Notes under the pieces: model-generated
Databases searched by the model: none
What the model saw: only the letters and a program-made list of their open reading frames with translations
Told to the model about the DNA's origin: nothing
Origin: a virus
Taxonomy: Duplodnaviria > Heunggongvirae > Uroviricota > Caudoviricetes
IMG/VR virus record: IMGVR_UViG_3300031857_016701
Span: 1 to 64,000 of that record
Length of the DNA: 64,000 bases
Reading direction: 5' to 3' (one strand)
Program-made: the position numbers and the translations under genes
Shown here: positions 1 through 64,000 of the stretch, in pieces
Position numbering within the stretch: position 1 is the stretch's first letter
Layout of the letters: the number at the start of each line of letters is the position of its first letter

Positions 1-1
1 T

Positions 2-805
2 CAGTGGGGTAGTCAGAAGGGAGTCAATGACTTTCCTCTTGTGACTGGTGGTGTCTTCTATAATCCTCTTACAGAAGATATCTATAAGTTCCCCACATTT
101 ATGCAAAATGCTGTGTGGGATAGGGCATCTGGTTCAAAGGAAAGTCCCGGCGATGATAGTGTTACATTCAATAGTATTGAGGGTGCAGTAGTTAATGCAG
201 ATATCGCACTTGCTTATACATTTGTGGCAGATAAGGTTCCACAAATCTTTGTTGAGTTCCGACAAGATCCAGACGTTATTACCCACGGATTTATGCGGAA
301 TGAAATCAATAACGCATTCAACCGAGTGGCTAGTACAATGAAGGCTAGTGATATCTTTGGTGAACGTAAGCAGTACCTTCTTGACAATGTAAAGAGTAAT
401 CTCAATACCCATCTTGGCCCCAAGGGATTCAAGTTTGAATTGATTAGTTTCCACGGTGGTCTTCGTGTAGACCAAAGTGTTCAAGCTCGTATCAATGCAG
501 TTCTTGAAGCATCACAACGTGCTATTGAAGCCGAGACTAAGGTCAAGCAGTCAAAGGCAGAGGCGGATCAAGTGATTGAAAAGGCTCGTGGTGAGAAGGA
601 AAGTAATATTGCTAAGGCAGAAGGTGAAGCAAAGAGTATTGCTCTAAAGGCAGAGGCTCAAGCAAAAGCTAACCTTGTGTTGGCACAGTCACTAACTCCG
701 TCACTAGTTCAGTATGAAGCTCTTCAGAGGTGGGATGGTAAGTTGCCGGTGTATAATGGTGGAGGTGTTGTTCCCTTCATTAATGTTGGAAATACCAACC
801 GATAA
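2..805 (+). CDS. SPFH/band-7 (stomatin/prohibitin-like) protein. The frame is open to the 5' window edge, so the gene is likely truncated at its 5' end. The first in-window start is GTG at 41.
   Basis: SPFH-like core followed by an Ala/Glu/Lys-rich coiled-coil tail (AEADQVIEKARGEKESNIAKAEGEAKSIALKAEAQAKA). No stop codon in frame between position 2 and 41. Confidence 0.55.
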   Translation, partial: QWGSQKGVNDFPLVTGGVFYNPLTEDIYKFPTFMQNAVWDRASGSKESPGDDSVTFNSIEGAVVNADIALAYTFVADKVPQIFVEFRQDPDVITHGFMRNEINNAFNRVASTMKASDIFGERKQYLLDNVKSNLNTHLGPKGFKFELISFHGGLRVDQSVQARINAVLEASQRAIEAETKVKQSKAEADQVIEKARGEKESNIAKAEGEAKSIALKAEAQAKANLVLAQSLTPSLVQYEALQRWDGKLPVYNGGGVVPFINVGNTNR

Positions 806-823
806 AAGGACAAATTAGTGGAG

Positions 824-856
824 AAACCCGACAGAGAAATCTGTCGGGTTTTTTGT
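824..856 (+). terminator. rho-independent terminator
   Basis: AAACCCGACAG-agaaat-CTGTCGGGTTT stem-loop followed by a T-run, directly after the stop of the band-7 gene. Confidence 0.7.
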
Positions 857-893
857 TGACTTTGTATAAACTCCGTGGTAACTTAGAGGAGTA

Positions 894-1211
894 ATGAATA
901 TCGTAGATTACATTGTACAGAACTGGGACACTCTTCCTAAGAGCAAGTTTGATGATGATGTCGTTGTCATTTTCAAGGAGATTGAGAATGAGAATTGGGG
1001 TTATGGTCATCACTCTTATGAGGGTGTTGGTGTAGACAAGGATGGTAACGTCACTTGGTGTTATAGCTCTGGTTGTAGCTGTAGTGGTGGACCTTCTACC
1101 GAGATTAAGAAGGATTTGAAGGTTTTTGTTGTTGATGGTGGTATTGATTTGGATGTAGATCCGTCTACTATCAATTTCAATTCACTTGATGTTGAGTTTG
1201 ACTCTTATTAA
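894..1211 (+). CDS. hypothetical protein (105 aa) with a CxxGCSCSGG Cys cluster
   Basis: ORF with an upstream GGAG-like RBS; tightly packed against the next gene. Confidence 0.35.
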   Translation: MNIVDYIVQNWDTLPKSKFDDDVVVIFKEIENENWGYGHHSYEGVGVDKDGNVTWCYSSGCSCSGGPSTEIKKDLKVFVVDGGIDLDVDPSTINFNSLDVEFDSY

Positions 1212-1227
1212 TTTAGAAAGGACAAAT

Positions 1228-2238
1228 ATGGAACGTAAATTGGCTAGTGTTGTAAAGATTGTTGACATTCAACCTATTGTTGGTGCTGATGCCATTGTTG
1301 TGGCTAATGTCAAGGGTTGGAAAGTTGTGGTAAAGAAGGATGAATATAAGGTGGGTGACTTGGCTGTTTATTATGAAATTGACAGCTTCTTACCTATCCG
1401 ACCTCAGTTTGAATTCTTGCGTAAGAGTAGTTTCAAGCGTATGGGAACCGCTGAAGGATTTCGTCTTAAGACCATCAAGTTGCGTGGACAATTGAGTCAA
1501 GGTCTATTGACTCCAATTCCAGATGGTATAATTGATCCAAAGGAGGGTGATGATTTGACAGAAGCTCTTGATATTGTCAAGTATGAACCTCCTATTCCTG
1601 CTCAATTGGCTGGAAAGATCAAGGGTACATTTCCTAGTTTTATTCCAAAGACAGATGAAACTCGTATTCAGAACTTTGAAAGTGACATTGGTTTTGTGCC
1701 TGTTGGAGAACGAGTGTATATCACTGAGAAGTTGGATGGTACTAGTTTCACCTGTTACTTCAACAATGGTGTATTTGGTGTTTGTGGACGTAATTGGGAA
1801 TTGAGTGAAACCAATGACAATAGTCTATGGCGTATGGCTAATATGCTTGAGTTGAAGGAGAAGTTGACTAAGTATGGCAAGAACATTGCGATTCAGGGAG
1901 AATTGATTGGTGCTGGTATCAATGGTAATTTGTATGGATTGAATGACCACAAGTTGTTTTTCTTTACTGGTTATGACATTGATAAGGGTCGCCGTATGTT
2001 CTATGATGAATTGGAGTGGTTGTTGTTTAGATTTGAAGTGCCTATGGTACCTGTACTTGAAAAGTATGGATATGTATTACCCACTGAAAACTTGGTGGAT
2101 AATATGTTGAAGTATGCTGAAGGTAAGAGTGTGTTGAATATGGGTGTTGATCGTGAAGGTGTAGTTGTTCGTGGTCTTGAAAGGGAGTTTAGTTTCAAGG
2201 CTATTAACAATACGTATCTTCTTGGAAGTAAGGAATAA
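1228..2238 (+). CDS. ATP-dependent RNA ligase (Rnl2-like nucleotidyltransferase)
   Basis: KxDG motif I (ITEKLDGTSF). EGVVVRG motif IV-like. Size about 337 aa. Start trimmed to MERKLAS with an AAAGGA RBS; the track ORF begins at 1186. Confidence 0.55.
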   Translation: MERKLASVVKIVDIQPIVGADAIVVANVKGWKVVVKKDEYKVGDLAVYYEIDSFLPIRPQFEFLRKSSFKRMGTAEGFRLKTIKLRGQLSQGLLTPIPDGIIDPKEGDDLTEALDIVKYEPPIPAQLAGKIKGTFPSFIPKTDETRIQNFESDIGFVPVGERVYITEKLDGTSFTCYFNNGVFGVCGRNWELSETNDNSLWRMANMLELKEKLTKYGKNIAIQGELIGAGINGNLYGLNDHKLFFFTGYDIDKGRRMFYDELEWLLFRFEVPMVPVLEKYGYVLPTENLVDNMLKYAEGKSVLNMGVDREGVVVRGLEREFSFKAINNTYLLGSKE

Positions 2239-2242
2239 CTAA

Positions 2243-2278
2243 AAGGGAGGTATGTAATAGTACCTCCCTTATTTTTAT
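2243..2278 (+). terminator. rho-independent terminator
   Basis: AAGGGAGGTA-tgtaatag-TACCTCCCTT followed by ATTTTTAT. Confidence 0.75.
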
Positions 2279-2507
2279 GAAATATAAGATTAAGACTAAT
2301 GGTATTGGTATGTGTATGAGTGTACGGTGTGATTTTTATCAGACTTGTGCGAATAATAGTGTTAACATGTATTATAAGACCAAACGAAAGTTTGAACCTA
2401 TACTTGAAGATAATGATTGTTTAAGTTTTGGTAGTGGGAAGAATACTGAAGTTTATCAAGACAATTGTTATCCCAAGGTTTTGAAGAAAATTTATAATTA
2501 TTCTTAA
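2277..2507 (+). CDS. hypothetical small Cys-containing protein (76 aa)
   Basis: ORF only. Confidence 0.25.
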   Translation: MKYKIKTNGIGMCMSVRCDFYQTCANNSVNMYYKTKRKFEPILEDNDCLSFGSGKNTEVYQDNCYPKVLKKIYNYS

Positions 2508-2513
2508 AACATA

Positions 2514-2912
2514 TTGATTTCAATGAATCGAAAGATTATCGGTCGCACCGTTGACATTGCGATGGCGTTGTGTCCGTTGAATTTGGAACATCGTTGTAGC
2601 CACATTGCTTTTTTAATTCGGTGTGGTAAAATTGTTCATATCGGCACCAACAGTTGTAAGAGTCATCCAGAGACTTTGAAATATGATTATAAAGATCATC
2701 AAAAGGTTGGAATTCATGCTGAATTGAGTGTTTGTATGAAGAGTGGCAAGGAAAATCTTAAGGATTATTCTATGGTTGTGTTGCGTGTTGACCGCAAGGG
2801 AAATCTGGCTAATAGTAAGCCGTGTTGTGGTTGTCAGAGCGTCATCAAACAGTTCAATATTGGAGAAGTTTGGTACAGTGACTCAAAGGGCGAAGTGGTG
2901 AAAAATTCTTGA
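2514..2912 (+). CDS. dCMP/cytidine deaminase (zinc-binding CDA fold)
   Basis: HAE...PCxxC zinc-ligand motifs (HAELSV ... PCCGCQSV). Size 132 aa. Confidence 0.6.
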   Translation: MISMNRKIIGRTVDIAMALCPLNLEHRCSHIAFLIRCGKIVHIGTNSCKSHPETLKYDYKDHQKVGIHAELSVCMKSGKENLKDYSMVVLRVDRKGNLANSKPCCGCQSVIKQFNIGEVWYSDSKGEVVKNS

Positions 2913-2936
2913 CTTTAACCGAAATTCTGATATTAT
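2909..2936 (+). promoter_or_regulatory. sigma70-like early promoter (TTGACT-16-TATTAT)
   Basis: -35 and -10 hexamers with a 16 nt spacer, 12 nt upstream of the DNA ligase ATG. Confidence 0.45.
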
Positions 2937-2947
2937 TTTTATAAGAT

Positions 2948-4045
2948 ATGAAACTACCTATGTTATTCGCTCGTACAAATACGGGTGCTGTCCAAACTTG
3001 GATCATTGAAGTTGAAGGAAACAAGTACCGTACTCATTACGGTCAAATTGACGGTGCAATTCAAATTACAGAATGGACTCTTTGTGCTGGTAAAAATACC
3101 GGTAAGAAGAATGCTACATCTGCTGAAGATCAAGCTGTAAAAGAAGCCAAATCCACTTGGAAAAAGAAGAAGGAAAGTGGTTATTTTGAAAATATCAATG
3201 ATATTGATGGTATTGGTTTTACTGAACCAATGCTTGCTAAGAGTTACGATGATTATAAGGATGAATTGAAGTATCCAGTTTATAGTCAACCCAAGTTGGA
3301 TGGTATTCGTTGTGTTGTAAAGAAGGATGGTATGTGGAGTCGTAATGGTAAACCTATTGTTTCTGCACCGCATGTATTGGTTGCATTGAAACCTTTCTTT
3401 GATAAGTTTCCCAATGCAATTCTTGATGGTGAACTGTATGCTGATAAGTTTGCCAATGATTTTAATGCTATTTGTAGTTTGGTAAAGAAGACCAAGCCTA
3501 CACCGGAAGATTTGACTGAGAGTGCAAAGAATATTCAATATTGGGTATATGACTGGATTGTACAGAAGACTTTTAGTGATCGTAATGCTGACATTACTAC
3601 TTATCTTGTTAATAACAATGTGGTTCGTCGTGTTCCGACTCACCTTGTGGACACGATTACACATTTGAATGAGTTGTATGAAAAGTACATTGACGAAGGT
3701 TACGAAGGTCAGATGGTTCGTACCGATGGGCCATATGAAAACAAGCGCAGTAAATACCTACTCAAGCGTAAAGAATTTCAAGATAGTGAATTCAAAATTC
3801 TTGATATTGTTGAAGGAATAGGCAACAAGAGTGGTATGGCTGGATATATGGTATTCAAGAATCATAAGGGAATTGAGTTCCATAGTAATATCAAAGGCAC
3901 TCGGGAATATCTAAAAGAACTCTTGAAGAATAAAAATAAACTTATTGGAAAGAGTGCTACGGTGAAATATTTTAATCTTACACCTGGTGATGAACTGCCC
4001 AGATTTCCGTATGTGACAAACATTGACCGTGAAAGTTATGAATAA
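2948..4045 (+). CDS. ATP-dependent DNA ligase (compact T7/T4-type)
   Basis: KxDG adenylation motif (KLDGIRC). Size 365 aa. OB-domain C-terminus. Confidence 0.75.
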   Translation: MKLPMLFARTNTGAVQTWIIEVEGNKYRTHYGQIDGAIQITEWTLCAGKNTGKKNATSAEDQAVKEAKSTWKKKKESGYFENINDIDGIGFTEPMLAKSYDDYKDELKYPVYSQPKLDGIRCVVKKDGMWSRNGKPIVSAPHVLVALKPFFDKFPNAILDGELYADKFANDFNAICSLVKKTKPTPEDLTESAKNIQYWVYDWIVQKTFSDRNADITTYLVNNNVVRRVPTHLVDTITHLNELYEKYIDEGYEGQMVRTDGPYENKRSKYLLKRKEFQDSEFKILDIVEGIGNKSGMAGYMVFKNHKGIEFHSNIKGTREYLKELLKNKNKLIGKSATVKYFNLTPGDELPRFPYVTNIDRESYE

Positions 4046-4226
4046 TAAAACTAAATCTGCTAAAATTGTATTGGAAATTGAATGGGAAGCTGTTGATGAT
4101 AGTGATCTACCAGCCCTATGGGATTGGAAACGCATCAAGATGCCTATGGATTTGACCAAGGTAAAGTATTTGGGTATTCATACATCAAATGGACCAGAGA
4201 ATGTAAGTAATTGGATGGGAAATTAA
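4023..4226 (+). CDS. hypothetical protein (67 aa)
   Basis: ORF overlapping the stop of the upstream gene. Translational-coupling layout. Confidence 0.3.
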   Translation: MTVKVMNNKTKSAKIVLEIEWEAVDDSDLPALWDWKRIKMPMDLTKVKYLGIHTSNGPENVSNWMGN

Positions 4227-4420
4227 ATTATATGACTATTGTAAAAACATCAGAAATTATTGAATGGGTTAAAAACGCAGTGGAAAAGAAGATGATTAAG
4301 GAACTAAATATACCTAATGCTAAGGTTTATCTTAGCTGTGATCGTCCAAATCCTGATGTAATTCTTGAAACCAAGAACGCTGATGGTGATCTGCAAATTG
4401 TAAGGTTTCTCATTATATGA
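4211..4420 (+). CDS. hypothetical protein (69 aa)
   Basis: ORF in a coupled array. Confidence 0.3.
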   Translation: MDGKLNYMTIVKTSEIIEWVKNAVEKKMIKELNIPNAKVYLSCDRPNPDVILETKNADGDLQIVRFLII

Positions 4421-4498
4421 ATGTTGATACACTATATTATGTATTGTGTTTTATTGGATTAATTTTAATAATCAGTGGATTTTTTATTTTAACAAAAG

Positions 4499-4696
4499 AT
4501 GACAACCAATAAGTTTTTTTTAACTCTAGCACGTACTATTGACCATCGTGTAGGTCATACAGATGAATGCAAGCCTGATGTGCCTGTATTGCCTGTAAGT
4601 TATGCTCTTGCTAGTTTTTTCTTGAGATTTATCATTGTTCTGGTAAACTTTATTACATGCGCTTTCATTATCGCAAACATTATTCATCACTGGTAA
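4499..4696 (+). CDS. hypothetical small membrane protein (65 aa)
   Basis: C-terminal hydrophobic helix (LASFFLRFIIVLVNFITCAFIIANII). Confidence 0.3.
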   Translation: MTTNKFFLTLARTIDHRVGHTDECKPDVPVLPVSYALASFFLRFIIVLVNFITCAFIIANIIHHW

Positions 4697-4700
4697 AATT

Positions 4701-4892
4701 ATGAGTGATCCAAAATATTATTTAAAAATTAATCTACCACCAAATTTCAATGATTTGGATGCGGAAGTTATTAAAAAAGATTTAATGACTTATATCAATA
4801 GCAGAAATCAATGGGGTGCTTTATATGGACCCAAATCTTCCAAGAAGGGTATTACCATTGATAAAGTAATTTACAGAACCAATGAAGACTAA
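4701..4892 (+). CDS. hypothetical protein (63 aa)
   Basis: ORF in an early small-gene array. Confidence 0.3.
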   Translation: MSDPKYYLKINLPPNFNDLDAEVIKKDLMTYINSRNQWGALYGPKSSKKGITIDKVIYRTNED

Positions 4893-5100
4893 CCAAGAAG
4901 TAATTAGTAGACTACGACAGTTCACAAGTTACAACTGCAATAATTTGCTTGATGCAAAACTGTGTGAAGACATTCGTTATCTGTGTGATGAAGTGGAACG
5001 ATTCAGTAAAGAAATCGTTAAAGCTAACAATCATATGGATGAAGATCACATTACAATTCAACGTTATAAAAACAAACTAAGTAAGTATGAATCGTTTTAA
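4882..5100 (+). CDS. hypothetical protein (72 aa)
   Basis: ORF. Start overlaps the upstream stop. Confidence 0.3.
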   Translation: MKTNQEVISRLRQFTSYNCNNLLDAKLCEDIRYLCDEVERFSKEIVKANNHMDEDHITIQRYKNKLSKYESF

Positions 5101-5311
5101 TAAAATTATAGTGGGGGGGCTAACAGCAATTCTATTGACTGCTATGACAGTAGAACCACCAAAACTTAAGGTATACCTCATTATGTCATATAGAGGAAAC
5201 GATCTGGCAATTGAGAAGGTATATCTCAAAAAAGAAAATGCTCAGAAATATTGTGATATGTACAAAGAAAGTCATAATTATTCAGTAGAAGAACGTGAGC
5301 TAACAGAATGA
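5087..5311 (+). CDS. hypothetical protein with an N-terminal TM helix (74 aa)
   Basis: IIVGGLTAILLTAMTV hydrophobic segment. Confidence 0.3.
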   Translation: MNRFNKIIVGGLTAILLTAMTVEPPKLKVYLIMSYRGNDLAIEKVYLKKENAQKYCDMYKESHNYSVEERELTE

Positions 5312-5553
5312 AGAATTTATTGATTATTGCATTGTTGTCTACTGGTTGTACTAGTGGAATGTATCTAAGATATAGTTATAATAGAGCATTAGAAAATCTA
5401 CCACCCTGTAGTAGAGTACATGCAATTAACAACGACTATATTACTTATAGTATGATTGAAAATTCAACAAACAGTGTATATACTGTGCATACCAATTATT
5501 ATAGAGCCTATTATAATTGTGACGGTAAAATTATTAACACTACTAAAAATTGA
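5308..5553 (+). CDS. hypothetical secreted protein or possible lipoprotein (81 aa)
   Basis: Signal-peptide-like N-terminus ending LLSTGC-TSG. The lipobox is imperfect. Confidence 0.3.
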   Translation: MKNLLIIALLSTGCTSGMYLRYSYNRALENLPPCSRVHAINNDYITYSMIENSTNSVYTVHTNYYRAYYNCDGKIINTTKN

Positions 5554-5762
5554 TGAAAGAACAAATTGATTCTATCATCAAAAAACATTGTTTGAAAATG
5601 CAAGAAGTAGATAAAACCAAAAGCATTCCAATGACAGTAAAAGATTTGGATCATATCGTATATGATATGTACAGAGAATTGTATGGATTGCGGGATATAC
5701 GTTCAAGTAACTATAATCTAAATAATTTTACTGCAGATGACAAGAAAGGACATTGTTGTTAA
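5550..5762 (+). CDS. hypothetical protein (70 aa)
   Basis: ORF. ATGA overlap with the upstream gene. Confidence 0.3.
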   Translation: MMKEQIDSIIKKHCLKMQEVDKTKSIPMTVKDLDHIVYDMYRELYGLRDIRSSNYNLNNFTADDKKGHCC

Positions 5763-6046
5763 TTATGAAAAAGAAACAAACTCCAGTGTGTCAGAAAGTG
5801 GAACTAGACAATTGTTTTAGTTGCAAAGTTGTTGCGGGTAAAATACACAAGAAAAAGTGTGACATTGAAAGATGTAGTGAATGTGGTGGACAAAAGTTAA
5901 GTTGTGAATGTGAAGGACATGATAAACAATTTAGCAGATGGACAGGATTCTGGCCTGGAGAGTTAGAATGTAAGTCATTGAATATGGATTTGAATACCTT
6001 TTATATGACTGGTATGCATAAGATATTCTTTGTTAAACCTTCCTAA
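5753..6046 (+). CDS. hypothetical Cys-rich (zinc-finger-like) protein (97 aa)
   Basis: Multiple CxxC pairs (CFSC, CSEC, CEC). Confidence 0.3.
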   Translation: MLLIMKKKQTPVCQKVELDNCFSCKVVAGKIHKKKCDIERCSECGGQKLSCECEGHDKQFSRWTGFWPGELECKSLNMDLNTFYMTGMHKIFFVKPS

Positions 6047-6464
6047 CTTTGTCGAAGAATTCAGAATTATAATTGGTGGTCATGTAAACTTTAATTTCTT
6101 TATCATTTAATTTAAAGAATTTCTTGGCTCTTTTATATAATTTTGTACCAATTCCTTGTCTACGGTACTTTCTTTTTATATAAACCATAAATTCAAACTT
6201 AAAATTTGTAGATCTAGATGATTTACGTTCTTTAATTACTGCCCATCCTATACAAACACCGTTATCTTTAACGATAAAAACTCTATTTTTTACTTTATGA
6301 CGGATGTCACAACATTCAACATACAATGTATAGATTGAACCGCTTGTAACAAGTTTGCTACAAGATTTTTCCTCCTCTAAATTGACTTTTAAAGCATCTT
6401 TAGAATAGATTCGGATCATAATTGACCGATTAATAAATATAAAAACAAAACTGTTGACATTCAA
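6033..6464 (-). CDS. GNAT family N-acetyltransferase
   Basis: Acetyl-CoA motif A RRQGIGTKLYKRA. Size 143 aa. Lone minus-strand gene in a plus-strand block. Confidence 0.55.
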   Translation of the reverse strand: MNVNSFVFIFINRSIMIRIYSKDALKVNLEEEKSCSKLVTSGSIYTLYVECCDIRHKVKNRVFIVKDNGVCIGWAVIKERKSSRSTNFKFEFMVYIKRKYRRQGIGTKLYKRAKKFFKLNDKEIKVYMTTNYNSEFFDKVRKV

Positions 6465-6481
6465 ACTAAATATTACTATAC
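6453..6481 (+). promoter_or_regulatory. sigma70-like promoter (TTGACA-17-TATACT)
   Basis: Near-consensus hexamers 19 nt upstream of the ATG at 6500. Confidence 0.5.
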
Positions 6482-6499
6482 TGTTAAAAATTAAATAAT

Positions 6500-6733
6500 A
6501 TGGAAAAAGAACTAACTATTAAAGACAAGGTAACCACCCCAATCATTATTCAACACGATGACTTGAAGTTTGATGGTAAAAACATCACTATTCCAAGATA
6601 TTACATTGATTCACTCTGTGAATATATTAAGGATTTTAAGACTGAAGGAGAATTACAAGCTGATATTGAAGACTATCAAGCATTTCGTAGTTTTCTATAT
6701 GATGTTCAAGAATACAAGAATGGAGGAAACTAA
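6500..6733 (+). CDS. hypothetical protein (77 aa)
   Basis: ORF downstream of a strong promoter-like site. Confidence 0.35.
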   Translation: MEKELTIKDKVTTPIIIQHDDLKFDGKNITIPRYYIDSLCEYIKDFKTEGELQADIEDYQAFRSFLYDVQEYKNGGN

Positions 6734-6736
6734 TTT

Positions 6737-7321
6737 ATGGGTATGTATGATGACATAGTATGTAAATACCCCCTTCCCTTACCAGAAGATACTAAGGGAT
6801 ATATTCCTAATGGATTTCAAACCAAAGATTTTGACAATGCTTTGGATCATTATGAAATCCGTGAAGATGGCACACTATGGTTGCATGAATGTGAGCGAGA
6901 ATATACTGAAGGCGATCCAAACGGTAAAACATTCTTTGAAAAGTATGGAATGGTAAAAGTAACCAAAGATTGGTGGACGCATGTAAAAACAACCAGTACC
7001 ATACTCATGTATCATTATAGCAATTATAATGATGGACCATATGACTATTGGGTTGAATTTGAAATTGTATTTATTGACGGAGTTATTGACAAAATTAAAC
7101 TAATTAAGTTTGATGCCACTGATAACTCTAAAAGAAAAGAAAACGATAGACAATTCATCGAAGAACTTAAAAAGAACAAAGAGTTTGAATCTACTAATCT
7201 TTATAAATTAGTTATCAAACCATATAATAAAATTATTAGGTTTATCTGTAGATTGTTGTATTCTACTGGTTCATTTTTGATTACTAATGTTTGGAAATTG
7301 GAACGTAAACTAATTGTATGA
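6737..7321 (+). CDS. hypothetical protein (194 aa)
   Basis: ORF. Confidence 0.35.
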   Translation: MGMYDDIVCKYPLPLPEDTKGYIPNGFQTKDFDNALDHYEIREDGTLWLHECEREYTEGDPNGKTFFEKYGMVKVTKDWWTHVKTTSTILMYHYSNYNDGPYDYWVEFEIVFIDGVIDKIKLIKFDATDNSKRKENDRQFIEELKKNKEFESTNLYKLVIKPYNKIIRFICRLLYSTGSFLITNVWKLERKLIV

Positions 7322-7572
7322 AAGATCAAGATTCAATATTTTTAATTTGTGATTGTTTTAGTCATGGCCTTCTCGTAGAGAAGTTCAAAGATGAAGAAGA
7401 AGTATCTTTGAGTTTATTTGAAAGAGGATTAAATGGTAGAGTTTTGGGATGGTCAGAAAGACTAAGATGGTGTTGGCAAATATTACGATATGGTAAACCT
7501 TGGTCTGACTTTATAATTCTAAATACAGAAAACCAAAAACAATTAAAGGAATTTCTAAATGAATGTAAATGA
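7318..7572 (+). CDS. hypothetical protein (84 aa)
   Basis: ORF. ATGA overlap. Confidence 0.3.
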   Translation: MKDQDSIFLICDCFSHGLLVEKFKDEEEVSLSLFERGLNGRVLGWSERLRWCWQILRYGKPWSDFIILNTENQKQLKEFLNECK

Positions 7573-7744
7573 ATTTGAACGCACTAAGCCTGTAGTTACG
7601 ATGCAGAAGATCAATGACTTAATTAAGTTGATTGAAGATGAACGTGTAAAAACAGAAATTTTGTACAAAGATCGTGTGCGTAGTCTTGATGATATTAGCA
7701 TTTTACTAAAAGATATGAAAGCTAGTTTCAAGAAAGGTGAATAA
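7559..7744 (+). CDS. hypothetical protein (61 aa)
   Basis: ORF. Confidence 0.25.
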   Translation: MNVNEFERTKPVVTMQKINDLIKLIEDERVKTEILYKDRVRSLDDISILLKDMKASFKKGE

Positions 7745-8010
7745 TGAAATTTAAGAATTTTGAAGGAGTTGAATATACAGTAAATTATAACAAACCACAT
7801 TATAGGTTAAGAGCTTCTGGTTTATGTGATAATCCTGACATTAAAAATCCACAAATTCATGTAGATCCAACATTAATGACTCGTAGACAACTAAATGTAT
7901 TGATTGAAGAAGTATTTCATGCTCATTTGTATGATTTACCAGAAAAGAAAGCACGTAAATTTGCAGCCAATTTAGGCAAATTGATTTACAATAGATTTTT
8001 AAAAAAGTGA
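7744..8010 (+). CDS. hypothetical protein (88 aa)
   Basis: ORF. Confidence 0.3.
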   Translation: MKFKNFEGVEYTVNYNKPHYRLRASGLCDNPDIKNPQIHVDPTLMTRRQLNVLIEEVFHAHLYDLPEKKARKFAANLGKLIYNRFLKK

Positions 8011-8162
8011 TGAGAATTATAGATTTGACAGTTGGACTAATCATAGGTAGTCTATTCGCAATAGCAATTTTATTAATACTTACAATTTTCTTTGTCGTAT
8101 TAATTCCTTTTCTATTTTATTTTACAGTAAGAGAAGTATTAAAACAATTAACAAAAAGATAA
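8010..8162 (+). CDS. small hydrophobic membrane protein (50 aa). Not in the supplied ORF track because it is under 60 aa.
   Basis: ATG overlaps the upstream TGA (tgATG). Translates to MRIIDLTVGLIIGSLFAIAILLILTIFFVVLIPFLFYFTVREVLKQLTKR. It exactly fills the gap before the next gene at 8164. Confidence 0.35.
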   Translation: MRIIDLTVGLIIGSLFAIAILLILTIFFVVLIPFLFYFTVREVLKQLTKR

Positions 8163-8163
8163 T

Positions 8164-8637
8164 ATGAACAAAATAAGTGAAAGCATCATAGTTACATACG
8201 CAAAAGCATTACGTAGAATTCAAACAGAACAAGTAGATCCATATATTGAACTAATTGAGAAAGAACTAATTAAACTTTATCCCGAATTGAAAGATCGTGA
8301 AGATAATGCTTTAAATTGGGCATATGATATTCTTAATGCGGATTCAACTTCAGAAGTAATTGAAACTCTTGACAGAATTAAACAAATTCTTGACGAAGAA
8401 CACAAAGAAAAGTGGGTGTGTTCTATTTGTCATGAAAGTACATACAATGTAGATAGTGATTATCTCGCAGGTACTAATCATTTGTCTTGTGTTCTTACAG
8501 AAGAAATTGAAAGTCTAAATAAAAAAGGATCATTTACAAATATCAAAAATGAACTTGAATCTTTGAAAAATTACACTAAACAACTTGAAGAACAAATTCA
8601 AAAATTAGAAGGCAATTACAATGAACCTACAAACTAA
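8164..8637 (+). CDS. hypothetical protein with a C-terminal coiled coil (157 aa)
   Basis: ORF. Contains a CSICHES...SCV Cys/His cluster. Confidence 0.35.
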   Translation: MNKISESIIVTYAKALRRIQTEQVDPYIELIEKELIKLYPELKDREDNALNWAYDILNADSTSEVIETLDRIKQILDEEHKEKWVCSICHESTYNVDSDYLAGTNHLSCVLTEEIESLNKKGSFTNIKNELESLKNYTKQLEEQIQKLEGNYNEPTN

Positions 8638-8827
8638 TATTCAAGTATCGAACATTGATGTTCACGCATATAAACTACGCAAAGTATTTGATGATTATGG
8701 TATTATAACATCATATCCTATCAATCGTGAACAATTTGTAAAAGATGTACTTAAAGTTGCAACTTCGGATAAAGTGTATGTCTTCAATGGAGAAGGTACC
8801 TGCGTCAACGTAGAAATTTCTCTTTAA
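8621..8827 (+). CDS. hypothetical protein (68 aa)
   Basis: ORF. Confidence 0.25.
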   Translation: MNLQTNIQVSNIDVHAYKLRKVFDDYGIITSYPINREQFVKDVLKVATSDKVYVFNGEGTCVNVEISL

Positions 8828-8869
8828 AAGGTTGACATTTAGAAAATTTTAGCGTAGTCTTGTCATCCA

Positions 8870-9121
8870 ATGATTACTTGTGGATGTGGAAATGAAATTC
8901 ATGCCGAAAGGTTTGAATTGGGTTACAAAATCTGTTTGAATTGCGGTGACAAGGCTGCGTTAAAGAACAAAAAATACGGTTATATGCACTTTGGTCATAA
9001 AACCGCCGGTAGTATCGTCGTCACTTCAAAACGAGCCGTAGAAAATTACCAAAAAGTATCCAAAAGAATGAATAAAGGTAGCAATATGGGTTATGCTAGC
9101 CGTTTGAGCACTTCATTCTAA
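8870..9121 (+). CDS. TraR/DksA-family C4 zinc-finger protein
   Basis: CGCGNEIHAERFELGYKICLNC matches the DksA/TraR CxxC-x17-CxxC finger. Confidence 0.5.
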   Translation: MITCGCGNEIHAERFELGYKICLNCGDKAALKNKKYGYMHFGHKTAGSIVVTSKRAVENYQKVSKRMNKGSNMGYASRLSTSF

Positions 9122-9133
9122 TATTTATACTAT

Positions 9134-9382
9134 ATGACTGCATCATTCTATAAGACAGTATATCAACGCAAATTCAACGAATTGCCACGATGGAAAAAGC
9201 TGGCAATCGTAGAAGATAGTGAAAGAAACAATTGGAGTGGTCTATTAACAGAATTTATTAAAGCCGTAATTGAAGAAGCAGAAAAGGATTACGCAAATTC
9301 CAAATCAACCGTTGTATCTCCATCTGGTCAATACGAAACAGTTCCACAAACGACTTCAAATTCTTTTAAGAAAAAGAATTGA
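9134..9382 (+). CDS. hypothetical protein (82 aa)
   Basis: ORF. Confidence 0.3.
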   Translation: MTASFYKTVYQRKFNELPRWKKLAIVEDSERNNWSGLLTEFIKAVIEEAEKDYANSKSTVVSPSGQYETVPQTTSNSFKKKN

Positions 9383-9415
9383 CTTTTTCTAAAATCATGA
9401 TAAATTGATTTCAAG

Positions 9416-9949
9416 ATGAATGTTTTGGATCATTTGAAGAGTTCGTCAGTTGACGATATTAAGTCCTATTGTAAGTCCACTTCCATTAACGCAGGTGTCG
9501 CAATGATGCATGTTAATGGTGACTTTAATCTATCTACTCTTGTTCGTAACGCCAATTTCTTTGGTTTTAAGGAAGCATTTTATGTAGGTGGTAGCAAGCA
9601 ATGGGATCGTCGTGGTACTGTTGGTACTCATCACTATACTGACTTAAAACATATTAAGACTGAAGAAGACTTTGTTACTTATATTAAGGATAATAATTAT
9701 ACACTAATTGCTGTAGAAAACAATATTCCCAAGTATAGTGACAAGACTGTATCTATCTTCAATCAATGGGTATTTACTGGTGTTGATAAGCCAATGTTTG
9801 TGTTTGGCGAAGAAAAGAGTGGATTGAGCGATTATATTCTTGACAACGCAGAATTTATCGTAACCATTCCAGCTTTTGGAAGCGTTCGTTCACTGAATGT
9901 TGGCACCACCAGCGGAATCGTGATGGCACATTACAGAAATAATTTTTGA
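9416..9949 (+). CDS. SpoU/TrmH-family (SPOUT) RNA 2'-O-methyltransferase
   Basis: SPOUT motifs: NxxxxxRxAxxFG (NLSTLVRNANFFG), FVFGEEKSGLS, SLNVGTTSGIVM. Confidence 0.6.
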   Translation: MNVLDHLKSSSVDDIKSYCKSTSINAGVAMMHVNGDFNLSTLVRNANFFGFKEAFYVGGSKQWDRRGTVGTHHYTDLKHIKTEEDFVTYIKDNNYTLIAVENNIPKYSDKTVSIFNQWVFTGVDKPMFVFGEEKSGLSDYILDNAEFIVTIPAFGSVRSLNVGTTSGIVMAHYRNNF

Positions 9950-9956
9950 AAAACCC

Positions 9957-9984
9957 TTGACGTTTTCCAAATCTAAGGTATAGT
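9957..9984 (+). promoter_or_regulatory. sigma70-like promoter (TTGACG-16-TATAGT) upstream of the NAD island
   Basis: Hexamers in a 114 nt intergenic gap before the NMNAT-Nudix gene. Confidence 0.4.
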
Positions 9985-10063
9985 TATGAATGTAGGGGAG
10001 ATAAGATTCAATAAGTCTTCACTACAATAAATCAAAAAAACATAGAAAGGTATAGATAAAACT

Positions 10064-11020
10064 ATGAAAGAAAAAGTTACAAAGGCTACTGATGTAGCTG
10101 TAATCGTTGGTCGTTTCCAGGTTAATGAACTCCATGAAGCTCATATTGACCTAATCACTTCAGTTCTGAATAAACATGACCGTGTGCTTTTGTTCTTGGG
10201 AAATAGCACTATCCGTAATACACTCAACAATCCTCTTGATTATCGTGCAAGACGTACAATGATTGCTGATAAGTTCCCCACAGTAGAGATTCATTATATC
10301 AATGATAATCCTTCTGATACTGCATGGACCAAGAATCTTGATAAGTTGATTGGTGAACAGTTGTTGCCAATGCAGACTGTTACACTATATGGTTCCCGTG
10401 ATAGTTTCTTGAAGTGTTATACTGGTAAGTACACTACTTGTGAGCTAGAAGCAACCACTTTTATTAGTGGTACAGAAGTTCGTCGTCGTGTATGTAACAA
10501 TTATCCTCCCACTGCAGATTATAGGGCTGGTATGATTGCTGCTACTGCATATCGTTTTCCTACAGCATTTCAGACTGTTGATATTGCTGTTGTAAATGAT
10601 AAGGGTGAACTGCTTTTGGCTCGTAAACCAGAAGAAAAGAAGTGGCGGTTTATTGGTGGATTTAGTGATCCTGCTTCTGTTTCTCTTGAAGAAGATGCTA
10701 AACGGGAAGTACAGGAAGAAGCTGGTGTAGAAGTTGGTAATATCACTTATCTTGGTTCTACACTTATCAATGACTGGCGTTACCGTGGAGAAATTGATAA
10801 GATTAAGACTGCATTGTTTGTTGCCAAGTATGTATTTGGCAAACCGGAGGGTGCAGATGATGTTGCAGAAGTGAAGTGGGTATCTATTAACAATTTGACT
10901 AAAAATGATATTGTTGAAACCCACCATGTTCTGATTGATATGTTCAATGAAAAGTTTGGAGCCAACCGGGAACTTCAGGAAAAGTTCTTCAAGCCAAATT
11001 TTGATGGAAAAATGCCTTGA
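10064..11020 (+). CDS. natV: bifunctional NMN adenylyltransferase / Nudix ADP-ribose pyrophosphatase (NatV/NadM-Nudix type)
   Basis: N-terminal nucleotidyltransferase with a GRFQ...H...H (HxGH-type) motif. C-terminal Nudix box (GGFSDPASVSLEEDAKREVQEEAGV). Confidence 0.75.
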   Translation: MKEKVTKATDVAVIVGRFQVNELHEAHIDLITSVLNKHDRVLLFLGNSTIRNTLNNPLDYRARRTMIADKFPTVEIHYINDNPSDTAWTKNLDKLIGEQLLPMQTVTLYGSRDSFLKCYTGKYTTCELEATTFISGTEVRRRVCNNYPPTADYRAGMIAATAYRFPTAFQTVDIAVVNDKGELLLARKPEEKKWRFIGGFSDPASVSLEEDAKREVQEEAGVEVGNITYLGSTLINDWRYRGEIDKIKTALFVAKYVFGKPEGADDVAEVKWVSINNLTKNDIVETHHVLIDMFNEKFGANRELQEKFFKPNFDGKMP

Positions 11021-11097
11021 CTTCGGGTGGAGTCTAGGGTAAAGTATTAAAAGTAAAGATTAAGGTACAGATAAAAATCATTACAGAAAGAAAAATT

Positions 11098-12495
11098 ATG
11101 AATAAAAACATTTGTTTGACTACGGATTCTTATAAGTTGAATCATTGGAATCAATATCCCAAGGGCACAGAAAAGGTTTATAGTTACTTTGAATGCCGTA
11201 AGGGATCTAAGTTTGCTGAAACTCCTTTCTTTGGACTTCAGTATATTATTAAGAACCACCTTGAAGGTGTTGTTGTGACCCGTCAGAAGATTGAGAATGC
11301 TGCTAAGGTGTGTAAGGCACATTTTGGTGATGAAAAGTATTTCAACCGTGAAGGTTGGGAATATGTTCTTAACAATTATGAAGGCAAGTTGCCTGTTGTT
11401 ATCAAGGCAGTTGAAGAAGGAACTGTTGTTCCTATCAACAATGTGCTTATGACTATTGAAAATACTGGCGGTGAAAAGACTGCTTGGTTGACCAATTTCC
11501 TTGAAACTATTTTGTCACAGGTTTGGTATCCTATTACAGTTGCTGCTTTGTCCCGTGAAGTGAAGGTTAATATCAAGGAATATCTTGATTTGACCAGTGA
11601 TGGTGGATTGCTTAACTTTGGTCTTCATGACTTTGGTTTCCGTGGAGCTAGCTCTTGGGAATCTGCTGGTATCGGGGGGGCTGCCCACTTGATTAACTTC
11701 TTGGGAACTGATACTGTTGTTGCTATGGAAGTGGCAATGAATTACTATAACGCTAATCTTGACGGTTTGGCATATAGTGTTGCTGCTACTGAACACTCTG
11801 TTATGACCGCACTTGGTAAGAATGGTGAAGAACAGGTTGTTGAGAATCTGTTGAATGAGTATCCTACTGGTATTCTGTCTGTTGTATCTGACAGCTATGA
11901 TATCTACAACTTTGTTGACAATATTGTTGGAAACAAGTTTAAGGTCCGTATTCTTGCCCGTGATGGTGTATTTGTAGTTCGTCCGGATTCTATTACTCCT
12001 ACTCACCCAACTCCTGAAGCAGAAATGGTTTGGATTATGCATAGTCTTTGGGATAACTTTGGTGGCACTATTAACAGCAAGGGTTATTGTGTTATCAATC
12101 CAAAGGTTCGTGTTCTTTGGGGTGACGGAATTGATATTGAAGGAATCAAGAAGATTCTGTATGCTGTTACCAAGGCTGGATTTGCAACTGAGAACATTGC
12201 TTGTTTTGGTATGGGTGGTGGATTGTTGCAGAAGGTTAACCGTGATACTCAGCGTTGTGCTTTTAAGTGTAGTGCTCAGTATCGTGATGGTCAGTGGTAT
12301 GACATTCAGAAGAATCCCAAGGATGTTTCCAAGGTTTCTAAGAAGGGTATTCTCAAGTTGATTAAGGTTGATGGTGAATTTGTTACTGTCAATGAAAATG
12401 AACCGGGAGAAGATTATTTGAAGGTTGTTTTTGAGAATGGTGTACTTGTCAAGGAAATTGATTTTGATACCGTTCGTAAAAATGCCGCTTTGTAA
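11098..12495 (+). CDS. nadV: nicotinamide phosphoribosyltransferase (NAMPT/NadV family; may act as a Namat-type enzyme)
   Basis: 465 aa with strong NAMPT-family similarity throughout (GLHDFGFRG, GTDT). Adjacent to the NMNAT gene. Confidence 0.8.
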   Translation: MNKNICLTTDSYKLNHWNQYPKGTEKVYSYFECRKGSKFAETPFFGLQYIIKNHLEGVVVTRQKIENAAKVCKAHFGDEKYFNREGWEYVLNNYEGKLPVVIKAVEEGTVVPINNVLMTIENTGGEKTAWLTNFLETILSQVWYPITVAALSREVKVNIKEYLDLTSDGGLLNFGLHDFGFRGASSWESAGIGGAAHLINFLGTDTVVAMEVAMNYYNANLDGLAYSVAATEHSVMTALGKNGEEQVVENLLNEYPTGILSVVSDSYDIYNFVDNIVGNKFKVRILARDGVFVVRPDSITPTHPTPEAEMVWIMHSLWDNFGGTINSKGYCVINPKVRVLWGDGIDIEGIKKILYAVTKAGFATENIACFGMGGGLLQKVNRDTQRCAFKCSAQYRDGQWYDIQKNPKDVSKVSKKGILKLIKVDGEFVTVNENEPGEDYLKVVFENGVLVKEIDFDTVRKNAAL

Positions 12496-12542
12496 TTGAC
12501 AACAAAAAGGTTTACGGTTATCCTTTAAAACCGTTTTTATTT

Positions 12543-12998
12543 ATGATTACAAATATTGATATAAACATTTTTGATTGTGACGCACACGGTATTATTCATC
12601 AAGCCAATTGTCAAAATACCATGCAAAGTGGTATTGCCAGACAAATTAGGGACAAGTATCCGGAGGCATATGAAGCAGATTGTAAAACAGTTGCGGGTGA
12701 TATTAAAAAACTGGGTACATTCAGTTGGGTAAAGACACATGATGATAAGTATATCTACAATTGTTATAGCCAATTTAGGTATGGAAAAGAACAACGTCAT
12801 ACAAATTATGAAGCAATTTATACTGGGTTGTCATCCATTAAAGACCACGCAAGCAGTATTGAGTTGACTTCTTTAAGTTTGCCATATAATATGGGATGCG
12901 CATTGGGTGGAGGGTCTTGGAATATTGTCAGAGCTATAATTCAAGATGTTTTTTATGATTCTGATATCAACCTTTTCATCTGCAAATATAACCCCTAA
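12543..12998 (+). CDS. macro-domain protein (ADP-ribose binding/processing)
   Basis: Macro signatures IIHQANCQNTMQSGIARQI and PYNMGCALGGGSWNIV (Gly-rich ADPR loop). Size 151 aa. Confidence 0.65.
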   Translation: MITNIDINIFDCDAHGIIHQANCQNTMQSGIARQIRDKYPEAYEADCKTVAGDIKKLGTFSWVKTHDDKYIYNCYSQFRYGKEQRHTNYEAIYTGLSSIKDHASSIELTSLSLPYNMGCALGGGSWNIVRAIIQDVFYDSDINLFICKYNP

Positions 12999-13001
12999 TT
13001 T

Positions 13002-13964
13002 ATGAAGACTATCAAGTTATTTTCAGGAACCAGTAATCTACCATTGGCACAGAAGATTTCACAAAATCTGAATGAACCTCTTGGTAAGATTTATCACCAC
13101 AAGTTTCCAAGTGGTGAAACCTATTGTCAATTCAAGGAAAATATCCGTGGCAGTGATGTATTTTTGATTCAAGGTATTACCAATCCAGCAAATGAAAACT
13201 TGATGGAATTGCTTGTAATGTCAGATGCTGCTAGACGGGCTAGTGCAGAACGTATTACTGCGGTAATTCCTTATTTTGGTTATGCTCGTCAAGACCGTAA
13301 GGATAAGAGCCGTGTTCCTATTACTGCTCGTCTTGTAATGGATTTGATTGCTACTGCTGGTATTGATAGGGTGGTGACTATGGATTTGCATAGTCCACAA
13401 GTGGGTGGATTTACTAATCTGCCATTTGATCATCTTACATTTGAACCAGTATTGAGTGAATATTTTAGGACCAAGTATCATTCATTAGATTTTAGGGATA
13501 ATGTTGTATTGATGGCACCGGATGTTGGTGCGGTTAAACGAGTGGAAAAGTATGCGGACTTGTTAAAGTGTGATTTTGGTTTTATCAGTAAGAAGCGTGT
13601 AAGTGATACCAAGGTAGAACTACAAAATGTTGTGGGCAATGTAAAAGATAAACATGTAGTTATTGTTGATGACCTCACTGAAAGTCTGGGAACAATGGTT
13701 CAAGCAGCAAAAGAATGTAAGAAACAAGGTGCTGTCAAAGTAACTTGTTCAGTAACTCATGGTTGTTTGACGGAGACAGGTATTCATAGATTGGCAGAGT
13801 CTATCAATGTAATTGATGAATTTATTCATAGTAATACAACAAATACATGGGGTAGTATTGGATTTAAGCCATCTAATGTTACTGAATTGGATGTAAGCAA
13901 CTTATTTGCTAAGGCTATTCGTAGTATCAACAAGAATGAAAGTGTAAGTGAATTATTCGTATGA
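13002..13964 (+). CDS. prs: ribose-phosphate pyrophosphokinase (Prs) homologue. The ribose-5-P loop is diverged, so it may be an ADP-ribose pyrophosphokinase (Adps-like).
   Basis: Near full-length colinearity with Prs (NLMELLVMSDAARRASAERITAVIPYFGYARQDRK, DLHSPQVGGF). The canonical DDxIDTGGT loop reads DDLTESLGT. Confidence 0.75.
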   Translation: MKTIKLFSGTSNLPLAQKISQNLNEPLGKIYHHKFPSGETYCQFKENIRGSDVFLIQGITNPANENLMELLVMSDAARRASAERITAVIPYFGYARQDRKDKSRVPITARLVMDLIATAGIDRVVTMDLHSPQVGGFTNLPFDHLTFEPVLSEYFRTKYHSLDFRDNVVLMAPDVGAVKRVEKYADLLKCDFGFISKKRVSDTKVELQNVVGNVKDKHVVIVDDLTESLGTMVQAAKECKKQGAVKVTCSVTHGCLTETGIHRLAESINVIDEFIHSNTTNTWGSIGFKPSNVTELDVSNLFAKAIRSINKNESVSELFV

Positions 13965-14491
13965 AATATATTGAAGCTCCTACTAAGTATAAAAATAAAC
14001 CAGGTATACCCTCTCTATTTTTAGGAGGTGGAATTAGTTCATGCAAAGATTGGCAATCCAAGTTGGTTGAAAAGTTGACGGATTATAATGTTACTATTTA
14101 TAATCCCCGTCGTAACGACTTTGATATCAACAATCCAAAAGCTAGTGAAGAACAAATCAAGTGGGAACATAAGTATCTACATGATGTAAATATTCTAGTG
14201 TTTTACTTTGCAGAAGAAACACTATGTCCAATTACATTGTTTGAATTGGGTGCTGCATTGGAACGAAACACTTATGCTACAATCAAACAAGATATTTTGG
14301 TATATTGTGAACCAGAGTATAAACGTAAGTTTGATGTAGAACTACAAATCAAGCTTGCAGTGAAAAATGCTAATCAACTATCTAAAAATAATGATGTTGC
14401 AGATGATTTGTGTGTATCATTTCATGATGATTATAGTGATTTTGTAGATGAATTGAAAGCAATTGTTGATATTGCTCAAGTTTATGTTTAA
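13961..14491 (+). CDS. nucleoside 2-deoxyribosyltransferase / DNPH1 (Rcl)-like N-glycosidase family protein
   Basis: FLGGGISS matches the YFxGxIxGG phosphate-binding motif. FELGAAL matches the catalytic YELG Glu motif of DNPH1/NDT. Size 176 aa. Confidence 0.5.
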   Translation: MKYIEAPTKYKNKPGIPSLFLGGGISSCKDWQSKLVEKLTDYNVTIYNPRRNDFDINNPKASEEQIKWEHKYLHDVNILVFYFAEETLCPITLFELGAALERNTYATIKQDILVYCEPEYKRKFDVELQIKLAVKNANQLSKNNDVADDLCVSFHDDYSDFVDELKAIVDIAQVYV

Positions 14492-14539
14492 CAAATATAA
14501 TATTGATTTAGTATCTATATGTTGATATAGTATTAACGT

Positions 14540-14851
14540 ATGAATAAATTAGTAATTATTGGATTGTTGTTGTCGGTTACAAATCTAAATGCGGGTATCT
14601 TTGCCAAGAAAAAGTCTGGTAGAACATGTATTGTATGTAAAGAACAAATGGCTTGGACAGATGGACATTTACTTACATTCCAGAATTATTTGGATGAAGA
14701 TGGTAAACATAAAGTGGTAATCGTCAAAACAGACAATTGTGTAAAAGAAGTATATGCTAACAAAGATTTGTATCTAAAAAAGAAACCATCCATTTGGTCT
14801 ATTAAAGATAATAAACATGGTGTAAGCATCAAAGAATTATTTAAAAACTAA
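14540..14851 (+). CDS. hypothetical secreted protein (signal peptide)
   Basis: MNKLVIIGLLLSVTNLNAG N-terminus. Sits downstream of a TTGATT-17-TATAGT promoter-like site. Confidence 0.35.
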   Translation: MNKLVIIGLLLSVTNLNAGIFAKKKSGRTCIVCKEQMAWTDGHLLTFQNYLDEDGKHKVVIVKTDNCVKEVYANKDLYLKKKPSIWSIKDNKHGVSIKELFKN

Positions 14852-14852
14852 T

Positions 14853-15269
14853 ATGGAAAAACTAAATCGTAAAGGGTTTTTCTCCACCCTATTTGGAGGA
14901 ATCGCAGGTGTTGTTGCTGGTTCAACTGTTAAAGCATCAGAACCTATTGTACCAACACCACCAGTTGAAAATGTTGTTACTTGTGACAAATTGATATTCA
15001 CAACTAGTGATGGTGCTAGTTGTGTAATGCAGTTTAGAGACAATGATAACTTTGAAATACGTGTAAATAATAGTGAGAATATTTCAATCAATATTTGTTC
15101 ACCACTAAATAAACCAACTACAATCAAAGCAGAATCTTCACCAAACTCATATGAGTATAGACAACACTCATTTTATAATGAACCACGACAACGATTGGTA
15201 ATTGCTTCAAATGGTAATATTGGATTGGGCACTCATACTCCTACAGCAAAACTTGATATTTGTGGTTGA
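14853..15269 (+). CDS. hypothetical exported protein with an RK-FF / Gly-rich hydrophobic N-terminus
   Basis: NRKGFFSTLFGGIAGVVAGS leader. Confidence 0.3.
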   Translation: MEKLNRKGFFSTLFGGIAGVVAGSTVKASEPIVPTPPVENVVTCDKLIFTTSDGASCVMQFRDNDNFEIRVNNSENISINICSPLNKPTTIKAESSPNSYEYRQHSFYNEPRQRLVIASNGNIGLGTHTPTAKLDICG

Positions 15270-15519
15270 TAAGAATCATTGTTGTTATATAGTTATTTGT
15301 GGGGACAACACCCTCTATTGTGGTTATAGTAATGATGTTGAAAAACGAATTAGTAACCATAATAGGGGGTGTGGTGCTAAATATACTAAGACACGATTAC
15401 CAGTTAGATTAGTATATACAGAATGTTTTGATAGTAAGAGTGAAGCAATGAAGAGAGAGTATCAAATCAAACAATTGACCCGTCAACAAAAGTTAAAACT
15501 AATAAGTGAAAAACAATAA
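15202..15519 (+). CDS. small GIY-YIG nuclease (UPF0213/YhbQ-like). True start uncertain; a GTG at 15262 would remove the overlap.
   Basis: CYIVICGDNTLYCGYSNDVEKRISNHN is a GIY-YIG core, with a downstream conserved E (KSEAMKRE). Confidence 0.5.
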   Translation: MLQMVILDWALILLQQNLIFVVDKNHCCYIVICGDNTLYCGYSNDVEKRISNHNRGCGAKYTKTRLPVRLVYTECFDSKSEAMKREYQIKQLTRQQKLKLISEKQ

Positions 15520-16006
15520 AGCATTTACATTAATAGAATTGGTATTAGCCATAACCATATTGCTTGGTATTATTGGTGCAATTGTTATTAACTATGATAG
15601 TTTGGTGGGCAATACCAGATATTTTGAAGCTAGAGAAAACTTAAAGACACTATTGATTAATCTCAAACATCAATCAGCATTTCAACAAAAGGAATTTGAA
15701 CTTACATTTGATGAAAATTATAATATGTACAGTACATTTGACGATTTCTATTTATTGGATGCTGTCACAAATGACTTGAAGATACTTGAATCAAGTTCTA
15801 CCAAAATTGTGTTTTTTCTTGACGGAAGCGTACAAGAGAGTTATATTGTTACTAGCAACTTGGAGGGAACCATCACCAACAAATTTATTATTAATGTTAT
15901 TGGTGGGGTAAATTACGAGGGTACAACAAATATTGTTTTAGAAAAAAATGAATCTAATTTACAAACAGACCAACAACCAGAAGTTCCACGTATTGACTCC
16001 GAATAA
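15506..16006 (+). CDS. type IV pilin / pseudopilin-like protein with a class III (prepilin) signal
   Basis: N-terminus MKNNKA-FTLIELVLAITILLGIIGAIV: a basic leader, Phe+1, Glu+5, then a hydrophobic helix. Size 166 aa. Confidence 0.6.
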   Translation: MKNNKAFTLIELVLAITILLGIIGAIVINYDSLVGNTRYFEARENLKTLLINLKHQSAFQQKEFELTFDENYNMYSTFDDFYLLDAVTNDLKILESSSTKIVFFLDGSVQESYIVTSNLEGTITNKFIINVIGGVNYEGTTNIVLEKNESNLQTDQQPEVPRIDSE

Positions 16007-16028
16007 TCATTTAGTTGGTGAACTTATT

Positions 16029-16184
16029 ATGGATGTTGACGGTTATTTCTATTTTTGGCCAAGTAACGATGGTTGCTGGCCGTCACATATAATGCGTTCT
16101 ATTGCTAACAAGTTGGATGATATCAACAAGCCTTGGAATGATGAAGTCACTGAATATTTCGATAAAGAAAAGATTATACTATGA
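16029..16184 (+). CDS. hypothetical small protein (start trimmed to MDVDGYF)
   Basis: ORF. The track version starts at 15948 and overlaps the pilin-like gene. Confidence 0.25.
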   Translation: MDVDGYFYFWPSNDGCWPSHIMRSIANKLDDINKPWNDEVTEYFDKEKIIL

Positions 16185-16672
16185 AAGCGATTATTGCGAT
16201 GGCAGAAAATAGGGTTATAGGCAAGAATGGTGGATTGCCATGGCCAAGTATCAAGGAGGATTTTAAGCACTTTAAAGAATTTACAATGGGTAATACACTT
16301 ATTGTGGGTAAAAATACATTTGATACATTACCACTTCTAAAAAATAGAGAATGTCTTGTACTAGTCAAAGAAGACAAAATAATGGCAGCGAATCCAAATC
16401 AATATCTAGTAAACAATAATTCTATGACGGGTAAACTGATTACGATGACAGATATTGAATCTTATAGTCAATTTAGAAAAGACTATTTGATTGTTGCTGG
16501 TGGTGCTAAAACTTATATTAATTTGTTACCATACATTACAGAGTTTTATGTTACGCATGTAAATGGTAAATATGATGGTGATACATTTATGCCACCATTT
16601 GAAGATTTGTTTACACATAAAGAAGTTGTAAAAGAATTTGACCTACACAAAGTTATAATGTATACTAAATGA
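16181..16672 (+). CDS. folA: dihydrofolate reductase
   Basis: MKAIIAMAENRVIGKNGGLPW N-terminal DHFR signature. Size 163 aa. Immediately upstream of thymidylate synthase. Confidence 0.8.
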   Translation: MKAIIAMAENRVIGKNGGLPWPSIKEDFKHFKEFTMGNTLIVGKNTFDTLPLLKNRECLVLVKEDKIMAANPNQYLVNNNSMTGKLITMTDIESYSQFRKDYLIVAGGAKTYINLLPYITEFYVTHVNGKYDGDTFMPPFEDLFTHKEVVKEFDLHKVIMYTK

Positions 16673-16673
16673 T

Positions 16674-17816
16674 ATGAATAGTTACGAAGAACAATATATC
16701 AATCTACTTTCAGAAATCTACAACGGGGGCACTTATTCCAAAAATAGAACCGGAATAAACACTCGTAAAATTTGGGGGGCTCAAATTCATGTAGATTTAT
16801 TGCATGAAGGATTTCCTCTACTTACCACAAAGAAAATGCACTGGAAGAGTGTAGTGCATGAACTATTGTGGATGATTAAAGGAGATACTAACATTCAGTA
16901 TCTTCTAAAGAATGGTGTTACATTCTGGACAGAATGGCCCTATCAAAAGTATCTTAACCATTGCAAAACACTCACTGAACCCGATTATGATGTTCATATC
17001 GAGGATCTTGAAAAAAATTGTGTGCGTGAAATGACACAAAAAGAATTTGAACAAGAAATCATCAATAACGATGAATTTGCCAAAAAGTGGGGTAGCATTG
17101 GACAATATGGTTATGGTGGAATGTGGAGAAACTTTCCACATCGTATTAACCCAATTGGTCAAAATAATGGTGATCACATGATCGTCAAAGGGTGGTCTGT
17201 TGAAACCGTGGATCAACTTAAAAATGCAATTAATGAACTAAACACTAATCCAGATAGTCGCCGGATTATCATCACTGCATGGCATCCGTATCATAGTAAT
17301 AACCGAGAAGATGCTCTATTGCCAGCCTGTCACAATTATATTCAGTTTGGTACTGAAGAATTGACACTAGAAGAAAGATTTAATATTTTTTCAAATGGAT
17401 GGAATGTAGAAGAATCAAAAAATGAGTGGAATAAAAATGGATTTACAGATTATGATTCCCTTCTTACAGATCATTATATTCCAAAATATCGTTTGAATTG
17501 TTACTTTAATATGAGAAGTAATGATGTACCACTTGGTTTACCATACAACATCGCTTTTTATGCTCTATTTACTCACTTGATGGCTCATTGTTTAAATATG
17601 ATTCCAAGTCAATTAGTTTATAGTGGTGCTGATGTTCATATCTATGAAAACCAACAAGAAGGAATTGTAGAACAATTGACTAGAACTCCCGGTAAATTGC
17701 CTAAGTTAGTTCTTAAACCAGGATGTCCTACCAATTTGTTTGATATTAAGTTTGACCACATTGATATTGTGGACTATAATCCTCAATCACACATTAAAAT
17801 GCCTGTAGCAGTATGA
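16674..17816 (+). CDS. thyA: thymidylate synthase (ThyA family) carrying two large insertions (380 aa)
   Basis: RTGINTRKIWG...FPLLTTKK...HELLWMIKGDTN. Active-site LPACH Cys. RSNDVPLGLPYNIAFYAL, with Asn at the dUMP-specificity position. Confidence 0.7.
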   Translation: MNSYEEQYINLLSEIYNGGTYSKNRTGINTRKIWGAQIHVDLLHEGFPLLTTKKMHWKSVVHELLWMIKGDTNIQYLLKNGVTFWTEWPYQKYLNHCKTLTEPDYDVHIEDLEKNCVREMTQKEFEQEIINNDEFAKKWGSIGQYGYGGMWRNFPHRINPIGQNNGDHMIVKGWSVETVDQLKNAINELNTNPDSRRIIITAWHPYHSNNREDALLPACHNYIQFGTEELTLEERFNIFSNGWNVEESKNEWNKNGFTDYDSLLTDHYIPKYRLNCYFNMRSNDVPLGLPYNIAFYALFTHLMAHCLNMIPSQLVYSGADVHIYENQQEGIVEQLTRTPGKLPKLVLKPGCPTNLFDIKFDHIDIVDYNPQSHIKMPVAV

Positions 17817-17998
17817 AATACAAATATACTATAAAAATACATACAGTCATTGATTATTCAGATCTTGAAAAGATAATGAATGATTATGGAACAAAAGGAT
17901 ATCGTGTAGTCAAAGCTGAATTTGTTGGTGATGTGTTTGAAAGTGGTAGACCGATGAAAAAGTTCGTGGTATACTTGGAAAAGAAGATTAATAAATGA
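17813..17998 (+). CDS. hypothetical protein (61 aa)
   Basis: ORF. ATGA overlap with thyA. Confidence 0.3.
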   Translation: MKYKYTIKIHTVIDYSDLEKIMNDYGTKGYRVVKAEFVGDVFESGRPMKKFVVYLEKKINK

Positions 17999-18201
17999 AA
18001 ACAAATTACTACGTTATAATTTTAGATCAAAACAACAATCTATGTGTTGATTCATTAGGCGAATGTTTCAGTGAAGACGCTTCATTAACTGAAGCAAATA
18101 AGTATCGTAAGAAACATAAAGCAGATGTACTCTGGACTTGCACAGAAAGTGCATTAAAAACACTAAAAGAATCACTTAAAAAATATGATAACCAACTATA
18201 A
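17995..18201 (+). CDS. hypothetical protein (68 aa)
   Basis: ORF. Confidence 0.3.
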   Translation: MKTNYYVIILDQNNNLCVDSLGECFSEDASLTEANKYRKKHKADVLWTCTESALKTLKESLKKYDNQL

Positions 18202-18565
18202 TTTATTTCTCGATGACAACCGCATTCCAACGAATGTCACTTGGGTTAATATTCCAAAAGATCAACATTACTCTGTGGTAAGAAATTATCAAGAGTTTGT
18301 TGACTTGATTACACTTCGTGGACTTCCTAAGTTTGTAACTTATGACCATGATTTGTCAGACTGCCACTATGGTCATGGTTTGAATAACGATGATATTCCA
18401 TATGACAAGTATACAGAAAAGACTGGATATGATTGTGCTAAATGGCTTGTGGAATATTGTATGAATAAGGGTGTTAAACATCCACCATATATGGTACATT
18501 CTATGAATCCCGTGGGTAAACAAAATATTATTAGTTATGTGGAATCGTATAACAAATCTGTTTAA
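18185..18565 (+). CDS. hypothetical small Rossmann/receiver-like domain protein (126 aa)
   Basis: Conserved-looking FLDDNR ... YDHDLSD ... DCAKWLVE ... HSMNPVG pattern. Confidence 0.3.
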   Translation: MITNYNLFLDDNRIPTNVTWVNIPKDQHYSVVRNYQEFVDLITLRGLPKFVTYDHDLSDCHYGHGLNNDDIPYDKYTEKTGYDCAKWLVEYCMNKGVKHPPYMVHSMNPVGKQNIISYVESYNKSV

Positions 18566-18743
18566 AGAAATTGCTAGTGGGTGTATAGTTATCTTTTTGT
18601 TTTATTTCGCTATTGCAAGTGTTGTCTTTGCACTTAGACATCCTTGGGCTACTAGAACAGAGCAAATGATTCATATTGGTGACGCTTTAATGTTTAATAA
18701 GGTATCTTACAAAGAAATGAGAGGTATGTATGAAGAGCGCTGA
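18537..18743 (+). CDS. hypothetical small membrane protein
   Basis: IVIFLFYFAIASVVFAL hydrophobic segment. Confidence 0.3.
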   Translation: MWNRITNLFKEIASGCIVIFLFYFAIASVVFALRHPWATRTEQMIHIGDALMFNKVSYKEMRGMYEER

Positions 18744-18924
18744 TAATGTAGTTGAATTAACCGAATCAGATATCAAAAAGTATACCAAGTTAAAAGAGGG
18801 TACTAAGATTGAAGTGGATGATTTGGTTCATGTATATGACAATACTTATGCAAAACTAAGTAAAGGCAGTCGTGTTTGCAAAGAAAGTGTGAGTAAGTTT
18901 AATACTATTTTGAGAAAAAAATGA
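18730..18924 (+). CDS. hypothetical protein (64 aa)
   Basis: ORF. Confidence 0.25.
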   Translation: MKSADNVVELTESDIKKYTKLKEGTKIEVDDLVHVYDNTYAKLSKGSRVCKESVSKFNTILRKK

Positions 18925-19262
18925 CCAAGTTATTATTAGGAGTAACAATACTAATTACAGTCTATGTAATTGGATGGCACCAATTATATGGTCAGTTTAT
19001 TCATAACTTTTATAAGAAGTATGAACTGTGGTTGATATGGTTGAGTGTACCTACTACATGGTTAACAATTTATGCAACTAGATTGTTAACTGAATATTTT
19101 GACGGTAAAATGTGGCCAAATAGAATATTCACATTTAGTATTGGTATTATCATGTTTACTATATTAACTACTATTTATTTCAATGAACGATTAAGTGTTA
19201 AAACTTTGACTTTAATCGGACTGTGTGGGTTAATAGTAACACTACAAGTTTTATGGAAATAA
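18921..19262 (+). CDS. hypothetical polytopic membrane protein (113 aa)
   Basis: 3-4 predicted TM helices. Confidence 0.35.
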   Translation: MTKLLLGVTILITVYVIGWHQLYGQFIHNFYKKYELWLIWLSVPTTWLTIYATRLLTEYFDGKMWPNRIFTFSIGIIMFTILTTIYFNERLSVKTLTLIGLCGLIVTLQVLWK

Positions 19263-19265
19263 ATT

Positions 19266-19442
19266 ATGAATAATAATATTGAAAAACTATCTAACGGTGA
19301 CTTTAAAGTTAGTGAAATGGATGAATGTATTGTCTGTGGAGTAGAAACAAATGAACCCAAAGATAAACACATTGATTATAGATATAATTATGTAGAAGGA
19401 GCTGGTCAACTTTGCAGTAAATGTGCTGAAAAATATGAATGA
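19266..19442 (+). CDS. small zinc-ribbon protein (58 aa). Not in the ORF track.
   Basis: MNNNIEKLSNGDFKVSEMDECIVCGVETNEPKDKHIDYRYNYVEGAGQLCSKCAEKYE with CxxC...CxxC. Fills a 160 nt gap. Its stop overlaps the next ATG (ATGAATGA). Confidence 0.35.
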   Translation: MNNNIEKLSNGDFKVSEMDECIVCGVETNEPKDKHIDYRYNYVEGAGQLCSKCAEKYE

Positions 19443-19836
19443 ACTAACAAAACCAAATGCTTTTGCGTTTAAAGCAAGAGTAGGAGAATCACAAGAAATT
19501 CAATTATGTATCTGTATTCGTGAAAACGATAAATGGATGGAAAATGAAATATTTTCTGTACCAGAAGGTCATCCAGAATTAAGTCCATATATTGATGAAC
19601 AATTATTTAACATCGTATTCATCGGATATGAACGAGACGAAAATAAAGAAGGATTTTGGATTAGTAATCAAAATTCATATTATATGAAGAGTGATACAAT
19701 CTTAACAGAAGATTTATTTAATAACGGAGAATTTTTTAAAACAGTAGAGAAAGGATATCAATCATTTTATGAGCAATCAATCACATCAGAACGGGAAGGG
19801 GAGCAAACCTCGACCAGTGAACAAGAAAAACTATAA
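19435..19836 (+). CDS. hypothetical protein (start moved to the ATG; the track start at 19423 is GTG)
   Basis: ORF. Confidence 0.3.
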   Translation: MNELTKPNAFAFKARVGESQEIQLCICIRENDKWMENEIFSVPEGHPELSPYIDEQLFNIVFIGYERDENKEGFWISNQNSYYMKSDTILTEDLFNNGEFFKTVEKGYQSFYEQSITSEREGEQTSTSEQEKL

Positions 19837-19893
19837 TTCCAATTACGATAAAATTAATTGGGGAGATAAAAATAAGTCCAAATCCACCGAAAA

Positions 19894-20139
19894 GTGAAAA
19901 AGTTAATTCTAACCAAACTTGAATATGATTTTCTAACCGAATGTTTAGAAAAATTGGAGAAACATACAGATGATTCACCAGCAGATTCAAAATGGTTAGA
20001 AAAAATGGAACAAACTCGTAGACTTTATGAATTGGAGATGGATCATTTTAATATCAAAAAATACGGTGAACCATCTACCAAATATCAAATGGTCAAATGG
20101 ATACTAACAAAAGTTAAGACCAAATCACTTGACTTTTAA
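19894..20139 (+). CDS. hypothetical protein (81 aa)
   Basis: ORF. Confidence 0.3.
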   Translation: MKKLILTKLEYDFLTECLEKLEKHTDDSPADSKWLEKMEQTRRLYELEMDHFNIKKYGEPSTKYQMVKWILTKVKTKSLDF

Positions 20140-20155
20140 AATAATCCTGTTATAC
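20128..20155 (+). promoter_or_regulatory. sigma70-like promoter (TTGACT-16-TATACT)
   Basis: Good hexamers 8 nt upstream of the ATG at 20163. Confidence 0.5.
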
Positions 20156-20162
20156 TGTCAAT

Positions 20163-20942
20163 ATGCTAAAGTTTAGTTCAAATAAACAAAAAATTGTAAT
20201 TGTTGCTGATCCTCACAATCATTACACAAAGTTGGATACTATCCTCAAGAAAGAGGACGGTGATATAAACATTTGTTTGGGTGATTGGTTTGATAGTTTC
20301 AATTTGGATGATGTTTCTGACTATATTGCTACAGCCAAATATCTAAGAGATATATTTCTTCCCAACCCAAAGAACTATACTCTATTTGGTAATCACGATA
20401 TACATTATTTGTTTAATGCTCCTATATCTTGGTGTAGTGGTTATGAACAATGGAAGTATGATGCAATTGATAAAGTCATTGGCAAAGTCAGAGGAGATAT
20501 ACAAGAAAAGTTTAATTGGTTAATTGCTGTTGACGATATTCTATTAACCCATGCTGGATTGGATAGACGATTGTTACCTCCAATTTGTGCCACTAATGAA
20601 ATTATCTTCAAGTATCTGGATGAAAATGACAATGATGCTAGAACCAAACTAAAGATCAATGAACCACATTGGTTTTATGGTGCTGGTCGTGCAAGAGGTG
20701 GTAGAAACAAGTGTGGTGGTATTGTTTGGTGTGATTTTAATGAAGAGTTTCAACCTATTGATGAGTTGAGACAAATTGTAGGTCATACAAATCAATGGCG
20801 AACTGGTAAAGCCGCACAATATCATAGAGAAGGATTTACAAATATTACCGAAGCAAATAACATTTGTATTGATTGTAATCTTAGTCAGTATATTACTATT
20901 ACAAATGGTAAGATGGAGTTAAAGAACTATAGTGACCTATAA
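20163..20942 (+). CDS. calcineurin-like metallophosphoesterase
   Basis: DPHNH, LGDWFD, GNHD, LTHAG and VGHT metal-ligand motifs in canonical order. Confidence 0.65.
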   Translation: MLKFSSNKQKIVIVADPHNHYTKLDTILKKEDGDINICLGDWFDSFNLDDVSDYIATAKYLRDIFLPNPKNYTLFGNHDIHYLFNAPISWCSGYEQWKYDAIDKVIGKVRGDIQEKFNWLIAVDDILLTHAGLDRRLLPPICATNEIIFKYLDENDNDARTKLKINEPHWFYGAGRARGGRNKCGGIVWCDFNEEFQPIDELRQIVGHTNQWRTGKAAQYHREGFTNITEANNICIDCNLSQYITITNGKMELKNYSDL

Positions 20943-20963
20943 TCAATTGTAACGATATTCTGT

Positions 20964-20998
20964 GGGGTGTAACGATTAAGTTACACCCCTTTTCTTTT
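20964..20998 (+). terminator. rho-independent terminator
   Basis: GGGGTGTAAC-gattaa-GTTACACCCC followed by TTTTCTTTT. Confidence 0.8.
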
Positions 20999-21024
20999 GC
21001 ATTTAGTATGATATTTTATTTACT

Positions 21025-21219
21025 ATGGAAGATATCACTGTATCATGTAATTATTGTAATACTCCTGCTAAAATAAAAAGAGACAAGATTTACATGCAAT
21101 GTCATTGTGATGATGACCGTCGTATCATTGATATTCGTGAATATCTTATAGAAGATAAACATCATGATTATCTATATAGCATGTTTAATGATGAATATGA
21201 GTATGTAAATGCAAAATAG
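21025..21219 (+). CDS. hypothetical zinc-ribbon protein (64 aa)
   Basis: CNYCNTPAKIKRDKIYMQCHC. Confidence 0.3.
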   Translation: MEDITVSCNYCNTPAKIKRDKIYMQCHCDDDRRIIDIREYLIEDKHHDYLYSMFNDEYEYVNAK

Positions 21220-21228
21220 TGGGGGGTG

Positions 21229-21238
21229 GGGGTACCCC
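21229..21238. terminator. short GC palindrome (GGGGTACCCC) between convergent genes. Possible bidirectional terminator.
   Basis: Perfect 10 nt palindrome in a G-rich run. Weak U-tract. Confidence 0.25.
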
Positions 21239-21246
21239 TAAAATAA

Positions 21247-22023
21247 TTATTTTAAATTTAGACATTTAAATCCACGATATAATTTTATATGTCCATTTAT
21301 TAATTGTGATAAACATTTTTTATTTAAATTATAATTTTTTCTTAAATTATACATAGTATCTTTTATAATATCTTTTGTATTTTGATTTTCTAAAATATAT
21401 ATTGTTTTATCATAAGATGAATTTTTTGATCCTCTTCTTTGTTTACTGAATAATTCTTTTGTTTCATTTGAATGTTTTTTACCAAAATTAGGTGCATTTT
21501 TACCTATCATTTCCATTCTTTTATTTTTTAATTTTTGTTTATGGTTTTTACTTAATTTTTTGCCTTTATGTAATTTTGAAATTTTTTCTTTCATTTCAAT
21601 TGTCCAATCCACTCTTCCGGCCAAAAATGTTTTATTATAACATAAATTTTTATTTAATTTAGCTATATTTAAATAATTTTGTTCTGTTTTTAATAGATCA
21701 GATTCTTTACAATATTGGATAATAATCCATTCAAAATTATCTTCACCATATTTATTCCACGCATTTTGAAGATGTAAATTGTGGTGTATATTTTTGTTTA
21801 AATAATATTTATGTTTATACCATCTTCCATAATTACCGTTGATGTTTTTAGAACTGCCAATATAATATTTCCCATCAATTTTACTAATTATTTTATAAAT
21901 TCCTATAGATTTTATTATATCGTTCTCTTGCTTTAAATCTTTCTTTTTCCACATTTTTCCAATAAGATTGCATTCTATATTTTCTATATCGGTTGAGTTT
22001 TTGATCTTTAGTTTCATTTTCAT
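21247..22023 (-). CDS. GIY-YIG homing endonuclease (I-TevI/Seg-like)
   Basis: GIYKIISKIDGKYYIGSS ... NIHHNLHLQNAWNKYGEDNF GIY-YIG core. Lys-rich C-terminal DNA-binding region. Extremely AT-rich gene. Confidence 0.7.
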   Translation of the reverse strand: MKMKLKIKNSTDIENIECNLIGKMWKKKDLKQENDIIKSIGIYKIISKIDGKYYIGSSKNINGNYGRWYKHKYYLNKNIHHNLHLQNAWNKYGEDNFEWIIIQYCKESDLLKTEQNYLNIAKLNKNLCYNKTFLAGRVDWTIEMKEKISKLHKGKKLSKNHKQKLKNKRMEMIGKNAPNFGKKHSNETKELFSKQRRGSKNSSYDKTIYILENQNTKDIIKDTMYNLRKNYNLNKKCLSQLINGHIKLYRGFKCLNLK

Positions 22024-22087
22024 ATATTTTTTTTCTCCCCATAAAAATAAATATTACAAAAATATTACAAAGTATATATATATCTAT

Positions 22088-22402
22088 ATGGAAGGGTATA
22101 TATACATAATAACAAATAAATCATTCCCAGGTTGGGTAAAAATTGGCGTTACTGAAGACATAAAATCAAGGTTGCGTACATATCAAACAAGTAGTCCATT
22201 AAGAAACTACAAAATAGAGTATTATATACATCATCCAGATTGTTATGGTGCTGAAAAAGACATACACGAACAAATGAGATATTTTGCAACCAACATTAAA
22301 AATGAATGGTTTGAAATTGGTAGTTTACAGATGGTAATTGATAGAATAGATGAAAGTCTACAACCAAAAGAAAAAATTTCTCTTGACCTTTATAAAAAAT
22401 AG
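22088..22402 (+). CDS. T5orf172 / GIY-YIG-like (MUG113) domain protein
   Basis: GYIYIITNKSFPGWVKIGVTEDIKSRLRTYQT. Start trimmed from 21968 to the Met preceding the domain. Confidence 0.5.
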   Translation: MEGYIYIITNKSFPGWVKIGVTEDIKSRLRTYQTSSPLRNYKIEYYIHHPDCYGAEKDIHEQMRYFATNIKNEWFEIGSLQMVIDRIDESLQPKEKISLDLYKK

Positions 22403-22428
22403 ACTATACTTATTTTGTAAGGTGAGTT

Positions 22429-23070
22429 ATGAATACTGTTGCGAATAAATTAATCTGTTTAAATCTAAATGCTAGTTGGCAACCTGTAGGGTTTAAGACC
22501 GTTAAAGATGCTATTGTGGATCTTTGTGGTTCTGAATCTAATGGTAAACCGTCTACAATGGCATTGGATATTGAATATGAATTGGATGAAAATGGACAAC
22601 CCATCTTTGATGAAGCAAAGAGTATGAATCCAGTTTCATGGGATGAATGGATGATGTTGCCTATTAGACCGTGGGATTTGGCTATAAATAGTCCTACTAG
22701 AAGCATTAGGGTTCCAACTGTTATCATCGCTACAAATTTCAACAAGATGCCTATTAAGTCATTTAAAGGAAAGCCTAGCAAAGATGGTATTTGGAATAGA
22801 GATCAAGGCATTTGTCAATATACTGGTAAGAAGTTGTCAAAAGATCAATCTACTATTGACCATGTAATTCCTCGTAGTAAAGGTGGTGGAGACACTTGGA
22901 CTAATATGGTTGTATGTGACAAAACTCTTAATAGTAAAAAAGGCAATAAACTAAACAGTGAAATGGGGTTGAAGTTAAGAAAAGATCCAATTGAACCAAA
23001 TCCAATGCCAGTGTCTGCTTTGATTAGAGAAGCAAAACATCACACTTGGAAACATTTTTTAACTATTTAA
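22429..23070 (+). CDS. HNH endonuclease
   Basis: DHVIPRSKGGGDTWTNMVVCDKTLNSKKGNK HNH motif. Confidence 0.7.
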   Translation: MNTVANKLICLNLNASWQPVGFKTVKDAIVDLCGSESNGKPSTMALDIEYELDENGQPIFDEAKSMNPVSWDEWMMLPIRPWDLAINSPTRSIRVPTVIIATNFNKMPIKSFKGKPSKDGIWNRDQGICQYTGKKLSKDQSTIDHVIPRSKGGGDTWTNMVVCDKTLNSKKGNKLNSEMGLKLRKDPIEPNPMPVSALIREAKHHTWKHFLTI

Positions 23071-23090
23071 TAAAAAAATTGTAACGAAAA

Positions 23091-23125
23091 CTTCTGATGA
23101 CATACTTATTCATCAGAAGTTTTTT
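23091..23125 (+). terminator. rho-independent terminator
   Basis: CTTCTGATGA-9 nt loop-TCATCAGAAG followed by TTTTTT. Confidence 0.75.
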
Positions 23126-23269
23126 ATGCGTAAAAGTAAAGTTGATAAAATCAGATTGCTGAATGAAGAACATGACTTGGAAGTCACAAGTGATATTATC
23201 AACGCATATAAAAACAACACCACCAGAAAAAGAGTTACAAAAAAAGGATTAGAAAAGTATTATAACAAT

Positions 23270-23716
23270 CTAATCCAATTTATGAACAGTAGATTTATTT
23301 GACATATCTTTAATAGATACATAACCTTTTTTCTTTTTGTAATCTTCTAAAGCTGCACTTAAGGCTTCATGTGCGAGTACACTGCAATGAATTTTCACTG
23401 GAGGCAATCCACCTAAAGCATTTACGATATCATCATTGCTAAAACATCTTTCCAATTCATCAATTGATTTACCCTTGATTAGTTCAGTAGCCATAGATGA
23501 AGCAGCAATTGCACTACCACAACCAAAAGTCTTAAATCTAGCATCCATTACAGTTCCAGTAATATCATCAATTTTAAGACTAATTTTCATTATATCACCA
23601 CATGCTGCAGCACCAACTTCACCAACTGCATCTGCATCTTTTATATCACCCATATTACGTGGGTTCATAAAATGATCCATTACCGTTTTATTATATAGTG
23701 TATAAGATTCACTCAT
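23270..23716 (-). CDS. iscU: IscU/NifU-type Fe-S cluster assembly scaffold
   Basis: NPRNMG, GAAACGD, FKTFGCGSAIASS and HC motifs (three conserved Cys plus LPPVK). Confidence 0.8.
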   Translation of the reverse strand: MSESYTLYNKTVMDHFMNPRNMGDIKDADAVGEVGAAACGDIMKISLKIDDITGTVMDARFKTFGCGSAIAASSMATELIKGKSIDELERCFSNDDIVNALGGLPPVKIHCSVLAHEALSAALEDYKKKKGYVSIKDMSNKSTVHKLD

Positions 23717-24879
23717 AGTCCGATTTGTTTAAGATCGTTTTTGACCATTTTATCAACAAGTTGTTCAAATGAAGTTTCTGGTTTCCATCCCAGTTCTTTT
23801 CTAGCTTTGGTGCTATCACCTAGTAATAGGTCTACTTCAGCAGGTCTATAAAACTTAGGATTGATTTTAACCAAGACAGAAACTAATGGATCATATTTGA
23901 TAGCATCTTTTGTGGTAATACTAAACTCCATAGATTCAGCCTCTCCATGCCATCCACCATCAATATCAGCGGCTTTAAATGCATACCATACAAATTCCGC
24001 AATAGTATGTGTTTCATTACTGGAAAGTACATATTCTTCAATTTGCATGTTACTATCCATGTCAACTCTACATTTTTCTTGATTCATCATCAACCAAATG
24101 CCTTTGACAAAATCTTCAGCATCACTCCAATCTCTTCTAGCTTTTACATTTCCCAATTCAATTGGTTGAAATGATTTACCTTCAAGTATAGCTTTTTTGA
24201 TTCTAGCTACCCCTTTTGTAATTTTACGAGTAACAAATTCTTCTCCTCTTCTAGTGCCTTCGTGATTAAATAACAATCCTTGAATTGCATATAAATGATA
24301 CGATTCTCTATATACTTTTACCAATTGTCTAGCTGCAGATTTACTTGCTCCATATGGACTACGAGGTCTTGCAGGATGATTTTCATCTTGTGGTGTATAA
24401 ACAACATTGCCATATTCTTCACTACTACCTGCGTTATAAAATCTACATGATGGTTTGTGTTGACGAATTGCTTCAAGAATATGAATTACTCCAGTTGTAT
24501 TACATTCCCATGTTTGTGATGGAAAATCCCAACTACTACCAACGAATGTTTGAGCTGCCAAATTAATAAAATAATCTGGTTTCAATGATTCTACGATCTT
24601 ACTAATACTATGCGCATCACTTAAATCAAAATTTACCAAATGAAATCTTGGATTATTTTCTAAATGTCCAATGTTTTCATGATTTTTAATGCTTAATCGT
24701 CTGGCACCACCAAAAATTAAATAATCAGTAGTTTTAAGAAGAAAATCAACCATATGACTTCCATCTTGTCCAGTTACACCAGTAACAAATACAACTTTAT
24801 TATTACCGATTATATTTTTTGCATCATTGATATTCAATATTTCCATAGTAACCTCTTCATTTTTTGTAGTAAAAACCAT
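23713..24879 (-). CDS. gmd: GDP-mannose 4,6-dehydratase
   Basis: VTGVTGQDGSHMVDFLL Rossmann motif. YGASKSAAR (YxxxK). About 388 aa, colinear with Gmd. Confidence 0.8.
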   Translation of the reverse strand: MVFTTKNEEVTMEILNINDAKNIIGNNKVVFVTGVTGQDGSHMVDFLLKTTDYLIFGGARRLSIKNHENIGHLENNPRFHLVNFDLSDAHSISKIVESLKPDYFINLAAQTFVGSSWDFPSQTWECNTTGVIHILEAIRQHKPSCRFYNAGSSEEYGNVVYTPQDENHPARPRSPYGASKSAARQLVKVYRESYHLYAIQGLLFNHEGTRRGEEFVTRKITKGVARIKKAILEGKSFQPIELGNVKARRDWSDAEDFVKGIWLMMNQEKCRVDMDSNMQIEEYVLSSNETHTIAEFVWYAFKAADIDGGWHGEAESMEFSITTKDAIKYDPLVSVLVKINPKFYRPAEVDLLLGDSTKARKELGWKPETSFEQLVDKMVKNDLKQIGL

Positions 24880-24905
24880 ATTAAAAATAACATAATTGTT
24901 AGTAT

Positions 24906-25304
24906 ATGTATATATATGAATATATGGTTACAAAAGAAATTATATTGGATATATTAAATGATAAAGACAATTTTGTCAATATAGTAAAAGAATTTCCTGG
25001 TTTATATTCATCGTGTGTAACTATAAAACAAAATGTATCCAAAGAAAATGTTGATATAGCTATGAATAAAATACTGGCTTTTATAGATAAAAATGAAAAG
25101 TTCAAGAACTTAATTCAAAGTTTAATACCAAAAATAAAAGAAAAAGAAACCGAAAAGAATAGTGTATCAGGTCTTGTTCTTGAAATAGATAAAAACGATG
25201 AAAGTTATTCTAAACTAATAGAAAAATCCAAGAAAGAAAAATGGAATTACAAAGGACTTACTATTGTTGATGGATATGATAAATTGAAAGTATATTTTTA
25301 TTAA
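24906..25304 (+). CDS. hypothetical protein (132 aa)
   Basis: ORF. Confidence 0.3.
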   Translation: MYIYEYMVTKEIILDILNDKDNFVNIVKEFPGLYSSCVTIKQNVSKENVDIAMNKILAFIDKNEKFKNLIQSLIPKIKEKETEKNSVSGLVLEIDKNDESYSKLIEKSKKEKWNYKGLTIVDGYDKLKVYFY

Positions 25305-25816
25305 AATTCGTCTTCGTCTCCGTAATCTTCGTCTTCTTCATCGTCAAAATCATCAAAGTCTTCTTCTTCATCATGCATATAATTTGGATTATGTTTTTGA
25401 TGAAAGTTCTTAAAATCTGCATCAGACAATCCCAATGAGTTAATCATTGAAATAAGAATAAAACACATTTGTTCTTTTGGTGCCTTTTTATCCAATATTT
25501 TTTTGGATAATAAATTTGAAAGAATCATCAATGAAATTACCTTTTTATCGTCTTTCATGAAACTATTATCCATGAATTTTTCTTTCACTATTTCTGTCTT
25601 TGACATTATTAAACCAGGAACATCAGTCAACTTCATAGAATCCATCGTATTTCTTTTGATTTCTTCTTCTAATAATTGATTCCGTGTTTTCTTGTCACCA
25701 CCCAATTTATTGATTTCATCACTAATCGTTTTAATACTTTCACGATTTAACTTTTTAGCTATACTAAAAGATATTAATACACCGTGTTGAGCAATTAAAT
25801 GATTAAATGTTTTCAT
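25301..25816 (-). CDS. hypothetical protein with a strongly acidic C-terminal tail
   Basis: C-terminus DEEEDFDDFDDEEDEDYGDEDEF. Confidence 0.4.
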   Translation of the reverse strand: MKTFNHLIAQHGVLISFSIAKKLNRESIKTISDEINKLGGDKKTRNQLLEEEIKRNTMDSMKLTDVPGLIMSKTEIVKEKFMDNSFMKDDKKVISLMILSNLLSKKILDKKAPKEQMCFILISMINSLGLSDADFKNFHQKHNPNYMHDEEEDFDDFDDEEDEDYGDEDEF

Positions 25817-25853
25817 AAAGTATAAATATCATCAATGATATAATAACTTTATT

Positions 25854-26627
25854 TTAAAATCTAGCTCGTATTGGTTTTTTTGCACCTTGAATTACATCAG
25901 GATCCATATTAAAATGAATTGTTCCCCGTCTAATATATCCTCTACCACTACAAAATGTACAATTGTAACATAGAATCTTTAAATTTTCTATATTGTGATT
26001 GGTTTTATTACCATCTTCAAAATTTAACAACAATGGAATCTTACCATCAGTAATTCTTCTTTCACCATACCCACATTGTTCACATTCAGCCTTCTTTGTA
26101 CCTGACCTAATCAATTTATCTTTTAATCTATGTACTGGGAAATTAGGACACTTACCGGCCAATATCTTACTCAACGGATATTTTCCTTTATGCGGGTCAA
26201 TTGTACTATTTAAATCTCTTGTTTTTCTTACTGTAGGATCACATACAACGTGAACACCATACATTCTAGCATATTTTTTATATGTAGTATAACTTACACC
26301 TAACTTTTTAGAACATTCTTTCGCACTTCTACTACTTGCTCTTGCTTCTTTAATTTCCGATTCCAATAATACTCTTGCAACACCAACCTTTTCAGTTCTT
26401 TTTGGAAACAATACAGATTCCGCTTGTTTTTCCAAGTGGGGAATACTAACACCGTTTTCCTTTAATTGATTTACTTCTTCGGCTACTTCTTTCGCAACAT
26501 CTTCACCTATACTACTAATTTCTTTTATTTCTTTAACATCTTTCTTAAGTGATTGTAAATCATTTAACTGTTTTTGCATTTCGGCCATTTGGGCCAATAT
26601 TACATTTATATCTGGAACATTACTCAT
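25854..26627 (-). CDS. HNH-type homing endonuclease-like protein with an N-terminal coiled coil/HTH
   Basis: C-terminal CEQCGY ... EDGNKTNHNIENLKILCYNC (HNH with a zinc finger). Confidence 0.5.
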   Translation of the reverse strand: MSNVPDINVILAQMAEMQKQLNDLQSLKKDVKEIKEISSIGEDVAKEVAEEVNQLKENGVSIPHLEKQAESVLFPKRTEKVGVARVLLESEIKEARASSRSAKECSKKLGVSYTTYKKYARMYGVHVVCDPTVRKTRDLNSTIDPHKGKYPLSKILAGKCPNFPVHRLKDKLIRSGTKKAECEQCGYGERRITDGKIPLLLNFEDGNKTNHNIENLKILCYNCTFCSGRGYIRRGTIHFNMDPDVIQGAKKPIRARF

Positions 26628-26629
26628 AA

Positions 26630-26944
26630 TTAACCTTTAATTGGTTCATCTGCCAAATCAACTTTAGTCTTTGATAAGAACACTGACCTTAAAATTTCTG
26701 CTTTACTATGAAATCCTGCGTTAATTAATATCTTATATGTATTGTATACGGATACATTTTTCTTAGACTTTGAATTTTTTGGTTCAACCCAACATTGTAG
26801 TAAAGCAGTTACCGTTAAACTTCCATTATTTATTGCTCTTTCCATTGCTTGAGTACACGCTTCTAATTTATAATCATCAAATATTGTTTCGTCTACTTCA
26901 ATCGTTTCTTTCCAGTTAATACTGGTTACTACAACTTTTTTCAT
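26630..26944 (-). CDS. hypothetical protein (104 aa)
   Basis: ORF. ATGA coupling to the helicase gene. Confidence 0.3.
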   Translation of the reverse strand: MKKVVVTSINWKETIEVDETIFDDYKLEACTQAMERAINNGSLTVTALLQCWVEPKNSKSKKNVSVYNTYKILINAGFHSKAEILRSVFLSKTKVDLADEPIKG

Positions 26945-28554
26945 AAGTCCAAATCTCCGTCATTTAGTAGGTCCATGTTGTCCAGTTTGCGTTTTACACT
27001 TTCACAAACCTTTTCTTCTACTGTATTAGCAACAAAGACAATTTTCTGAATACTCTTACTCTTGGCACTATCACGCCAAACTCTTCCAGTTGATTGTCTC
27101 ATTAATACAGCAGAATAACTGGGTGATATAATAGACATTCTAGGATGTTTACCGTTCAAATCATGTAAACTTAAACCAGCACCACCAGCCTGAATATTTA
27201 CCAATATTACCCGTTCTTTATCTGCTTGAAAATCGTCAATATTTTGTTGTCTTGCTTTTGCATACTTAGCTTCACCATTAACAATACACTTTGTATTCAA
27301 TCTTTCTGATAAAGCATCAATAGTTTCTGTAAAATTACAAAATACAACCACACTCATTCCACTTTCAACTGCTTCTTCAATCATTTCAATGAATAATGGA
27401 ACTTTTACCAATTCTACTTTTTGTCTCGCCCTAAGAATTGCCGTCAATTCACTAGTATTTTCTTTAATTTCCTTCTTTATCTTCTTTTGTAACTTAGCCA
27501 GTTCTGCTTCCATTTCCGCATAAATGCCGTTAATTTTATTTTGGGCATCTTCTTCCATGTTATAACATTCAGCGTCAATTTGACTTTCTGGAAAGTTTGG
27601 AATTGTATCTCTAGATAATCTTACACCCCTATTAACAAAAATATCATTGTGTAATTTCTTTAATACTTCTTTATCATTATTAAATTGTAATCCAAATCTA
27701 CCTTTAGTTACACCATGCGCATATAACCAAGTATAATACTGTTTACTATTTTCAAACAATTTAATTGCCATACCCACTGTCTTTAATTCCAGTGGATTTG
27801 TTGCATTAGTAGCACTACAGAACAACATCTTATATCCTTGTTTTAATGCTTCCAAACAAGTTTCACTGTTTTTTGTATTTGCACCCTTTAATTTTTGACT
27901 TTCATCCCAAATAATTAATGTGGATTTAGGTATTTTCCATACGAATTCATTACGTCTAGTATCTCTTCTCTTTACATAAGAAGCTATCATACTGTCTTTC
28001 TTACCCATTCTCAACATTTCATAGTTAATAACTCCTATTAATCTATGATTTATTTTAAAATGATTCTTAATTACTCGTTTCCAAGATTCCATTACTGCTT
28101 TTGGACATACTACAAGAATATCCATATCCAATTCTCTTGCAGTACCACATGCATTATATGTTTTGCCAACGCCAACGTCACTACCATCAATTGCACATCC
28201 CCATTTCTTAATGGCAGCACATAATTTTGATACCGCATTAACTTGCCATGGACGTAAACCATCCGATACTTTTACTTCATATGGTTTAAGTGGTTCGTCA
28301 GATTTAACAGTATCAGTTGTTTTCTTTTTAGAAAACTGTTCTTTGGTTGTATGGGTTTCTGTTAATAACCAATCATTGTCTACTTTTTTGACACCGTAAC
28401 CTTTATCTTTTAATTTAAAGCTGTTACCTTTCCAGTAAACAAAGAATTCATTACGATAATTTACTGGAATCAACCAATGTCTTGTCCAAAGAGGTATTCC
28501 ACTCTTTGATTCAATTTCATAAACATCACTCCATTTTACATCCAAATTAATCAT
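26941..28554 (-). CDS. SF2 (SNF2/DEAD-like) helicase
   Basis: Walker A GSDVGVGKT. DExx box IIWDESQKL. Motif VI QSTGRVWR. Confidence 0.65.
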   Translation of the reverse strand: MINLDVKWSDVYEIESKSGIPLWTRHWLIPVNYRNEFFVYWKGNSFKLKDKGYGVKKVDNDWLLTETHTTKEQFSKKKTTDTVKSDEPLKPYEVKVSDGLRPWQVNAVSKLCAAIKKWGCAIDGSDVGVGKTYNACGTARELDMDILVVCPKAVMESWKRVIKNHFKINHRLIGVINYEMLRMGKKDSMIASYVKRRDTRRNEFVWKIPKSTLIIWDESQKLKGANTKNSETCLEALKQGYKMLFCSATNATNPLELKTVGMAIKLFENSKQYYTWLYAHGVTKGRFGLQFNNDKEVLKKLHNDIFVNRGVRLSRDTIPNFPESQIDAECYNMEEDAQNKINGIYAEMEAELAKLQKKIKKEIKENTSELTAILRARQKVELVKVPLFIEMIEEAVESGMSVVVFCNFTETIDALSERLNTKCIVNGEAKYAKARQQNIDDFQADKERVILVNIQAGGAGLSLHDLNGKHPRMSIISPSYSAVLMRQSTGRVWRDSAKSKSIQKIVFVANTVEEKVCESVKRKLDNMDLLNDGDLDL

Positions 28555-28557
28555 GTT

Positions 28558-28863
28558 TTAATCACCCATTTCGGTACGGTATTTGCTATAATGTGCAACA
28601 TCATGGATGTTACAGCTTTTTAGTATACCACCTTTTCCTACAATGCCAATGTTAAATGTTGTTCTCATTGATTCTGTAAAATTTCTACCGTTATTGTCAT
28701 CTTCGCCATGACCCAAATCAATTAGATTTTGCATATAAAGGTCTCTAGTTTTTCCAAACTTTCGTTTAACTGTACCTTCTAAATGTTTTACTAAACCTTG
28801 TATATTTTCAAATATCAAAGGTGAATTCGTTAATGTAGTATCTATAATGTAAAATTTATTCAT
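28558..28863 (-). CDS. hypothetical protein (101 aa)
   Basis: ORF. Confidence 0.3.
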   Translation of the reverse strand: MNKFYIIDTTLTNSPLIFENIQGLVKHLEGTVKRKFGKTRDLYMQNLIDLGHGEDDNNGRNFTESMRTTFNIGIVGKGGILKSCNIHDVAHYSKYRTEMGD

Positions 28864-28937
28864 ACATTTATATATAGTCGTATATGTGTATATATTACAA
28901 TATAATAAATGAAAATCAAGTTATTATTAATCACATA

Positions 28938-29345
28938 TTACGAATTAGTTTTTTCTATTAAACCACGAATAATTTCTTGCAATGATTCTTTATAACTTAC
29001 TCTTACAGGAGCTTTACCTTTACCACCATCACCTTTTTCCCCTCTACCAGCTTTTCGTTGTGCAGATTTCTTTCTTTTTACCCAATTGGCAATAGCTTTT
29101 TTACCACCTTTGGATCGTAATCTAGCTGCATATTTTTTACCCAAACAAGCACTATAACTGCTTCCTTTTTTAGCATCACCACATTTACCAGCTTTTTTAC
29201 CACTACTGTCATATCTATCCCAACCACCTCCTGAACTACTACCTACACCGCCTTTGCCAAACCATCTACCCAATCCACTGTTGGCATAAATTTCATCTAT
29301 CAAATCAATCATTTGATTTTCTAATTTCTCAATTGGGTAAGACAT
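28938..29345 (-). CDS. basic Gly/Lys/Ser-rich low-complexity protein (possible DNA-binding or internal protein)
   Basis: GKGGVGSSSGGGW...KKAGKCGDAKKG...RKKSAQRKAGRGEKGDGGKGK. Confidence 0.35.
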   Translation of the reverse strand: MSYPIEKLENQMIDLIDEIYANSGLGRWFGKGGVGSSSGGGWDRYDSSGKKAGKCGDAKKGSSYSACLGKKYAARLRSKGGKKAIANWVKRKKSAQRKAGRGEKGDGGKGKAPVRVSYKESLQEIIRGLIEKTNS

Positions 29346-29373
29346 AATCGTTTATAAATATAATGTAATTAAG

Positions 29374-29381
29374 TATAAATA
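29374..29381 (+). promoter_or_regulatory. T4-type late promoter-like TATAAATA box, 18 nt upstream of the fibre gene. A second copy lies at 29353-29360 and a minus-orientation copy at 29387-29394.
   Basis: Exact TATAAATA octamers in a divergent intergenic region. The octamer is expected by chance in AT-rich DNA, so confidence is low. Confidence 0.3.
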
Positions 29382-29398
29382 TTCAATATTTATAAAAT

Positions 29399-31429
29399 AT
29401 GGCAAGTGCTAAAGACATCAGGTTTGACCAGAGAAATGTAACCAATACCGCATATCAAGAAAAATATGTAAACGGTAACAGTCTCATAATAAGAACAGAT
29501 TCTACAGGATCTGTTGTTGGTGCATCTACATTAGAAGGTGTTGCGATTGGAACAACTACACCAAGCACAGCAAATTTTACCAATGTTACCGCATCAGTAA
29601 TTAGTTCTTCTATATTAATTGGTAATTTAAGTGGAAGTTTGTCTGGCAGCAATATAATCGCAAATAATATTAGTTCCAGTACTCTTTATGTTAGTCAAAA
29701 CATTATAAATGATGGTACGTTGACTGTTGTTGGAAACAGCACATTATCAAATGTTACAGCAAGCAACATAAGCGCAAGCGGTAATATTAGTTCTTCAAAT
29801 TTATTCGTTTCTAACAATACCACATTAGGAAATGATGTAAATGATTTAATTAAAATCACTGGAAGTTTGTCTTTATCAGGTTCAACTTCTACAAATTCAT
29901 CATCATTTGTTGATTTAACCGCAAATAGAGTTGTTTATACTGATAATAATAGAATATTGTCAACTGATGATGATTTAATATTTGATGGCAATGCTTTAAC
30001 CGCTTCAAATTTATTAGCAAATACTGTTGATATTAATGGCGGTACTATAGATGGAACTACTATTGGTTTAACATCCGCAACAACCGCTAAATTCACAGAA
30101 ATAACAGCAAGCAACATAAGCGCAAGCGGTAACATTAGTTCTTCTACAGCAGATTTTAACACTCTAACTTCAATTTCGTCAACATTATTTAATGTTACAA
30201 GTAGTAATATTTCTGCAAGTGGTTATATTTCTGCATCTACTGTAGATACTACCAATTTAATATCTGTAAATAATATATTGACTAATATTACATCCAGTAA
30301 TATAAGTGCAAGTGGTAATACAGAACTAAACACATTATCAGTAAAAGGTAGTACAGTATTATATGGAGACTTAACTGTATATGGAAGCAGTTCAGTGGTT
30401 AACATCAGTTCAAGTACAGTAATCATAGGTGATAATAGAATACAATTAAATGCTTGGAGTACTGGTTCTTTAAGTCAAAGATATGCGGGGTTAGATTTAA
30501 CAGACAGTGGTAGCAATAATGCGGTAACTAGTTCATTATTATGGGATAGTGCAAACAATTACTGGTTATTGACCAACAATCAAACTGGTTCTAATCCTGT
30601 AGTAACAAGTAGTGCTTTAATATTACAAGGACCAGTAAGTAATTTTGGAAATGAAAAACAAGTTCCAATTAATACATTCTTAAAAGTTGAAACTACAGTT
30701 GGCAATTTAACTGCTTCAAATCTATCAGAAACAGGAAATACATTAACATATGATGGTACTGTTAGTTCTTCTGCTATTAGTGCATCATCTGCATTTTTTA
30801 GTTTGGATGTATTAATAAGTGGTGTACTAAAAGTAGTTAATAAAATTTACGCATATGCAGGTATCATTGGTGATATTACAGGTAGTTTATCTGGTAGTAA
30901 CATAATTGTTAATACAATAACAAGTAGTGTAATTACTGCTTCCAACATCATTTCAACTAATAACGATTTGTTTGTTGTTACATCCAGTGTAATTAGTTCA
31001 TCCACATTAATATCAAATAACAACACATTAGTTAATGTTACATCAAGTAATATAAGTGCAAGTGGTTATGTAAGCGCATCTTTTGCTAATTTTAATACAC
31101 TTACTTCAGTAAATAATATATTCACTGACGTAACATCTAGTAATATTAGTTCATCTACACTAATATCAAATAATAATATATTAGTCAATGTAACATCAAG
31201 TAATATAAGCGCAAGTGGATACATCAGTGGGTCCAATATATATGTTGAAAATACAATTACTGCAGATACTGGTTCATTTATATATTTTAACATAAATAAT
31301 ACTGGTTCTGCACCAACAAATTATACATCATCAGGAATGCCTGGTGAAGTAAGATTTGATAATAATTTTATTTATATATACGCTAACAATTTATGGGTTA
31401 GAACACCAATTGTTAGATGGTCAGATTAA
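29399..31429 (+). CDS. Ser/Thr/Asn-rich repetitive fibrous structural protein (tail fibre/whisker-like)
   Basis: 676 aa. Many copies of the NISASGNISSS / VTSSNISASGYISAS motif. The only plus-strand gene in a minus block. Confidence 0.55.
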   Translation: MASAKDIRFDQRNVTNTAYQEKYVNGNSLIIRTDSTGSVVGASTLEGVAIGTTTPSTANFTNVTASVISSSILIGNLSGSLSGSNIIANNISSSTLYVSQNIINDGTLTVVGNSTLSNVTASNISASGNISSSNLFVSNNTTLGNDVNDLIKITGSLSLSGSTSTNSSSFVDLTANRVVYTDNNRILSTDDDLIFDGNALTASNLLANTVDINGGTIDGTTIGLTSATTAKFTEITASNISASGNISSSTADFNTLTSISSTLFNVTSSNISASGYISASTVDTTNLISVNNILTNITSSNISASGNTELNTLSVKGSTVLYGDLTVYGSSSVVNISSSTVIIGDNRIQLNAWSTGSLSQRYAGLDLTDSGSNNAVTSSLLWDSANNYWLLTNNQTGSNPVVTSSALILQGPVSNFGNEKQVPINTFLKVETTVGNLTASNLSETGNTLTYDGTVSSSAISASSAFFSLDVLISGVLKVVNKIYAYAGIIGDITGSLSGSNIIVNTITSSVITASNIISTNNDLFVVTSSVISSSTLISNNNTLVNVTSSNISASGYVSASFANFNTLTSVNNIFTDVTSSNISSSTLISNNNILVNVTSSNISASGYISGSNIYVENTITADTGSFIYFNINNTGSAPTNYTSSGMPGEVRFDNNFIYIYANNLWVRTPIVRWSD

Positions 31430-31704
31430 CCTTTTAATAAAGACTTATTTTCAACAATGGGTTTTTCTTCATTTGGAATACCCATTCTCATTTTAAGCAT
31501 TCTTAATGCTGCTTTTGGATGCATTCGTCCACAATTAAACCCTATAATACCATACTTACGACAAAATGATTCCAATTCATTAATGTCTTGTTGTGGAAAT
31601 TCTTGTATAGGTGGTAGATTTGTATCTTCACCTTGTTGTTTTCTACGAACCAAACTTTGAAAAATCGGATCGTTTAATGTAGTTGGAATTTCAGGAAAGT
31701 TCAT
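31426..31704 (-). CDS. hypothetical protein (92 aa)
   Basis: ORF. Confidence 0.3.
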   Translation of the reverse strand: MNFPEIPTTLNDPIFQSLVRRKQQGEDTNLPPIQEFPQQDINELESFCRKYGIIGFNCGRMHPKAALRMLKMRMGIPNEEKPIVENKSLLKG

Positions 31705-33547
31705 ACATTTCTTGTAACTTCAAAAATCTGTGTTTACCATAGTCAGCAACTACTTTGTTTGAATCATACCAAGATGGTAAATTGCCACCCTTACGTTGTT
31801 GTTTAGTCAATTCTACATTTAAAAAGTGATTTGCACCCTTAGTAATATCCTTTAATGATCCACTCTTTGCTTTATTTACTAAATCTAAAGCACCTTTAAA
31901 CTTTGAATGGTTGCGTTTAGAATCAATAAATTGTTTAATAGATTCAGGATCTTTCTTATTTATTTTATTCCATCCACTAAATTGTTTAGGTTTTAAACAT
32001 TCAACTGCCGCTTGACGAATGTTTCCTTTAGCACGATTCATAATTACATTCAATACAGCATGCATTCCATCAATTGGATTCTTTTCACCACCGGCTTCAT
32101 CTACAAGTGTAGCAGCAACAATTTCTTCAATTGTATATGGTTGTCTTACTTGCGAAACCGCAGTTGTTTCTGGTCTAGTTAATGTAGGAGCTGCTTGAAC
32201 ATCTGGTGTACCAAACATAGTAGATGCAGCTAATGCAGCCGTAGCTAGTTTACTTTTCCAATTTTCTGTAATTTGATTTTCTTCAATGCTACTAAAATCT
32301 TTTATAATTTTACCTTTACCAGTTGCAGTTAGTAAAATAGCTTTATCCGCAATAAAGTTTTTGATTGCATCTTTTACAGATGAATTTACTGCGGGTATAT
32401 TAGAATCTCCATTCATAGAAAAATCATAATTTTGCATATTGGATAATGTCAAGAAATTATGATTTAAATCCAATACTGCTCTAATATAACCTTTTTTTAC
32501 CGCATTATCATACGTGTCAATCAATGTAGCACCAACAAGTGATGAATCATGGTTTCTAATCCATTCTTCATGACTATATCCAGCTTCAACTACTTTACCA
32601 TCAGGTGTAAACCAATATTTCTTTTCTGGTGATACTGTGGTATTAAAACGCAACATTCTTTGTTGTCTTTCTTTTTGTTTATCTTCGTAGTAACCTTCAT
32701 CAAGAGTTCTACCTTCTGCTCCAAAATGATCCAAATGATGATAAACATCATCAAGATATTCACCTGCAAGATTCAATTTAGCTTTTACCCAATCTTCCAA
32801 TTGAGTATTTGGTTGCAACATTGTTTCCAATTCTTTTGCATCACTATTAAGTTGTTTTAACGCACCCATTGCCATTGAACTATTTTGTTCTTTTAATAGT
32901 TCTTGAAGTGCTTCTTTATAATATTCTTTAACTGATTTACTTGAAGTTTGTCCACCAGCTTGTCTTTTTTTTCTACCTAGACAATGTGCTTTTTGACTAA
33001 ATCCTTTTGCGTTGCTACAATCTATTGATTTTTTATACTTATTTGACCACTTTTCTTCAATATTTTGTGTACCTTTTTGTTTTTCTTCATTGTAAAACTT
33101 AAGATAATCTCTTACTGTAGCTACATAATCACATGCATGATTCAATTTAGCCTTTACCCAATCTTCTAAGTTATCGTTAACATCAAACATAGATTGTAGT
33201 TTTTCACTATAATCAATGATTTTGGTAATATCACTTTGAGCCATTTCAGCATTTTCATCAAGTACACCTTGAATACTAGATGACTTATGGGTTAAAGCAG
33301 TATCTTTGAGTGACACTAATTTTTCCGCAACTTGTTTTTGTGCAGGAGTAAGATTTTGAAATCCGTTACTTTCACCCAATCCGTGTAGAATTGAATCAAC
33401 ACCACTTTTGGTAATCAATTTCAATCCAGCTTCACGAATTTTATCGGCTAATTTCTTACCTTTTAAAGATTTCTTGAAATCGGCCAATTGTTCCAATTCA
33501 TCAATTGCTTTTTTAGCGTAATTAGTATATGTAGTATAGTCACTCAT
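31691..33547 (-). CDS. large protein with a C-terminal SleB/Hydrolase_2-type cell-wall hydrolase domain
   Basis: GMHAVLNVIMNRAKG...AAVECLKPKQFSGWNK matches the SleB family. Internal repeat LEDWVKAKLN x2. Start trimmed to MSDYTT to remove the overlap. Confidence 0.5.
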   Translation of the reverse strand: MSDYTTYTNYAKKAIDELEQLADFKKSLKGKKLADKIREAGLKLITKSGVDSILHGLGESNGFQNLTPAQKQVAEKLVSLKDTALTHKSSSIQGVLDENAEMAQSDITKIIDYSEKLQSMFDVNDNLEDWVKAKLNHACDYVATVRDYLKFYNEEKQKGTQNIEEKWSNKYKKSIDCSNAKGFSQKAHCLGRKKRQAGGQTSSKSVKEYYKEALQELLKEQNSSMAMGALKQLNSDAKELETMLQPNTQLEDWVKAKLNLAGEYLDDVYHHLDHFGAEGRTLDEGYYEDKQKERQQRMLRFNTTVSPEKKYWFTPDGKVVEAGYSHEEWIRNHDSSLVGATLIDTYDNAVKKGYIRAVLDLNHNFLTLSNMQNYDFSMNGDSNIPAVNSSVKDAIKNFIADKAILLTATGKGKIIKDFSSIEENQITENWKSKLATAALAASTMFGTPDVQAAPTLTRPETTAVSQVRQPYTIEEIVAATLVDEAGGEKNPIDGMHAVLNVIMNRAKGNIRQAAVECLKPKQFSGWNKINKKDPESIKQFIDSKRNHSKFKGALDLVNKAKSGSLKDITKGANHFLNVELTKQQRKGGNLPSWYDSNKVVADYGKHRFLKLQEMYELS

Positions 33548-33551
33548 AAAA

Positions 33552-34340
33552 TTATCTCCAACTTCCACCTTTAGATTTGTACCATTTAGCTGCCCATGCA
33601 TTGGCATAAGCACTAGGATATACATCAAACTTTGATCTTGCTAATGATTTGGCTCTTGACCATAGTTTACTGTTTGTTGCTTTTGCACCTTTTTTCTTTT
33701 TCTTTGTCTTTGCTTCGTTTAAAGTAGGTTCTTCAATATCAATTTCAACCGTTTTATCAACTATTGGATTGCTTCTTCTTCCTTCTACTTGTCCATTTGA
33801 TGTTTTACCTATAGTACCGCCCATATTACCACCATCAACATTGTTATTTCCTACTCTTGATTTATCATTTAAGCTTTGTTTTGGATCACCTAAACCAGAA
33901 TTAGTAGTTGGTTTAAATTCGGTTGCAAGTCCTGCATCTACTAATTTAGAATAATATTCGGGATCTTCAGTTAAATGGTCCATTGCAATTTCAGTTGCAA
34001 TTTTTGGATCATTTGTATGTTCCATTTCTACTTGTACACCAATTGCTAATTCTTTGGTATCTACATTAGATGGCGCAGTTGTATCACCTACACCACCTGT
34101 AAGTTCTGTAACTTCTTCAGTTAAATGTTCATAAAATTCTCTATAAGATACATCCCAATCATTGTGTTCAGTATCTGTCCATTTATCAAATTCGTTAAGT
34201 TTTTTCATTTTAGCAATTTTTTTGAAAGTTTTACCGTCATCCCAATATGGGTCAATCATCCATCTTCTACCCTTCATTCTAGGGTCACCGACTAATGGAT
34301 CGTTTGGTTCTTTTTTAGGCTTTTGGGAATCGTTTTTCAT
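33552..34340 (-). CDS. hypothetical protein (262 aa), Lys-rich C-terminus
   Basis: ORF. Confidence 0.35.
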   Translation of the reverse strand: MKNDSQKPKKEPNDPLVGDPRMKGRRWMIDPYWDDGKTFKKIAKMKKLNEFDKWTDTEHNDWDVSYREFYEHLTEEVTELTGGVGDTTAPSNVDTKELAIGVQVEMEHTNDPKIATEIAMDHLTEDPEYYSKLVDAGLATEFKPTTNSGLGDPKQSLNDKSRVGNNNVDGGNMGGTIGKTSNGQVEGRRSNPIVDKTVEIDIEEPTLNEAKTKKKKKGAKATNSKLWSRAKSLARSKFDVYPSAYANAWAAKWYKSKGGSWR

Positions 34341-34911
34341 ATTTCTTTTGTGCCATTTCTCTAATTATTTTACCGATTTCCTTTTCTTGTGGTGTACGAT
34401 AATCTACAACTTCTTGTTGTGGAGTAGCCATTAAATTATATGGTTCTGCTTTTGATTCTGGTCCCATAAATGATGGTTTTACTGGTAACTTGTCGTCATC
34501 ATCAATGTTCAACATATGTAATTTACTGTAGTATTTGTTATCTTCTTTAAGATTTCTTACTACTAATTCTTTAGCCAAGTCTTTTCTTTTAAACACCATT
34601 TTCTTCAATTCATATTGTAAACCGGCTAAAACTTCATCTGGTGTTACTTTGTATTTGATGTCTTGAACATCTTGTTCATATTGACCTGGGTCATATGTGG
34701 ATTTATTATCATAATCATCAGGTGGTGGTGTACTGATATCACTTGCAGAACCAGCTATAGATGGCGCATATTTGAATGAATTAGGATTTTGAGATACATC
34801 TGGTGAACTATATGTATCCAAACCAGACGCACCGCCTAATCCACCTTGTATATAGGATTGACCTGTATACATTCTATCTCCCAAATCATTTTCATTTATA
34901 GTTTTCGACAT
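34315..34911 (-). CDS. hypothetical protein (198 aa)
   Basis: ORF. Confidence 0.35.
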   Translation of the reverse strand: MSKTINENDLGDRMYTGQSYIQGGLGGASGLDTYSSPDVSQNPNSFKYAPSIAGSASDISTPPPDDYDNKSTYDPGQYEQDVQDIKYKVTPDEVLAGLQYELKKMVFKRKDLAKELVVRNLKEDNKYYSKLHMLNIDDDDKLPVKPSFMGPESKAEPYNLMATPQQEVVDYRTPQEKEIGKIIREMAQKKYEKRFPKA

Positions 34912-34951
34912 AACTATAAATATAAGTAAACAACAGTTAATATCTATTATT

Positions 34952-35656
34952 TTAGATTATAGTTTTGATTGGATGATAATAACCGTTGACATTTTTATCA
35001 AATGTAATATTTTCGTATTTCCAGTTAATGTAATTATCTGATTCAGTAAAAGGTTTTTGTAATGTATATCCTGATTGTTGTAATAACGTTCCTAATCTGA
35101 TTTCCGAAAACATATTATCGTATAATCTAGGATTATCATACATTCTATTTACCATTGATGATAATACTGATTTAGTAAAGAATAATCCTGACGTTGGTCC
35201 CATTCCTCCAATATTAGATGTAAGTTTTTGATTTTCGGATAGTTGTGTATACCAATACCAATCATTTAATTTTTCTTGTGGATATATCATATGACTAAAA
35301 TGAGTCATATTCAATGCATTACTATAAAAGGTTTCTAAAGAACAATTCGAATAGGTATCCCATTCTATCACTAAATAAGTTGGTAGATTTGGATAATTTA
35401 AATAAAAATCATATATCAATAAATCAGCTTCACTCCAGTATTCAATTTTCTTATTTTCGTTTAAAATATTATTTTTAGGATATAAGTCTTTTTTTGAAAC
35501 AATATGGGAACCACTAATTAAATTATGATTTTCAAATCCAACCGGATAAATATTTTTAGTTGGATTGTATTTTTTTAACAATTCATAATTTTGAATAGTT
35601 ACATCATTAACTGAATAATGTAAAAATAATATACATATTCTATTTTTTAGTATCAT
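34952..35656 (-). CDS. hypothetical protein, paralogue A of a tandem pair (glycan locus)
   Basis: Aligns with the next gene (NMFSEIRLGTLLQQSG / NMLSEIRGGTLVSQF; YHPIKTI / YHPYKYI). Start trimmed to MILKNRIC. Confidence 0.4.
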   Translation of the reverse strand: MILKNRICILFLHYSVNDVTIQNYELLKKYNPTKNIYPVGFENHNLISGSHIVSKKDLYPKNNILNENKKIEYWSEADLLIYDFYLNYPNLPTYLVIEWDTYSNCSLETFYSNALNMTHFSHMIYPQEKLNDWYWYTQLSENQKLTSNIGGMGPTSGLFFTKSVLSSMVNRMYDNPRLYDNMFSEIRLGTLLQQSGYTLQKPFTESDNYINWKYENITFDKNVNGYYHPIKTII

Positions 35657-35660
35657 ATTA

Positions 35661-36353
35661 TTAAATATATTTGTATGGGTGATAAAAATGAGGTATTTTC
35701 GTATCGATATTGATATCATCAACCGTCCAACTTATATATTTTTCAATATCATCTCGTCCACTTTTAAGAAATGTAAACTGACTTACTAATGTACCACCTC
35801 TAATTTCCGATAACATATTATCATATAAAGATTTATTTTTTAATATTTCTTCAGTACATTTTTTTAGAATATGATTTTTAAAATATATACATGTAGATTG
35901 TCCATATGAATGTAAATTATTAAATTTGTGATTATTTGGATTTAATTTTCTATATTGTTTCACCCACCACCATTCTTCATCTGCCGGACTTCGTATTCCA
36001 TTTCCAAAAAAATCAACATTTGTATCAAAAAATTCTTCTATACCAACATTACTAATTGTATCATATTCATATAAAAAATATTCATCATAATTTGGAAACT
36101 CAGAATAACCACTGTATAAAAAGAAATCGGGATTTGACCAATCTTCGGTGTGTAAATTGTCTATTTCAACCAATTCTTTGTTTTTAGGATATATTTCTCT
36201 ATTAACAAATAATGAATTTGGTAATAAATCATATCCACGGAATCCAACTGAAACAACATCCCATGTAGGATTTAATCGTTTAACAAGATTAAATCTATTA
36301 ATTGTCAATTCATCTACTTTATGATGACTAAATAATATAATCTTTGTATTCAT
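35661..36353 (-). CDS. hypothetical protein, paralogue B of the tandem pair
   Basis: See paralogue A. Confidence 0.4.
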   Translation of the reverse strand: MNTKIILFSHHKVDELTINRFNLVKRLNPTWDVVSVGFRGYDLLPNSLFVNREIYPKNKELVEIDNLHTEDWSNPDFFLYSGYSEFPNYDEYFLYEYDTISNVGIEEFFDTNVDFFGNGIRSPADEEWWWVKQYRKLNPNNHKFNNLHSYGQSTCIYFKNHILKKCTEEILKNKSLYDNMLSEIRGGTLVSQFTFLKSGRDDIEKYISWTVDDINIDTKIPHFYHPYKYI

Positions 36354-36356
36354 AGA

Positions 36357-37238
36357 TTAAATTATATATTTTATTGTATTTAACAATTTTCGTTTATTTT
36401 TCTCATTTACTTCCAAAAAATGATGTCTGATATTATCACAATTGTTTTTTTGAAATTCAAATAGATATTCTTTATTATTCAATGTATCTTCAAATTTTGA
36501 TTTATCTACAAAATAACCTTTTCTAAGTTTATATAGTGGATTTGATAAATATTCATAATTTATTACAGATGTATAAATTGATTTAATTGGAATAAATTTA
36601 ACCAAATTAGGATCTAAATATTCTTTAAATACAGGTATTTCACTGCAAATTACTAATTTACCACAACTCATTGCTTCCCATAAATAATGTCCCCATGCTT
36701 CATATAAGCTACAACATATATGAATGTTATGGTTATTAAGTTCATATACTAATTCATTTTCATTTAAATATTTATGATTAGCATCAAGAATATTAATTTT
36801 TTCTTTATAATTCCGAATCAATTCATGATTTTTTTGTATAGACTTTCCTTTTAAGAATAATATTTCTTTATTATTTTTTGTAAAAAAATATCTATCTAGA
36901 CTAAAAAATCCAGTAATAATTATATTTTTATGATATTGATCTAATATTGATTTGGCATATTTAGATTTAACAAATATATAATCAAAATTATGTAGATAAA
37001 TCAATTCATCATTAGACAACCACTCTTCATTTGGAATTAAAATATTAATTTTATTATCATTCATATATGTTTCATATATGTTTTGTATAAAAATTCCAAT
37101 ATCACTTTTTCTATTTATGATTTCTTTTGAAATATCGTATATAACCACATCAAATTCTTTTAAAACTTGAGTTAATAAAATTATGTCATTTTTTAAACCG
37201 ACTCCATTGTTCCAATAATATATGTTGACTTTAATCAT
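36357..37238 (-). CDS. GT4-like glycosyltransferase
   Basis: YEAWGHYLWEAMSCGKLVI (E-x7-E GT4 C-domain motif). Confidence 0.5.
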   Translation of the reverse strand: MIKVNIYYWNNGVGLKNDIILLTQVLKEFDVVIYDISKEIINRKSDIGIFIQNIYETYMNDNKINILIPNEEWLSNDELIYLHNFDYIFVKSKYAKSILDQYHKNIIITGFFSLDRYFFTKNNKEILFLKGKSIQKNHELIRNYKEKINILDANHKYLNENELVYELNNHNIHICCSLYEAWGHYLWEAMSCGKLVICSEIPVFKEYLDPNLVKFIPIKSIYTSVINYEYLSNPLYKLRKGYFVDKSKFEDTLNNKEYLFEFQKNNCDNIRHHFLEVNEKNKRKLLNTIKYII

Positions 37239-37278
37239 GATGTTTTACAATTTAAATTAAATAAAATTAAGATATTGT

Positions 37279-37947
37279 TTATACCGAATTGTATAAAAAT
37301 TTCATACATTCTTCATTTGTAACATAATGAAAAGAATATAAATTACTTATATCATTTGTATTATTTAATTTTGAATAGTCTCTACAACAGTTATCTTTGT
37401 TTATTAATTTAATGTTATTATTTCTAAAATTAATTCCAATACTTACATCAGTATATCCGAATTTAAAATTTTTAAAATTAATTTGTTTTATAATTTTACT
37501 ACTTATAAAAAATCCCGTCCCGCCGGCTATATAAGAAAAGTCTGAAGGTATATCTTTATGTTTAAATATTGGATTATCTGTGTTATTATTTTTATTTAAA
37601 ATATAACCGTAAACATTATCTTCATTAAAATTTTTAATCATTGTAAATACAAGTTTGTAATTTACAAAAGTATCATCATCAACAAAATACATCCATTTAT
37701 ATAAATCTAAAATATATTCGTTATTCTTTTTTATATTTATTAACGAATTTAAAATATTAATACCTTTTTCTTCATTACTACTATAACTATCATCGTCAGA
37801 TACTTTTATAATATTGTTATCTACATCATAATGATCTGAATAATACAAATGATCCATATGTTTTGCCCATGTATTTTTAACCGAAAGTATTCTTTCTTGA
37901 TTTTTATGGGTAGTTGATATTAGAACAAATAACATATTATCATACAT
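37279..37947 (-). CDS. Fringe-like / GT31-type glycosyltransferase
   Basis: WMYFVDDDTFV DxD motif in a Fringe-like context. Confidence 0.45.
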   Translation of the reverse strand: MYDNMLFVLISTTHKNQERILSVKNTWAKHMDHLYYSDHYDVDNNIIKVSDDDSYSSNEEKGINILNSLINIKKNNEYILDLYKWMYFVDDDTFVNYKLVFTMIKNFNEDNVYGYILNKNNNTDNPIFKHKDIPSDFSYIAGGTGFFISSKIIKQINFKNFKFGYTDVSIGINFRNNNIKLINKDNCCRDYSKLNNTNDISNLYSFHYVTNEECMKFLYNSV

Positions 37948-37976
37948 ATATATAAATTAATTATATTATTTTTTAT

Positions 37977-38678
37977 ATGAAATATTTTATTAATTATGCT
38001 GATAAGTTTTATTTTAAAAGTCAACTATTATCATTAAATTGTGCTAAAGACTTCGGATTCAAATGTCAATCATATTCAAAAAATGATATCGATAATGATT
38101 TTATTGAAAAAAATAAAATTATTATAGATTGTACGAGAGGGGCGGGATATTGGTTATGGAAACCATATTTAATTCTTAAAAAATTAAATGAAATAGACTA
38201 TGGTGAATATCTTGTCTATATGGATTCGGGTGCCAATTTTATTAAACCAGTAGATGATTTATTAGAAAGTATCGATGATAAGGGTATATTGGCGTTTCAA
38301 CTTAAAAATAATAAAAATAATAAATGGATAAAAGGAGATTGTTTTTTTGCAATAAATTCTATTAATGATGTATACAAATTTAAAGATGATGAACAAATAT
38401 TAGCATCATTTATTTTTTTCAGAAAAACCGATTTCTGTATAAATTTTGTTAAAAAGTGGTTATATTATGCAGAACAAAAAAACGTAATTATGGATTTACC
38501 AAATGTATTTTTTCCAAATTGTAATGGATTTATTGATCATAGACACGATCAAGCTATATTTTCATTATTGTGTTATAATTATAATATAACATGTATACCA
38601 GATATATCACAACACGGATTAATATATGATAATATAACAACGGATAGTGTTAGAATAAATCATCATAGGAATTCTTAA
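37977..38678 (+). CDS. hypothetical protein, possible GT-A-like transferase (233 aa)
   Basis: ORF on the opposite strand within the glycan locus. Confidence 0.3.
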   Translation: MKYFINYADKFYFKSQLLSLNCAKDFGFKCQSYSKNDIDNDFIEKNKIIIDCTRGAGYWLWKPYLILKKLNEIDYGEYLVYMDSGANFIKPVDDLLESIDDKGILAFQLKNNKNNKWIKGDCFFAINSINDVYKFKDDEQILASFIFFRKTDFCINFVKKWLYYAEQKNVIMDLPNVFFPNCNGFIDHRHDQAIFSLLCYNYNITCIPDISQHGLIYDNITTDSVRINHHRNS

Positions 38679-38690
38679 ATAGTTTATTTA

Positions 38691-39725
38691 CTAATTATTT
38701 AATATTTCTTCGGTTATATGCTCTAAATTTTTAGTAATTTTAAATTGAGGATAATCATTTTTTAATTTTGTTAAATCGCTATAATAACAAATATGATCTC
38801 CTTTTCTATTTTCATCTACATATTCGTAATTAAATTTTTTTCTGCCTATATGTTCCAACATTGATATACATTCTATGATTGAACATGAATTGGATTTACT
38901 TCCGCCAATATTATAAACAGCAGCAATTTGTGGATTGTTAATAAACAATTGCATGAAATTAACAACATCAAATGAATGTATATTATCACGTACTTGTTTT
39001 CCTTTATAACCATATATTTTGTATAAGGTATCGGATTTATAACATTTAACCAGATAATTTAAAAATCCGTGTAATTCTACACCACTATGATTTCTCCCAG
39101 TAAGACACCCACCACGTAAACAAACAGTTGGAATTTTAAAATATCTACCATATTCTTGCACTAAAATATCAGCTGCAACTTTTGATGCACCAAATAATGA
39201 ATGTGTTGAATGATCTATCGATAACATTTCAGAAATGCCATTATTAAAGTTATCATCGTCATAGTCATATCTAGTGTTCAATTCTTTCAATTTAATTTCA
39301 TTTGGTTTGTCACCATATACTTTATTAGTTGACATGTGAATAAACACGCAATCTTTATTAGTTTGTCTAGTTGATTCCAATAAATGTAACGTTCCATTAG
39401 CATTTGTTTCAAAATCATCAAATGGTATAGATGATGATTTATCATGACTTGGTTGTGCGGCAGTATGAATAACTACATCAAATTTAATGGTTTTAAAAAG
39501 GTTATTGACTTCTTGTTTATTACGTATATCAATAAAATAATTTCTAAAATTAGAATGTGTATTTATTAGAACATTAAGTCTATTTAAAGTGCTTCCTTTT
39601 TCACCGAAAAATATTTGACGTTGATTATTTTCGATACCATAAATTTTATGTCCTTGTGTTGCAAAATAACTAACTGCTTCTGATCCAATCAATCCTCCTG
39701 CGCCTGTTATTAACATTGTCTTCAT
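38691..39725 (-). CDS. NAD-dependent sugar epimerase/dehydratase (extended SDR). The catalytic Tyr of YxxxK is replaced by Phe.
   Basis: ITGAGGLIGS Rossmann motif. HTAAQPSHD. The motif reads LFGASKVAAD instead of YxxSK. Confidence 0.6.
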   Translation of the reverse strand: MKTMLITGAGGLIGSEAVSYFATQGHKIYGIENNQRQIFFGEKGSTLNRLNVLINTHSNFRNYFIDIRNKQEVNNLFKTIKFDVVIHTAAQPSHDKSSSIPFDDFETNANGTLHLLESTRQTNKDCVFIHMSTNKVYGDKPNEIKLKELNTRYDYDDDNFNNGISEMLSIDHSTHSLFGASKVAADILVQEYGRYFKIPTVCLRGGCLTGRNHSGVELHGFLNYLVKCYKSDTLYKIYGYKGKQVRDNIHSFDVVNFMQLFINNPQIAAVYNIGGSKSNSCSIIECISMLEHIGRKKFNYEYVDENRKGDHICYYSDLTKLKNDYPQFKITKNLEHITEEILNN

Positions 39726-40348
39726 TAAAAATTATTAATATAAATATCATCACATCCTAAAGAGATAACTTTTCTAAAGTTGTTTGATGATAACAATTCA
39801 TAGACATCATTGCTTTGATAGTTATTTTCTACAGATATAGATTTAATTTTAATGTTTTTAAAATCAATTGTTTTTAAAATGCAATATTCAGCTCCTTCAA
39901 CATCTAAACTTAGATAATCAATTTTATTACATTGATATTTTTTTATTATGTCTTGAAAAGTAATTGTTTGGACTTCTATAATTTCTACAGATTTACCATG
40001 TATAAGTAATTCATTAAAAATTCTACTTAAATGTTCGGGTTTTTGTTCACATAATAGTCCGCTTAATCCTTTTATGTATCCATCGCATGATAAAAATTTA
40101 AATATGCCTGATTCTTTATATATTGCTACATTTTCCACAGGAGATTTTCTTTTATTTTTTAAATTTTCTAATTCTTGTTTTCTTGGTTCAATTAATATTC
40201 CATTCCATCCCAAATCTTCAAAGAAAAAAGTGTTATTTTGATATTCGTGTTCAGACGCCCCAATATCTATAAAAAATCCATCTGTTACGTTTTTAAAAAA
40301 ATTTTCATATAAAAATTGATCTTGTTTATATTGACTTTTATATTTCAT
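39725..40348 (-). CDS. FkbM-family methyltransferase
   Basis: GFFIDIGASEHEYQNN FkbM signature. Confidence 0.5.
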   Translation of the reverse strand: MKYKSQYKQDQFLYENFFKNVTDGFFIDIGASEHEYQNNTFFFEDLGWNGILIEPRKQELENLKNKRKSPVENVAIYKESGIFKFLSCDGYIKGLSGLLCEQKPEHLSRIFNELLIHGKSVEIIEVQTITFQDIIKKYQCNKIDYLSLDVEGAEYCILKTIDFKNIKIKSISVENNYQSNDVYELLSSNNFRKVISLGCDDIYINNF

Positions 40349-41168
40349 TTAAATAATTTTCTTTTATGTATTTCCACGGATACAAAAATGGTTCTGCTTT
40401 AATAAAATTTTCTTTTATTACTTCAATTCTATCGTTATAATAATTAACATCTGTATAAGATAAAATATCAATTAATTCTTCTGGTTCTGTAAATAAAATT
40501 ATTCCATCTTTATTAAAATAATTAATAATCTCGGGATCTCCTTTGTAAATTGGTATAGTTCCTGTTCTAAAACAATCTAATATTTTTTCTGTAAAATATC
40601 CTTTTACAAAACAATTTTCTACTGCAATAGAATATCTGTAATCCTTATGCCATTTAAGTTTTTGTTCAACAGGATCTCCATATTTATAACCATCTAACAA
40701 TTTTTTTGTCAATTCAAAACACTTATGCCTAAAATGATGTCCGTCAGTCCATAGTTTAGATGAACAAACTATACTTGAATTTTTATTTTTTTCATATATT
40801 TTTTGTTCATTCAAAGGAATAAAATAAGAACCCCAAGGATACCAAAATCCATTTTGTATAGAATTACAAAAATCTCTATTATGTGAAAAAACTTTTTTAA
40901 ATTTAGTATTTTCTTTTATGGCTAGTTGATATATGTGCGGATGAATTACTTCTGGTTCCGTAATCCATAAGTAAATATTTTTTGATTTAAGTTGATTTAG
41001 ATAATTTAAAGCAGCTTTATCAGTAATGACAATATTTTCACTATTATTTAGTTCTTGTATTTCAAATGTGTGTTTAAAACAATAATTTAAATCTAACAAC
41101 TCCGCTTCTTTTTGAAAATTAACCGGATTTAAATTTGCTTCAAAATCAAAAAATAATATTTCTTTCAT
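40338..41168 (-). CDS. GT10 alpha-1,3-fucosyltransferase-like glycosyltransferase
   Basis: YRYSIAVENCFVKGYFTEKILD matches the GT10 FucT motif (YxFxLxFENSxxxxYxTEK). Confidence 0.5.
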   Translation of the reverse strand: MKEILFFDFEANLNPVNFQKEAELLDLNYCFKHTFEIQELNNSENIVITDKAALNYLNQLKSKNIYLWITEPEVIHPHIYQLAIKENTKFKKVFSHNRDFCNSIQNGFWYPWGSYFIPLNEQKIYEKNKNSSIVCSSKLWTDGHHFRHKCFELTKKLLDGYKYGDPVEQKLKWHKDYRYSIAVENCFVKGYFTEKILDCFRTGTIPIYKGDPEIINYFNKDGIILFTEPEELIDILSYTDVNYYNDRIEVIKENFIKAEPFLYPWKYIKENYLNEI

Positions 41169-41198
41169 TTTATAAAATATCTACAATATTAAACTCAT

Positions 41199-41855
41199 TC
41201 AAGTGGTTGTAAATTCATCAATAGAATGATTATTTTTTATAAACAAATCATAATTTTCTAAAGATGGTTTTGTTACAGTTTCAGTAAAAATGCCTGTTTG
41301 ATAAAAAAATGGTCTTGATAAACCATAGATATTATACTTATATTGTTCTTGTGATGTATAATAATCAATACCCATTCCATTTGGTTGACATATAACGGGA
41401 TACATTTTACCAATTTCTTTTAAAGAATTTAAATATTTGTCGGTTAAAAACAAAACAGCATGAAAACTAGTCATACAATTTAATTTAAAATACGAATCAT
41501 TATATTTTTCTAATTCAAAATTATAAAGCTTAGATTCTCCATTTTTAACACCCCATAATGAAGTTCCTAAATATATAGCATCAGAATCATCGGGGACATC
41601 GATATTTAATTTAAAATCTTCGGTCACAAAACAATCATCTTCTAATACTAATGCGGGTAATTTTATTTTATTCCACAATTTAATAAGTGATATGTCACAT
41701 CCAATAGGATGTGGTAAACAAATACCATGAAAAATTTCAAATGACAATTTATTTTTAAGTTGTAATGTTAATTGATTCAATCTTTCCACATTTTGTGGTA
41801 TTGTAAGTATGTAAACATTTATATTTTTTAAGTCAATTTTCATATTAACAATCAC
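41199..41855 (-). CDS. GT25-like glycosyltransferase
   Basis: YILTIPQNVERLNQL ... GCDISLIKLW ... LVLEDDCF. Confidence 0.45.
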   Translation of the reverse strand: MIVNMKIDLKNINVYILTIPQNVERLNQLTLQLKNKLSFEIFHGICLPHPIGCDISLIKLWNKIKLPALVLEDDCFVTEDFKLNIDVPDDSDAIYLGTSLWGVKNGESKLYNFELEKYNDSYFKLNCMTSFHAVLFLTDKYLNSLKEIGKMYPVICQPNGMGIDYYTSQEQYKYNIYGLSRPFFYQTGIFTETVTKPSLENYDLFIKNNHSIDEFTTT

Positions 41856-42624
41856 AATGTCTTATCTCAAATTTAATACAACCATATATATTAAACCCAA
41901 GTTTTTTTGCATTTTCAGAAAAACTAACTCCTTCTAATTTACAAGGAATTACATTTCCACATAAGTCTGTGTATTCGTCATCTACAAATAAATATCTTAA
42001 TCCACTATCAAAAACTTTACGATTAATAAATGCTGCACATTCACATCTTTCTAATTCTATTATTTCTTCGTTTGGAAATATATGAGTAAGTTCATACAAT
42101 CTAGTTACTTTACCATTTAAATTTGTATAAGATGCACAATCATGATATCCATATGTGTTATGTGTATATAAAGGCATTACAATATCTTTATTAAGTGATA
42201 ATAAATATTCTATTGAATTTTCTTGAAAATTTTCTACATCTATATCTAACCACCACAAATAATCATTATTTTTTAAATAATTATTCACGATAAAATTTCT
42301 TAAAATAACTAAATTATTAATTCTTTGTTGATAATGTTCAATTTGATACCTACATTCATGTTTTAACAAAAATCCTAAATCTAATTTTAAAATTGTAATA
42401 TCTTTATATTCATGTATAGGTATTTTCTTACTTATAATTTCATTTAATATACTCCAAGTATCATCTTCACTGTCATTTTCTATAAAACATAACGATATAT
42501 TTTCTTTTGGGTATGATAAATTATTAAGTTTATTCAAAAAATTATCTAAAAATTTAGCTCCATTTTTAACTGGAGTACCTATTAATATATTTTTATTATT
42601 CATAATGCCCATCCTTTTGCCCAA
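41845..42624 (-). CDS. GT2-like glycosyltransferase
   Basis: IGTPVKNGAKFL ... ENDSEDDT (GT-A N-terminal motifs). Confidence 0.4.
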   Translation of the reverse strand: MGKRMGIMNNKNILIGTPVKNGAKFLDNFLNKLNNLSYPKENISLCFIENDSEDDTWSILNEIISKKIPIHEYKDITILKLDLGFLLKHECRYQIEHYQQRINNLVILRNFIVNNYLKNNDYLWWLDIDVENFQENSIEYLLSLNKDIVMPLYTHNTYGYHDCASYTNLNGKVTRLYELTHIFPNEEIIELERCECAAFINRKVFDSGLRYLFVDDEYTDLCGNVIPCKLEGVSFSENAKKLGFNIYGCIKFEIRHCDC

Positions 42625-43247
42625 TGATGTACTGAATATGATTCAGGTGAAGTTATATTAAAATCCTCATTTCTTCTTTCCATTTCATACCAAGAATATG
42701 GATAAAAATATTTAATATCATAAAATTTATATGTTGGATTATTTAAATATGGATTTAAAAATTGTGTAAAAAATTCAGGACCACTAATTTTCCATATTTC
42801 ACTACTTACTTTACCGTTATAAGTAAATTTTTTAATGTTTTCTAATACAGAATCAACATAAAAGCTAACAAGAGATTCATTGACCTTAGATCCCATAATA
42901 CCTATTGCAATTTCATTATTAGGTTGATAACCTGAAAAAAAGTTGTAATTGAGTATTTCATCTGGCATTCTTTTTAATGGTTCAGTGTCCACATCAACAT
43001 ATATTCCTCCAAATTTTTCTAATATTTTAAATCTAAGTAAATCTGCTTTTAATCCAATATTATAATCACCATAATAATATTGTTTAATATCACTACTTAA
43101 AATATCAGTTGATTCAACTAATTGATTATCCCAAAAAATAAAATTATAATCTGGATATAAAATTTTCCACTTTTTTAAAAAATTAATATAATCGGAAGGA
43201 AATGGTTTATCACCTATCCATATATGATGTATGAATTTTGGTATCAT
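42600..43247 (-). CDS. GT32-type (DXD sugar-binding region) glycosyltransferase
   Basis: IPKFIHHIWIGDKPFP ... GGIYVDVDTEP. Confidence 0.55.
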   Translation of the reverse strand: MIPKFIHHIWIGDKPFPSDYINFLKKWKILYPDYNFIFWDNQLVESTDILSSDIKQYYYGDYNIGLKADLLRFKILEKFGGIYVDVDTEPLKRMPDEILNYNFFSGYQPNNEIAIGIMGSKVNESLVSFYVDSVLENIKKFTYNGKVSSEIWKISGPEFFTQFLNPYLNNPTYKFYDIKYFYPYSWYEMERRNEDFNITSPESYSVHHWAKGWAL

Positions 43248-43930
43248 ATATATTTTGAATCAAGTGTTAATGAATCAAATGTAGTATCATCAAAATCATA
43301 TTTATCAGGATTTCTTTGTTTTAGCAAACTTACTTGTTCAACTAATGGAGGCATAAACACATAATGTTTAAGTATCTTTAGTGTTTTCTTTTGTATTTGT
43401 ATATCAACTGCTGCCCAAGCTTGATGATTAGTATCAAGTAAAACTGGAATACTTGATTTTTTAATCATATAAGCATGTGTACACATAGGTGCATGTGTAG
43501 TTGTAATAATGTTATTAGTTACTTTTAATTGATAATCTTCTGGAGGTAAACAACAATGCCCAACAAAAACATATTGCCAATCATCAGGAAGTTGTTTTTT
43601 AAATTCTAAAAATCTTTCATGAAAATTTTCACATAAAAATGCATCATCTTCTAAGATAAGAATTTCTTCATGATGTAAATGCCAAAGAGTTTGCCATAAC
43701 ATATAATGAGACAATAAACATCCAATTCTACCTTGTTTAATAAAATAGTCATCTCCGTCTGGATTATCATCTTTATATGGTATTGTAGTTTTCAATCCAA
43801 ACTTTGTACCATTAATTCCTTCAAAAAATTCAACATCTAATCCATGTTGTTTAAAATGTTGTTCTGCATACTCTTTTCTTTTAGGAGTATCTTTCAATGT
43901 TAAACAAAATATTTTTGGTAAATTATTCAT
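43244..43930 (-). CDS. GT25 (LPS beta-1,4-galactosyltransferase Lic2A/LgtB-like) glycosyltransferase
   Basis: IFCLTLKDTPKRKEYAEQHF ... GRIGCLLSHYMLWQ ... LILEDDAF. Confidence 0.6.
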   Translation of the reverse strand: MNNLPKIFCLTLKDTPKRKEYAEQHFKQHGLDVEFFEGINGTKFGLKTTIPYKDDNPDGDDYFIKQGRIGCLLSHYMLWQTLWHLHHEEILILEDDAFLCENFHERFLEFKKQLPDDWQYVFVGHCCLPPEDYQLKVTNNIITTTHAPMCTHAYMIKKSSIPVLLDTNHQAWAAVDIQIQKKTLKILKHYVFMPPLVEQVSLLKQRNPDKYDFDDTTFDSLTLDSKYI

Positions 43931-44654
43931 TTTTATATATGTCTGTCCAATTACTTCCCCATTTTAATATTATTTCATGTAAACCATCATTAGAATAATA
44001 ATCTTGATTTGCATGCATATGAGTTCTGCCTCCAAAATGATCTACTCTACTATTATATACAATTCCGTTTGTAATAGATGAATCTTTTTGTTTAATATAA
44101 TTTAAATACAAATCAAAATCTTTATCTTGATAATGTGCTTTTATATTTTCATCCCATTTATAATTTGATGATCTTTTAAGACAATAAAACCAAGCGGGTA
44201 TATGAACTCTATTAATAAATATTTTTTTATACGTTACATCAGTTCGATATACATCATACAATGGTGGTTCCCAATCAAATGATTTTGTAAACGGTGAAAC
44301 TACAAACAAGTTATTAATAATATCAAACCAATTAATTAAATTATAATACCAATCATGTTGAAACATTAAATCACTATTAGCATACATTACATATTCATTG
44401 TTACATAATTTAGCACCTTCATTATATAATTTACTTAAATTAAAATCAAAAGGCATATATACAAAATTTTGTTTTTTTGATTGTACATAATCTTTAAATC
44501 TTGAATGTGAGTCAGAATCTGAATTGTTTTCAATAATCCACAGTTTACATTCATCAGGAGTATTTTTAACAAATGAATCTATCATTTCTACTTGAAATTC
44601 TTCAATCTTTTCATTTCTTGTAGAGCACGGCATTATTATATCAGAATATTTCAT
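43923..44654 (-). CDS. GT2-like glycosyltransferase
   Basis: LWIIENNSDSDS. GT-A N-terminal pattern. Confidence 0.4.
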   Translation of the reverse strand: MKYSDIIMPCSTRNEKIEEFQVEMIDSFVKNTPDECKLWIIENNSDSDSHSRFKDYVQSKKQNFVYMPFDFNLSKLYNEGAKLCNNEYVMYANSDLMFQHDWYYNLINWFDIINNLFVVSPFTKSFDWEPPLYDVYRTDVTYKKIFINRVHIPAWFYCLKRSSNYKWDENIKAHYQDKDFDLYLNYIKQKDSSITNGIVYNSRVDHFGGRTHMHANQDYYSNDGLHEIILKWGSNWTDIYKNE

Positions 44655-44698
44655 GTTTTTTGTCTTTTAATGATAAACAAAATATTTTTGGTACCATA

Positions 44699-45526
44699 TT
44701 AAAAATGATATTTATTTCTAAAAAATAAATAATTTATATCAGAAAAAGAATCTGAATGATGGTATATTTCCGGATAATTTTTGTTTCTTCCAATTTTTAA
44801 AATTTTATATTTATTAAAATCAATTAAATTTAATAAATCATTGTGATTATCTTCACAAAAATCATGAAGTTCAATCCAAAGATTTGGAGTATAATCTTTT
44901 AATATTTTTTTTGTTCCGTTTAATACTTTTATTTCTTCTCCTTCAGTATCTATTTTTATAATAGAATTATCTGTAATATCAGAATAAAAATTATCTAAAC
45001 ATAAAGTCTTACAATCTTTAATTGGTTGATATAAATCATTATTAAATCTATAAAAGTCTTCTTTACTAAATGTTTGTATTCCATTTTTATTAGAAACAAA
45101 AGCATTATAAATTTCTACATTTTTAATATTATTTAATTTAATATTTGTTTTCAAAATATTATAATTATTAGTATCTGGTTCGAGTGAAATTACTTTTTTT
45201 GCGATTCTTGAAAAATTAAGAGTATAATGTCCATGATGAGCACCAACATCAATTATAGTATCTATATTATTATTTAAATCAACATTCAATGTTTTATACA
45301 TTTCAATCAAATATGCATTTATATCATTTTGATTTGAAATATCATTCCAATCAATTTTATTATAAAAATATAATATACCATATAATATTTCCAGAGAAAT
45401 ATAATCTCTATATCCTTCATAGTCTTGTTCTCCTACATCATACCATATTTTTCCTGTTCCATCATCAATAAAAAAATTAAATTTATTGTGTGGCAATCCA
45501 CATCTTGTTTTTATTATTTTATTCAT
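44699..45526 (-). CDS. FkbM-family methyltransferase (second copy)
   Basis: IIDVGAHHGHYTLNF. Confidence 0.5.
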   Translation of the reverse strand: MNKIIKTRCGLPHNKFNFFIDDGTGKIWYDVGEQDYEGYRDYISLEILYGILYFYNKIDWNDISNQNDINAYLIEMYKTLNVDLNNNIDTIIDVGAHHGHYTLNFSRIAKKVISLEPDTNNYNILKTNIKLNNIKNVEIYNAFVSNKNGIQTFSKEDFYRFNNDLYQPIKDCKTLCLDNFYSDITDNSIIKIDTEGEEIKVLNGTKKILKDYTPNLWIELHDFCEDNHNDLLNLIDFNKYKILKIGRNKNYPEIYHHSDSFSDINYLFFRNKYHF

Positions 45527-46718
45527 TTTTATATAAATACATATTTAGGTTATCATTTTCAATTGTCTTGATACAATTGTAATTTTTTATTTCTATAATA
45601 TCTTTTCTAAAAATTAATATATAATTTGAATCAATATAATTTATAATATCAACATCACAATCTTTATTTATAACCAACAAATCTGTTTTTTGTTTTATTA
45701 TATCACTAGTATTTAATAGTTTTATACTAATATTATAATTAAAAAGATAATTTAAATGATGACATATATCATGACAAAGATCAAATTTATCATCGTATGA
45801 TATTAATTCTTTAGGATTTAAATGTAAAAGTAAACGAGACACATAAGCTCTTTGTGTTTTATATTCAACAATATTAGTTATGTTTAGTTCTTTTAATTTT
45901 AAAATTTCATCTACAAATGGATATATATAATTTTCTTTGTTGTATAGATTCAAATCTTTTATTTTGTTTTTGCTATATTCGATTTCGAATTTATATAAAT
46001 CTACATCTTTTTGATTTATACAATAATTGATTGTATTTTCATGTATATCATTAGCACTTAAATTGTTTTCTTTCCATTTAAAAAGAAAATAATATAAATT
46101 TCTTTGTTTAAAATCAGAATAATAAGGAGCAATCAAAACTTCTCCTGTTCCTCTTCTATTTCCGATTACTTCAGTTTCTTCACAATTATTTATATAACTT
46201 ATAGATTTGTAACCGATACAATTGTGAGAAATAGTTGAATTTGCTTTTTTTCTTATCGTTTCTGTCAAGTCTGAATCTTCATGGTAACATGGCCATATAT
46301 TATCATCAAATAATCCAACACATTTAATCCACTCTTTTGATGCTATAAATGATGCCCAATGATTACACCATATTAAATGAATATTATTATTTTTTTCTTC
46401 CGTAAATTTATTAAAAATTGATTCTAATGATGTGTTTTTAATAAAATAATTATCATCACACATAAATAAAATGTCTTCGTTTTGATTTAACTTAATAATT
46501 TCATTAGTTCCTCTACATGTACCATAATTATAAGCATTTTTAATTATGGTAATAGGTATATCAATTTTTTCTTTTAGATGATATCCGATTCCATTATCAC
46601 TAATATAAATTTGTTTTGGCCATACATTTTGTATAATAATATCTTTAATTAGATCATCCAAATAATCATACCGATTATATGTTATAATTCCGATAATAAA
46701 ATTTTTTGTTACATTCAT
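45519..46718 (-). CDS. GT2-family glycosyltransferase
   Basis: IGIITYNRYDYLDDLI ... MCDDN. Confidence 0.5.
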   Translation of the reverse strand: MNVTKNFIIGIITYNRYDYLDDLIKDIIIQNVWPKQIYISDNGIGYHLKEKIDIPITIIKNAYNYGTCRGTNEIIKLNQNEDILFMCDDNYFIKNTSLESIFNKFTEEKNNNIHLIWCNHWASFIASKEWIKCVGLFDDNIWPCYHEDSDLTETIRKKANSTISHNCIGYKSISYINNCEETEVIGNRRGTGEVLIAPYYSDFKQRNLYYFLFKWKENNLSANDIHENTINYCINQKDVDLYKFEIEYSKNKIKDLNLYNKENYIYPFVDEILKLKELNITNIVEYKTQRAYVSRLLLHLNPKELISYDDKFDLCHDICHHLNYLFNYNISIKLLNTSDIIKQKTDLLVINKDCDVDIINYIDSNYILIFRKDIIEIKNYNCIKTIENDNLNMYLYKNE

Positions 46719-49216
46719 ATCTTTATAATTCCTGTCTTTTCATCATTTAATCCGAAGCTAACAACAAATTTACCATCTTTTTCAATTGCACCACATGGAA
46801 AAACTACTAACGGACTAATTTCATCCAAAATTCTTTCATCTGCTTCATTTCCATGTAAAATTGGTTCACTATCAATATGAACAATTTTAAATGGAGGAAT
46901 ACTTTCAAATTTGTAATATCCCATAAAGTATTGTCTTTTAGGAAATCTCCAAGGTAAACTACTATGGAAAAAATTGTGGTAATATCCATCTTTTAATATT
47001 GGATTACTTCCCATTCTACATTCACCAAAAATCCATTCTTTACTAATATCATGAAAATTTTTATATTCGGTTATTACCTTATTTGTTTTTAAATCTACTT
47101 CAATAAGAACATGTGGATTCATTCTATATACAACCATTAAATTTCCATTATATATAAAGAAAGTCCAATTTTTTTGATGATTTTTATTTTCATTTATACT
47201 ATTTCCATTACCATCATATTCTATATGAATATTATCAATGTGATTGAAATTTTTATCAAATACTAATATTTTTTGATGTATAAATTTTACTTTATTAAAT
47301 TGATAATTAGCACACCCAACATAATATTTATTATCATGAACTAATACTCTAGGATCTTCATATTGTTCATTATCAATTTCATCGATAATTTTTAAATTCA
47401 AATCTTTTATTATATTATAGTTTTCATCCAATTCATATAATTTTAAAGTATTTTTAAACTTTTTAAATCCTATTAATATAGACTCTCTCGTCATTAATAA
47501 TAATTTATTATCATAACCTTTAAAAATACAAGAGTTAAAATAAAAGTTTTTATTTGTATATGGTAAATCTACAATTTTTACATCATTCGATTGATTGAAA
47601 ACACTATCTTGTAGTTTGGATGATATATATCCATGTAAATTTTTTTCAATTATATTATAGATATATTTATCAATATGATTGATATCTTTAATAGAAAATG
47701 TTTTAAACGTATTATCAATATAATTCACTTTAATATTAAATAATTTAAATGATAATTCTCTTTCATCATCTAACTCTGGCTTTATTTTTTTAGGAACAAA
47801 ATATGGTTGAAAAGTTTCTATTTTGGAACCTTCAATTGTAACTTTATTAATTCCATTATAAACTATTTTTCTTTCACCATTTATTTCTATAAATGTTTCT
47901 TTATCAAGAGATTCAAATTCTAATTCAATTGACTTTATTGAAGAATGATATATATAAAATTCACTTGATTTACCCATCCATCTAAATGGTATTTTATTAT
48001 CATATTCTATATCATGGAATCCGTTTCCAATTGATATCTGATATCTTTCATAGAATGTTTCATTTTTTCCAAATAATGTACAATTTAACAATTTACTGGC
48101 GTGTTTTTTATCTGCTATAGCCCATTTATATGTGTCGTCTAATTTAAATTGGAAAAAAACACTTTCATTTTTATCTAATGAATTAAGTTTATAATCCACT
48201 AAACCATCATAATCTTTACCTAGATATTCCGTATGTCCACCATAACCAGTAATAATTACTTTTTTATCATTATTAAACGCATCAAATGCACCTAAACAAA
48301 ATCCTTCGGTCTTAGTTAAATGAAAATAACAATCTCCGATATCATGTAAAGATTTAATTTCGTCATAATTTAAATTATCTTTAATATAAATGATTGGTGC
48401 ATGATTATATCCACTCGTTACTTTTATTATTTCTTCTACACATTTATCTTGTTCTTCTTTAGAATAATTTAATTTAAATGTTTTTACTATTAAAAGTACA
48501 TTATCATCTGATGTAAAGGTATTACAATATGATTCAATTGTATTTAGTATTCCTTTTCTTTCAATTAATTGACCTATACAATAAAATTTATAAGAATTTT
48601 CTAAATTTACAATATCATCGGATTTACATAAAATCATACTCTTAGATAAAAGATGTTTTAATCCAGTTTTTTTGTAAGGATAATCTACATAAATGTGTGG
48701 TTCAACTATAATAGGTTTAGTTACTCCACTATTAATAAAACACTTTTTGTTCCATTCAGTGGGTACGCTTACAATATCAACTATACTAGCATTAATAGAA
48801 TCAACCCAAGATGGTAATAATTTTTCAAATTCCCATACCGTTCTACCAATAAGAGTTTTTCCTTCTAAATTGACATTAGGAGCATTTTTAATTACATTAG
48901 TCCAAATATCAGGGGTAGAATGTACAATAATTGTATTGTAATTAATATTAACTGATGTACATGAATTTAAATATTGATGAAATCTATCATTTTCATTAAC
49001 TTCATCACTGCAATTAAAGTATTGAGTTTTTACAGGTATCTTTTTACTAATGTAGTCGTAGATATATCCTTTAGCCGCATTAGCATATCCACTAGTACCA
49101 TTCTGACAAATATACAATATAGATTTATCTTTATATAAAAAAGTATTAGCCATTGTAACATTATTCTTTCTAAAGATATAACTATGTAGTAAATTAAATT
49201 TGTCAGTAGAAACCAT
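46715..49216 (-). CDS. two-domain glycan enzyme: N-terminal GT4-like glycosyltransferase fused to a C-terminal GH130/DUF377-like (beta-propeller glycoside phosphorylase/transferase-like) domain
   Basis: EGFCLGAFDAFNNDKKVIITGYGG (E-x7-E). C-terminal half ends VVFPCGAIEKDGKFVVSFGLND, resembling the GH130 C-terminus. Size 833 aa. Confidence 0.4.
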   Translation of the reverse strand: MVSTDKFNLLHSYIFRKNNVTMANTFLYKDKSILYICQNGTSGYANAAKGYIYDYISKKIPVKTQYFNCSDEVNENDRFHQYLNSCTSVNINYNTIIVHSTPDIWTNVIKNAPNVNLEGKTLIGRTVWEFEKLLPSWVDSINASIVDIVSVPTEWNKKCFINSGVTKPIIVEPHIYVDYPYKKTGLKHLLSKSMILCKSDDIVNLENSYKFYCIGQLIERKGILNTIESYCNTFTSDDNVLLIVKTFKLNYSKEEQDKCVEEIIKVTSGYNHAPIIYIKDNLNYDEIKSLHDIGDCYFHLTKTEGFCLGAFDAFNNDKKVIITGYGGHTEYLGKDYDGLVDYKLNSLDKNESVFFQFKLDDTYKWAIADKKHASKLLNCTLFGKNETFYERYQISIGNGFHDIEYDNKIPFRWMGKSSEFYIYHSSIKSIELEFESLDKETFIEINGERKIVYNGINKVTIEGSKIETFQPYFVPKKIKPELDDERELSFKLFNIKVNYIDNTFKTFSIKDINHIDKYIYNIIEKNLHGYISSKLQDSVFNQSNDVKIVDLPYTNKNFYFNSCIFKGYDNKLLLMTRESILIGFKKFKNTLKLYELDENYNIIKDLNLKIIDEIDNEQYEDPRVLVHDNKYYVGCANYQFNKVKFIHQKILVFDKNFNHIDNIHIEYDGNGNSINENKNHQKNWTFFIYNGNLMVVYRMNPHVLIEVDLKTNKVITEYKNFHDISKEWIFGECRMGSNPILKDGYYHNFFHSSLPWRFPKRQYFMGYYKFESIPPFKIVHIDSEPILHGNEADERILDEISPLVVFPCGAIEKDGKFVVSFGLNDEKTGIIKI

Positions 49217-50166
49217 TATTTTAAATCTTTAAGTAACTTTGCAATACAAGCCATGAAAGTAATCTCACGATTAACCACCATAGCACTTTGATATATATAT
49301 TCTGCCAAAGTTAAAATCACAAGAGTCTGTTTACCGTTTGAATATTCATCTACCTTATCAAACAATACTTCATATATCTCTTCATAATGTTTAATATCAC
49401 TATCCGCAATCAATTGTCTAATATCATTAAACGCAGTTGAACTACGAATCTTCAATAATTCAACAATCTTATTTTTAACATCAACATTGGTACTGTTCAA
49501 TTCACTAATCTTAACCTTACCATTGATAACACTCTGTTGACTATAATTGAGAATCTTACGAATGTCTGGATAATATGTATTGACAATATAACCCAAATCT
49601 TCTGGTGTATATTGTACTGTTTCTTTATCAAGAATATTCTTCAAATGTACCGCAACTTCTTTCTTGCTCAATGGTTCAATCTTATATGTCTGACAACGAG
49701 AAACAAGAGCTGGAATGATCTTTTCTACATAGTTACAAGTCAAAATAAACCGTGTAGTCAAACTATAGGTTTCCATCATGTTACGAAGAGCAGCTTGAGC
49801 TTCTGGACTCAAGAAGTCAGCTTCATCAAGAATAATAACCTTAATCTTCCTAAAACCAACACTACTAGCAAAGCTTTTAATCTTAGTTCGTACATTTTCT
49901 ACACTGTTTTCATCTGATGCATTGATATACATTACATCACAATCAATATTCTTTGTAATAGCCTTAGCCAAGGTAGTCTTACCAGTACCAGCAGTACCAT
50001 AAAACAACAAATGGGGAATATCCTGTTTCTCAATATAACCCTTTACAGTGTCCTTTAACTGTTGATTTCCAATGTAATTTTCTAATGTGTTGGGACGGTA
50101 CTTCTCAACCCATAGATAATGTTGCGTTTCAGTCTGTTTAACTTCTTCAAATGCAATAAAACTCAT
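49216..50166 (-). CDS. clamp loader ATPase subunit (T4 gp44/RFC-like)
   Basis: Walker A GTAGTGKTT. Walker B ILDEADFL. SRC sensor motif (VSRCQT). Confidence 0.8.
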   Translation of the reverse strand: MSFIAFEEVKQTETQHYLWVEKYRPNTLENYIGNQQLKDTVKGYIEKQDIPHLLFYGTAGTGKTTLAKAITKNIDCDVMYINASDENSVENVRTKIKSFASSVGFRKIKVIILDEADFLSPEAQAALRNMMETYSLTTRFILTCNYVEKIIPALVSRCQTYKIEPLSKKEVAVHLKNILDKETVQYTPEDLGYIVNTYYPDIRKILNYSQQSVINGKVKISELNSTNVDVKNKIVELLKIRSSTAFNDIRQLIADSDIKHYEEIYEVLFDKVDEYSNGKQTLVILTLAEYIYQSAMVVNREITFMACIAKLLKDLK

Positions 50167-50204
50167 ATCTTTAATAGTTTACCATACAAAATCCAAATGT
50201 CAAC

Positions 50205-50240
50205 CAACAAAAAACCCCGTATACTTTGAAATATACGGGG
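50205..50240 (-). terminator. rho-independent terminator on the minus strand between the clamp and clamp-loader genes
   Basis: CCCCGTATA-8 nt loop-TATACGGGG followed (minus sense) by TTTTTTGTTGG. Confidence 0.65.
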
Positions 50241-50260
50241 TAACATTTCATTAATAATGA

Positions 50261-50998
50261 TTAATCAATACTCTTGACTTCAACTAGGTAATATTCGGCA
50301 GTAATATCACCACATACGAATTCAACACTTGCCAATCCAGCTTCACTTACCTTCAAGTGAGCATTAGTACAATCCCTATTAGCAACAAGGATTTCCTTCA
50401 AGTGATTTGCATTGAAGTTGATGTTCTTGGTAACAGTATCCTTACCTTCAACCGCATTTACTGCCAATTTAATACGATTACTATTTATACTTGAATAACC
50501 AATAATCATCTCCAACTTACCCTTCTTGTTCATTGTTAATGTAAATGTATCTACATCGGCCAATGCACCCTTAGATGATACGAACTTAGAAATAAAGTCA
50601 GCATCCAAAGGAATTTCAACAGTAAATGGTGGAACCTTCTTAAGTGGAGGAGCAGATGGAATTACACTCAAATCTGCAATAACATACTGTACATCAGTAT
50701 TATCATCACTAAATACAACACTAGTAATCTTATCACCAGTCTTATTATATTCTGACTTGATTTCATCCTTCAAAACACCAAGAAGTTTAACCAACTTAGA
50801 TGTATCGTTAATACCCAACTCACCGTCAGGCAATTCATTGAAGTTGTTTAGTGTAACCTTCAATAGAACATTCTTATCCTCTGTAATCGCATTTGTAATC
50901 AATTGTTTGTTTGATGTATTTGCAACCCACTTTACGGATTCAACTGTTCCACCTAGATAATACTTATTAATGAATGTTTTTAATGTTTCTTTTGTCAT
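50261..50998 (-). CDS. sliding clamp (T4 gp45-like)
   Basis: Size (245 aa), position next to the clamp loader, and gp45-like architecture. Weak direct motif evidence. Confidence 0.5.
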   Translation of the reverse strand: MTKETLKTFINKYYLGGTVESVKWVANTSNKQLITNAITEDKNVLLKVTLNNFNELPDGELGINDTSKLVKLLGVLKDEIKSEYNKTGDKITSVVFSDDNTDVQYVIADLSVIPSAPPLKKVPPFTVEIPLDADFISKFVSSKGALADVDTFTLTMNKKGKLEMIIGYSSINSNRIKLAVNAVEGKDTVTKNINFNANHLKEILVANRDCTNAHLKVSEAGLASVEFVCGDITAEYYLVEVKSID

Positions 50999-51040
50999 AA
51001 CTTTTTTAATTTACCACTGTTTTTTTGTTTTGTCTATTTT

Positions 51041-51457
51041 TTATTTTGATTCGAAGTCAAAAAATTCTTTAGCTGTTTCTGTATAATCGTCAGGCAAAAT
51101 CATACAAGAAGAACCGTCAACTTTATATAAATCACTTGGTGAAATATAAAAGCATCCAATCTTGTAGTCTGCATAAGCTACACTTCTCATTTGATAATAC
51201 ACTTTTACATCAAAATCTGCTGTTCTAAATTCAATATAATATACTTTTGGGTCACTTAATCTATATAACTGACTATTTGGTATATACAATGCATTACAAC
51301 GGATTTGATTTTTATCAAATTCCACATATGGTCCCCGTTGTCCTATAACCACTCTGTTATAACCCTTAGAAATAACAAAATGTGGAGCATTTAGATACAG
51401 AGGTATATTTGATCCATCCTCTATTGGGATGGTTAACATTTCTTTATATTTACTCAT
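51041..51457 (-). CDS. hypothetical protein between the polymerase and clamp genes (possible clamp-loader small subunit or RegA-position gene)
   Basis: Positional inference only. Confidence 0.3.
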   Translation of the reverse strand: MSKYKEMLTIPIEDGSNIPLYLNAPHFVISKGYNRVVIGQRGPYVEFDKNQIRCNALYIPNSQLYRLSDPKVYYIEFRTADFDVKVYYQMRSVAYADYKIGCFYISPSDLYKVDGSSCMILPDDYTETAKEFFDFESK

Positions 51458-51462
51458 AACAA

Positions 51463-53997
51463 TTAAAATCCGAAAAATTCACTGGCTTTAGCATCATTTT
51501 CATTAGGATAATCCCAACCAAGAACCTTATAGAAATCTTCTAATTTACTCTTTAGTTCTTGTTCATACATTGCTTCACGATCAACATATTTCAAAATGAA
51601 TTCCATGATTTGATCTGGATCAGTACCGTCAGCTTTCATAGCCAATCCTTCAATGCCATATTCATTTTGTTTCATATATACCCATTTGATTTTCTGTCCA
51701 TGAAGAATCTTAGGAACAGTCTTAACCAAATTCCACTTAACAAGTAGATCATTATAAGCCAAAGCTGCTTTAGCTTGTGCTGGAGTACCACTTACAAACT
51801 TAAATGATGGTCGTTTGTTACTATCATACACTTTGGTTTTGTCTTGACTGCTAAATTTAACACTGGTGTTCTTAGCAATATCAACAACATTCAATGTCTT
51901 GATACTTTCTTTGAATTCCAAGATGTTCTTATCAATAGTCTCTTTTTCCACTTTTTTCAATAAGTCAATCAAGAAACCATGCATGAATGTTCTGAATTTG
52001 GCTGGAAATGATGTTCTAACAACGTCAATACCCTTTACTTCCAATTCATCACACACTACACCACCCTTATTGATAATAAACTGTGCGTAACGTTTCTTAG
52101 CTAACCAGAATGATGTCTTCGCAATAACTTCTTGTTTAGCGTCAAACCGATGTTTTTGAACATTAAACATACGGTCTGCCATGATATCAAACATCTTGTT
52201 TACGAAAGATTGTACCTCACCACAAACTTTCAAGATTGCTTTGGTCATTTGTTCTTCATCTTTGAGATCAATATCTGGCATTGTCTTTTGAATGATAGGT
52301 AAAGCGCTAGCAAAACAAGAGTCGGTATCAGTGTAAATAAGATAATCACCATCTTCCTTTAGTGTAGTTTTATAGTATTGATTGATAGATTTACCCGCAG
52401 TCTTAATGATATCAACGCCAGTCAATGTTACTGCTTCAGCGTTGTCCTTATCATAAAAACGGAATACAGGTAGACCCAAACATCCATAAATAGAGTTAAG
52501 CAAAATCTTTTGAATCTTTTGACGGTTATCATAAAATTCATACTGTTCCCATTCTTTAGCATCTGCATGTTTCTTAGCCAACTTTCGTAAATTCTTACGT
52601 TCATCGAACCACTTGACTAGAATACTAGGAATAGTTCCCATATCACCATTTTCTTCTGGTTTCTTATAAAGAACACCGTTACTAGCAATACTCAAATTGT
52701 TTTCCGTCAACATTGATTTAAAATCTGTAGGAGTATATGGTGTTCCTGAAATGTATATACTATTCAATCCATTCTTAACATATTCTTCGACGTTCCAATT
52801 GTCTACCTTACCTACTTTAGTCTCTGGACTGATGTTAAGTGAGATGATGATATTCGGATACATTGATGTAAGGTCCAAGTCAAACACCCAATCATAACGA
52901 CCGGGAATAGGATCTTTAACATAAGCACCTTCAAAACCTTCTTCATTTTGTTCCAATTGGTTTTCATATTCAGCCCGGCCTTCTAATGACTTATTAGGAG
53001 CAACTTGTTTCTTTCTGCGTAGATAAATAAGAATAGCACCTTCTAGAAACCTAGAACTCATACCGAAATTTTCATAACCTACATGTCCAGTATGACAAAT
53101 ACCCCTAGCCAAATCAATGAATTGTAACTTTTCATCAAGAGCAACAACAATCTTAACGTCATTTAAGTTATATTCAATGTACTTGTTAATATCTTCCTTA
53201 TACAAATCATTCAAACTACCTTTGTAACTGATCTTATCAATATTAACAACTTTCTTACCAATAGCACCTAGAGCATAACTTGGTTCGTTCTTACCACTGA
53301 ACTTCTTGTATAGAATCATATAATCTAAACAAGATACACCTGCAATAGTCATTCGTTCTTGGAACTTATTAAAGTAACAAATACCAATTGAACTCAATCG
53401 TTTTGCATTTGTTTCACCCACAACACGCTTTGCACGGTTGTACAAGTAAACCATATCGAAGTTATCAATGTTCCACCCAGTAACAATAGTTGGTTGAATT
53501 TCCTCCCACTTGGTAAAGAAATGCATCAACAATGATTCTTCGTTATCATACGATTTGATTTCAACACCATTGCTAATACTATCTTTCAACTTCATTTCTT
53601 TATCCAAAATGAATGCGGTGTATTGTTTTGTAGCATCATCGTAAATAGCAATAGCAGTAATTTCTTTATCACCTTCTTCAATGACTGGAAATCCACCTTC
53701 TGAACTAACTTCGATATCGATAGTAACTACACGATGTCCTTTTGATGGTTCATCACTATCTTCGTATGCATCAATTAGAATACGAGTTTCGGTTGGAACA
53801 TCACTTTCAAACAATGATGGGTCTCTTGGATTAAAGTTATAAATCTTTTCTAACTTATCACCATAAATTGAACGGTAAATGCCATTTGGACTCTTTCTAT
53901 AAGCATAATGTCTAAATGGAAATGTTACATAACCCTTTTCATCGTCCCAAAGATGAACAATGTTTTCTTTCTTATCTACGAATATATTTTGATACAT
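51463..53997 (-). CDS. family B DNA polymerase (T4 gp43-like)
   Basis: DLTSMYPNII (motif A), KILLNSIYG (motif B), YTDTDS (motif C), exonuclease motifs. Size 844 aa. Confidence 0.9.
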   Translation of the reverse strand: MYQNIFVDKKENIVHLWDDEKGYVTFPFRHYAYRKSPNGIYRSIYGDKLEKIYNFNPRDPSLFESDVPTETRILIDAYEDSDEPSKGHRVVTIDIEVSSEGGFPVIEEGDKEITAIAIYDDATKQYTAFILDKEMKLKDSISNGVEIKSYDNEESLLMHFFTKWEEIQPTIVTGWNIDNFDMVYLYNRAKRVVGETNAKRLSSIGICYFNKFQERMTIAGVSCLDYMILYKKFSGKNEPSYALGAIGKKVVNIDKISYKGSLNDLYKEDINKYIEYNLNDVKIVVALDEKLQFIDLARGICHTGHVGYENFGMSSRFLEGAILIYLRRKKQVAPNKSLEGRAEYENQLEQNEEGFEGAYVKDPIPGRYDWVFDLDLTSMYPNIIISLNISPETKVGKVDNWNVEEYVKNGLNSIYISGTPYTPTDFKSMLTENNLSIASNGVLYKKPEENGDMGTIPSILVKWFDERKNLRKLAKKHADAKEWEQYEFYDNRQKIQKILLNSIYGCLGLPVFRFYDKDNAEAVTLTGVDIIKTAGKSINQYYKTTLKEDGDYLIYTDTDSCFASALPIIQKTMPDIDLKDEEQMTKAILKVCGEVQSFVNKMFDIMADRMFNVQKHRFDAKQEVIAKTSFWLAKKRYAQFIINKGGVVCDELEVKGIDVVRTSFPAKFRTFMHGFLIDLLKKVEKETIDKNILEFKESIKTLNVVDIAKNTSVKFSSQDKTKVYDSNKRPSFKFVSGTPAQAKAALAYNDLLVKWNLVKTVPKILHGQKIKWVYMKQNEYGIEGLAMKADGTDPDQIMEFILKYVDREAMYEQELKSKLEDFYKVLGWDYPNENDAKASEFFGF

Positions 53998-53999
53998 AA

Positions 54000-54227
54000 T
54001 TAATAACCCAACTTACTCTTCAACGAATTGTAAATTTCAATATACTCTGGTTTGACATATTTGTCAAATTGAATCACTCGGTCTTTGAGTTTGTGTTCTT
54101 TTATAAATGGAAAGAGTGAAGGTTCCATTTGTTGTCCAGTTAACACGGGCGGATTTCCCATGTTAACGATACCCCAAAGCATTGCAACTTCATCTTCCGT
54201 AAATGATTGTAACTGGTCTAATGTCAT
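54000..54227 (-). CDS. hypothetical protein (75 aa)
   Basis: ORF coupled to the pol gene. Confidence 0.3.
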   Translation of the reverse strand: MTLDQLQSFTEDEVAMLWGIVNMGNPPVLTGQQMEPSLFPFIKEHKLKDRVIQFDKYVKPEYIEIYNSLKSKLGY

Positions 54228-54958
54228 TTTAGTTTAATACCAAATATATTGGTACTATAACTAACGAACAAAACATTGTCAAGTTTATTTTTTAGTTTTT
54301 CTAATTCTTTTGTATGAATTTCTTTTTCTGCATCATCTACTTCTTTGACGCTGAAACTATTTCCAGTACTAATACCTACATTGCTTCTTGGACTTAGATT
54401 AACTTGTGGAGTAATAACTAAATAATCTCCTTCTTTTAATTGTTTCATTTTACTGGATTTACCATCCAATACTAGAATTGTACCTTCTACTACATATATG
54501 TGTGTATATTTTGCACCGGATTTAGCAAAGAACTTACATTTACCACAGTTAATAAATCCCATAGCAGTACCGATATTGTATACATTTGTAGTTGCGTTGA
54601 CGCAATAAATTTCACCGTCAAATGTAAAATTAAACAAACTGTCTTTTACTCTAACGATGTCTGGTAATTTGAAATCGTTTTCATACACTGTTTGGGTTTG
54701 ACTAAAATATACAGATGTATTTTCTAATTGATTTACTGCAATTTTGTGTGGAAATACATAACTGGCATAATCATTGGTTTTGGTAGCAATGGATAAACCA
54801 TTTGATAATGTGAATGTTTTACCACTGGTAGTTGGTAATAAATTTAATTTGTTATCAATGACTTCGGATATTTCAGTCTTTTCGTTTGCGTCATATAAAA
54901 ATAATTCGTTGGCAAACAAGGACATACAGCTTAATAGGATGATTATAATATTCTTCAT
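54224..54958 (-). CDS. hypothetical secreted protein (signal peptide)
   Basis: MKNIIIILLSCMSLFANE leader. Confidence 0.35.
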   Translation of the reverse strand: MKNIIIILLSCMSLFANELFLYDANEKTEISEVIDNKLNLLPTTSGKTFTLSNGLSIATKTNDYASYVFPHKIAVNQLENTSVYFSQTQTVYENDFKLPDIVRVKDSLFNFTFDGEIYCVNATTNVYNIGTAMGFINCGKCKFFAKSGAKYTHIYVVEGTILVLDGKSSKMKQLKEGDYLVITPQVNLSPRSNVGISTGNSFSVKEVDDAEKEIHTKELEKLKNKLDNVLFVSYSTNIFGIKLK

Positions 54959-55015
54959 ATACGATAAATAGTTGTTATAAATTGACTTATGTTAATTATA
55001 GTGTAAAGTATACAA

Positions 55016-55924
55016 ATGGAATTACAAGAAATAAAAAAGAAAAAAGTAAGTTTCAGTCAATATTCTATGTGGATGAAGTGTCCGTATAGTTGGAAACTTA
55101 ACTATCTGGAAGGTAAACGAATCTATGATGCGAGTTTAAATATCTTCTTTGGTACTGCTATTCATCATTCAGTTCAAACATTTTTACAAACATTGTATAC
55201 AGAATCCGTTGAAAAGGCTGATAGTCTCAATCTGTATGAATTGTTCAAAGTTAAATTTGAAGAAGAAATCCAAAAAGAAAAAGCTAAACCAGGATCCAAG
55301 TTTACTTATACGGATGATGAATATACCGAGTTCGTATTTGATGGTGAAGATATCTTAAAGACTTTCCTAAGTTCAAAGAATCGTCTCAAATACTTTCCGT
55401 CACAGAAATATGAATTTATTGGTATTGAAGTACCATTGGATATGTCTATTAAAAACAATGTAGACTTCATTGCATATCTAGACTTGGTTCTTAAAGATAA
55501 AGAAACTGGTAAGTACAAGATTTATGACTTTAAAACCAGTTCTAATGGGTGGAATAAGTATCAAAAGGAAGATCCAGCGAAGTTTAGTCAAATCTTACTA
55601 TATAAAGCATTTTATGCGAAGAAGTTCGCTGTAGATTTGAACATGATAGAAGTAGAATTCTTCATCTTGAAGAGAAAACTATATGAAAATGCCGATTTCC
55701 CACAAAGTCGTATTCAAATCTTTGAACCAATGCATAATAAACAAGCCGTAATATCTACCATCAATGACTTTGGTACGTTTGTAACGGAATGTTTTACTAC
55801 AGAAGGAACTTATAATGTTAATGGTTCTTATCCAAAGATTCCTGGTAAAGCTAAGAAAAACTGTAAATACTGTTCTCATCACAAGGTAAATTGTAACGGT
55901 AAAGAAGACAAATTATTAAATTAA
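55016..55924 (+). CDS. Cas4-like PD-(D/E)xK nuclease with a 4-Cys Fe-S cluster
   Basis: N-terminal Cys (MKCPYSW). D...DFK core. QILLYKAFY (QxxxY). C-terminal CKYCSHHKVNC. Confidence 0.6.
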   Translation: MELQEIKKKKVSFSQYSMWMKCPYSWKLNYLEGKRIYDASLNIFFGTAIHHSVQTFLQTLYTESVEKADSLNLYELFKVKFEEEIQKEKAKPGSKFTYTDDEYTEFVFDGEDILKTFLSSKNRLKYFPSQKYEFIGIEVPLDMSIKNNVDFIAYLDLVLKDKETGKYKIYDFKTSSNGWNKYQKEDPAKFSQILLYKAFYAKKFAVDLNMIEVEFFILKRKLYENADFPQSRIQIFEPMHNKQAVISTINDFGTFVTECFTTEGTYNVNGSYPKIPGKAKKNCKYCSHHKVNCNGKEDKLLN

Positions 55925-55932
55925 AATTAATA

Positions 55933-55952
55933 TATATGTAATTGTACATATA
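55933..55952. repeat. perfect inverted repeat TATATGTA-attg-TACATATA in an intergenic gap
   Basis: Seen directly. Possible operator or small hairpin. Confidence 0.4.
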
Positions 55953-55964
55953 CGTATATGTTGT

Positions 55965-56195
55965 ATGAAATATGATAGTATAACAACAATTAAAGTAAAT
56001 AAACAGTTATATGATTCATTTAAGATTGATAATATCAAGAGCAAGTTCAACCTACAAGATTTGGTAAGTCGTTCAATGTATTTGTATATGAACGACAAAG
56101 ATTTTAGAGATAGACTTTATAATTTAATATTGCCAGTATTAAGTGAAGCTTCACAACAAACCGTTTTAAACATTTCAGGATCTAAAAAAGTATGA
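55965..56195 (+). CDS. hypothetical protein (76 aa)
   Basis: ORF. Confidence 0.3.
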   Translation: MKYDSITTIKVNKQLYDSFKIDNIKSKFNLQDLVSRSMYLYMNDKDFRDRLYNLILPVLSEASQQTVLNISGSKKV

Positions 56196-56722
56196 GTAAA
56201 AAGAAAATTCTATTATTGTCTGATGATTTGCGTATGCATAGTGGTATTGCTACTATGTCCCGAGAATTGGTATTGGGTACTGTTCATCATTATGATTGGG
56301 TACAAATTGCAGGAGCAATTAAACATCCAGAAGCAAATAAGGTTGTTGATTTGAGTCAAGCAACAAGAGATATGGTTAAAATTCCAGATGCGTATGTTAA
56401 ATTATATCCTACTGATGGTTATGGTAGTGACCAGATGTTATTTGCTGTAATGCAAGCGGAAAAACCAGATGCAATCATGCATTTTACCGATCCTAGATTT
56501 TGGGGATGGTTGTACGCAATTGAAAAACAAGTTAGAGCTAAAGTACCACTAACATATCTTCATATTTGGGATGATCTACCATATCCAATGTGGAACAGAC
56601 CATTCTATCAGAGTTGTGATGCGTTGTTTGCTATTAGTAAACAGTCAAACAATATTGCTAAACATGTATTAGGTGCAGAAAACTGTTTCTCACTAGACGA
56701 AGTTAACAATCAACCAGTTTAA
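56192..56722 (+). CDS. GT4-family glycosyltransferase, N-terminal domain only (split gene or frameshift)
   Basis: GT-B N-domain-like sequence. Ends 7 nt before the C-domain ORF, which is in another frame. Confidence 0.45.
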   Translation: MSKKKILLLSDDLRMHSGIATMSRELVLGTVHHYDWVQIAGAIKHPEANKVVDLSQATRDMVKIPDAYVKLYPTDGYGSDQMLFAVMQAEKPDAIMHFTDPRFWGWLYAIEKQVRAKVPLTYLHIWDDLPYPMWNRPFYQSCDALFAISKQSNNIAKHVLGAENCFSLDEVNNQPV

Positions 56723-56729
56723 TAAAGTT

Positions 56730-57716
56730 ATGCCATTTAAAAATAAAAAACATTTGTTACATTTAGTTCCACACGGTATCAATAGTGATGTATTTAGACC
56801 ACTAAGTTCCACCGAAAAACTTGTTAAAGATAAGAAGAAACAATTATTCGGTGATAAACAATATGACTTCGTATTGTTTTACAATAGTCGTAATGTACAA
56901 CGCAAAAAGACAAGTAATGCAGTATTAGCTTTTAGAGCTTTTTGTGATAATCTTACAACCGAACAAGCAGCTAAGTGTGTATTTGTATTACATACCGAAA
57001 AAGTACAAGATGCAGGTACTGATCTGCCAGAAGTAATTAAAGCATTATGTCCTAACTATGACGTAGTATTTGTTGAAAACAAGATTAGTCCAGAAGAAAT
57101 GTGTGCAATGTATAATATTGCAGATGCAACAATTTTAACTAGCTCCAATGAAGGGTTTGGATTAAGCATTGCAGAATCAATTATGTGCGGTACTCCAGTA
57201 ATTGTTAATGTTACTGGTGGATTACAAGATCAGATCGGTCAAGTAGATGATAACGGTAAACCAGTTGAATTTGATTTGAATTTTGGTACCAATAGTGTTG
57301 GCAAATATAGAAATCACGGTGTATGGGCTAAACCTATTTGGCCATGTGTAAAAACAATTCAAGGAAGTGTACCAACACCATATATCTTTGATGATGTTTG
57401 TACATGGGAAGAATCCGCAGAAGCAATTATGTATTGGTATTTAATGTCAAATGACCAACGTGAAAAGTGTGGTTTGGAAGGTCGTCGTTGGGCAATGAAT
57501 GAAGGTGGCATCAATGCAAAGAATATGTGTGATCAATTTATTAAAGCAATGGATTATACTATTAACAACTTTGTTCCAGAACAAGGATTTGATTTGTTTA
57601 CTTTAAATGATCATGTTGGTAATTATCAACCACATAATAGTATTGGTTTAGAAATTCCAAAGATTGATATTGACAAATTGAAGAATGACATTAATACTAC
57701 AGTAGCTAAACTATGA
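56730..57716 (+). CDS. GT4-family glycosyltransferase, C-terminal domain
   Basis: HLVPHGINSDVF hinge motif. SSNEGFGLSIAESIMCGTPVIV (E-x7-E). Confidence 0.55.
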   Translation: MPFKNKKHLLHLVPHGINSDVFRPLSSTEKLVKDKKKQLFGDKQYDFVLFYNSRNVQRKKTSNAVLAFRAFCDNLTTEQAAKCVFVLHTEKVQDAGTDLPEVIKALCPNYDVVFVENKISPEEMCAMYNIADATILTSSNEGFGLSIAESIMCGTPVIVNVTGGLQDQIGQVDDNGKPVEFDLNFGTNSVGKYRNHGVWAKPIWPCVKTIQGSVPTPYIFDDVCTWEESAEAIMYWYLMSNDQREKCGLEGRRWAMNEGGINAKNMCDQFIKAMDYTINNFVPEQGFDLFTLNDHVGNYQPHNSIGLEIPKIDIDKLKNDINTTVAKL

Positions 57717-58393
57717 AAATTCAAGTTTTAAAAAACGAAACTTATCAATCTGTAGATGATCTACCAAAGAAAGGTACTAATAGAGCTACTGGTTTTGATG
57801 TAATTGTTACAAGTGGTCCAGAGATAATTGGGGAAACATATGATAACGGTGCATACAAACGAGTAGATTATATTCAATATAAGACCAATCTTAAACTAGC
57901 TGTACAAAAAGAAAAAGTGTTTAGTAATTTTGGTCATACCGATTTAGACTATGATATTCTAGCATTTCCTCGTAGTAGTGTTAGCAAGTACAATTTAGTA
58001 TTGGCTAACTGTATTGGATTGATCGATGCAGATTACCGTGGAGAAGTATTACTTCGTTTTAAATATCAATGGCAACCAGAAGACTATAAAATTAGAACCG
58101 ATAATCTATTAGAAGGAACGGTAAATTACAGTAAACTATACAATAAAGGCGACAAAGTTTGTCAACTTAAAGTTACTAAAGTAGAAAATGTAGAATTCGT
58201 CATTGTTGATGAATTAGATTCTACTAATAGAGGTGAAGGTGGATTTGGTAGTACCGATACTAAATCAACAGAACAACCTAAACAAACAATGAAAAACATT
58301 GCGGATTTGTATGAAAAAATTAGTGGAAATATTACCACTCCATCAAAAAAATATGTAGATTCAATTAAAGAAAGAGAAAGACAATTAGGATAA
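57713..58393 (+). CDS. dut: dUTPase (long form, 226 aa)
   Basis: RATGFDV (motif 1), RSSVSKYNL (motif 2), GLIDADYRGEV (motif 3). Confidence 0.65.
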   Translation: MKIQVLKNETYQSVDDLPKKGTNRATGFDVIVTSGPEIIGETYDNGAYKRVDYIQYKTNLKLAVQKEKVFSNFGHTDLDYDILAFPRSSVSKYNLVLANCIGLIDADYRGEVLLRFKYQWQPEDYKIRTDNLLEGTVNYSKLYNKGDKVCQLKVTKVENVEFVIVDELDSTNRGEGGFGSTDTKSTEQPKQTMKNIADLYEKISGNITTPSKKYVDSIKERERQLG

Positions 58394-58397
58394 ATTT

Positions 58398-59705
58398 ATG
58401 AGCAAACCATTATGTGTAATTCAAGGTCCAGTCTTCAATAGAAGCGGATATGGTGATTTAGCAACCGATTTAGCAAAGAGTATTGTTAGATACGGTAAGT
58501 ATGATGTAAAAATCAATCCTACTAGATGGGGTGGATGTCCATCTAAAGCAACAGTTGAAGATTTATCATCTGATGAGGATAGACAATTAGCAACAATGTT
58601 TCTTACTCAACAATTAAATAAACAACCCGATTTGTTCATTCAAATTAGTATCCCAAATGAATTTCAACCAGTAGGCAAATATAATGTCGGAATTACTGCT
58701 GGTATTGAAACTACAATGGCATCTGGACAATTCGTTGAAGGATTGAATCGTATGAACATGAATATTGTTACCAGTAATCATGTCAAGAAAGTATTTGAAT
58801 CTGCTCAATATCAAAAACAATTTGAGGATGGTCGAAAAGAACTTCTTAAGAGTGAAAAACCAATGGAAGTATGTTTTTGGGGTGCAGATACAACAGTTTA
58901 TAAGAAAACCGATGAAAAGGTTGAATCAATTGAAAGTGTACTTTCTTCTATTCCAGAAAAGTTTGCATTCTTATTCGTAGGACAATGGACTCATAGAAGT
59001 TTATACAATGATCGTAAAGACATTGGTAATCTTATTAAGACATTTAGTAATGCATTTAAGAACAAATCTCCAGAAAATAGACCATGTTTATTATTAAAGA
59101 CAAGCGGAGTTAATTTCTCCGTAGTAGATCGTGATGAAATCTTAGGAAGAATCAAACAAATCCAAGCAGAAGTTGGTGATAATTGTCCAAATGTATATTT
59201 ACTTCACGGTGAATTAACTCCTACGGAAATTAACGGACTATTGAATCATGAAAAAGTAAAAGTACACGTTAGTTTTACTCACGGTGAAGGATTTGGACAT
59301 CCATTGTTGTTGGCTTCATTGAGTGGTAAACCAGTATTATCATCAAATTGGAGTGGACATTTAGATTTCTTGAATCCAAAGTATACATCTTTCTTTGAAG
59401 GTACATTGAAACAAATTGATCCTGCATCTGCAAATGATTGGTTGATTAAAGAATCTAGTTGGTTTTATGTTGCTTATGGATTGGCTGAAGATAAGTTTAA
59501 ACAATATTATCATAGTTACACCCAATCTTTTACAGATAAAGCAGAACAACTTCGTCTTGAAAATGTTGAAAAGTTTAGCCTTCAAGCAATGGATACAAAA
59601 TTGTGGGGAATTTTGGACAAATATGTTCCAGAATTTGCTGTGGAAAAGAAGATTGTACTACCTAAATTGAAGAAGATCGAACTTCCAAAATTAAATAATG
59701 TTTGA
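58398..59705 (+). CDS. GT4-like glycosyltransferase (435 aa)
   Basis: FTHGEGFGHPLLLASLSGKPVL (E-x7-E type motif). Confidence 0.5.
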   Translation: MSKPLCVIQGPVFNRSGYGDLATDLAKSIVRYGKYDVKINPTRWGGCPSKATVEDLSSDEDRQLATMFLTQQLNKQPDLFIQISIPNEFQPVGKYNVGITAGIETTMASGQFVEGLNRMNMNIVTSNHVKKVFESAQYQKQFEDGRKELLKSEKPMEVCFWGADTTVYKKTDEKVESIESVLSSIPEKFAFLFVGQWTHRSLYNDRKDIGNLIKTFSNAFKNKSPENRPCLLLKTSGVNFSVVDRDEILGRIKQIQAEVGDNCPNVYLLHGELTPTEINGLLNHEKVKVHVSFTHGEGFGHPLLLASLSGKPVLSSNWSGHLDFLNPKYTSFFEGTLKQIDPASANDWLIKESSWFYVAYGLAEDKFKQYYHSYTQSFTDKAEQLRLENVEKFSLQAMDTKLWGILDKYVPEFAVEKKIVLPKLKKIELPKLNNV

Positions 59706-60379
59706 TGATTATGTCAAAACCATTCATATCATATTTAGTAACTACTAAAAATACAGGATTTGAACTTCAACTTCTGTTAGAAAGACTATACAAATATGGT
59801 CAAAATAATGAATGTATTATTTTAGATGATTATAGTGATAATCCAGATACGTTACAAATATTAGATAACGTATCTGGTAATAATTTCTTTAAAGTTCATA
59901 AACACAAACTGGATAGAAATTATAGTGAACACAAAAATTATGGTAAAAGTCAATGTCAAGGAGATTATATTTTTCAAATTGATGACGACGAATTGCCATC
60001 TGAAATATTGTTAGATTCATTAAAAGAATTAATTGAATTAAATAGTGACGTTGATTTGTTTTGGATTCCTCGTATAAATGATTTTAAAGGAGTTAATATT
60101 GAAAACTCTAAACAGTGGGGATGGCGATTAACATCCTATGAAGATAGATTAATCGTTAATTGGCCAGATCCACAAGGTAGATTATTTAAAAATGTACATT
60201 ACATTGAATGGAAACGTAGACTACATGAAAAAGTAGAAGGTGCAAAAACATATGTACATTTACCGTCAGTATATGAATTAGCTTTACATCATAATAAAAC
60301 AATTCAAAAACAAATTGAAACTAATGTAAAATATAATAAATTATTTACGGAAGAAGAAAATAAAGGATTTAAAGTATGA
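59702..60379 (+). CDS. GT2-family glycosyltransferase
   Basis: IILDDYSDNPDT and QIDDDE (DxD motifs). Confidence 0.5.
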   Translation: MMIMSKPFISYLVTTKNTGFELQLLLERLYKYGQNNECIILDDYSDNPDTLQILDNVSGNNFFKVHKHKLDRNYSEHKNYGKSQCQGDYIFQIDDDELPSEILLDSLKELIELNSDVDLFWIPRINDFKGVNIENSKQWGWRLTSYEDRLIVNWPDPQGRLFKNVHYIEWKRRLHEKVEGAKTYVHLPSVYELALHHNKTIQKQIETNVKYNKLFTEEENKGFKV

Positions 60380-60425
60380 TATTTTTATGTAATGTATTTA
60401 AAAAAATACAAATATCAAATATAAT

Positions 60426-62294
60426 ATGAATATAGTAATTCCACTTGGAGGAAAAGGAGAACGATTTAAAAATGAAGATTATAATTTACCAAAAGTATTA
60501 ACTCCTGTTTTTGGAAAAAAGATTATATCATGGGTAATAGAATCTTTTAAATTAAATAAAAATGATTGTTTTACTATAATTTATAATAATCATTTGGATC
60601 AATATAATTTTGAAGACGTTTTAAAAAAAGAATATAATTTTAACTTTAATTTCATTAAGTTACCGTTTCAAACATCAGGTCCAGTTGAAACTATTCTATA
60701 TGGTCTATCAAAGTTAGATAATTCAATTTTAGATGAACCACTTATTATTCATGATGGCGATTCATTCATTAAAAATAATATAGTACAAAATATAAACAGC
60801 AAATCAAATACAATATTATATACAATTGATACAAATCCAAATCCTATATTCAGTTATATTCAATTGGATGAACATAATTATGTAACCGATATAAAAGAAA
60901 AATCTAAAATTAGCAATTTTGCTAATATTGGATGTTATACATTTAAAAATTCTCATATCTTTAAAAAATATGCATCTCAATGTGATCAATCATTGAACGA
61001 AATTTATATTTCTCATGTATATAAAAAAATATTAGATAATAAATTAGAAAATGTTATTGGTTATGAAGTAGCAAAAAATGAATATGTATGTTTGGGCACA
61101 CCACTACAAGTAATCGAATTTTGTAGAAACAATACAATTAATTCGTCATCAAAGTTTTGTTTTGATCTTGATAATACATTGGTTACGTATCCAAAAGTAA
61201 ATGGTGATTATACTACAGTCGAACCAATTCAAAGAAATATTGATTTTTTAAATCATCTAAAATCACAAGGACATTATGTTATAATTCATACTGCACGTAG
61301 AATGAAAACGCATAGTGGAAATGTATCTAAGGTAATAAAAGATATTGGAAAAATTACATTCGATACATTAGATAAATTCAACATTCAATATGATGAATTA
61401 TGTTTCGGTAAACCTCACGCAGACTTTTATATTGATGATTTAGCAGTAAATTCATTTTCAAATTTAGAAAAATCAACAGGATTTTATATCAATACTATTA
61501 CTCCAAGAAGTTTTAATACAATTAAAACGACAGAGAATTCTATTATTAAAACATCTGAAAAAGATTTATCGGGGGAAATTTATTATTATAAAAATATACC
61601 AAAAGAAATTTCAGATTTATATCCAAACTTAATTAATTGCGATAATTCTTATTTAGAAATTGAAAAAATTAACGGTACAGTAATGTCTATAATGTATTCA
61701 CATAAAGAATTTACATCTAAACATTTAGATATGTTGTTTAATGTGTTGGATAGAATTCATTCGGTAAATATTGATGATATAAATAATATTAATATTTACG
61801 AAAATTATTCATCAAAATTAAAAAATAGATATGATAACTATAATTATTCCAGATTCAAAAATTCAAAATTGATTTATGACAAAATTCTAAAAAATTTAAA
61901 TGAATATGAAATAAATGGAAAAGGATATAAATCAGTAATTCACGGTGACTTTGTATTTTCTAATATCATTCTAACTGATACTTCAATTAAATTAATTGAT
62001 ATGAGAGGAAAAATTGCAAATAAGGCTACTATATTAGGTGATAAATTTTACGATTATGCAAAGTTATATCAGTCTTTAATAGGTTATGATTTTATATTAA
62101 ATAATAAATCAATTTCATTTTCATATATAGATACATATATCAAATCATTTGAATCAAAATTCGTTTCAATGTATGATGAAGAACAACTTAAATATTTAAA
62201 GAGTTTAACTGCTAGTTTGTTGTTTACATTAATTCCTCTTCATAACGATCATAAATGTGAAGATTACTATAATCTAATAAATTACCTAATTTAA
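60426..62294 (+). CDS. trifunctional fusion: sugar-phosphate nucleotidyltransferase + HAD-family phosphatase + APH/choline-kinase-fold sugar kinase
   Basis: N-terminus MNIVIPLGGKGERF...LPKVLTPVFGKKII (G-x-G-x-R). Middle FDLDNTL...IHTAR...GKP...YIDD (HAD motifs I-IV). C-terminus IHGDFVFSNIIL...LIDMRG (Brenner HGDxxxxN plus D-x-x-G). Confidence 0.55.
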   Translation: MNIVIPLGGKGERFKNEDYNLPKVLTPVFGKKIISWVIESFKLNKNDCFTIIYNNHLDQYNFEDVLKKEYNFNFNFIKLPFQTSGPVETILYGLSKLDNSILDEPLIIHDGDSFIKNNIVQNINSKSNTILYTIDTNPNPIFSYIQLDEHNYVTDIKEKSKISNFANIGCYTFKNSHIFKKYASQCDQSLNEIYISHVYKKILDNKLENVIGYEVAKNEYVCLGTPLQVIEFCRNNTINSSSKFCFDLDNTLVTYPKVNGDYTTVEPIQRNIDFLNHLKSQGHYVIIHTARRMKTHSGNVSKVIKDIGKITFDTLDKFNIQYDELCFGKPHADFYIDDLAVNSFSNLEKSTGFYINTITPRSFNTIKTTENSIIKTSEKDLSGEIYYYKNIPKEISDLYPNLINCDNSYLEIEKINGTVMSIMYSHKEFTSKHLDMLFNVLDRIHSVNIDDINNINIYENYSSKLKNRYDNYNYSRFKNSKLIYDKILKNLNEYEINGKGYKSVIHGDFVFSNIILTDTSIKLIDMRGKIANKATILGDKFYDYAKLYQSLIGYDFILNNKSISFSYIDTYIKSFESKFVSMYDEEQLKYLKSLTASLLFTLIPLHNDHKCEDYYNLINYLI

Positions 62295-62295
62295 A

Positions 62296-63342
62296 ATGTC
62301 ATATAAAATTATAAATTTTGATATTCCATATCATACCGCTGGTAAAAACAGAGAATTCTGTATAGAATACAATAACATTTATATTATCAATAAACAAGGA
62401 GATGACTGTATTATTGATGCGTTTCATAATGGTAAAAAAGTAATAGGTGGTATTGATAAACACCATCAAATGATAGGAAACAGATCGATCATTTACGATA
62501 GTAATGTAACAAACACAAACGAGTCATATGATGTATACGAATCAGACCCTTCATTTTTATTATACGATGCTGCAGGATTAAATTATATTCATTTTTTCTT
62601 TTGTTTCTTTGGTAAATGTTATTACTATGACGAATTGACTAAAGACAACAAAATTAAATTGTATATACCTGAACAATTATATAGAGATACAGGCAAAAGT
62701 AATTTTATCAAACAGTGGTTATCATTGTATTATGAAAAAATTGAAGTTAATATTTTAAAAACAAATATTAGATATAAATTTAATAGTTTAATATTACCAA
62801 ATGCATTTTATAACTTCCCACAACCTTACGGATATGATGCAATATACCCTATGATCCGAAAAGTAACGGATAAAATACCTGTAAATGAATCTTTAAAAAA
62901 TAAAGGAGTCTACATTTCTAGACAAGATACTATAAAAAGAGGGTGGTATCATAATAGAGTTCTAGAAAATGAATTGGAACTAATAGAAAAAATTAAAAAT
63001 AAATTAAACTATGACATCATAGAATTGATGGATTATGACATGGCAGATAAAATTAAACTTTTTAAATCATATAAAACAATAGTTCAACAATCTAGTGCAT
63101 CAGTTATAGGAATATTATTTTCAAATAAAACAACAAATCATATAATTTTAGAACATCCTAAGATGAATTGGTGGTTGACACCAAAATGTAAAGAATTTTC
63201 AAACTTAACAAAATCAACATTAGTTACAGTAGAAGGTTTTGGTGAATTAGTACAATCAGAAAAACAAGTGGACGATAACAACTATCCGTGGAAATTAATT
63301 GAATTAGATTATTTAATTGACAATATAGCTTCTGTATCATAA
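62296..63342 (+). CDS. GT61/DUF563-like glycosyltransferase
   Basis: HFFFCFFGKCYYY ... RVLENELELIEKI ... KIKLFKSYKTIVQQSSASVIGILFSNKTTNHIILE pattern typical of DUF563. Confidence 0.4.
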   Translation: MSYKIINFDIPYHTAGKNREFCIEYNNIYIINKQGDDCIIDAFHNGKKVIGGIDKHHQMIGNRSIIYDSNVTNTNESYDVYESDPSFLLYDAAGLNYIHFFFCFFGKCYYYDELTKDNKIKLYIPEQLYRDTGKSNFIKQWLSLYYEKIEVNILKTNIRYKFNSLILPNAFYNFPQPYGYDAIYPMIRKVTDKIPVNESLKNKGVYISRQDTIKRGWYHNRVLENELELIEKIKNKLNYDIIELMDYDMADKIKLFKSYKTIVQQSSASVIGILFSNKTTNHIILEHPKMNWWLTPKCKEFSNLTKSTLVTVEGFGELVQSEKQVDDNNYPWKLIELDYLIDNIASVS

Positions 63343-63351
63343 CATAAATCT

Positions 63352-64000
63352 ATGAATAATATACTTGAATCAGTAAAATCTTATATTTTAGAAAAACAAT
63401 CAAATAAAAAATGGGAAGCAGGAAAAGATTGGGTCCAATACGCAGGACCATTCTTTGATGATAAAGAATATGTAGCAGCTATTCAATCATTATTAAATGA
63501 ATGGTTAGTCTTAGGACAAGATGCAATTACATTCGAAACAAATTTTCCCAAATTATTTAACAAAGAATATGGAATTCTTACAAATAGCGGTAGTAGTTCT
63601 AATTTATTGATGATGTTGGCAATGACATCAAAAAGATTATACAATCTACCAAAAGGAACCAAAGTAATTACTCCTATTGCAGGATTTCCTACTACTTTAA
63701 ATCCTATTTTTCAAGTGGGATTTGAACCAGTATTCGTTGATATTGATTTGGGTACACTTAATCTCAATTTAGATCAAGTCGAAGAAGCATCAAAGAAAGG
63801 TGCAAAAATTATTACATTTGCACATGTTTTGGGAAACCCACCAAATATGAATCGTTTAATGGAAATCATTAAACAATACAATTTAATTCTTCTAGAAGAC
63901 TGTTGTGATGCGCTTGGATCGACATATGATGGTAAACCATTAGGAAGTTTTGGTGAATTATCAAGTTGTAGTTTTTATCCAGCACATCATATGACGATGG
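63352..64000 (+). CDS. DegT/ColD/E1-family PLP-dependent sugar 3-dehydratase/aminotransferase (3' end truncated by the window)
   Basis: LTNSGSSSNLLMMLA, EDCCDALGSTYDGKPLG, SFYPAHH (His in place of the PLP Lys, as in ColD/E1 dehydratases). Confidence 0.55.
   Translation, partial: MNNILESVKSYILEKQSNKKWEAGKDWVQYAGPFFDDKEYVAAIQSLLNEWLVLGQDAITFETNFPKLFNKEYGILTNSGSSSNLLMMLAMTSKRLYNLPKGTKVITPIAGFPTTLNPIFQVGFEPVFVDIDLGTLNLNLDQVEEASKKGAKIITFAHVLGNPPNMNRLMEIIKQYNLILLEDCCDALGSTYDGKPLGSFGELSSCSFYPAHHMTM

Follow-up and report, generated by a model that had tools for sequence, protein, structure and literature searches.

A complete IscU-type Fe-S cluster scaffold gene, paired with gmd, in a lineage of large AT-rich T4-like phages

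A lineage of large, AT-rich, T4-like phages carries a gene for a complete IscU-type Fe-S cluster scaffold, and this gene has been maintained by purifying selection across the lineage. The gene (iscU, 23270..23716) lies on the (-) strand of a stretch of 64,000 nucleotides of viral DNA (hereafter the window) and encodes an IscU/NifU_N-type protein of 148 aa that begins with ATG and has its core at residues 5-130. Because a complete IscU-type scaffold sits in a viral genome, the phage iscU is an auxiliary metabolic gene. This had been suggested in a preliminary description of the same DNA, and the suggestion agrees with the viral flanks of the gene, its recurrence on 58 IMG/VR contigs, its dN/dS of 0.04-0.15 and its sister position to Verrucomicrobia copies. 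We think it probable that the product is a working scaffold, anciently captured by these phages from a relative of Verrucomicrobia, and that it uses the desulfurase of the host and raises Fe-S assembly.

The preliminary description had read the ORF as a complete IscU with three cluster-ligating cysteines and an LPPVK motif, and both the profile search and the alignment that it had proposed bore this out. In a Pfam search the protein matched PF01592 (NifU_N) with 161.8 bits over profile positions 2-124 of 127 (the gathering cut-off is 22 bits), and in a PHROG search it matched phrog_8429, 'NifU-like Fe-S cluster assembly protein' (2.7e-36). When it was aligned with E. coli IscU (3LVL_A / 2L4X_A), the phage residues Cys39, Asp41, Cys66, His110, and Cys111 corresponded to C37, D39, C63, H105, and C106, and L104PPVK108 corresponded to L99PPVK103. 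These five residues, the Cys triad among them, and LPPVK were invariant in 121 of 121 homologues; in the same set the fourth cysteine (C91) was unconserved and the C-terminal tail (131-148) was variable. The surface-exposed N-terminal Tyr residues are also kept. SufU models covered residues 6-90 only (64 bits, where 92.5 is required), and the SufU-type insertion is absent. The scores for TIGR03419 (NifU_clost, 173.8) and TIGR01999 (iscU, 148.6) were below the equivalog cut-offs (187.9 and 192.4, respectively), and therefore, as judged by its sequence, the protein is a divergent member that we file under the PF01592 domain family and under neither NCBIfam equivalog.

The window encodes a T4-like PolB (phrog_262, 596 bits), an RNA ligase, a DNA ligase, and a NAD salvage module, and phage genes lie on both sides of iscU. 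The nearest cultured PolB is that of Microcystis phage Mel-JY01 (45%), and megablast of positions 1-25000 of the window gave no match in INPHARED; a close relative of the phage is missing among cultured phages. The synteny around iscU is shared by independent contigs from IMG/VR, JGI, ENA, and NCBI that reach 248 kb, and the lineage consists of phages of at least 215-248 kb with about 30% GC. No virion structural genes were identified within the window, and a tRNA search of it found none. Sugar-nucleotide and glycosyltransferase genes dominate the window. They include a glycan-synthesis island of low GC (34952..50166, (-), 21-25%) with glycosyltransferases, methyltransferases, and an epimerase, and further sugar genes at 56730-63342 (+), whose Pfam families were read on identical genes in two relatives (L167 and L168).

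The dN/dS values of iscU were obtained at dS 0.5-1.8. Among five relatives (L001-L005) the IscU proteins are 85-95% identical, compared with 40-70% for the neighbouring proteins. The phage iscU has a GC content of 33% and a GC3 of 17%, while the GC3 of the closest cellular copies is 75-86%, so the capture is likely to be old. The Verrucomicrobia contigs that carry these closest copies have 57-59% GC, against about 30% for the phage. The best cellular sequence among the GTDB matches listed was from a Pedosphaera MAG (81% identity along the 129 residues matched, 74.8% when the full length is counted), followed by a 717-kb Verrucomicrobiae contig (73%), both with an Rrf2-IscU-NifS context; the other cellular matches listed were at most 63% identical. 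In a neighbour-joining tree the phage sequences, that of L007, and the Verrucomicrobia sequences formed one clade (96% bootstrap). These two cellular sequences among the GTDB matches listed suggest a relative of Verrucomicrobia (Pedosphaera-like) as the donor bacterium.

Directly upstream of iscU is gmd (23713..24879, (-)), which encodes a GDP-mannose 4,6-dehydratase-like protein (PF16363, 341.6 bits in Pfam; TIGR01472, 321 bits, short of the cut-off of 415). The TGA stop of gmd and the ATG of iscU overlap by 4 nt (ATGA), and the two genes are probably one transcription unit with translational coupling. The neighbourhood with GMD had been pointed out before; that the pairing is conserved is a new observation. 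Among 48 testable related contigs, gmd lies at most 60 nt upstream of iscU in 36 and at most 750 nt upstream in 42, and the adjacency survives the reshuffling of other neighbours. A sigma-70-like sequence (TTGACA-17-TAATAT, 24951..24979, (-)) lying some 70 nt before the start of gmd might possibly be the promoter of the pair; promoter-like sites in the region showed no excess over shuffled sequence, and no terminator-like site was found near iscU. The pair shares the functional theme of the glycan-synthesis genes.

None of the 80 viral IscU loci has a NifS/IscS homologue within 10 kb, compared with 75 of 80 cellular loci. The annotated parts of the window contained no NifS/IscS, and the window and the relatives' flanks yielded no desulfurase, A-type carrier, ferredoxin, or HscAB. 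When membership of the ISC/NIF system is judged by a scaffold encoded with a cysteine desulfurase, the phage locus falls outside it. The viral loci carry no cysteine desulfurase, and the phage scaffold would therefore depend on that of the host; we infer a partnership of the phage IscU with the host desulfurase. Neither this absence nor the host dependence had been raised in the preliminary description.

A candidate [4Fe-4S] client is encoded at 55016..55924 (+). It was previously called a Cas4-like nuclease with a 4-Cys cluster, and the prediction stands: the ORF matched PF12705 (PDDEXK_1, 64.5 bits) as well as phrog_69 (the best match, 'exonuclease') and phrog_1706, which places it among Cas4-like / RecB-family PD-(D/E)XK exonucleases. 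Its C22, C283, C286, and C293 (C-Xn-C-X2-C-X6-C) are kept in at least 116 of 118 homologues, and D156, D171-x-K173, and Q192xxxY196 are conserved. The best Foldseek matches of its AlphaFold model (pLDDT 89.9) were to Fe-S nucleases, namely AdnA, AddB, ACE1/Cas4, Dna2, Exo5, and SSO0001 (E 1e-8 to 4e-4). A search of PDB sequences with the protein returned cytochrome c matches only, which arose by chance. The gene is surrounded by PolB and glycosyltransferase genes with no CRISPR-cas locus. Since it lacks a CRISPR-cas association and its best PHROG is phrog_69, the product is Cas4-like and not Cas4.

RfbH might be a second client. The gene, which had been missed earlier, is rfbH/ddhC-like and encodes an NDP-4-keto-6-deoxyhexose 3-dehydrase (E1 type); its 5' part (63352..64000, (+), 216 of 436 codons) runs off the end of the window, and the relative L168 has the full gene (L168:11057-12367), with no difference from the window in the 216 residues shared. 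The protein scored 472.2 bits with NCBIfam NF011936, above the equivalog cut-off of 423, and matched the E1 structure 3BCX at 2.9e-102. In alignments with 3BCX and with the H220K mutant (3BB8), His212 fell at E1 H220, and C185, C243, C245, and C258 aligned with Cys193, Cys251, Cys253, and Cys261 of 3BCX; only C185 and His212 are inside the window, and the other three cysteines were read from L168. None of these five residues varies among 81 viral homologues. E1 requires a [2Fe-2S] cluster (PMC8987622), and the phage RfbH is by its sequence a candidate for receiving [2Fe-2S] clusters from IscU. Partner genes at 80 viral rfbH loci included YerE-like ThDP (TPP) enzymes (43), 4,6-dehydratase-like genes (72), and reductase-like genes (67), the last two being SDR counts that may include paralogue cross-hits. 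No E3 ([2Fe-2S] flavoprotein) reductase was recognised downstream of rfbH in L168, and therefore, as for SpnQ, a host ferredoxin or flavodoxin would donate the electrons. IscU and RfbH occur together on the window and on at least two IMG/VR contigs (3300032116_015003 and 3300020074_002050). An apparent RfbH match beside gmd in L001 was a DegT aminotransferase (26% identity) and not E1. The window ORFs of at least 50 aa contained no radical-SAM CX3CX2C or ferredoxin-type motif, and its Cys-rich ORFs were zinc or HNH-type proteins in Pfam and PHROG scans, with no Fe-S enzymes among them.

In the scheme that we favour, iscU would be co-expressed with gmd during infection and the phage IscU would dock on the host IscS/NifS cysteine desulfurase. 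Clusters of the [2Fe-2S] type, and by coupling of the [4Fe-4S] type, would be assembled on Cys39/Cys66/Cys111 with Asp41 and His110, and would pass to apo-proteins, possibly via a host Hsp70-type chaperone at LPPVK. The net effect would be extra Fe-S assembly capacity while host gene expression is taken over. Among phage proteins, [2Fe-2S] clusters would likely go to the E1-type sugar 3-dehydrase and [4Fe-4S] clusters to the Cas4-like nuclease, and host Fe-S enzymes would profit too. We infer the cluster assembly activity, the use of the host desulfurase, and the identity of the recipients.

The glycan genes raise the question of whether IscU is instead dedicated to the glycan pathway, where it would mainly load [2Fe-2S] into the phage E1-type sugar 3-dehydrase and may load other redox partners of a 3,6-dideoxy/branched-sugar pathway for virion glycosylation or host-surface remodelling. 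We regard this as rather unlikely. It would explain why gmd and iscU stay adjacent in 42 of 48 testable contigs, including those in which other neighbours are reshuffled, and it fits a 64-kb window dominated by sugar-nucleotide and glycosyltransferase genes, an RfbH above its equivalog cut-off in which the catalytic His and the four Cys ligands are all intact, and the YerE-like, dehydratase-like, and reductase-like genes that accompany rfbH. However, GMD itself does not need an Fe-S cluster, 40 kb separates rfbH from iscU, no E3-type reductase was found downstream of rfbH in L168, and cultured cyanophages in INPHARED have E1 homologues (41% identity) without an IscU match. A more specific form, which seems to us unlikely, is that a widespread jumbo-phage lineage lastingly coupled a captured iscU to its sugar-nucleotide pathway as a gmd-iscU operon that metallates E1/RfbH for 3,6-dideoxy/branched sugars, with the IscU tree pointing to a Verrucomicrobia host. 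If it were true, the virus would provide cofactor-assembly machinery for its own biosynthetic enzyme, beyond boosting host metabolism. The preliminary description had favoured another recipient and proposed that IscU supplies mainly the Cas4-like nuclease, especially under iron limitation, which we find quite improbable. The conserved four-Cys iron staple and the AddB/AdnA/Cas4/Dna2-class fold of the nuclease would suit such a role, and among marine viruses, published genomes that encode IscU or A-type carriers contain cas4 and radical-SAM genes as well (PMC5332604), but in our window iscU and the nuclease gene are 31 kb apart on opposite strands, and none of 80 viral IscU loci had a Cas4-like gene at a distance of up to 10 kb. 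Moreover, Cas4-like exonucleases (phrog_69) are very common in phages, whereas IscU-like matches are rare (15 of 50,697 INPHARED records). Both Cas4-like and E1-like genes are found in INPHARED phages without an IscU match, and thus a phage IscU is not required for them. The broader idea of a cluster supply for phage Fe-S enzymes is in keeping with two phage proteins that bear Fe-S signatures; the particular link to the nuclease amounts to co-presence in one genome.

A phage that carries the scaffold alone could also use it as a decoy or regulator that binds host IscS/NifS and draws sulfur from tRNA thiolation, thiamine or Moco synthesis, or that shifts the Fe-S status sensed by a host Rrf2/IscR repressor and so reprograms metabolism. 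The closest cellular operons do begin with an Rrf2-family regulator, and the retained N-terminal Tyr and LPPVK make binding to host partners plausible. A pure decoy, however, would not need the three Cys, Asp, and His that are invariant under strong purifying selection, and we consider this role very improbable; to our knowledge, there is no precedent for a phage IscU acting as a decoy. That iscU is mis-assembled cellular DNA or a recent functionless pickup is hardly credible, even though IscU is normally a cellular housekeeping gene and several INPHARED 'phage' matches resemble contamination, being short records that lack annotation and bear the names of Listeria, Staphylococcus, or Salmonella phages. 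An identical protein occurs in 60 blocks of the sequence collection, on contigs of differing sources and samples, and the peptide of the clade is found on IMG/VR contigs that all have 30-44% GC. This recurrence, the phage-like composition of the gene (GC 33%, GC3 17%), the low dN/dS, and the phage genes on both flanks effectively refute an artefact or passenger.

Many enzymes of replication, repair, and biosynthesis depend on Fe-S clusters, and a phage with its own scaffold suggests that cluster assembly can limit infection. To the marine examples already known, the case adds strong evidence of selection, and it adds that viral loci carry the scaffold only and never the desulfurase (0 of 80). 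It also offers a concrete candidate client, an E1-type [2Fe-2S] sugar dehydrase in the glycan pathway of a large phage. The Verrucomicrobia-like copy would be a second evolutionary source of viral iscU and, for a lineage of uncultured jumbo phages, a lead to the host.

Compared with IscU in the bacterial Rrf2-IscU-NifS/IscS loci of the Pedosphaera MAG (JANOQV010000169, 81% identity) and the Verrucomicrobiae contig (CAWEXI010000001, 73%), and with the solved IscU chains in the PDB from E. coli (3LVL, 2L4X), Aquifex (2Z7E), and Methanothrix (7C8M), which match at 1e-38 to 1e-39, the phage protein has the identical ligand set, LPPVK, and a core domain of equal length. It differs in its variable C-terminal tail, its fully AT-ameliorated codons, and two insertions of the phage clade (KIDDxTGTV against KIKDGKI, and ELEKNF against EAMNF), and the phage gene has no adjacent desulfurase or regulator. 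The phage RfbH resembles the Yersinia pseudotuberculosis E1 (DdhC/RfbH/AscC; 3BCX), a CDP-6-deoxy-L-threo-D-glycero-4-hexulose 3-dehydrase, in its catalytic His in place of Lys and its four aligned Cys. The E1 motif is reportedly C-X57-C-X1-C-X7-C, as given by Agnihotri et al. in 2004, and in the phage protein five inserted residues precede the fourth Cys (C-X57-C-X1-C-X12-C). Like Cas4 SSO0001, AddB, AdnA/AdnB, Dna2, Exo5, and ACE1, the phage nuclease combines a PD-(D/E)XK core and QxxxY with one N-terminal and three C-terminal Cys. The Cys spacing in Cas4 and AddB is C-X2-C-X5-C, compared with C-X2-C-X6-C in the phage nuclease, which, unlike Cas4 proper, has no CRISPR-cas neighbourhood and belongs to a common phage exonuclease family (phrog_69).

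Auxiliary iscU/nifU genes of viruses have been documented before, and our case leaves the general picture unchanged. They have been described in marine viromes and environmental viral genomes (Nishimura 2017, PMC5332604; also Sharon 2011 and Hurwitz 2015, as cited in PMC5332604), in HMO-2011-type phages (PMC9038755), in oxygen-minimum-zone viromes (PMC8940887), and, as nifU, in soil viruses (PMC13149639), and phrog_8429 represents them among the PHROG families. Viral iscU genes have also been reported to occur together with cas4 and radical-SAM genes of viruses (PMC5332604). Like these genes, the phage iscU encodes a stand-alone NifU_N/IscU scaffold in a tailed phage without a desulfurase, is accompanied by phage Fe-S protein genes such as cas4, and is read as raising the Fe-S supply, with the gene tree used as a clue to the host. 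However, the published marine copies cluster with gammaproteobacterial IscU, e.g. that of SAR86 (PMC5332604), whereas the phage copy groups as sister to those of Verrucomicrobia (Pedosphaera-like), and the model nearest to it is TIGR03419 ('clostridial NifU'). It is further distinguished by its jumbo-size AT-rich lineage, its pairing with gmd, and the co-occurring E1-type [2Fe-2S] sugar dehydrase.

The open reading frame at 23270-23716 (- strand) starts with ATG and encodes a 148-aa protein. It matched Pfam NifU_N (PF01592) over the whole domain with 161.8 bits (gathering score 22) and phrog_8429, "NifU-like Fe-S cluster assembly protein", at 2.7e-36, and all solved IscU structures matched it at 1e-36 to 1e-39; its preliminary description as iscU was thus borne out. 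In alignments to E. coli IscU (3LVL_A, 2L4X_A), Cys39, Asp41, Cys66, His110, and Cys111 correspond to C37, D39, C63, H105, and C106, and LPPVK at 104-108 aligns with the chaperone-docking motif at 99-103. The cysteine triad and LPPVK claimed earlier are therefore present, and the cluster-ligand residues and LPPVK show no variation across all 121 aligned homologues. The fourth cysteine, C91, varies among homologues and is irrelevant. SufU models covered the N-terminal half only and scored below threshold, and therefore the phage protein is of the IscU type. Its NCBIfam scores were below the equivalog cut-offs for TIGR03419 "NifU_clost" (173.8 vs 187.9) and TIGR01999 "iscU" (148.6 vs 192.4), so it is a divergent member of the domain family and not a textbook orthologue of either. 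A 58-aa ORF (23126-23302, +) runs towards iscU, and the two share 33 nt within the non-conserved 3' tail of iscU. The ORF is conserved in relatives, with 85% identity in contig L006 and a gene call in contigs L161 and L423.

The exact IscU sequence was recorded in 60 blocks of the collection, and a clade-specific peptide pattern retrieved 58 IMG/VR contigs, all with 30-44% GC. In five more distant relatives (L001-L005), identity is 40-70% for neighbouring proteins, about 84% for GMD, and 85-95% for IscU. Pairwise Nei-Gojobori comparisons of the phage copies gave dN/dS of 0.04-0.15 at dS of 0.5-1.8. The composition of iscU is fully phage-like (GC 33%, GC3 17%; GC3 is 75-86% in the cellular copies closest to it). 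Thus iscU has long resided in the lineage under selection, and its lineage-wide presence and purifying selection uphold the earlier view of a phage-carried auxiliary gene. An assembly artefact or fresh passenger almost certainly does not account for 60 blocks, 58 contigs, such dN/dS values, and a phage-like GC3.

The window (GC about 30%) encodes a T4-type family-B DNA polymerase (phrog_262, 596 bits), an RNA ligase, an ATP-dependent DNA ligase, an SNF2 helicase, HNH and GIY-YIG homing endonucleases, an AAA+ protein with clamp-loader-type Pfam domains (RuvB_N, AAA, DNA_pol3_delta2), thymidylate synthase, DHFR, an NAD salvage block (NAMPT/NMNAT-Nudix/PRPP-synthetase), and a very large set of glycosyltransferases. 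Megablast against INPHARED gave no match. The nearest cultured PolB is that of Microcystis phage Mel-JY01 (45%), followed by T4-like cyanophages and pelagiphages (about 30%). Independent contigs in IMG/VR, JGI, ENA, and NCBI share the gene order, and relatives reach 216 and 248 kb; therefore, the lineage is of jumbo size. A tail-fibre "Collar" domain is present in one relative. We accept the window as phage, with the caveat that no virion structural gene was identified within it.

Several other features of the window were observed. The NAD+ salvage/ADP-ribose block (10064-14491, +) includes an NMNAT-Nudix fusion, NAMPT, a macro-domain protein, PRPP synthetase, and a nucleoside 2-deoxyribosyltransferase. 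The thyA gene (16674-17816, +) encodes 380 aa, and the same position in contig L161 (15117-15980) holds a 287-aa ThyA that is about 28% identical. L161 is otherwise 95-98% identical to the window in DNA, and the difference is a xenologous replacement between near-identical phage genomes. Homing endonuclease genes are also polymorphic among near-identical genomes: a GIY-YIG/NUMOD3 ORF (21247-22023, -) is present in the window and L163 and absent from L161, and L162 and L164 have a different NUMOD3 ORF (5817-6776) inserted after the SNF2 helicase gene. A 676-aa ORF (29399-31429, +) without cysteine and without Pfam or PHROG match is the most variable stretch among otherwise near-identical contigs, as judged by blastn gaps; it has 736-741 aa in L161 and L162, is split in L163, and is possibly a receptor-binding or tail-fibre protein. 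Other unusual cargo, with names and spans paired in listed order, comprises an SPFH/Band-7 protein (41-805, +), a SpoU-family RNA methyltransferase (9416-9949, +), and a cREC_REC-domain protein (18185-18565, +).

Cellular relatives of IscU were searched in one genome per GTDB species. Among the matches listed, the best was from a Pedosphaera MAG (81% over a 129-residue segment, 74.8% in full-length alignment), the next was from a 717-kb Verrucomicrobiae contig (73%), and all others were at most 63%. Both Verrucomicrobia loci have 57-59% GC and the cellular order regulator, IscU, NifS. Judged by sequence, the regulator is Rrf2-type, and one of the two loci has an Mrp/ApbC-like and an IscA/ErpA-like protein further downstream. 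In a neighbour-joining tree of 125 sequences, the phage clade had 92% bootstrap, and the phage sequences, L007, and the two Verrucomicrobia together had 96%. From these two cellular sequences we tentatively infer a Verrucomicrobia-like donor of iscU, and the host is possibly a member of Verrucomicrobia. L007 (also L254; IMGVR_UViG_3300032282_004893, 63.7 kb, 34% GC) is an AT-rich viral contig distantly related to the window phage, and genes around its iscU encode proteins that match PHROG families as well as two proteins of the window. The IscU of L007 shares 89% identity with the Pedosphaera protein, and its codons are less ameliorated (GC3 35%), suggesting a second exchange with the same bacterial group, either independent or more recent. 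The L007 gene (L007:10001-10417) has no gmd upstream.

In the window, gmd (23713-24879, -; PF16363, 341.6 bits) lies directly upstream of iscU on the same strand. Its TGA stop and the iscU ATG overlap as ATGA, suggesting that the two genes may be co-transcribed and translationally coupled. At about 70 nt, gmd is preceded by a TTGACA-17-TAATAT site, but such sites are no commoner than in shuffled sequence; no terminator-like hairpin was found near gmd-iscU. The 58 clade contigs include 48 with enough upstream sequence; 36 of these have gmd on the same strand at most 60 nt upstream of iscU, and 42 have it at most 750 nt upstream. The rest of the neighbourhood is rearranged in more distant relatives, and therefore the pair has been kept together.

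Two genes of the phage are candidate clients of IscU. One is rfbH, which is cut at the window end (63352-64000, +) and was thus absent from the preliminary description. The full gene (L168:11057-12367) is on a contig that extends past the window, and its product is identical over the 216 in-window residues. It scored 472 bits against the NCBIfam RfbH/DdhC model NF011936 (equivalog cut-off 423), and the Yersinia E1 structure 3BCX matched it at 2.9e-102. E1 and SpnQ, unlike ColD, carry a [2Fe-2S] cluster on four cysteines, and they have a catalytic histidine where aminotransferases have lysine (PMC8987622, review). In alignments to 3BCX and the H220K mutant 3BB8, phage His212 and Cys185, Cys243, Cys245, and Cys258 fall on the E1 positions, and they are invariant in 81 viral homologues. 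By these matches and residues, the gene is RfbH/DdhC, an E1-type NDP-4-keto-6-deoxyhexose 3-dehydrase. Downstream of it in L168 are a dTDP-glucose-4,6-dehydratase-like gene, DJ-1/PfpI, a ThDP enzyme (acetolactate-synthase/YerE type), and a reductase, suggesting a phage-encoded 3,6-dideoxy or branched-sugar pathway. Of 80 viral rfbH loci, 43 carry a homologue of the ThDP enzyme, 72 one of the dehydratase, and 67 one of the reductase; the dehydratase and reductase counts (both SDR) may be too high owing to cross-hits between paralogues, which this search also gave for GMD. No gene for an E3 reductase was detected. IscU and RfbH occur on one contig in the window and in at least two IMG/VR contigs. 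A further two short IMG/VR contigs labelled GVMAG, L182 and L235, carry rfbH at 74-83% identity to the phage gene; these contigs are likely to be pieces of phage DNA that were wrongly binned as giant virus. A very large glycan-synthesis island (34952-50166, -; 56730-63342, +) has a GC of 21-25% (about 30-33% elsewhere) and encodes at least 10 glycosyltransferases (GT1, GT2, GT10, GT25, GT61, Anp1, and Fringe-like), methyltransferases, an epimerase, and a 622-aa sugar nucleotidyltransferase-phosphatase fusion.

The other candidate is the nuclease at 55016-55924 (PF12705, 64.5 bits; phrog_69 "exonuclease"; phrog_1706 "CRISPR/Cas system associated"). At least 116 of 118 homologues, with identities as low as 54%, retain D156, D171-x-K173, Q192xxxY196, and Cys22, Cys283, Cys286, and Cys293. 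The best PDB matches of its AlphaFold model (pLDDT 89.9) were the nuclease domains of AdnA, AddB, ACE1 (Cas4 family), Dna2, Exo5, and Cas4 SSO0001, all of which we take to be iron-staple [4Fe-4S] nucleases. The four-cysteine cluster noted earlier is therefore real, and since the gene has no cas neighbours, we call it Cas4-like and not Cas4.

NifS/IscS homologues are encoded no more than 10 kb from IscU in 75 of 80 cellular loci, and all 80 viral loci lack one at this distance; the annotated parts of the window also contained no recognisable homologue. Thus, the phage IscU must work with a host desulfurase, in agreement with its high similarity to a cellular IscU and the retention of LPPVK and of the tyrosines near its N terminus. 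We propose that it would connect to the desulfurase of the host, and possibly to host chaperones, and would raise Fe-S assembly capacity to the benefit of the phage E1 and nuclease as well as host enzymes. Judged from sequence, iscU is likely a functional auxiliary gene of this scaffold type.

The retained gmd-iscU pair hints at a link to sugar metabolism and would favour an IscU dedicated to the glycan pathway. However, GMD needs no Fe-S cluster, rfbH is 40 kb away, and E1 homologues are present in cultured cyanophages that gave no IscU match, and we consider such a dedication rather unlikely. An IscU devoted to metallation of the sugar dehydrase that the phage encodes is likewise unlikely. 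Since Cas4-like exonucleases are also widespread among phages, a phage-encoded IscU is not a requirement for either client. The preliminary interpretation is supported in part: it holds for an auxiliary scaffold gene, and a role mainly for the nuclease, or in iron limitation, is quite improbable. That the phage protein would instead be a decoy or regulator of host IscS or IscR is very improbable.

Viral iscU/nifU auxiliary genes are already established. Nishimura et al. 2017 reported IscU in six marine viral genomes and A-type carriers in 14, noted co-occurring viral cas4, radical-SAM, grx, and paaD genes, and proposed a SAR86 host from the IscU tree (PMC5332604, which also cites the earlier virome reports Sharon 2011 and Hurwitz 2015). 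Further reports concern HMO-2011-type phages (PMC9038755), oxygen-minimum-zone viromes (PMC8940887), and soil viruses (PMC13149639). PHROGs holds a family for the viral NifU-like protein (phrog_8429), but the gene is still rare among cultured phages: IscU-like matches were found in 15 of 50,697 INPHARED records, several of which look like contaminants. Limited literature searches returned no description of a Verrucomicrobia-like origin of a viral IscU, of a conserved gmd-iscU pairing in a jumbo-phage lineage, or of an E1-type candidate client for a viral IscU, and it is in this putative origin, this pairing, and this candidate client that the gene described here differs from those of Nishimura et al. 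2017 and others.

Follow-up and report, generated by a model that had tools for sequence, protein, structure and literature searches.

Does a phage that encodes a GDP-mannose 4,6-dehydratase (GMD), a GT10 fucosyltransferase-like enzyme, and a DegT-family enzyme with histidine in place of the pyridoxal phosphate (PLP) lysine make a single GDP-fucose/colitose-type sugar, as the first-pass annotation proposed, or do the three genes belong to separate nucleotide-sugar branches? The question was addressed in a 64,000-nt stretch of viral DNA (hereafter the window; positions 1 to 64,000 of IMG/VR record IMGVR_UViG_3300031857_016701) and in contigs reaching beyond it, of which L003–L005 were 100% identical and L001, L002, and L006 were 96.7–99.99% identical to the window. 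In total, the analysis covered ~85 kb of the phage genome, whose size is roughly 170 kb. All functions were assigned from homology and gene context, and the activities named below are predictions.

The source is a distant T4-like phage with a large glycan-building island. A giant-virus origin, prompted by eukaryote-like glycosyltransferase families and PolB, was rejected because PolB (45% identity to the Microcystis phage Mel-JY01 protein) matches T4-like phages generally and because the gene order around it, including an adjoining clamp-loader-like AAA+ gene, looks T4-like. When 20 kb of the window was searched for near-identity against 50,697 phage records, the sole match was a 50-bp stretch of the dUTPase gene; thus, the phage has no sequenced close relative among these records.

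GMD and its genomic neighbourhood

23713–24879, minus strand: divergent GDP-mannose 4,6-dehydratase (GMD), 388 aa
23270–23716, minus strand: IscU/NifU-type Fe–S scaffold

The identification of a GMD at 23.7 kb was borne out by Pfam, the ranking of PDB matches, and the catalytic motifs. The protein matched GDP_Man_Dehyd (PF16363) with 341.6 bits over profile positions 1–332 of 332. Its 11 best PDB matches were all GDP-mannose 4,6-dehydratases (234–254 bits), while RMD scored 139 bits and GDP-heptose dehydratase 110 bits. The motifs GSSEEYG (Ser/Glu), SPYGASK (YxxxK), and FNHEGTRRGEEFVTRKIT (RR loop) aligned with the residues of 2z1m. As the score with the NCBIfam gmd model (TIGR01472) was 321.2 bits, below the 415-bit equivalog cutoff, the protein was considered a divergent member; it is extended by 27 aa at the N terminus and interrupted by an internal insertion. 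By family it is a genuine GDP-mannose 4,6-dehydratase, with the corresponding activity predicted.

GMD was kept at 63–94% identity in at least 574 metagenomic stretches, in the conserved order SNF2, orf257, orf171, GMD, and IscU. The IscU/NifU-type gene (Pfam NifU_N, 161.8 bits; NCBIfam NifU_clost, 173.8 bits, and IscU, 148.6 bits) overlaps the GMD stop by 4 nt, lies directly 3' of GMD in 38 of 80 related loci, and is probably co-transcribed with it; a role of the scaffold in sugar chemistry can only be inferred.

GMD could be a stand-alone auxiliary metabolic gene that boosts the first committed step of the host GDP-6-deoxyhexose pathway during infection, untied to the GT10-like enzyme and the glycan island. 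Such a role is consistent with its place among conserved core-like neighbours (SNF2 and IscU) outside the glycosyltransferase islands, with its GC content (33%, like the core genome, versus 20–27% in the glycosyltransferase island), with the wide distribution of GMD in cyanophages, and with the failure to find a phage GMER or RMD. GC content was rejected as proof of separate modules, being suggestive for the glycosyltransferase island only: the E1-like and YerE-like genes described below have 31% and 29% versus 33% for GMD. Against the stand-alone role, the same genome encodes a GT10-like enzyme whose characterised GT10 relatives use a GDP-sugar donor. In relatives, moreover, GMD adjoins GT10-like, Fcl-like, SDR344-like, or ColD-like genes (GT10-like genes lay <5 kb from GMD in 4 of 28 loci, in more distant relatives), an arrangement that speaks for use of the GMD product by the phage itself. 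On balance, we consider an isolated function of GMD quite improbable.

Search for a reductase

The reported absence of a GMER/ColC-type reductase from the window was upheld: Pfam and NCBIfam profile scans detected no clear orthologue of GMER, RMD, or ColC there. The Fcl protein of Synechococcus phage S-CAM7, used as a tblastn query, retrieved nothing from the window or L009, and an Fcl-like protein from clade B gave weak partial SDR matches only. Two SDRs of the phage were rejected as candidates. A 277-aa SDR showed only a weak N-terminal likeness to GDP-fucose synthase (33–45 bits). A 288-aa SDR beside RmlA is instead an NRS/ER-type 3,5-epimerase/4-reductase, resembling the solved UDP-L-rhamnose synthase 7jid, which we take to be the mimivirus enzyme.

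38691–39725, minus strand: atypical extended SDR (SDR344), CDP-tyvelose-2-epimerase-like, 344 aa

The best PDB matches of SDR344 were the CDP-tyvelose 2-epimerases 1orr (126.9 bits) and 9rl0 (116.9 bits), followed by a dTDP-glucose dehydratase (68 bits); its score of 127 bits to 1orr compares with 210–410 bits inside its own subfamily. In the motif HSLFGASK, Phe occupies the site of Tyr164 of 1orr, so that the protein departs from the canonical Ser/Thr-Tyr-Lys triad, and Phe was present at this site in 36 of 45 members of the large SDR344 subfamily. A homologue with 60% identity follows GMD immediately in L067 and is found close to GMD in L083 (2 of 28 loci). SDR344 is a candidate modifier of a nucleotide sugar, and its role is doubtful because the canonical catalytic Tyr is absent.

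GT10-like enzyme and glycan islands

40338–41168, minus strand: GT10-like (alpha-1,3-fucosyltransferase-like) glycosyltransferase, short form, 276 aa
39725–40348, minus strand: FkbM-family methyltransferase
36357–49216, minus strand except for one plus-strand ORF: low-GC (20–27%) glycan island
56192–63342, plus strand: second glycosyltransferase block, interrupted by dUTPase

The GT10-like enzyme proposed at 40.3 kb withstood the profile search: Pfam, a family profile, and Foldseek all pointed to GT10. The match to Pfam GT10 (PF00852) was marginal at 25.2 bits (gathering cutoff, 23.9), and most homologues carry PF00852. The segment YSIAVENCFVKGYFTEKILDCF..TIPIY matches the alpha-1,3-fucosyltransferase motif, with the FxLxFENSxxxxYxTEK motif present as YSIAVENCFVKGYFTEK; E184, N185, Y191, T193, E194, and K195 (ENxxxxYxTEK) are invariant or nearly so across the family. 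A profile of 38 family members gave significant PDB matches to fucosyltransferases only (E = 4e-18 to 2e-9), the best being the Helicobacter pylori enzyme (E = 4e-18). The top Foldseek matches of the AlphaFold (AF2) model (pLDDT, 94.9) were the GT10 fucosyltransferases 2nzx, 8d0o, and 9s6a. The protein is thus GT10-like by Pfam, motif, profile, and fold, and GDP-L-fucose is a candidate donor.

The gene forms an operon with those for SDR344 and an FkbM methyltransferase (Pfam Methyltransf_21, 63.9 bits; NCBIfam fkbM_fam, 42.2 bits), which by ORF coordinates overlaps its two neighbours by 1 and 11 nt. The surrounding island encodes eight glycosyltransferase-like proteins above Pfam thresholds and two below (families GT1/4, Fringe-like, GT10, Anp1/GT2, DXD GT, GT25, and GT2), two FkbM methyltransferases, and a GT4+GH130-like fusion. 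The second block, with GT4 halves, GT1-like, GT2, a 622-aa NTP-transferase/HAD-phosphatase fusion, and GT61, runs into the module of the DegT-family gene with identical gene order on L001–L006. About 15 glycosyltransferase-like genes were found in this phage, and its RmlA is genuine (388 bits versus a cutoff of 361).

As GMD and the GT10-like enzyme are both real, a GDP-6-deoxyhexose branch is plausible. This part of the proposed GDP-fucose/colitose glycan stands; the single pathway linking it to colitose fails on the DegT gene.

The DegT gene encodes an E1/RfbH-type enzyme

63352–64000, plus strand: N-terminal 216 aa of an E1/RfbH-type NDP-4-keto-6-deoxyhexose 3-dehydrase (predicted cofactors, PMP and [2Fe-2S])

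The truncated gene had been read as a ColD/E1-like partner of GMD. Its 216-aa translation, with the C-terminal end ...SCSFYPAHHMTM, matched Pfam DegT (150 bits) and the RfbH model (232.7 bits, model positions 11–227) and scored 173.6 bits to E1 versus 128.9 to ColD. The full protein has 436 aa (L003:6803–8113, on a contig 100% identical to the window). It passed the NCBIfam RfbH model NF011936 (472.2 bits; cutoff, 423; model positions 11–437 of 440) and was closer to Yersinia E1 (345.8 bits, 42% identity) than to ColD (197.1 bits, 33% identity).

The histidine recognised in the fragment was confirmed at the PLP-lysine site: SFYPAHHMTM aligns with FYPAHHITM of E1, its His corresponds to His220, and the H220K mutant 3bb8 places the lysine at the first His of SFYPAHH. 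The full-length protein likewise has His, not Lys, but this residue is shared by ColD and E1. The early N-terminal start, taken at first as favouring ColD and E1 alike, is E1-specific: E1 aligned from residue 4 of the fragment and ColD only from residue 31. The cysteine motifs EDCC and GCYC...SC are retained, at X12 instead of X7 spacing, and are absent from ColD and the S-CAM7 DegT protein; the [2Fe-2S] ligands of E1 are C193, C251, C253, and C261. A ColD-type protein would be closer to ColD, have about 380–390 aa, and lack the extension and the Fe–S cysteines, whereas the phage protein has 436 aa and both features. It is of the E1/RfbH class and is predicted to be of the Fe–S type.

Pfam scans of nearly all ORFs of at least 100 aa and a Cys-motif scan detected no E3 (AscD/RfbI), ferredoxin, or FNR partner in the window or the 20 kb that follow it; a Cys-rich 93-aa ORF at 5765–6046 had no Pfam match. 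RfbF, RfbG, and paratose synthase were also not detected in the window or 20 kb downstream. Full-length E1-like homologues with 39–43% identity occurred in at least eight phage records, that of S-H68 being annotated as CDP-4-dehydro-6-deoxy-D-glucose 3-dehydratase. GMD-like matches were present in 255 phage records, and the description of such genes as rare for phages was therefore overstated; because cyanophage annotations already include both GMD and E1-like genes, the finding inside the window is ordinary.

In a GDP-colitose pathway, the His-type DegT enzyme would process the GMD product as ColD does. A reductase encoded elsewhere in the genome would yield GDP-colitose or a different 3,6-dideoxyhexose, which the GT10-like enzyme would transfer. 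The His itself, the co-occurrence of GMD and the GT10-like gene in one genome, and the absence of RfbF and RfbG agree with this, and ColD-type chemistry beside GMD exists in this phage group and probably in S-CAM7 too. In five sister-phage loci with GMD 80–85% identical, however, the gene right beside GMD is a different, ColD-type 377-aa DegT (164 bits to ColD versus 78 to E1), which is absent from the window, whereas the window's own DegT is of the E1 type on every test (RfbH model, 346 versus 197 bits, extension, and Fe–S cysteines). It lies 39 kb from GMD, with GT61, a 305-aa ORF, and an RmlB-like gene as its immediate neighbours, and is locked in a conserved module with RmlB-like and YerE-like genes; ColC or GMER was not found. 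E1-like genes do lie a few kb from GMD in a distant clade (L073, L078, L084, L085, and L090), a point in favour of a colitose route. As a revival of that route this adjacency was rejected as non-discriminating: L073, the locus profiled, also has an adjacent genuine RmlB (417 bits), and the other four carry a similar SDR. Since the DegT enzyme is of the E1 type and sits in a module of its own, the three flagged genes do not read as one GDP-colitose pathway, which we regard as very improbable.

The E1 module beyond the window

The E1-like gene heads a conserved module that lies mostly beyond the window, on contigs 100% identical to it, in the order E1-like, 305-aa ORF, RmlB-like, DJ-1, cupin, HAD-like, ThDP enzyme, and 277-aa SDR. 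This order was kept in relatives with a ThDP enzyme 74–79% identical, on contigs of 166 and 176 kb, with varying flanking glycosyltransferases. The RmlB-like protein, with the motifs STDEVYG and YxxxK, scored 294 bits with the NCBIfam dTDP-glucose 4,6-dehydratase model versus 66 with the CDP type and missed the equivalog cutoff of 365. The ThDP enzyme failed every NCBIfam ALS equivalog cutoff (e.g., 366 versus 538). Its PDB matches were led by 8rph (385.6 bits), ahead of 5ahk (243 bits) and true AHAS (≤223 bits). We take 5ahk to be the YerE of Pseudomonas protegens. The module ThDP enzyme is YerE-like, and C4 carboligation is predicted for it. The best match, 8rph, is JanthE (PMC12188165), and YerE adds a C2 unit to CDP-4-keto-3,6-dideoxyglucose (PMC9306805, PMC12247030).

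ThDP relatives with 39–52% identity were surveyed in other genomes. An E1-like gene lay within 10 kb in 40 of the 67 bacterial or archaeal loci longer than 12 kb, and a homologue of the 277-aa SDR was found in 20 of all 80 loci. Genuine RfbF and RfbG were present in all four bacterial loci sampled, and the E1-like gene of the one tested (L146) passed the RfbH model with 718 bits. A literature search for YerE-like enzymes or sugars with branched chains in phages or giant viruses returned nothing relevant among the top-ranked papers; such a module in a phage thus appears to be undescribed so far, weak as this evidence of novelty is.

These relatives bear on whether the E1-like enzyme serves a CDP-3,6-dideoxyhexose pathway of the ddh/asc type. 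There, its substrate would be CDP-4-keto-6-deoxyglucose, either of host origin or made by the 622-aa NTP-transferase fusion together with a dehydratase, and SDR344 would interconvert CDP-paratose/CDP-tyvelose-type sugars. The full-length protein passes the RfbH equivalog, the closest solved relatives of SDR344 are CDP-tyvelose 2-epimerases, the bacterial ThDP relatives sit with RfbF, RfbG, and RfbH, and YerE and ErwE, as characterised, use a CDP-sugar (PMC9306805). On the other hand, RfbF, RfbG, E3, and paratose synthase went undetected in the window and the next 20 kb, the module dehydratase is RmlB-like (294 versus 66 bits) with a genuine RmlA in the island, and Phe replaces the catalytic Tyr in SDR344 and most of its subfamily. 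Where SDR344 adjoins a dehydratase in relatives, the partner is GMD and not the E1 gene. We judge the CDP pathway unlikely.

Probable assignment to at least two nucleotide-sugar branches

The reading that we prefer, and hold to be probable, is that the three flagged genes are divided among two or more independent nucleotide-sugar branches: a GDP branch and an E1 branch yielding a branched dideoxyhexose. In the former, GMD would convert host GDP-mannose into GDP-4-keto-6-deoxymannose, and a reductase or epimerase (host-encoded, intrinsic to GMD as a second activity, or among the uncharacterised phage SDRs, the atypical SDR344 included) would finish a GDP-6-deoxyhexose, such as fucose or rhamnose, for transfer by the GT10-like enzyme.

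In the latter, the E1/RfbH-type 3-dehydrase (PMP and [2Fe-2S]) would most likely take as its substrate NDP-4-keto-6-deoxy-D-glucose from the RmlB-like 4,6-dehydratase encoded two genes downstream, itself fed by the island RmlA. As no E3-type reductase was found, electrons would have to come from a host ferredoxin or flavodoxin system. The YerE-like enzyme would then add a branch at C4 of the NDP-3,6-dideoxy-4-keto-hexose, and the neighbouring SDR would reduce the branched sugar; judging from homology, the preserved gene order, and co-occurrence of the genes in bacteria, the product would be of the yersiniose or erwiniose type. About 15 glycosyltransferase-like genes would assemble the glycan on the virion or host surface. 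The carrier signals are mixed, which weighs against this two-branch reading: the genuine RmlA/RmlB-like context, without RfbF/RfbG, favours dTDP, and the homology of the E1-like protein, which passes a CDP-trained model, favours CDP. Given the adjacency to GMD in the distant clade, a GDP substrate for the E1-like enzyme is possible.

A bolder proposal, advanced tentatively, is that a widespread T4-like clade (hundreds of metagenomic contigs) has its own pathway from dTDP-glucose to a C4-branched 3,6-dideoxyhexose of the yersiniose/erwiniose type. The route would comprise RmlA, the RmlB-like enzyme, an Fe–S E1-like enzyme without E3, the YerE-like ThDP enzyme, and an SDR, beside rhamnose and GDP-6-deoxyhexose branches and some 15 glycosyltransferase-like genes. 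If true, such a pathway to a branched-chain sugar would be the first encoded by a virus and would represent a dTDP-based version of one known only with CDP; a complex glycan specified by the phage would then be expected on the virion or infected cell.

Comparison with known systems

The phage enzyme resembles E1 of Yersinia pseudotuberculosis (AscC/RfbH, DdhC; CDP-6-deoxy-L-threo-D-glycero-4-hexulose-3-dehydrase; 3BCX) end to end (436 versus 437 aa), sharing the N-terminal extension, the His-His at the PMP site (SFYPAHH), and equivalents of Cys192/193, 251, 253, and 261. It differs in having five additional residues between the CxC pair and the final Cys, in the non-conservation of Cys257, and in a gene context of RmlB-like and RmlA genes, without E3 (AscD), RfbF, or RfbG nearby. 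With ColD of E. coli O55 (GDP-4-keto-6-deoxymannose 3-dehydratase; 2GMS) it shares the DegT fold, the His for the PLP lysine, and the 3-deoxygenating PMP class; at 33% identity, it differs from ColD, which has neither the N-terminal extension nor the Fe–S cysteines. ColD needs no reductase. The His-for-Lys exchange alone does not place a DegT enzyme in a GDP pathway; the E1 and ColD types are told apart by the extension, the Fe–S cysteines, and the gene neighbourhood, and public phage annotations blur both.

Synechococcus phage S-CAM7 (KU686213), a T4-like cyanophage, also combines a GMD (40% identical) with a His-type DegT protein. Its cluster contains GMD, a 'GDP-L-fucose synthetase', a 377-aa DegT, and GT11, the first three contiguous, whereas GMD in the window stands alone with IscU. 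The S-CAM7 DegT is ColD-like, without extension or Cys motif, but is labelled 'CDP-4-keto-6-deoxy-D-glucose-3-dehydrase' in the public annotation. The pathway first proposed for the window is probably present in this cluster.

The GT10-like protein has its best profile and fold match in H. pylori fucosyltransferase (2NZW/2NZX), with which it shares the nucleotide-binding motif ENxxxxYxTEK(I/L)xD...TIPIY. It differs in having 276 aa, only 14–18% identity over the fold (TM about 0.55), and no C-terminal heptad and membrane-anchor region.

Virus-encoded nucleotide-sugar pathways with many glycosyltransferases and a virus-specified glycan are known from chlorovirus PBCV-1, with its GMD and GMER, and from the Mimivirus clusters. 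Those viruses infect eukaryotes, whereas the window derives from a tailed T4-like phage in which GMER was not found. The phage clade spends tens of kilobases on several branches of nucleotide-sugar metabolism, along with methyl- and acetyltransferases and numerous glycosyltransferases, including members of families known chiefly from eukaryotes (Fringe, Anp1, GT61, and GT10). Should the glycan be displayed on virions or reshape the host cell surface, it would bear on phage–host recognition and superinfection exclusion.

The E1 module most resembles the bacterial YerE/ErwE/JanthE clusters, which likewise combine 3,6-dideoxy-4-keto sugar genes with a ThDP enzyme and an oxidoreductase (PMC9306805). 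In contrast to the sampled bacterial clusters, which carry RfbF/RfbG for CDP-glucose, the phage has an RmlB-like dehydratase and RmlA, its RfbH score is lower (472 bits, whereas a bacterial RfbH from a YerE-like cluster reached 718), and its module also keeps DJ-1/PfpI, cupin, and small HAD-like genes. The YerE-like enzymes of these phages may interest users of the class as biocatalysts for tertiary alcohols.

The DegT gene is predicted to encode an E1-type enzyme

The first-pass annotation had joined three genes, encoding a GDP-mannose 4,6-dehydratase (GMD), a ColD/E1-like DegT enzyme, and a GT10-like fucosyltransferase, in a single GDP-fucose/colitose-type pathway. The DegT gene runs past the window end.

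63352-64000, plus strand, DegT gene fragment, its translation ending in SCSFYPAHHMTM

The histidine noted at the position of the PLP lysine was confirmed, as the first His of this end aligned with His220 of E1, which is Lys in the H220K mutant (3bb8). This replacement is common to the E1 and ColD types and cannot discriminate between them. Against Yersinia E1, the fragment scored 173.6 bits in an alignment starting at residue 4; against ColD, it scored 128.9 bits, and the alignment began only at residue 31. It matched positions 11-227 of the NCBI RfbH model with 232.7 bits. The full-length gene was taken from metagenomic contigs reached via the GT61 protein encoded just upstream; they match the window with 100% identity over 7.3-7.5 kb and run past its end. 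The complete protein of 436 aa (E1, 437; ColD, 390) passed the RfbH equivalog (472.2 vs 423). Its end-to-end alignment with E1 has 42% identity and scores 345.8 bits; for ColD, the figures are 33% and 197.1 bits. The EDCC and GCYC...SC motifs are retained as the equivalents of E1 Cys192/193, 251, 253, and 261, which in E1 act as unusual ligands of the [2Fe-2S] cluster. ColD and the ColD-like DegT protein of phage S-CAM7 lack both these cysteines and the N-terminal extension. As the three features other than the histidine all favour E1, the gene is, on sequence comparison, of the E1 type and not a ColD-type partner of GMD. Full-length E1-like genes (39-43% identity) occurred in eight phage records among the matches listed, including Synechococcus phages S-H68 (annotated as such), S-B05, S-B43, RN05-S, and RB11-B and a 642-kb phage.

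The E1 gene heads a conserved module

On the contigs identical to the window, the following lie downstream of the E1-like gene:

305-aa ORF
321-aa RmlB-like SDR with motifs STDEVYG and YSATK
DJ-1/PfpI protein
225-aa cupin
129-aa protein with a HAD-type DxDGV motif
576-aa ThDP enzyme, overlapped by a 277-aa SDR
After this SDR, an acetyltransferase, methyltransferases (one with Methyltransf_14, sugar C-methyltransferase-type), a GT2, and RmlA

On NCBIfam, the 321-aa SDR scored 294 bits as dTDP-glucose 4,6-dehydratase vs 66 for the CDP type. RmlA passed its equivalog cutoff (388 vs 361), and the SDR beside it was nearest to plant NRS/ER and a UDP-L-rhamnose synthase. The order E1, RmlB-like, DJ-1, cupin, ~128-aa protein, ThDP, SDR was kept, on 166- and 176-kb contigs, in relatives with an only 74-79% identical ThDP enzyme and with different surrounding glycosyltransferases; contigs available for the clade range from 108 to 176 kb. 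Two contigs carry RmlA (280 aa) and the NRS/ER-like SDR (288 aa) as individual genes; on the contig 100% identical to the window, the two were called as a single 522-aa fusion (L009:17377-18945 compared with L008:17341-19046), which is either a real fusion or a frameshift/assembly difference.

The ThDP enzyme failed all acetolactate-synthase equivalog cutoffs. Its nearest solved relative was 8rph (385.6 bits, vs at most 223 for true AHAS), which is JanthE, a characterised YerE-like enzyme (PMC12188165). YerE transfers a C2 unit from pyruvate onto CDP-4-keto-3,6-dideoxyglucose, the E1/E3 product, to give yersiniose; ErwE performs the analogous step to erwiniose, and both clusters combine deoxy-keto-sugar genes with the ThDP enzyme and an oxidoreductase (PMC9306805, PMC12247030, PMC4753412). 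As an independent test, we used 80 bacterial/archaeal loci with 39-52% identical relatives of the phage ThDP enzyme, 67 of them longer than 12 kb. Of these 67, 40 encode within 10 kb an E1-like protein with 38-47% identity to that of the phage; a 277-aa SDR homologue was present in 20 of the 80, and the DJ-1, cupin, and ThDP trio was common to the closest loci. Genuine RfbF and RfbG were partners in all four bacterial loci sampled, and the only E1-like gene profiled (locus L146) passed the RfbH model with 718 bits. Judging from the match to 8rph over AHAS and the co-occurrence with E1, RfbF, and RfbG, this sequence family belongs to the sugar-branching YerE class. The phage record collection contained no true homologue of the ThDP enzyme, only ilvB-like matches (28-30%).

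The closest cellular relatives (46-52% identical) were from Nitrospinaceae, Scalindua, Phycisphaerae, and a Pacearchaeota MAG (loci L096-L102 and L112). They share a (DJ-1)-cupin-ThDP arrangement, most lack E1 within 10 kb, and the keto sugar branched by this sub-group may be a different one.

GMD and its neighbourhood

23713-24879, minus strand, GMD (388 aa)
23270-23716, minus strand, IscU/NifU Fe-S scaffold, overlapping the GMD stop codon by 4 nt
24906-25816, orf132 and orf171, in the slot next to GMD

GMD was present as annotated, covering the whole Pfam GDP_Man_Dehyd profile (341.6 bits). Among solved structures, it matched GMDs with 234-254 bits, RMD with 139, and GDP-heptose dehydratase with 110, and its catalytic Ser/Glu, YxxxK, and RR loop aligned with solved GMDs. 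As it missed the NCBI equivalog cutoff (321 vs 415 bits), it is a divergent GMD. GMD-like matches came from 255 phage records; many of these are from cyanophages, in which a gene next to it is often annotated as GDP-fucose synthetase.

For gene context, 80 fetched loci encoding GMD relatives were compared with a reference set; by GMD identity, they include the window's own clade (70% or more) and a more distant one (63-66%). The neighbourhood SNF2, orf257, orf171, GMD, IscU was kept in the own clade, and IscU directly followed GMD in 38 of the 80 loci. Since the E1-type enzyme of the same phage is predicted to need a [2Fe-2S] cluster, a functional link between IscU and E1 is conceivable. In the distant clade, GMD sits inside variable sugar clusters, with GT10-like genes no more than 5 kb away in 4 of 28 loci and E1-like genes nearby in several. 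In L073, the sole such E1-bearing locus profiled, a genuine RmlB also adjoins (417 vs a cutoff of 365); the adjacency of E1 and GMD thus says nothing on the E1 substrate.

A 377-378-aa DegT gene divergently adjoins GMD in five loci of the window's clade (L028:4476-5609, L038, L041, L043, and L046). Its product scored 163.8 bits against ColD, 78 against E1, and 65 against perosamine synthase; the His at the Lys site aligned with ColD His188, and both the N-terminal extension and the Cys motif are missing, so that by sequence it is ColD-type. This gene is absent from the window, where tblastn recovered only the E1 gene (28% identity). With ColD-type DegT in five relatives and orf132/orf171 in the window, the slot looks like a gene-replacement hotspot. 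The proposed pairing of GMD with ColD therefore exists not in the window but in its sister phages, through a different gene.

The GT10-like gene, SDR344, and the missing reductase

38691-39725, minus strand, SDR344 (atypical extended SDR, 344 aa), overlapping the FkbM gene
39725-40348, minus strand, FkbM methyltransferase, overlapping SDR344 and the GT10-like gene
40338-41168, minus strand, GT10-like protein

Because the GT10-like protein barely exceeded the Pfam threshold (25.2 vs 23.9), it was examined further by alignment, profile, and fold. PF00852 was detected in most of 370 homologues, and the residues of ENxxxxYFTEK..D..P.Y.G were invariant or nearly so among 38 aligned sequences. The 38-sequence profile retrieved only fucosyltransferases from the PDB (H. 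pylori FucT, E = 4e-18; plant FucTA; human FUT9; mango FucT13), and the structure model (pLDDT 94.9) had H. pylori FucT, FUT9, and Arabidopsis FUT11 as top Foldseek matches. The GT10-like assignment is upheld, with Pfam, family alignment, profile search, and predicted fold all in agreement.

The solved structure nearest to SDR344 was CDP-tyvelose 2-epimerase (127 bits), and the protein falls in a large separate subfamily (563 cluster representatives, E <1e-30). Phe replaces the canonical SDR Tyr in 36 of the 45 members aligned, including the window protein (HSxFGxSK), whereas Ser132, Lys182, and the glycines that bind NAD are retained; by sequence, the subfamily appears to be one of extended SDRs with non-canonical chemistry. 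A 60% identical homologue directly follows GMD in one fetched locus (L067) and lies near GMD in another (L083). From this context, SDR344 is a candidate GMD partner, which we do not call a reductase. No GMER, RMD, or ColC orthologue was found in the window or 20 kb downstream, in line with the absence of a GMER/ColC-type reductase reported earlier, and no E3-type reductase or ferredoxin was found in the same region.

Source genome and glycan island

51463-53997, minus strand, family B DNA polymerase (PolB)

The window has a GC content of 30%. Among 50,697 phage records, PolB best matched Microcystis phage Mel-JY01 (45% identity), followed by T4-like cyanophages and a pelagiphage (~30%). The T4-like picture is rounded off by genes for an RFC-like clamp-loader, a PD-(D/E)XK nuclease, dUTPase, ThyA, DHFR, ligases for RNA and for DNA, NAD salvage, and GIY-YIG/HNH endonucleases. 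The PolB matches and gene set show that the phage label is correct, and as no nucleotide-level relative was found in the same records (20 kb searched), the source is a phage of a distant uncultured T4-like lineage.

A NAD-salvage/nucleotide block at 10064-13964 and 16181-17816 encodes NUDIX, NAMPT, a macro-domain protein, PRPP synthetase, DHFR, and ThyA. The 380-aa ThyA matched a 266-position profile over residues 6-380, implying an insertion of roughly 110 aa. Two ORFs (15506-16006 and 18185-18565) are unusual for a phage replication/metabolism region; in one, the N-terminus bears a methylation motif like that of type IV pilins (PF07963, 24 bits), and the other has a cREC_REC 'cyclic-phosphate processing receiver' domain (68 bits).

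The glycosyltransferase (GT) island at 36357-49216 has a GC content of 20-27%, vs 30-40% for core genes (PolB, 34%; NAMPT, 40%). Several GT families are best known from eukaryotes (Fringe-like, Anp1, GT10, and GT61, the last at 62296-63342). Low GC and these families suggest that the island is hypervariable or acquired. In an 833-aa protein (46715-49216, minus strand), residues 206-340 form a GT4-type domain and residues 569-832, at the C-terminus, a GH130-like domain that resembles beta-mannoside phosphorylases and scored below cutoff (21 bits Pfam, 30 bits NCBIfam). In a 622-aa fusion (60426-62294, plus strand), residues 1-234 form a sugar-1-phosphate nucleotidylyltransferase and residues 243-348 a HAD-IIIA or capsule-phosphatase-like domain; about 270 aa gave no match. 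As a 455-aa NTP-transferase/HAD protein lies inside the E1/YerE-like module of the relative L014, the fusion may activate a further sugar.

Proposed two-branch model and comparison with known systems

From the family memberships shown, we infer substrates, products, and a glycan target for what are most likely two independent branches. A single pathway through the three genes is not supported, as the DegT gene is E1-type with its own module. In the first branch, GMD would form GDP-4-keto-6-deoxymannose, a host enzyme, GMD itself, or a phage SDR would complete the GDP-6-deoxyhexose, and the GT10-like enzyme would transfer the sugar, possibly with methylation by the adjacent FkbM enzyme. In the second, RmlA and the RmlB-like dehydratase would yield NDP-4-keto-6-deoxyglucose, the Fe-S E1-like enzyme would remove the 3-hydroxyl with host-derived electrons, the YerE-like enzyme would attach a carbon branch to C4, and the SDR encoded next to it would reduce the product; the intermediate could also feed an L-rhamnose branch via the NRS/ER-like SDR. 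About 15 GT-like genes, 11 above Pfam thresholds, would assemble the glycan.

Given the 255 phage records with GMD-like matches and the eight with E1-like genes among the matches listed, the GMD and E1-like genes of the window are of kinds already known in phages. Of greater interest is the E1/YerE-like module that is conserved in a phage clade, with RmlA/RmlB-type enzymes to supply it, a pathway that we infer from genes mostly outside the window. The module differs from the four sampled bacterial YerE-like loci in its upstream enzymes, which are of the RmlA and RmlB types in the phage and RfbF/RfbG in those loci.

The isolate S-CAM7 (L011, KU686213, 164047-167901) has contiguous genes for GMD, a 'GDP-L-fucose synthetase', a 377-aa DegT protein, and a GT11. 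With His at the Lys site and neither the E1 extension nor the Fe-S cysteines, its DegT protein resembles ColD in sequence. The record label 'CDP-4-keto-6-deoxy-D-glucose-3-dehydrase' is probably wrong, and the cluster looks like a GDP-colitose-type pathway. The contiguous GMD, Fcl-like, and ColD-like genes of S-CAM7 represent the same association of GMD and ColD as in the sister phages.

Follow-up and report, generated by a model that had tools for sequence, protein, structure and literature searches.

RESULTS

An uncultured T4-like phage, represented by a 64,000-nt window (the whole stretch of DNA that was analyzed), carries a 14-kb block of sugar genes at a fixed spot adjoining its DNA replication genes. 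The block, or island, occupies positions 34952 to 49216, exactly where a sequence-only reading of the same DNA had placed it, and both ends coincide with ORF boundaries: the last island ORF ends at 34952, and 49216 belongs both to the start of an 833-aa gene and to the overlapping stop codon of the clamp-loader gene. The sequence-only reading had itemized fifteen genes; we counted 16 ORFs, the gene at 37977 to 38678 being absent from its list. This gene is the only one on the plus strand, in agreement with the claim that the island lies almost entirely (15 of 16 ORFs) on the minus strand. None of the 16 ORFs is disrupted, and they overlap or follow one another closely, with inter-ORF gaps of -62 to +44 nt. 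Domain and fold evidence backed the interpretation of the island as a glycan biosynthesis locus, and Pfam backed essentially every family call in that reading.

Genes described below are on the minus strand unless noted. The island is bounded on the left by a gene for a 198-aa protein of unknown function (34315 to 34911; 64 to 95% identity in 8 of 8 relatives) and on the right by a gp44/RFC-like clamp-loader ATPase gene (49216 to 50166; Pfam AAA, DNA_pol3_delta2, and Rad17), whose product is 90 to 97% identical at the amino acid level among relatives. From the left, two tandem genes proved to be true paralogues, as had been claimed (34% identity, E = 4e-40, alignment starting at residue 27): paralogue 2 (34952 to 35722; probable true start at ATG 35656, giving 234 aa) and paralogue 1 (35661 to 36353). 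The latter belongs to a lineage-restricted family of unknown function with 99 homologues, all metagenomic, for which no relation to Pfam, PHROG, or PDB entries was found. They are followed by a GT4 glycosyltransferase (36357 to 37238; Pfam Glycos_transf_1, 2.5e-9) and a Fringe-like/GT31 glycosyltransferase (37279 to 37947; Pfam Fringe, 1.4e-14). Beyond the plus-strand gene lies an extended SDR resembling CDP-tyvelose/paratose 2-epimerases (38691 to 39725; Pfam Epimerase, 2.5e-37), for which the best PDB match is the CDP-tyvelose 2-epimerase 1orr (7.6e-36) and the JGI product name is CDP-paratose 2-epimerase. An FkbM-family methyltransferase gene (39725 to 40348; Pfam, 2.6e-17) adjoins that of a GT10-like, fucosyltransferase-type protein (40338 to 41168; Pfam Glyco_transf_10, 25.2 bits). 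Next come a weak GT25-like protein (41199 to 41855, probable start at 41843; Pfam 23.6 bits against a cutoff of 24), an Anp1/GT62-like GT-A glycosyltransferase (41845 to 42624, probable start at ATG 42612; Pfam Anp1, 9e-25, and Glycos_transf_2, 1.8e-6), a GT32-type (DXD) glycosyltransferase (42600 to 43247; Pfam Gly_transf_sug, 1e-12), a strong GT25 glycosyltransferase (43244 to 43930; Pfam Glyco_transf_25, 1.6e-23), a GT2 glycosyltransferase (43923 to 44654; Pfam, 1.8e-11), and a second FkbM-family methyltransferase (44699 to 45526; Pfam Methyltransf_21, 3e-14). The last gene before the 833-aa gene encodes a 399-aa protein with an N-terminal GT2-like GT-A domain (45519 to 46718; Pfam Glycos_transf_2, 23.0 bits against a cutoff of 23.3) and 59% identity to its counterpart in the related contig c42479.

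The plus-strand gene (37977 to 38678) matched no family in a Pfam search but belongs to a large uncatalogued family (4,866 cluster representatives). Because its homologues are fused to FkbM, GT47/RXYLT1, GT7C, and PLOD-GT domains, its product is probably a transferase.

The 833-aa protein, described previously as a GT4-GH130-like fusion, consists of a conserved N-terminal GT-B (GT4) domain (about aa 1 to 370; 48107 to 49216) and an exchangeable C-terminal part (46715 to 48106). The GT4 assignment was borne out, and the AF2 model places the GT-B domain at aa 30 to 385. The GH130 match fell below the Pfam cutoff by sequence, but the fold was confirmed: a beta-sandwich (aa 394 to 510) precedes a five-bladed GH130/GT108-like beta-propeller (aa 545 to 833). 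The GT4 domain is the sole island element common to all nine genomes compared (the window and eight relatives). Its family is small: a set of 5.8 billion proteins contains 167 members, each of them large and multidomain with a variable C terminus. In homologues of the 833-aa protein, other domains, among them a second GT4 and DUF5672, take the place of the C terminus. For three close-subclade relatives and the partial contig L002, nucleotide homology breaks off at the GT-B domain boundary (48107). Contigs of the other subclade lose it at 48102 to 48200, except for two in which it runs at ~71% through the whole 833-aa gene. The best structural matches are a Hyperionvirus glycosyltransferase (28% identity, 3e-26), chlorovirus NY2A B736L, and a Terrestrivirus protein. 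The domain is virus-type and not akin to bacterial core transferases, and we propose that it is the anchor or initiating transferase.

The island differs from the rest of the window in composition. Median gene GC is 0.237, versus 0.329 elsewhere (Mann-Whitney P = 3e-8), and 2-kb windows give 0.21 to 0.26 within the island versus 0.31 to 0.34 outside. Ile, Asn, Lys, Tyr, and Phe make up 43% of island residues versus 32.5%, and A/T runs of at least 7 nt occur at 2.17 versus 0.33 per kb. These figures agree with the AT-richness reported earlier from A/T homopolymers and Ile/Asn/Lys/Tyr-rich proteins. GC at 4-fold degenerate sites was 0.114 in the island versus 0.145 (P = 0.07), and synonymous codon usage is therefore nearly homogeneous; of the two contrasts that the sequence-only reading had put forward for checking, GC held and synonymous codon usage barely differed. 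The GC contrast is located in codon positions 1 and 2, and the drop is due mostly to amino acid usage, 4-fold synonymous sites being hardly different. The island is also not the only AT-rich glycan block in the window, as a second starts at 59702.

All eight related IMG/VR phage contigs carry a low-GC glycan island of 9.5 to 13 kb between the same two flanking genes. Across the nine genomes, islands measure 9.5 to 14.3 kb, with GC of 0.23 to 0.27 versus 0.32 to 0.35 in the flanks. Together they hold 117 ORFs in 44 families, of which 1 is universal and 15 are singletons. Of the 29 families not represented in the window, 18 match carbohydrate or modification Pfam models, including NodZ, GT15, GT17, GT61, GT10, GT32, sulfotransferases, LicD plus cytidylyltransferase, WcbI, radical SAM, and GNAT. 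In distant relatives the site is empty, with the 198-aa gene only 1.4 to 2.6 kb from the clamp loader. A 6.7-kb segment (37288 to 43940) is 93.7% identical at the nucleotide level to c42479, whereas the backbone is 86 to 89% identical; the cassette is closer to this relative than the backbone is, which indicates cassette exchange between phages. A recent bacterial donor was not visible: the best match for the most conserved island gene in 185,579 species genomes was 62%, while phage-type metagenome contigs reach 72 to 99%, and synonymous-site composition is already phage-like. No nucleotide similarity to 50,697 deposited phage records was detectable, and protein similarity to deposited phages was weak for the three island genes checked (best, 47%).

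These data support horizontal acquisition in a modified sense: the empty site, the mosaic cargo, and the exchanged cassette favor it, but the missing donor and the phage-like synonymous sites point to a fixed hot spot where phages shuffle cassettes from their own gene pool rather than to a one-off foreign insertion. Homogeneous GC together with a conserved block had been named as evidence against acquisition; GC is heterogeneous, and all close relatives are occupied but with content that is not conserved. It is highly unlikely that the island is an incoherent dumping ground in which AT-rich accessory genes, glycan enzymes only by chance, accumulate under weak selection like the homing endonucleases of the window. 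The AT shift, lying mainly in amino acid usage, could reflect relaxed constraint, and the other AT-rich singletons in the window are such selfish endonucleases. Against this, the ORFs are all intact and tight or overlapping, island proteins are 84 to 98% identical to their c42479 counterparts and hence conserved where shared, glycan functions dominate the cargo in all nine genomes, and precursor genes are complementary between loci.

Part of that complementarity lies in the second glycan locus (locus B; 59702 to 64000, plus strand), in which variable cargo follows a conserved GT2 gene. This cargo encodes a fusion of nucleotidyltransferase and phosphatase (622 aa), a GT61 protein, and a truncated 3-dehydrase of the E1/RfbH-like type, which probably supplies the dideoxy-sugar that the island 2-epimerase finishes. 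Outside the island, a GDP-mannose 4,6-dehydratase (23713 to 24879, minus strand; Pfam, 8e-102) is a source of 6-deoxyhexose precursors; its GC (0.328) is at backbone level, and its NCBIfam gmd score (321 bits) is under the equivalog cutoff of 415. Beside the polymerase, a dUTPase-like gene sits between genes for a conserved MshA/BshA-like GT4 and a GT-B-like protein.

Virion and host lipopolysaccharide (LPS) had been named as possible destinations of the glycan, and recent work on T4-like phages means that phage DNA has to be added as a third (PMC13326640). Some or all of the transferases could build glycans on a hydroxylated pyrimidine, as in T4, RB69/DLP3 (poly-arabinosyl-5-hydroxycytosine), and metaviromic 5hmC glycan clusters, with host nucleases driving variability. 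The island adjoins replication genes, the nucleotidyltransferase and 1xpj-type phosphatase of locus B are the domain set of the RB69 gp51-53/AfhE-AfhF UDP-arabinose module (PMC13326640), phage DNA glycosyltransferases look like LPS enzymes (bioRxiv 10.1101/2023.12.21.572611), and the transferases around the dUTPase-like gene would fit as well. The only thymidylate synthase homologue in the window, however, retains Asp169 and Asn177 (RSNDVPLGLPYN) and scores as thyA (260 bits; cutoff, 108), and by published criteria it is therefore neither a 5hodCMP synthase nor a dCMP hydroxymethylase. A methyltransferase-plus-TET pair was not seen in the window. To our knowledge, DNA glycans contain at most three sugars made by one to three transferases, while the island has at least 10 transferases plus, in its variants, methyl-, sulfo-, and acetyltransferases. 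We consider a DNA target improbable.

Membrane proteins are another feature bearing on the acceptor. None of the 16 island proteins has a 19-residue Kyte-Doolittle window of ≥1.6, and among the 117 ORFs of the nine islands there are effectively none, the single match being a Rossmann-type glycine loop. In the experimentally settled cases known to us, the soluble glycosyltransferases of lytic viruses modify components of the virus itself. The seroconverting phages for which conversion of host O antigen is proven are temperate and use membrane proteins (Gtr or Oac). Bacterial lipooligosaccharide (LOS)-type core extension, on the other hand, uses only peripheral soluble transferases, GT25 included, so the absence of membrane proteins is also compatible with a host envelope target.

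In such host remodeling, a reading to which we give about one chance in three, soluble transferases working on the cytoplasmic side would add sugars to a lipid-linked acceptor of the host. This acceptor would be either lipid A-core, as in LOS synthesis, or an undecaprenyl-linked intermediate that the host's own machinery exports, and the altered surface would keep competing phages from adsorbing, or progeny from adsorbing to lysing cells. GT25, GT4, GT2, GT10, and GT32 are typical of LOS/LPS outer-core synthesis, and low GC with hypervariability between conserved flanks resembles bacterial O-antigen/LOS loci. This is also the interpretation proposed in publications for P-SSM2 (24 "LPS" genes; PMC1079782), pelagimyophage islands (PMC7029224), and S-SCSM2R (PMC12801897). 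An early-type promoter is a further point in its favor. Just upstream of the clamp-loader gene (50176 to 50241, minus strand), an intrinsic-terminator hairpin precedes a sigma-70-type extended -10 promoter (TTGACA-N16-TGgTAAACT), which, judged from motif matches alone, is the probable start of a transcript continuing into the island. Only five promoters of this type occur in the window, all outside the island, and both subclades keep the hairpin-promoter cassette, subclade 2 with its own hairpin sequence. Early cotranscription with replication genes would suit host remodeling at least as well as a virion target. Yet none of the nine islands encodes an initiating phosphoglycosyltransferase, flippase, polymerase, ABC transporter, ligase, or Kdo/heptosyl transferase, the sole conserved enzyme is virus specific and unrelated to bacterial core transferases, and at least 14 kb is a heavy price for exclusion, which T4 manages with single small proteins.

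We tentatively place the phage's own particle proteins (fiber or capsid), at somewhat under even odds, only slightly ahead of the host envelope as the acceptor. The likeness of the anchor fold to giant-virus transferases gives no direct information on the acceptor. No capsid genes are present in the window, but a 676-aa protein with 31% Ser plus Thr and late-promoter motifs, encoded 3.5 kb from the island, is a candidate acceptor; its N-x-S/T sequons are not enriched (30 observed versus 27 ± 4 expected from composition).

DISCUSSION

The block is very probably recombination hot-spot cargo of an uncultured T4-like phage lineage, lodged between the clamp loader and the conserved 198-aa gene. In the model that we propose, the cassette would be cotranscribed with the clamp loader from the early sigma-70-type promoter, and soluble cytoplasmic enzymes would assemble a branched, partly O-methylated hetero-oligosaccharide, probably with 6-deoxy and 3,6-dideoxy hexoses. 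The conserved GT4 domain would start the glycan by attaching its first sugar to a conserved acceptor, the variable enzymes would make a variable outer part, and nucleotide-sugar supply would be pooled with the backbone GDP-mannose dehydratase and locus B. As in chloroviruses, Megavirinae, and mycobacteriophages, particle proteins would receive their glycans in the cytoplasm, ahead of virion assembly. If the virion is the target, each phage variant would have its own surface glycotype; Megavirinae glycan clusters are likewise clade specific (PMC10117803).

Chloroviruses and Megavirinae share with the island virus-encoded soluble transferases, nucleotide-sugar pathways, and methyltransferases, in clusters of 6 to 33 genes (PMC10117803, PMC9614988), and matches to the anchor domain (Hyperionvirus, Terrestrivirus, chlorovirus B736L) reach at most 28% identity. 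Their glycans are chemically proven on capsids or fibrils of viruses of eukaryotes, whereas the island is known from genes alone. Bacterial O-antigen, capsule, and LOS loci are also low-GC hypervariable cassettes with conserved flanks and recombination-made diversity, combining transferase, sugar-nucleotide, and decoration genes, with only peripheral enzymes in LOS loci. Unlike them, the island lacks wzx/wzy, wzm/wzt, and initiating transferase, ligase, and heptosyl/Kdo transferase genes, is carried by a lytic-type phage, and has no bacterial homologue of its most conserved gene closer than 62%. Mycobacteriophages also encode soluble transferases, which act in the cytoplasm and glycosylate capsid and tail-tube proteins; these siphoviruses of Actinobacteria have one to four transferase genes beside structural genes (Freeman et al., 2023, cited from PMC12619734), compared with at least 10 beside replication genes here.

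Among cultured phages, Flavobacterium phage vB_FspM_immuto and Microcystis phage Mel-JY01 have a glycan cluster syntenic with locus B, in the order PD-(D/E)XK nuclease, GT4, 435-aa GT-B-like protein, and GT2 (38 to 41% amino acid identity), followed by a 3.4- to 7.5-kb block of glycan genes. Immuto differs from the window's phage in its family A polymerase. Mel-JY01 has nothing after the clamp loader, and the island is therefore specific to the window's clade. The pelagimyophage hypervariable "host recognition cluster" is, like the island, non-syntenic, borne by aquatic T4-like phages, rich in glycosyltransferase and deoxy-sugar genes, and bordered by conserved modules, but it lies within the structural module (VrlC to gp14), includes tail fibers, and is GT8 dominated (PMC7029224); the island borders the replication module and has no fiber or GT8 genes. 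The "LPS/cell-wall" clusters of the large cyanomyoviruses P-SSM2, S-SCSM1, and S-SCSM2R share with the island a T4-like backbone, GT2, GT10, GT11, GT25, GT1/4, NDP-sugar epimerase, and even GH130 genes, presence that varies among close relatives, and roles known from genes alone; P-SSM2 has its genes in two clusters, absent from P-SSM4 (PMC1079782, PMC12801897). The island is set apart by its site directly after the clamp loader, its documented population-level cassette diversity (44 families in nine genomes), and its conserved anchor GT4 domain, and the window's up to 15 transferase genes exceed the 13 reported as the record for a marine phage genome. The island extends a kind already known in aquatic phages (cyanophages and pelagiphages) and is not a new kind.

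Gene content and composition of the island

The glycan-synthesis island (34952-49216) holds 16 ORFs of 207 to 833 aa, 15 on the minus strand and one (37977-38678) on the plus strand, tightly packed at spacings of -62 to +44 nt. A sequence-only reading had listed fifteen genes with one plus-strand interruption; the strand bias held, but the count fell short because the plus-strand gene was missing from its list. Its family calls agreed almost one for one with Pfam, which assigned GT4, Fringe/GT31, extended SDR, FkbM methyltransferase (two), GT10-like, GT25 (two, one marginal), Anp1/GT62-like GT-A, GT32 and two further GT2 (one marginal) proteins, with GT-family matches in ten island proteins beside the SDR and the FkbM pair. 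The 833-aa protein (46715-49216, minus strand) is a GT4 and GH130-like fusion. The tandem genes at 34952 and 35661, left without a family in that reading, are true paralogues, as it had said (34% identity, E = 4e-40). Their family had no match in PHROGs and, as a profile, none in the PDB; hhalign detected no relation to four other island proteins (three GT-A-type by Pfam, plus the product of 37977-38678), and a single-sequence AF2 model of a paralogue reached a pLDDT of only 35. A search of the PDB with the 37977-38678 sequence also gave no match. The cassettes are a source of uncatalogued transferases too, through this protein's family and that of the paralogues. No fibre-like ORF was found inside the island in the Pfam/ORF survey, and megablast against 50,697 phage records gave no nucleotide match to it.

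The source genome is an uncultured T4-like myovirus. Its T4-type backbone includes a clamp loader and a gp43-like family B polymerase that matches 2,675 phage records, T4-like for the most part; the closest deposited phage is Microcystis phage Mel-JY01 (45% identity). To the left of the island lie a conserved 198-aa gene (34315-34911), a gene for a DUF5661 protein and one for a 645-aa protein with a cell-wall hydrolase domain. To the right are the gp44/RFC-type clamp-loader gene (49216-50166), two small replication-module genes and the polymerase gene.

GC in 2-kb windows was 0.21-0.26 in the island versus 0.31-0.34 on either side, and median gene GC was 0.237 versus 0.329 in the other 47 window genes (Mann-Whitney p = 3e-8). 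Runs of at least seven A/T were 6.6 times as dense as in the rest of the window, and I, N, K, Y and F made up 43% of residues, against 32.5% elsewhere. Only two other window genes, one of them a homing endonuclease, were as AT-rich as island genes. The GC contrast was located mainly at codon positions 1 and 2. By GC, A/T runs and residue usage the block is thus as distinct as had been proposed, but its four-fold degenerate sites barely differ (GC 0.114 in the island versus 0.145 elsewhere, p = 0.07). Silent sites are near AT saturation genome-wide and the island is not detectably foreign there, which weakens the case for recent acquisition from a compositionally different donor.

The AT-rich singletons outside the island, in the stretch 21247-23070 and 24906-25304, are a GIY-YIG-type homing endonuclease gene (GC 0.206) and a 132-aa ORF (GC 0.226); an HNH endonuclease gene in the same stretch (22429-23070) has backbone GC (0.350). 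Window 1-15000 (plus strand, GC 0.35-0.43) carries an NAD salvage and nucleotide gene set. Genes there encode NAMPT, a NUDIX protein, PRPP synthetase, a nucleoside deoxyribosyltransferase-like protein, RNA ligase, DNA ligase, a SpoU methylase and an SPFH/Band 7 protein, all on the plus strand.

A fixed site with variable cargo

With the clamp loader and the 198-aa flank as IMG/VR probes, the full interval was rebuilt in eight contigs; their backbone proteins share 59-98% identity with those of the window. An island occupies exactly the same position in all eight (9.5-13.0 kb, GC 0.24-0.27, flanks 0.32-0.35). Its cargo is unlike in each: the nine islands, from two subclades, together hold 117 ORFs in 44 families, 15 of them seen once, and the only family present in all nine is the N-terminal part of the 833-aa protein. 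Carbohydrate or decoration enzymes were matched by 18 of the 29 families not in the window's island. Cargo in the relatives includes transferases (NodZ/GT23, GT15, GT17, GT61, GT10, GT32 and GT4), two sulfotransferases, LicD with a cytidylyltransferase, WcbI, a radical-SAM/SPASM enzyme, GNAT, methyltransferases, a dehydroquinate-synthase-like cyclase and an SDR.

Judged from its alignments, the window's island is itself a chimera. Segment 37288-43940 is 93.7% identical in nucleotides to the related contig c42479, above the 86-89% of the surrounding backbone, and segment 34952-37239 instead resembles three other contigs (70-82%). Nucleotide homology to those three close-subclade relatives, and to the partial contig L002, ends at 48107, which is residue ~370 of the 833-aa protein and the end of its GT-B domain. 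In the distant subclade it ends at 48102-48200 or, in two contigs, runs at ~71% across the whole 833-aa gene. A search for att-like or flanking direct repeats found none; its hits were AT-rich matches expected by chance or came from the paralogues.

The GC dip is still present in a relative with 75% clamp-loader identity and is absent in relatives at 53% or less. Three contigs with an identified 198-aa flank (L011, L012 and L015) have only 1.4-2.6 kb between the flanks, filled in L012 by three small ORFs, and no island follows the clamp loader in cultured Mel-JY01. The fixed position, the differing cargo and the missing dip in distant relatives point to a lineage-specific hot spot with cargo shuffled among related phages. 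Homogeneous GC and a block conserved across relatives had been named beforehand as evidence against an acquired island; GC contrasts, and the site is occupied in all close relatives with differing content. The lineage is an unusually clean natural experiment: a single fixed site carries nine or more cargos in backbones that are nearly identical.

A 5.1-kb contig binned in a giant-virus MAG (L001, IMGVR_UViG_GVMAG-S-1035124-35_000001) is, over positions 1-5115, 97.2% identical to window 45291-50405 (clamp loader and island genes), and is probably a mis-binned phage contig.

The SDR is the most conserved island gene, with homologues at 72-99% identity in metagenomic contigs; a 215-kb phage contig carries one of these (83%). 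The best match in deposited phage records was 47%. Among bacteria and archaea (one genome per species, 185,579 species) the best match was 62%, and comparable matches were spread over Bacteroidota, Verrucomicrobiota, Planctomycetota, Acidobacteriota and Cyanobacteria; the search identified no donor bacterium. The 833-aa family has only 167 members among 5.8 billion proteins and the paralogue family 99. The island genes seem to move within a gene pool of phages. The proposal of horizontal acquisition survives as cargo shuffling among related phages; a single recent transfer from a bacterium was rejected, since the best bacterial match is 62% and matches are scattered over unrelated phyla.

The conserved GT4 domain

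In the AF2 model of the 833-aa protein (pLDDT 85.7), aa 30-385 form a GT-B domain, aa 394-510 a beta-sandwich and aa 545-833 a five-bladed propeller. The propeller has the GH130/GT108 fold (Foldseek match to 7fip, 2e-12, TM-score 0.70 on the target), also matches Leishmania MPT, a GT108 mannosyltransferase (1e-8), and in the predicted structure resembles beta-1,2-mannoside phosphorylases. For the GT-B domain, the closest solved structure is the chlorovirus NY2A B736L transferase, and among predicted viral structures it best matches proteins of Hyperionvirus (28% identity, 3e-26), Terrestrivirus and Megaviridae. Homologues keep the N-terminal domain and have the C terminus swapped for a second GT4, DUF5672 or other modules. 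The conserved GT-B/GT4 domain may recognise a conserved acceptor, on which the variable enzymes would build a variable outer glycan. Weak matches of this domain to Streptomyces phage transferases were also seen; their context, adjoining ThyX and RNR, proved uninformative as an acceptor clue.

Soluble enzymes, precursor supply and transcription

No transmembrane helix was predicted in the island proteins (maximum 19-residue hydropathy 1.27 among the window's 16), and across the 117 ORFs of the nine islands the single segment above 1.6 is a Rossmann glycine loop. Pfam matched no initiating phosphoglycosyltransferase, flippase, polymerase, ABC transporter or ligase in the nine islands, and no heptosyl or Kdo transferase (GT9, GT30) in any of the 44 families. 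The island product is predicted to be built by soluble cytoplasmic enzymes.

Genes for precursor supply lie in several parts of the genome. The closest match of the island SDR is CDP-tyvelose 2-epimerase (1orr, 7.6e-36), a 3-dehydrase is encoded in the second glycan locus (locus B, 59702-64000), and a GDP-mannose 4,6-dehydratase gene (23713-24879, minus strand) has backbone GC. Directly after the latter is a NifU/IscU-type Fe-S scaffold gene (the pair spans 23270-24879, minus strand), also of backbone GC; the locus B 3-dehydrase, if a true E1, would depend on an Fe-S cluster. Within the island the GT10-like gene adjoins an FkbM methyltransferase gene, and FkbM-family enzymes such as NoeI O-methylate fucose. 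Together with the precursor genes, this adjacency makes a methylated deoxy-sugar oligosaccharide a reasonable prediction. The complex methylated oligosaccharide of the sequence-only reading accordingly agrees with the enzyme families and the two FkbM proteins, as a product predicted from sequence.

The stop of the clamp-loader gene overlaps the start of the 833-aa gene. Before the clamp-loader gene (50176-50241, minus strand) lie a strong terminator hairpin and then TTGACA-N16-TGgTAAACT, an arrangement kept in both subclades with a differing hairpin sequence. The window has five extended -10 promoters of this type, none inside the island; no T4-type TATAAATA was found in its intergenic gaps, and a generic sigma-70 promoter scan showed no enrichment (186 sites versus 173 +/- 13 expected). 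The island would be co-transcribed with the clamp loader, an early replication gene. The same form, a hairpin directly before an extended -10 promoter, occurs at 820-884 (plus strand), with three further promoters of this form at 2909, 9379 and 20129. The units at 820-884 and 50176-50241 resemble the promoter-stem-loop cassettes of T4-type phages, which Arbiol et al. in 2010 reportedly found to mediate module shuffling.

Locus B

Locus B is AT-rich from 59702 onward (GC about 0.23-0.26) and encodes, on the plus strand, a GT2, a 622-aa nucleotidyltransferase and HAD-phosphatase fusion, a GT61 and the 3-dehydrase. The last is a truncated ORF from 63352 that runs off the window; the E1/RfbH 3-dehydrase of 3,6-dideoxyhexose synthesis is its closest match (3.8e-50; ColD, 1e-36). 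The block upstream of the cargo (55016-60379, plus strand, backbone GC) encodes a PD-(D/E)XK nuclease, a 176-aa protein, an MshA/BshA-like GT4 ('GT4-conflict'), a dUTPase-like 226-aa protein, a 435-aa GT-B-like protein and the GT2.

The five genes upstream of the GT2, and the GT2 itself, are 74-98% identical in close relatives. The cargo past the GT2 is absent from all of them; other glycan genes lie there instead, including homologues of the island's SDR, FkbM and GT10-like genes, and island and locus B share one gene pool. The SDR-FkbM-GT10 trio sits at the locus B position on one related contig (L044 10001-21035; ENA ERZ28593922 scaffold_9, 215 kb), accompanied by two DegT aminotransferases, a GT11, an SIS isomerase, a transaldolase, a GHMP kinase, a nucleotidyltransferase and a GFO/IDH oxidoreductase, a set that would form a heptose- or pentose-type NDP-sugar pathway.

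The 55016-60379 block is also syntenic in IMG/VR contigs at about 60% identity, and for the 435-aa protein by itself about 48 more contigs encode homologues (41-46%). In Flavobacterium phage vB_FspM_immuto (41% aa identity) and Mel-JY01 (38%), the conserved part of locus B is followed by a glycan cluster of 3.4-7.5 kb. This synteny makes the two cultured phages experimental proxies and faintly hints at a Bacteroidota host; no tRNA gene informative on the host was found in the window. In the island, the single conserved anchor enzyme offers a handle, and immuto and Mel-JY01 share the sister locus.

Target of the glycan

The sequence-only reading had offered the virion or host LPS as target; both are retained as candidates and DNA is added as a third. 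We tentatively favour virion glycosylation, while rating it short of probable; the virus-specific conserved anchor enzyme fits it. To our knowledge, soluble virus-encoded transferases act on virions wherever they have been examined (chloroviruses, Megavirinae and mycobacteriophages). Virion-glycosylation clusters of Megavirinae are clade-specific (PMC10117803, PMC9614988). A 676-aa repeat protein (29399-31429, plus strand), whose gene lies 3.5 kb from the island and varies among relatives, is a probable fibre and a candidate acceptor for the glycan. It contains 18.5% Ser, 12.6% Thr (31% Ser+Thr) and 13% Asn, with NISASG/VTSSNIS motifs, and two TATAAATA late-promoter-like motifs precede its gene. 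Neither Pfam nor PHROG assigns it to a family, and its sequons are no more frequent than composition predicts.

Remodelling of the host envelope is only a slightly weaker possibility. It is the standard reading of the P-SSM2, pelagimyophage and S-SCSM2R clusters, where it is an assumed function (PMC1079782, PMC7029224, PMC12801897). With enzymes that are all soluble, it would require either lipid A-core as acceptor or the hijacking of host export.

Glycosylation of DNA was considered as a third target. In T4-like RB69 and DLP3, 5-hydroxycytosine is poly-arabinosylated with MshA/BshA-like GT4 enzymes and a module of kinase, phosphatase and pyrophosphorylase (PMC13326640); similar to these parts are the 622-aa protein and the conserved GT4 next to the polymerase. 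The 622-aa protein (60426-62294, plus strand) joins a sugar-1-phosphate nucleotidyltransferase to a 1xpj-like (EcbF/BcbF-type) HAD phosphatase, components also found in the RB69 gp51-53 / AfhE-AfhF UDP-arabinose module that serves DNA arabinosylation; it matches 289 phage records, mostly of T4-like coliphages and Acinetobacter phages, and its C-terminal ~270 aa gave no PDB match and no detectable kinase similarity or relative. Pairing of the GT4 with a dUTPase-like gene beside the polymerase likewise recalls DNA-glycosylation clusters. By the published criterion (PMC13326640), hydroxylated pyrimidines are made either by a thymidylate-synthase homologue that carries D169N or N177D or by a methyltransferase paired with TET. 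The window's thymidylate synthase (16674-17816, plus strand; 380 aa, two insertions) passes the thyA equivalog cut-off and keeps the Asp169 and Asn177 equivalents (RSNDVPLGLPYN), although Gln165 appears replaced by Met; keeping Asp169, it is not a 5-hydroxy-dCMP synthase by the D169N criterion. No hydroxylated-pyrimidine enzyme was found within the 64-kb window, and at least ten transferases, with methyl-, sulfo- and acetyl-transferases besides, are far more than any known DNA glycan involves. A DNA target is rated improbable, and the idea that the genes form no coherent pathway lower still, as very improbable; some weight is assigned to none of these readings.

Under virion glycosylation, a more specific proposal, which we hold doubtful, is a "serotype locus" in which the island's conserved virus-specific GT4 would prime a fibre or capsid protein and the cassette would write a strain-specific methylated deoxy-sugar coat. 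Such a coat would be diversified by recombination among co-circulating phages, as bacteria diversify O-antigens. With a glycan-foraging Bacteroidota host it could be bait for surface glycan receptors, or a shield; if real, it would make this the first tailed phage of Gram-negative bacteria with a hypervariable virion glycome. Identity of the target would decide whether these genes are auxiliary host-metabolism genes, virion structural determinants or anti-restriction systems, and would show whether phages undergo O-antigen-like diversifying selection.

Comparison with known systems

Large aquatic phages repeatedly give about 10% of the genome to glycan synthesis, and since glycan-gene hyperplastic regions are established in aquatic T4-like phages, the kind is already known. 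The glycan ('LPS') islands of aquatic T4-like myoviruses share with the window's the T4-type backbone, the transferase cluster with sugar-nucleotide enzymes, the position between conserved core modules and the differences among related phages. The pelagimyophage host recognition cluster, unlike this island, lies between VrlC and gp14 with tail-fibre genes. The 'moraphage' jumbo phage (PMC12619734) appears to belong to a different lineage and was rejected as a match.

Bacterial Wzx/Wzy or ABC O-antigen and capsule loci are likewise low-GC hypervariable cassettes between conserved flanks, but they encode an initiating polyprenyl-phosphate transferase and membrane export or polymerisation proteins, which the window's island lacks. 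LOS-type outer-core loci (Campylobacter, Neisseria, Haemophilus) resemble it in having only peripheral transferases, including GT25, but have heptosyl/Kdo transferases in or beside them; their acceptor is lipid A-core. The gtrABC/oac modules of seroconverting phages encode membrane GtrA, GtrB and type-specific Gtr or an acyltransferase, whereas the island encodes no membrane proteins. Autonomous virion glycosylation in large DNA viruses is similar in soluble transferases, nucleotide-sugar genes and lineage-specific content; in those viruses chemistry has placed the glycans on virion proteins.

Specific to this lineage are the exact site, where the replication module meets the conserved genes downstream; diversity like that of O-antigen loci among nearly identical backbones, with apparent recent cassette exchange; and a conserved anchor domain with swappable partners and no membrane steps in nine variants. 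Transferase density is also specific here, with up to 15 in 64 kb; the highest count reported for a whole marine phage genome is 13 (PMC12801897).
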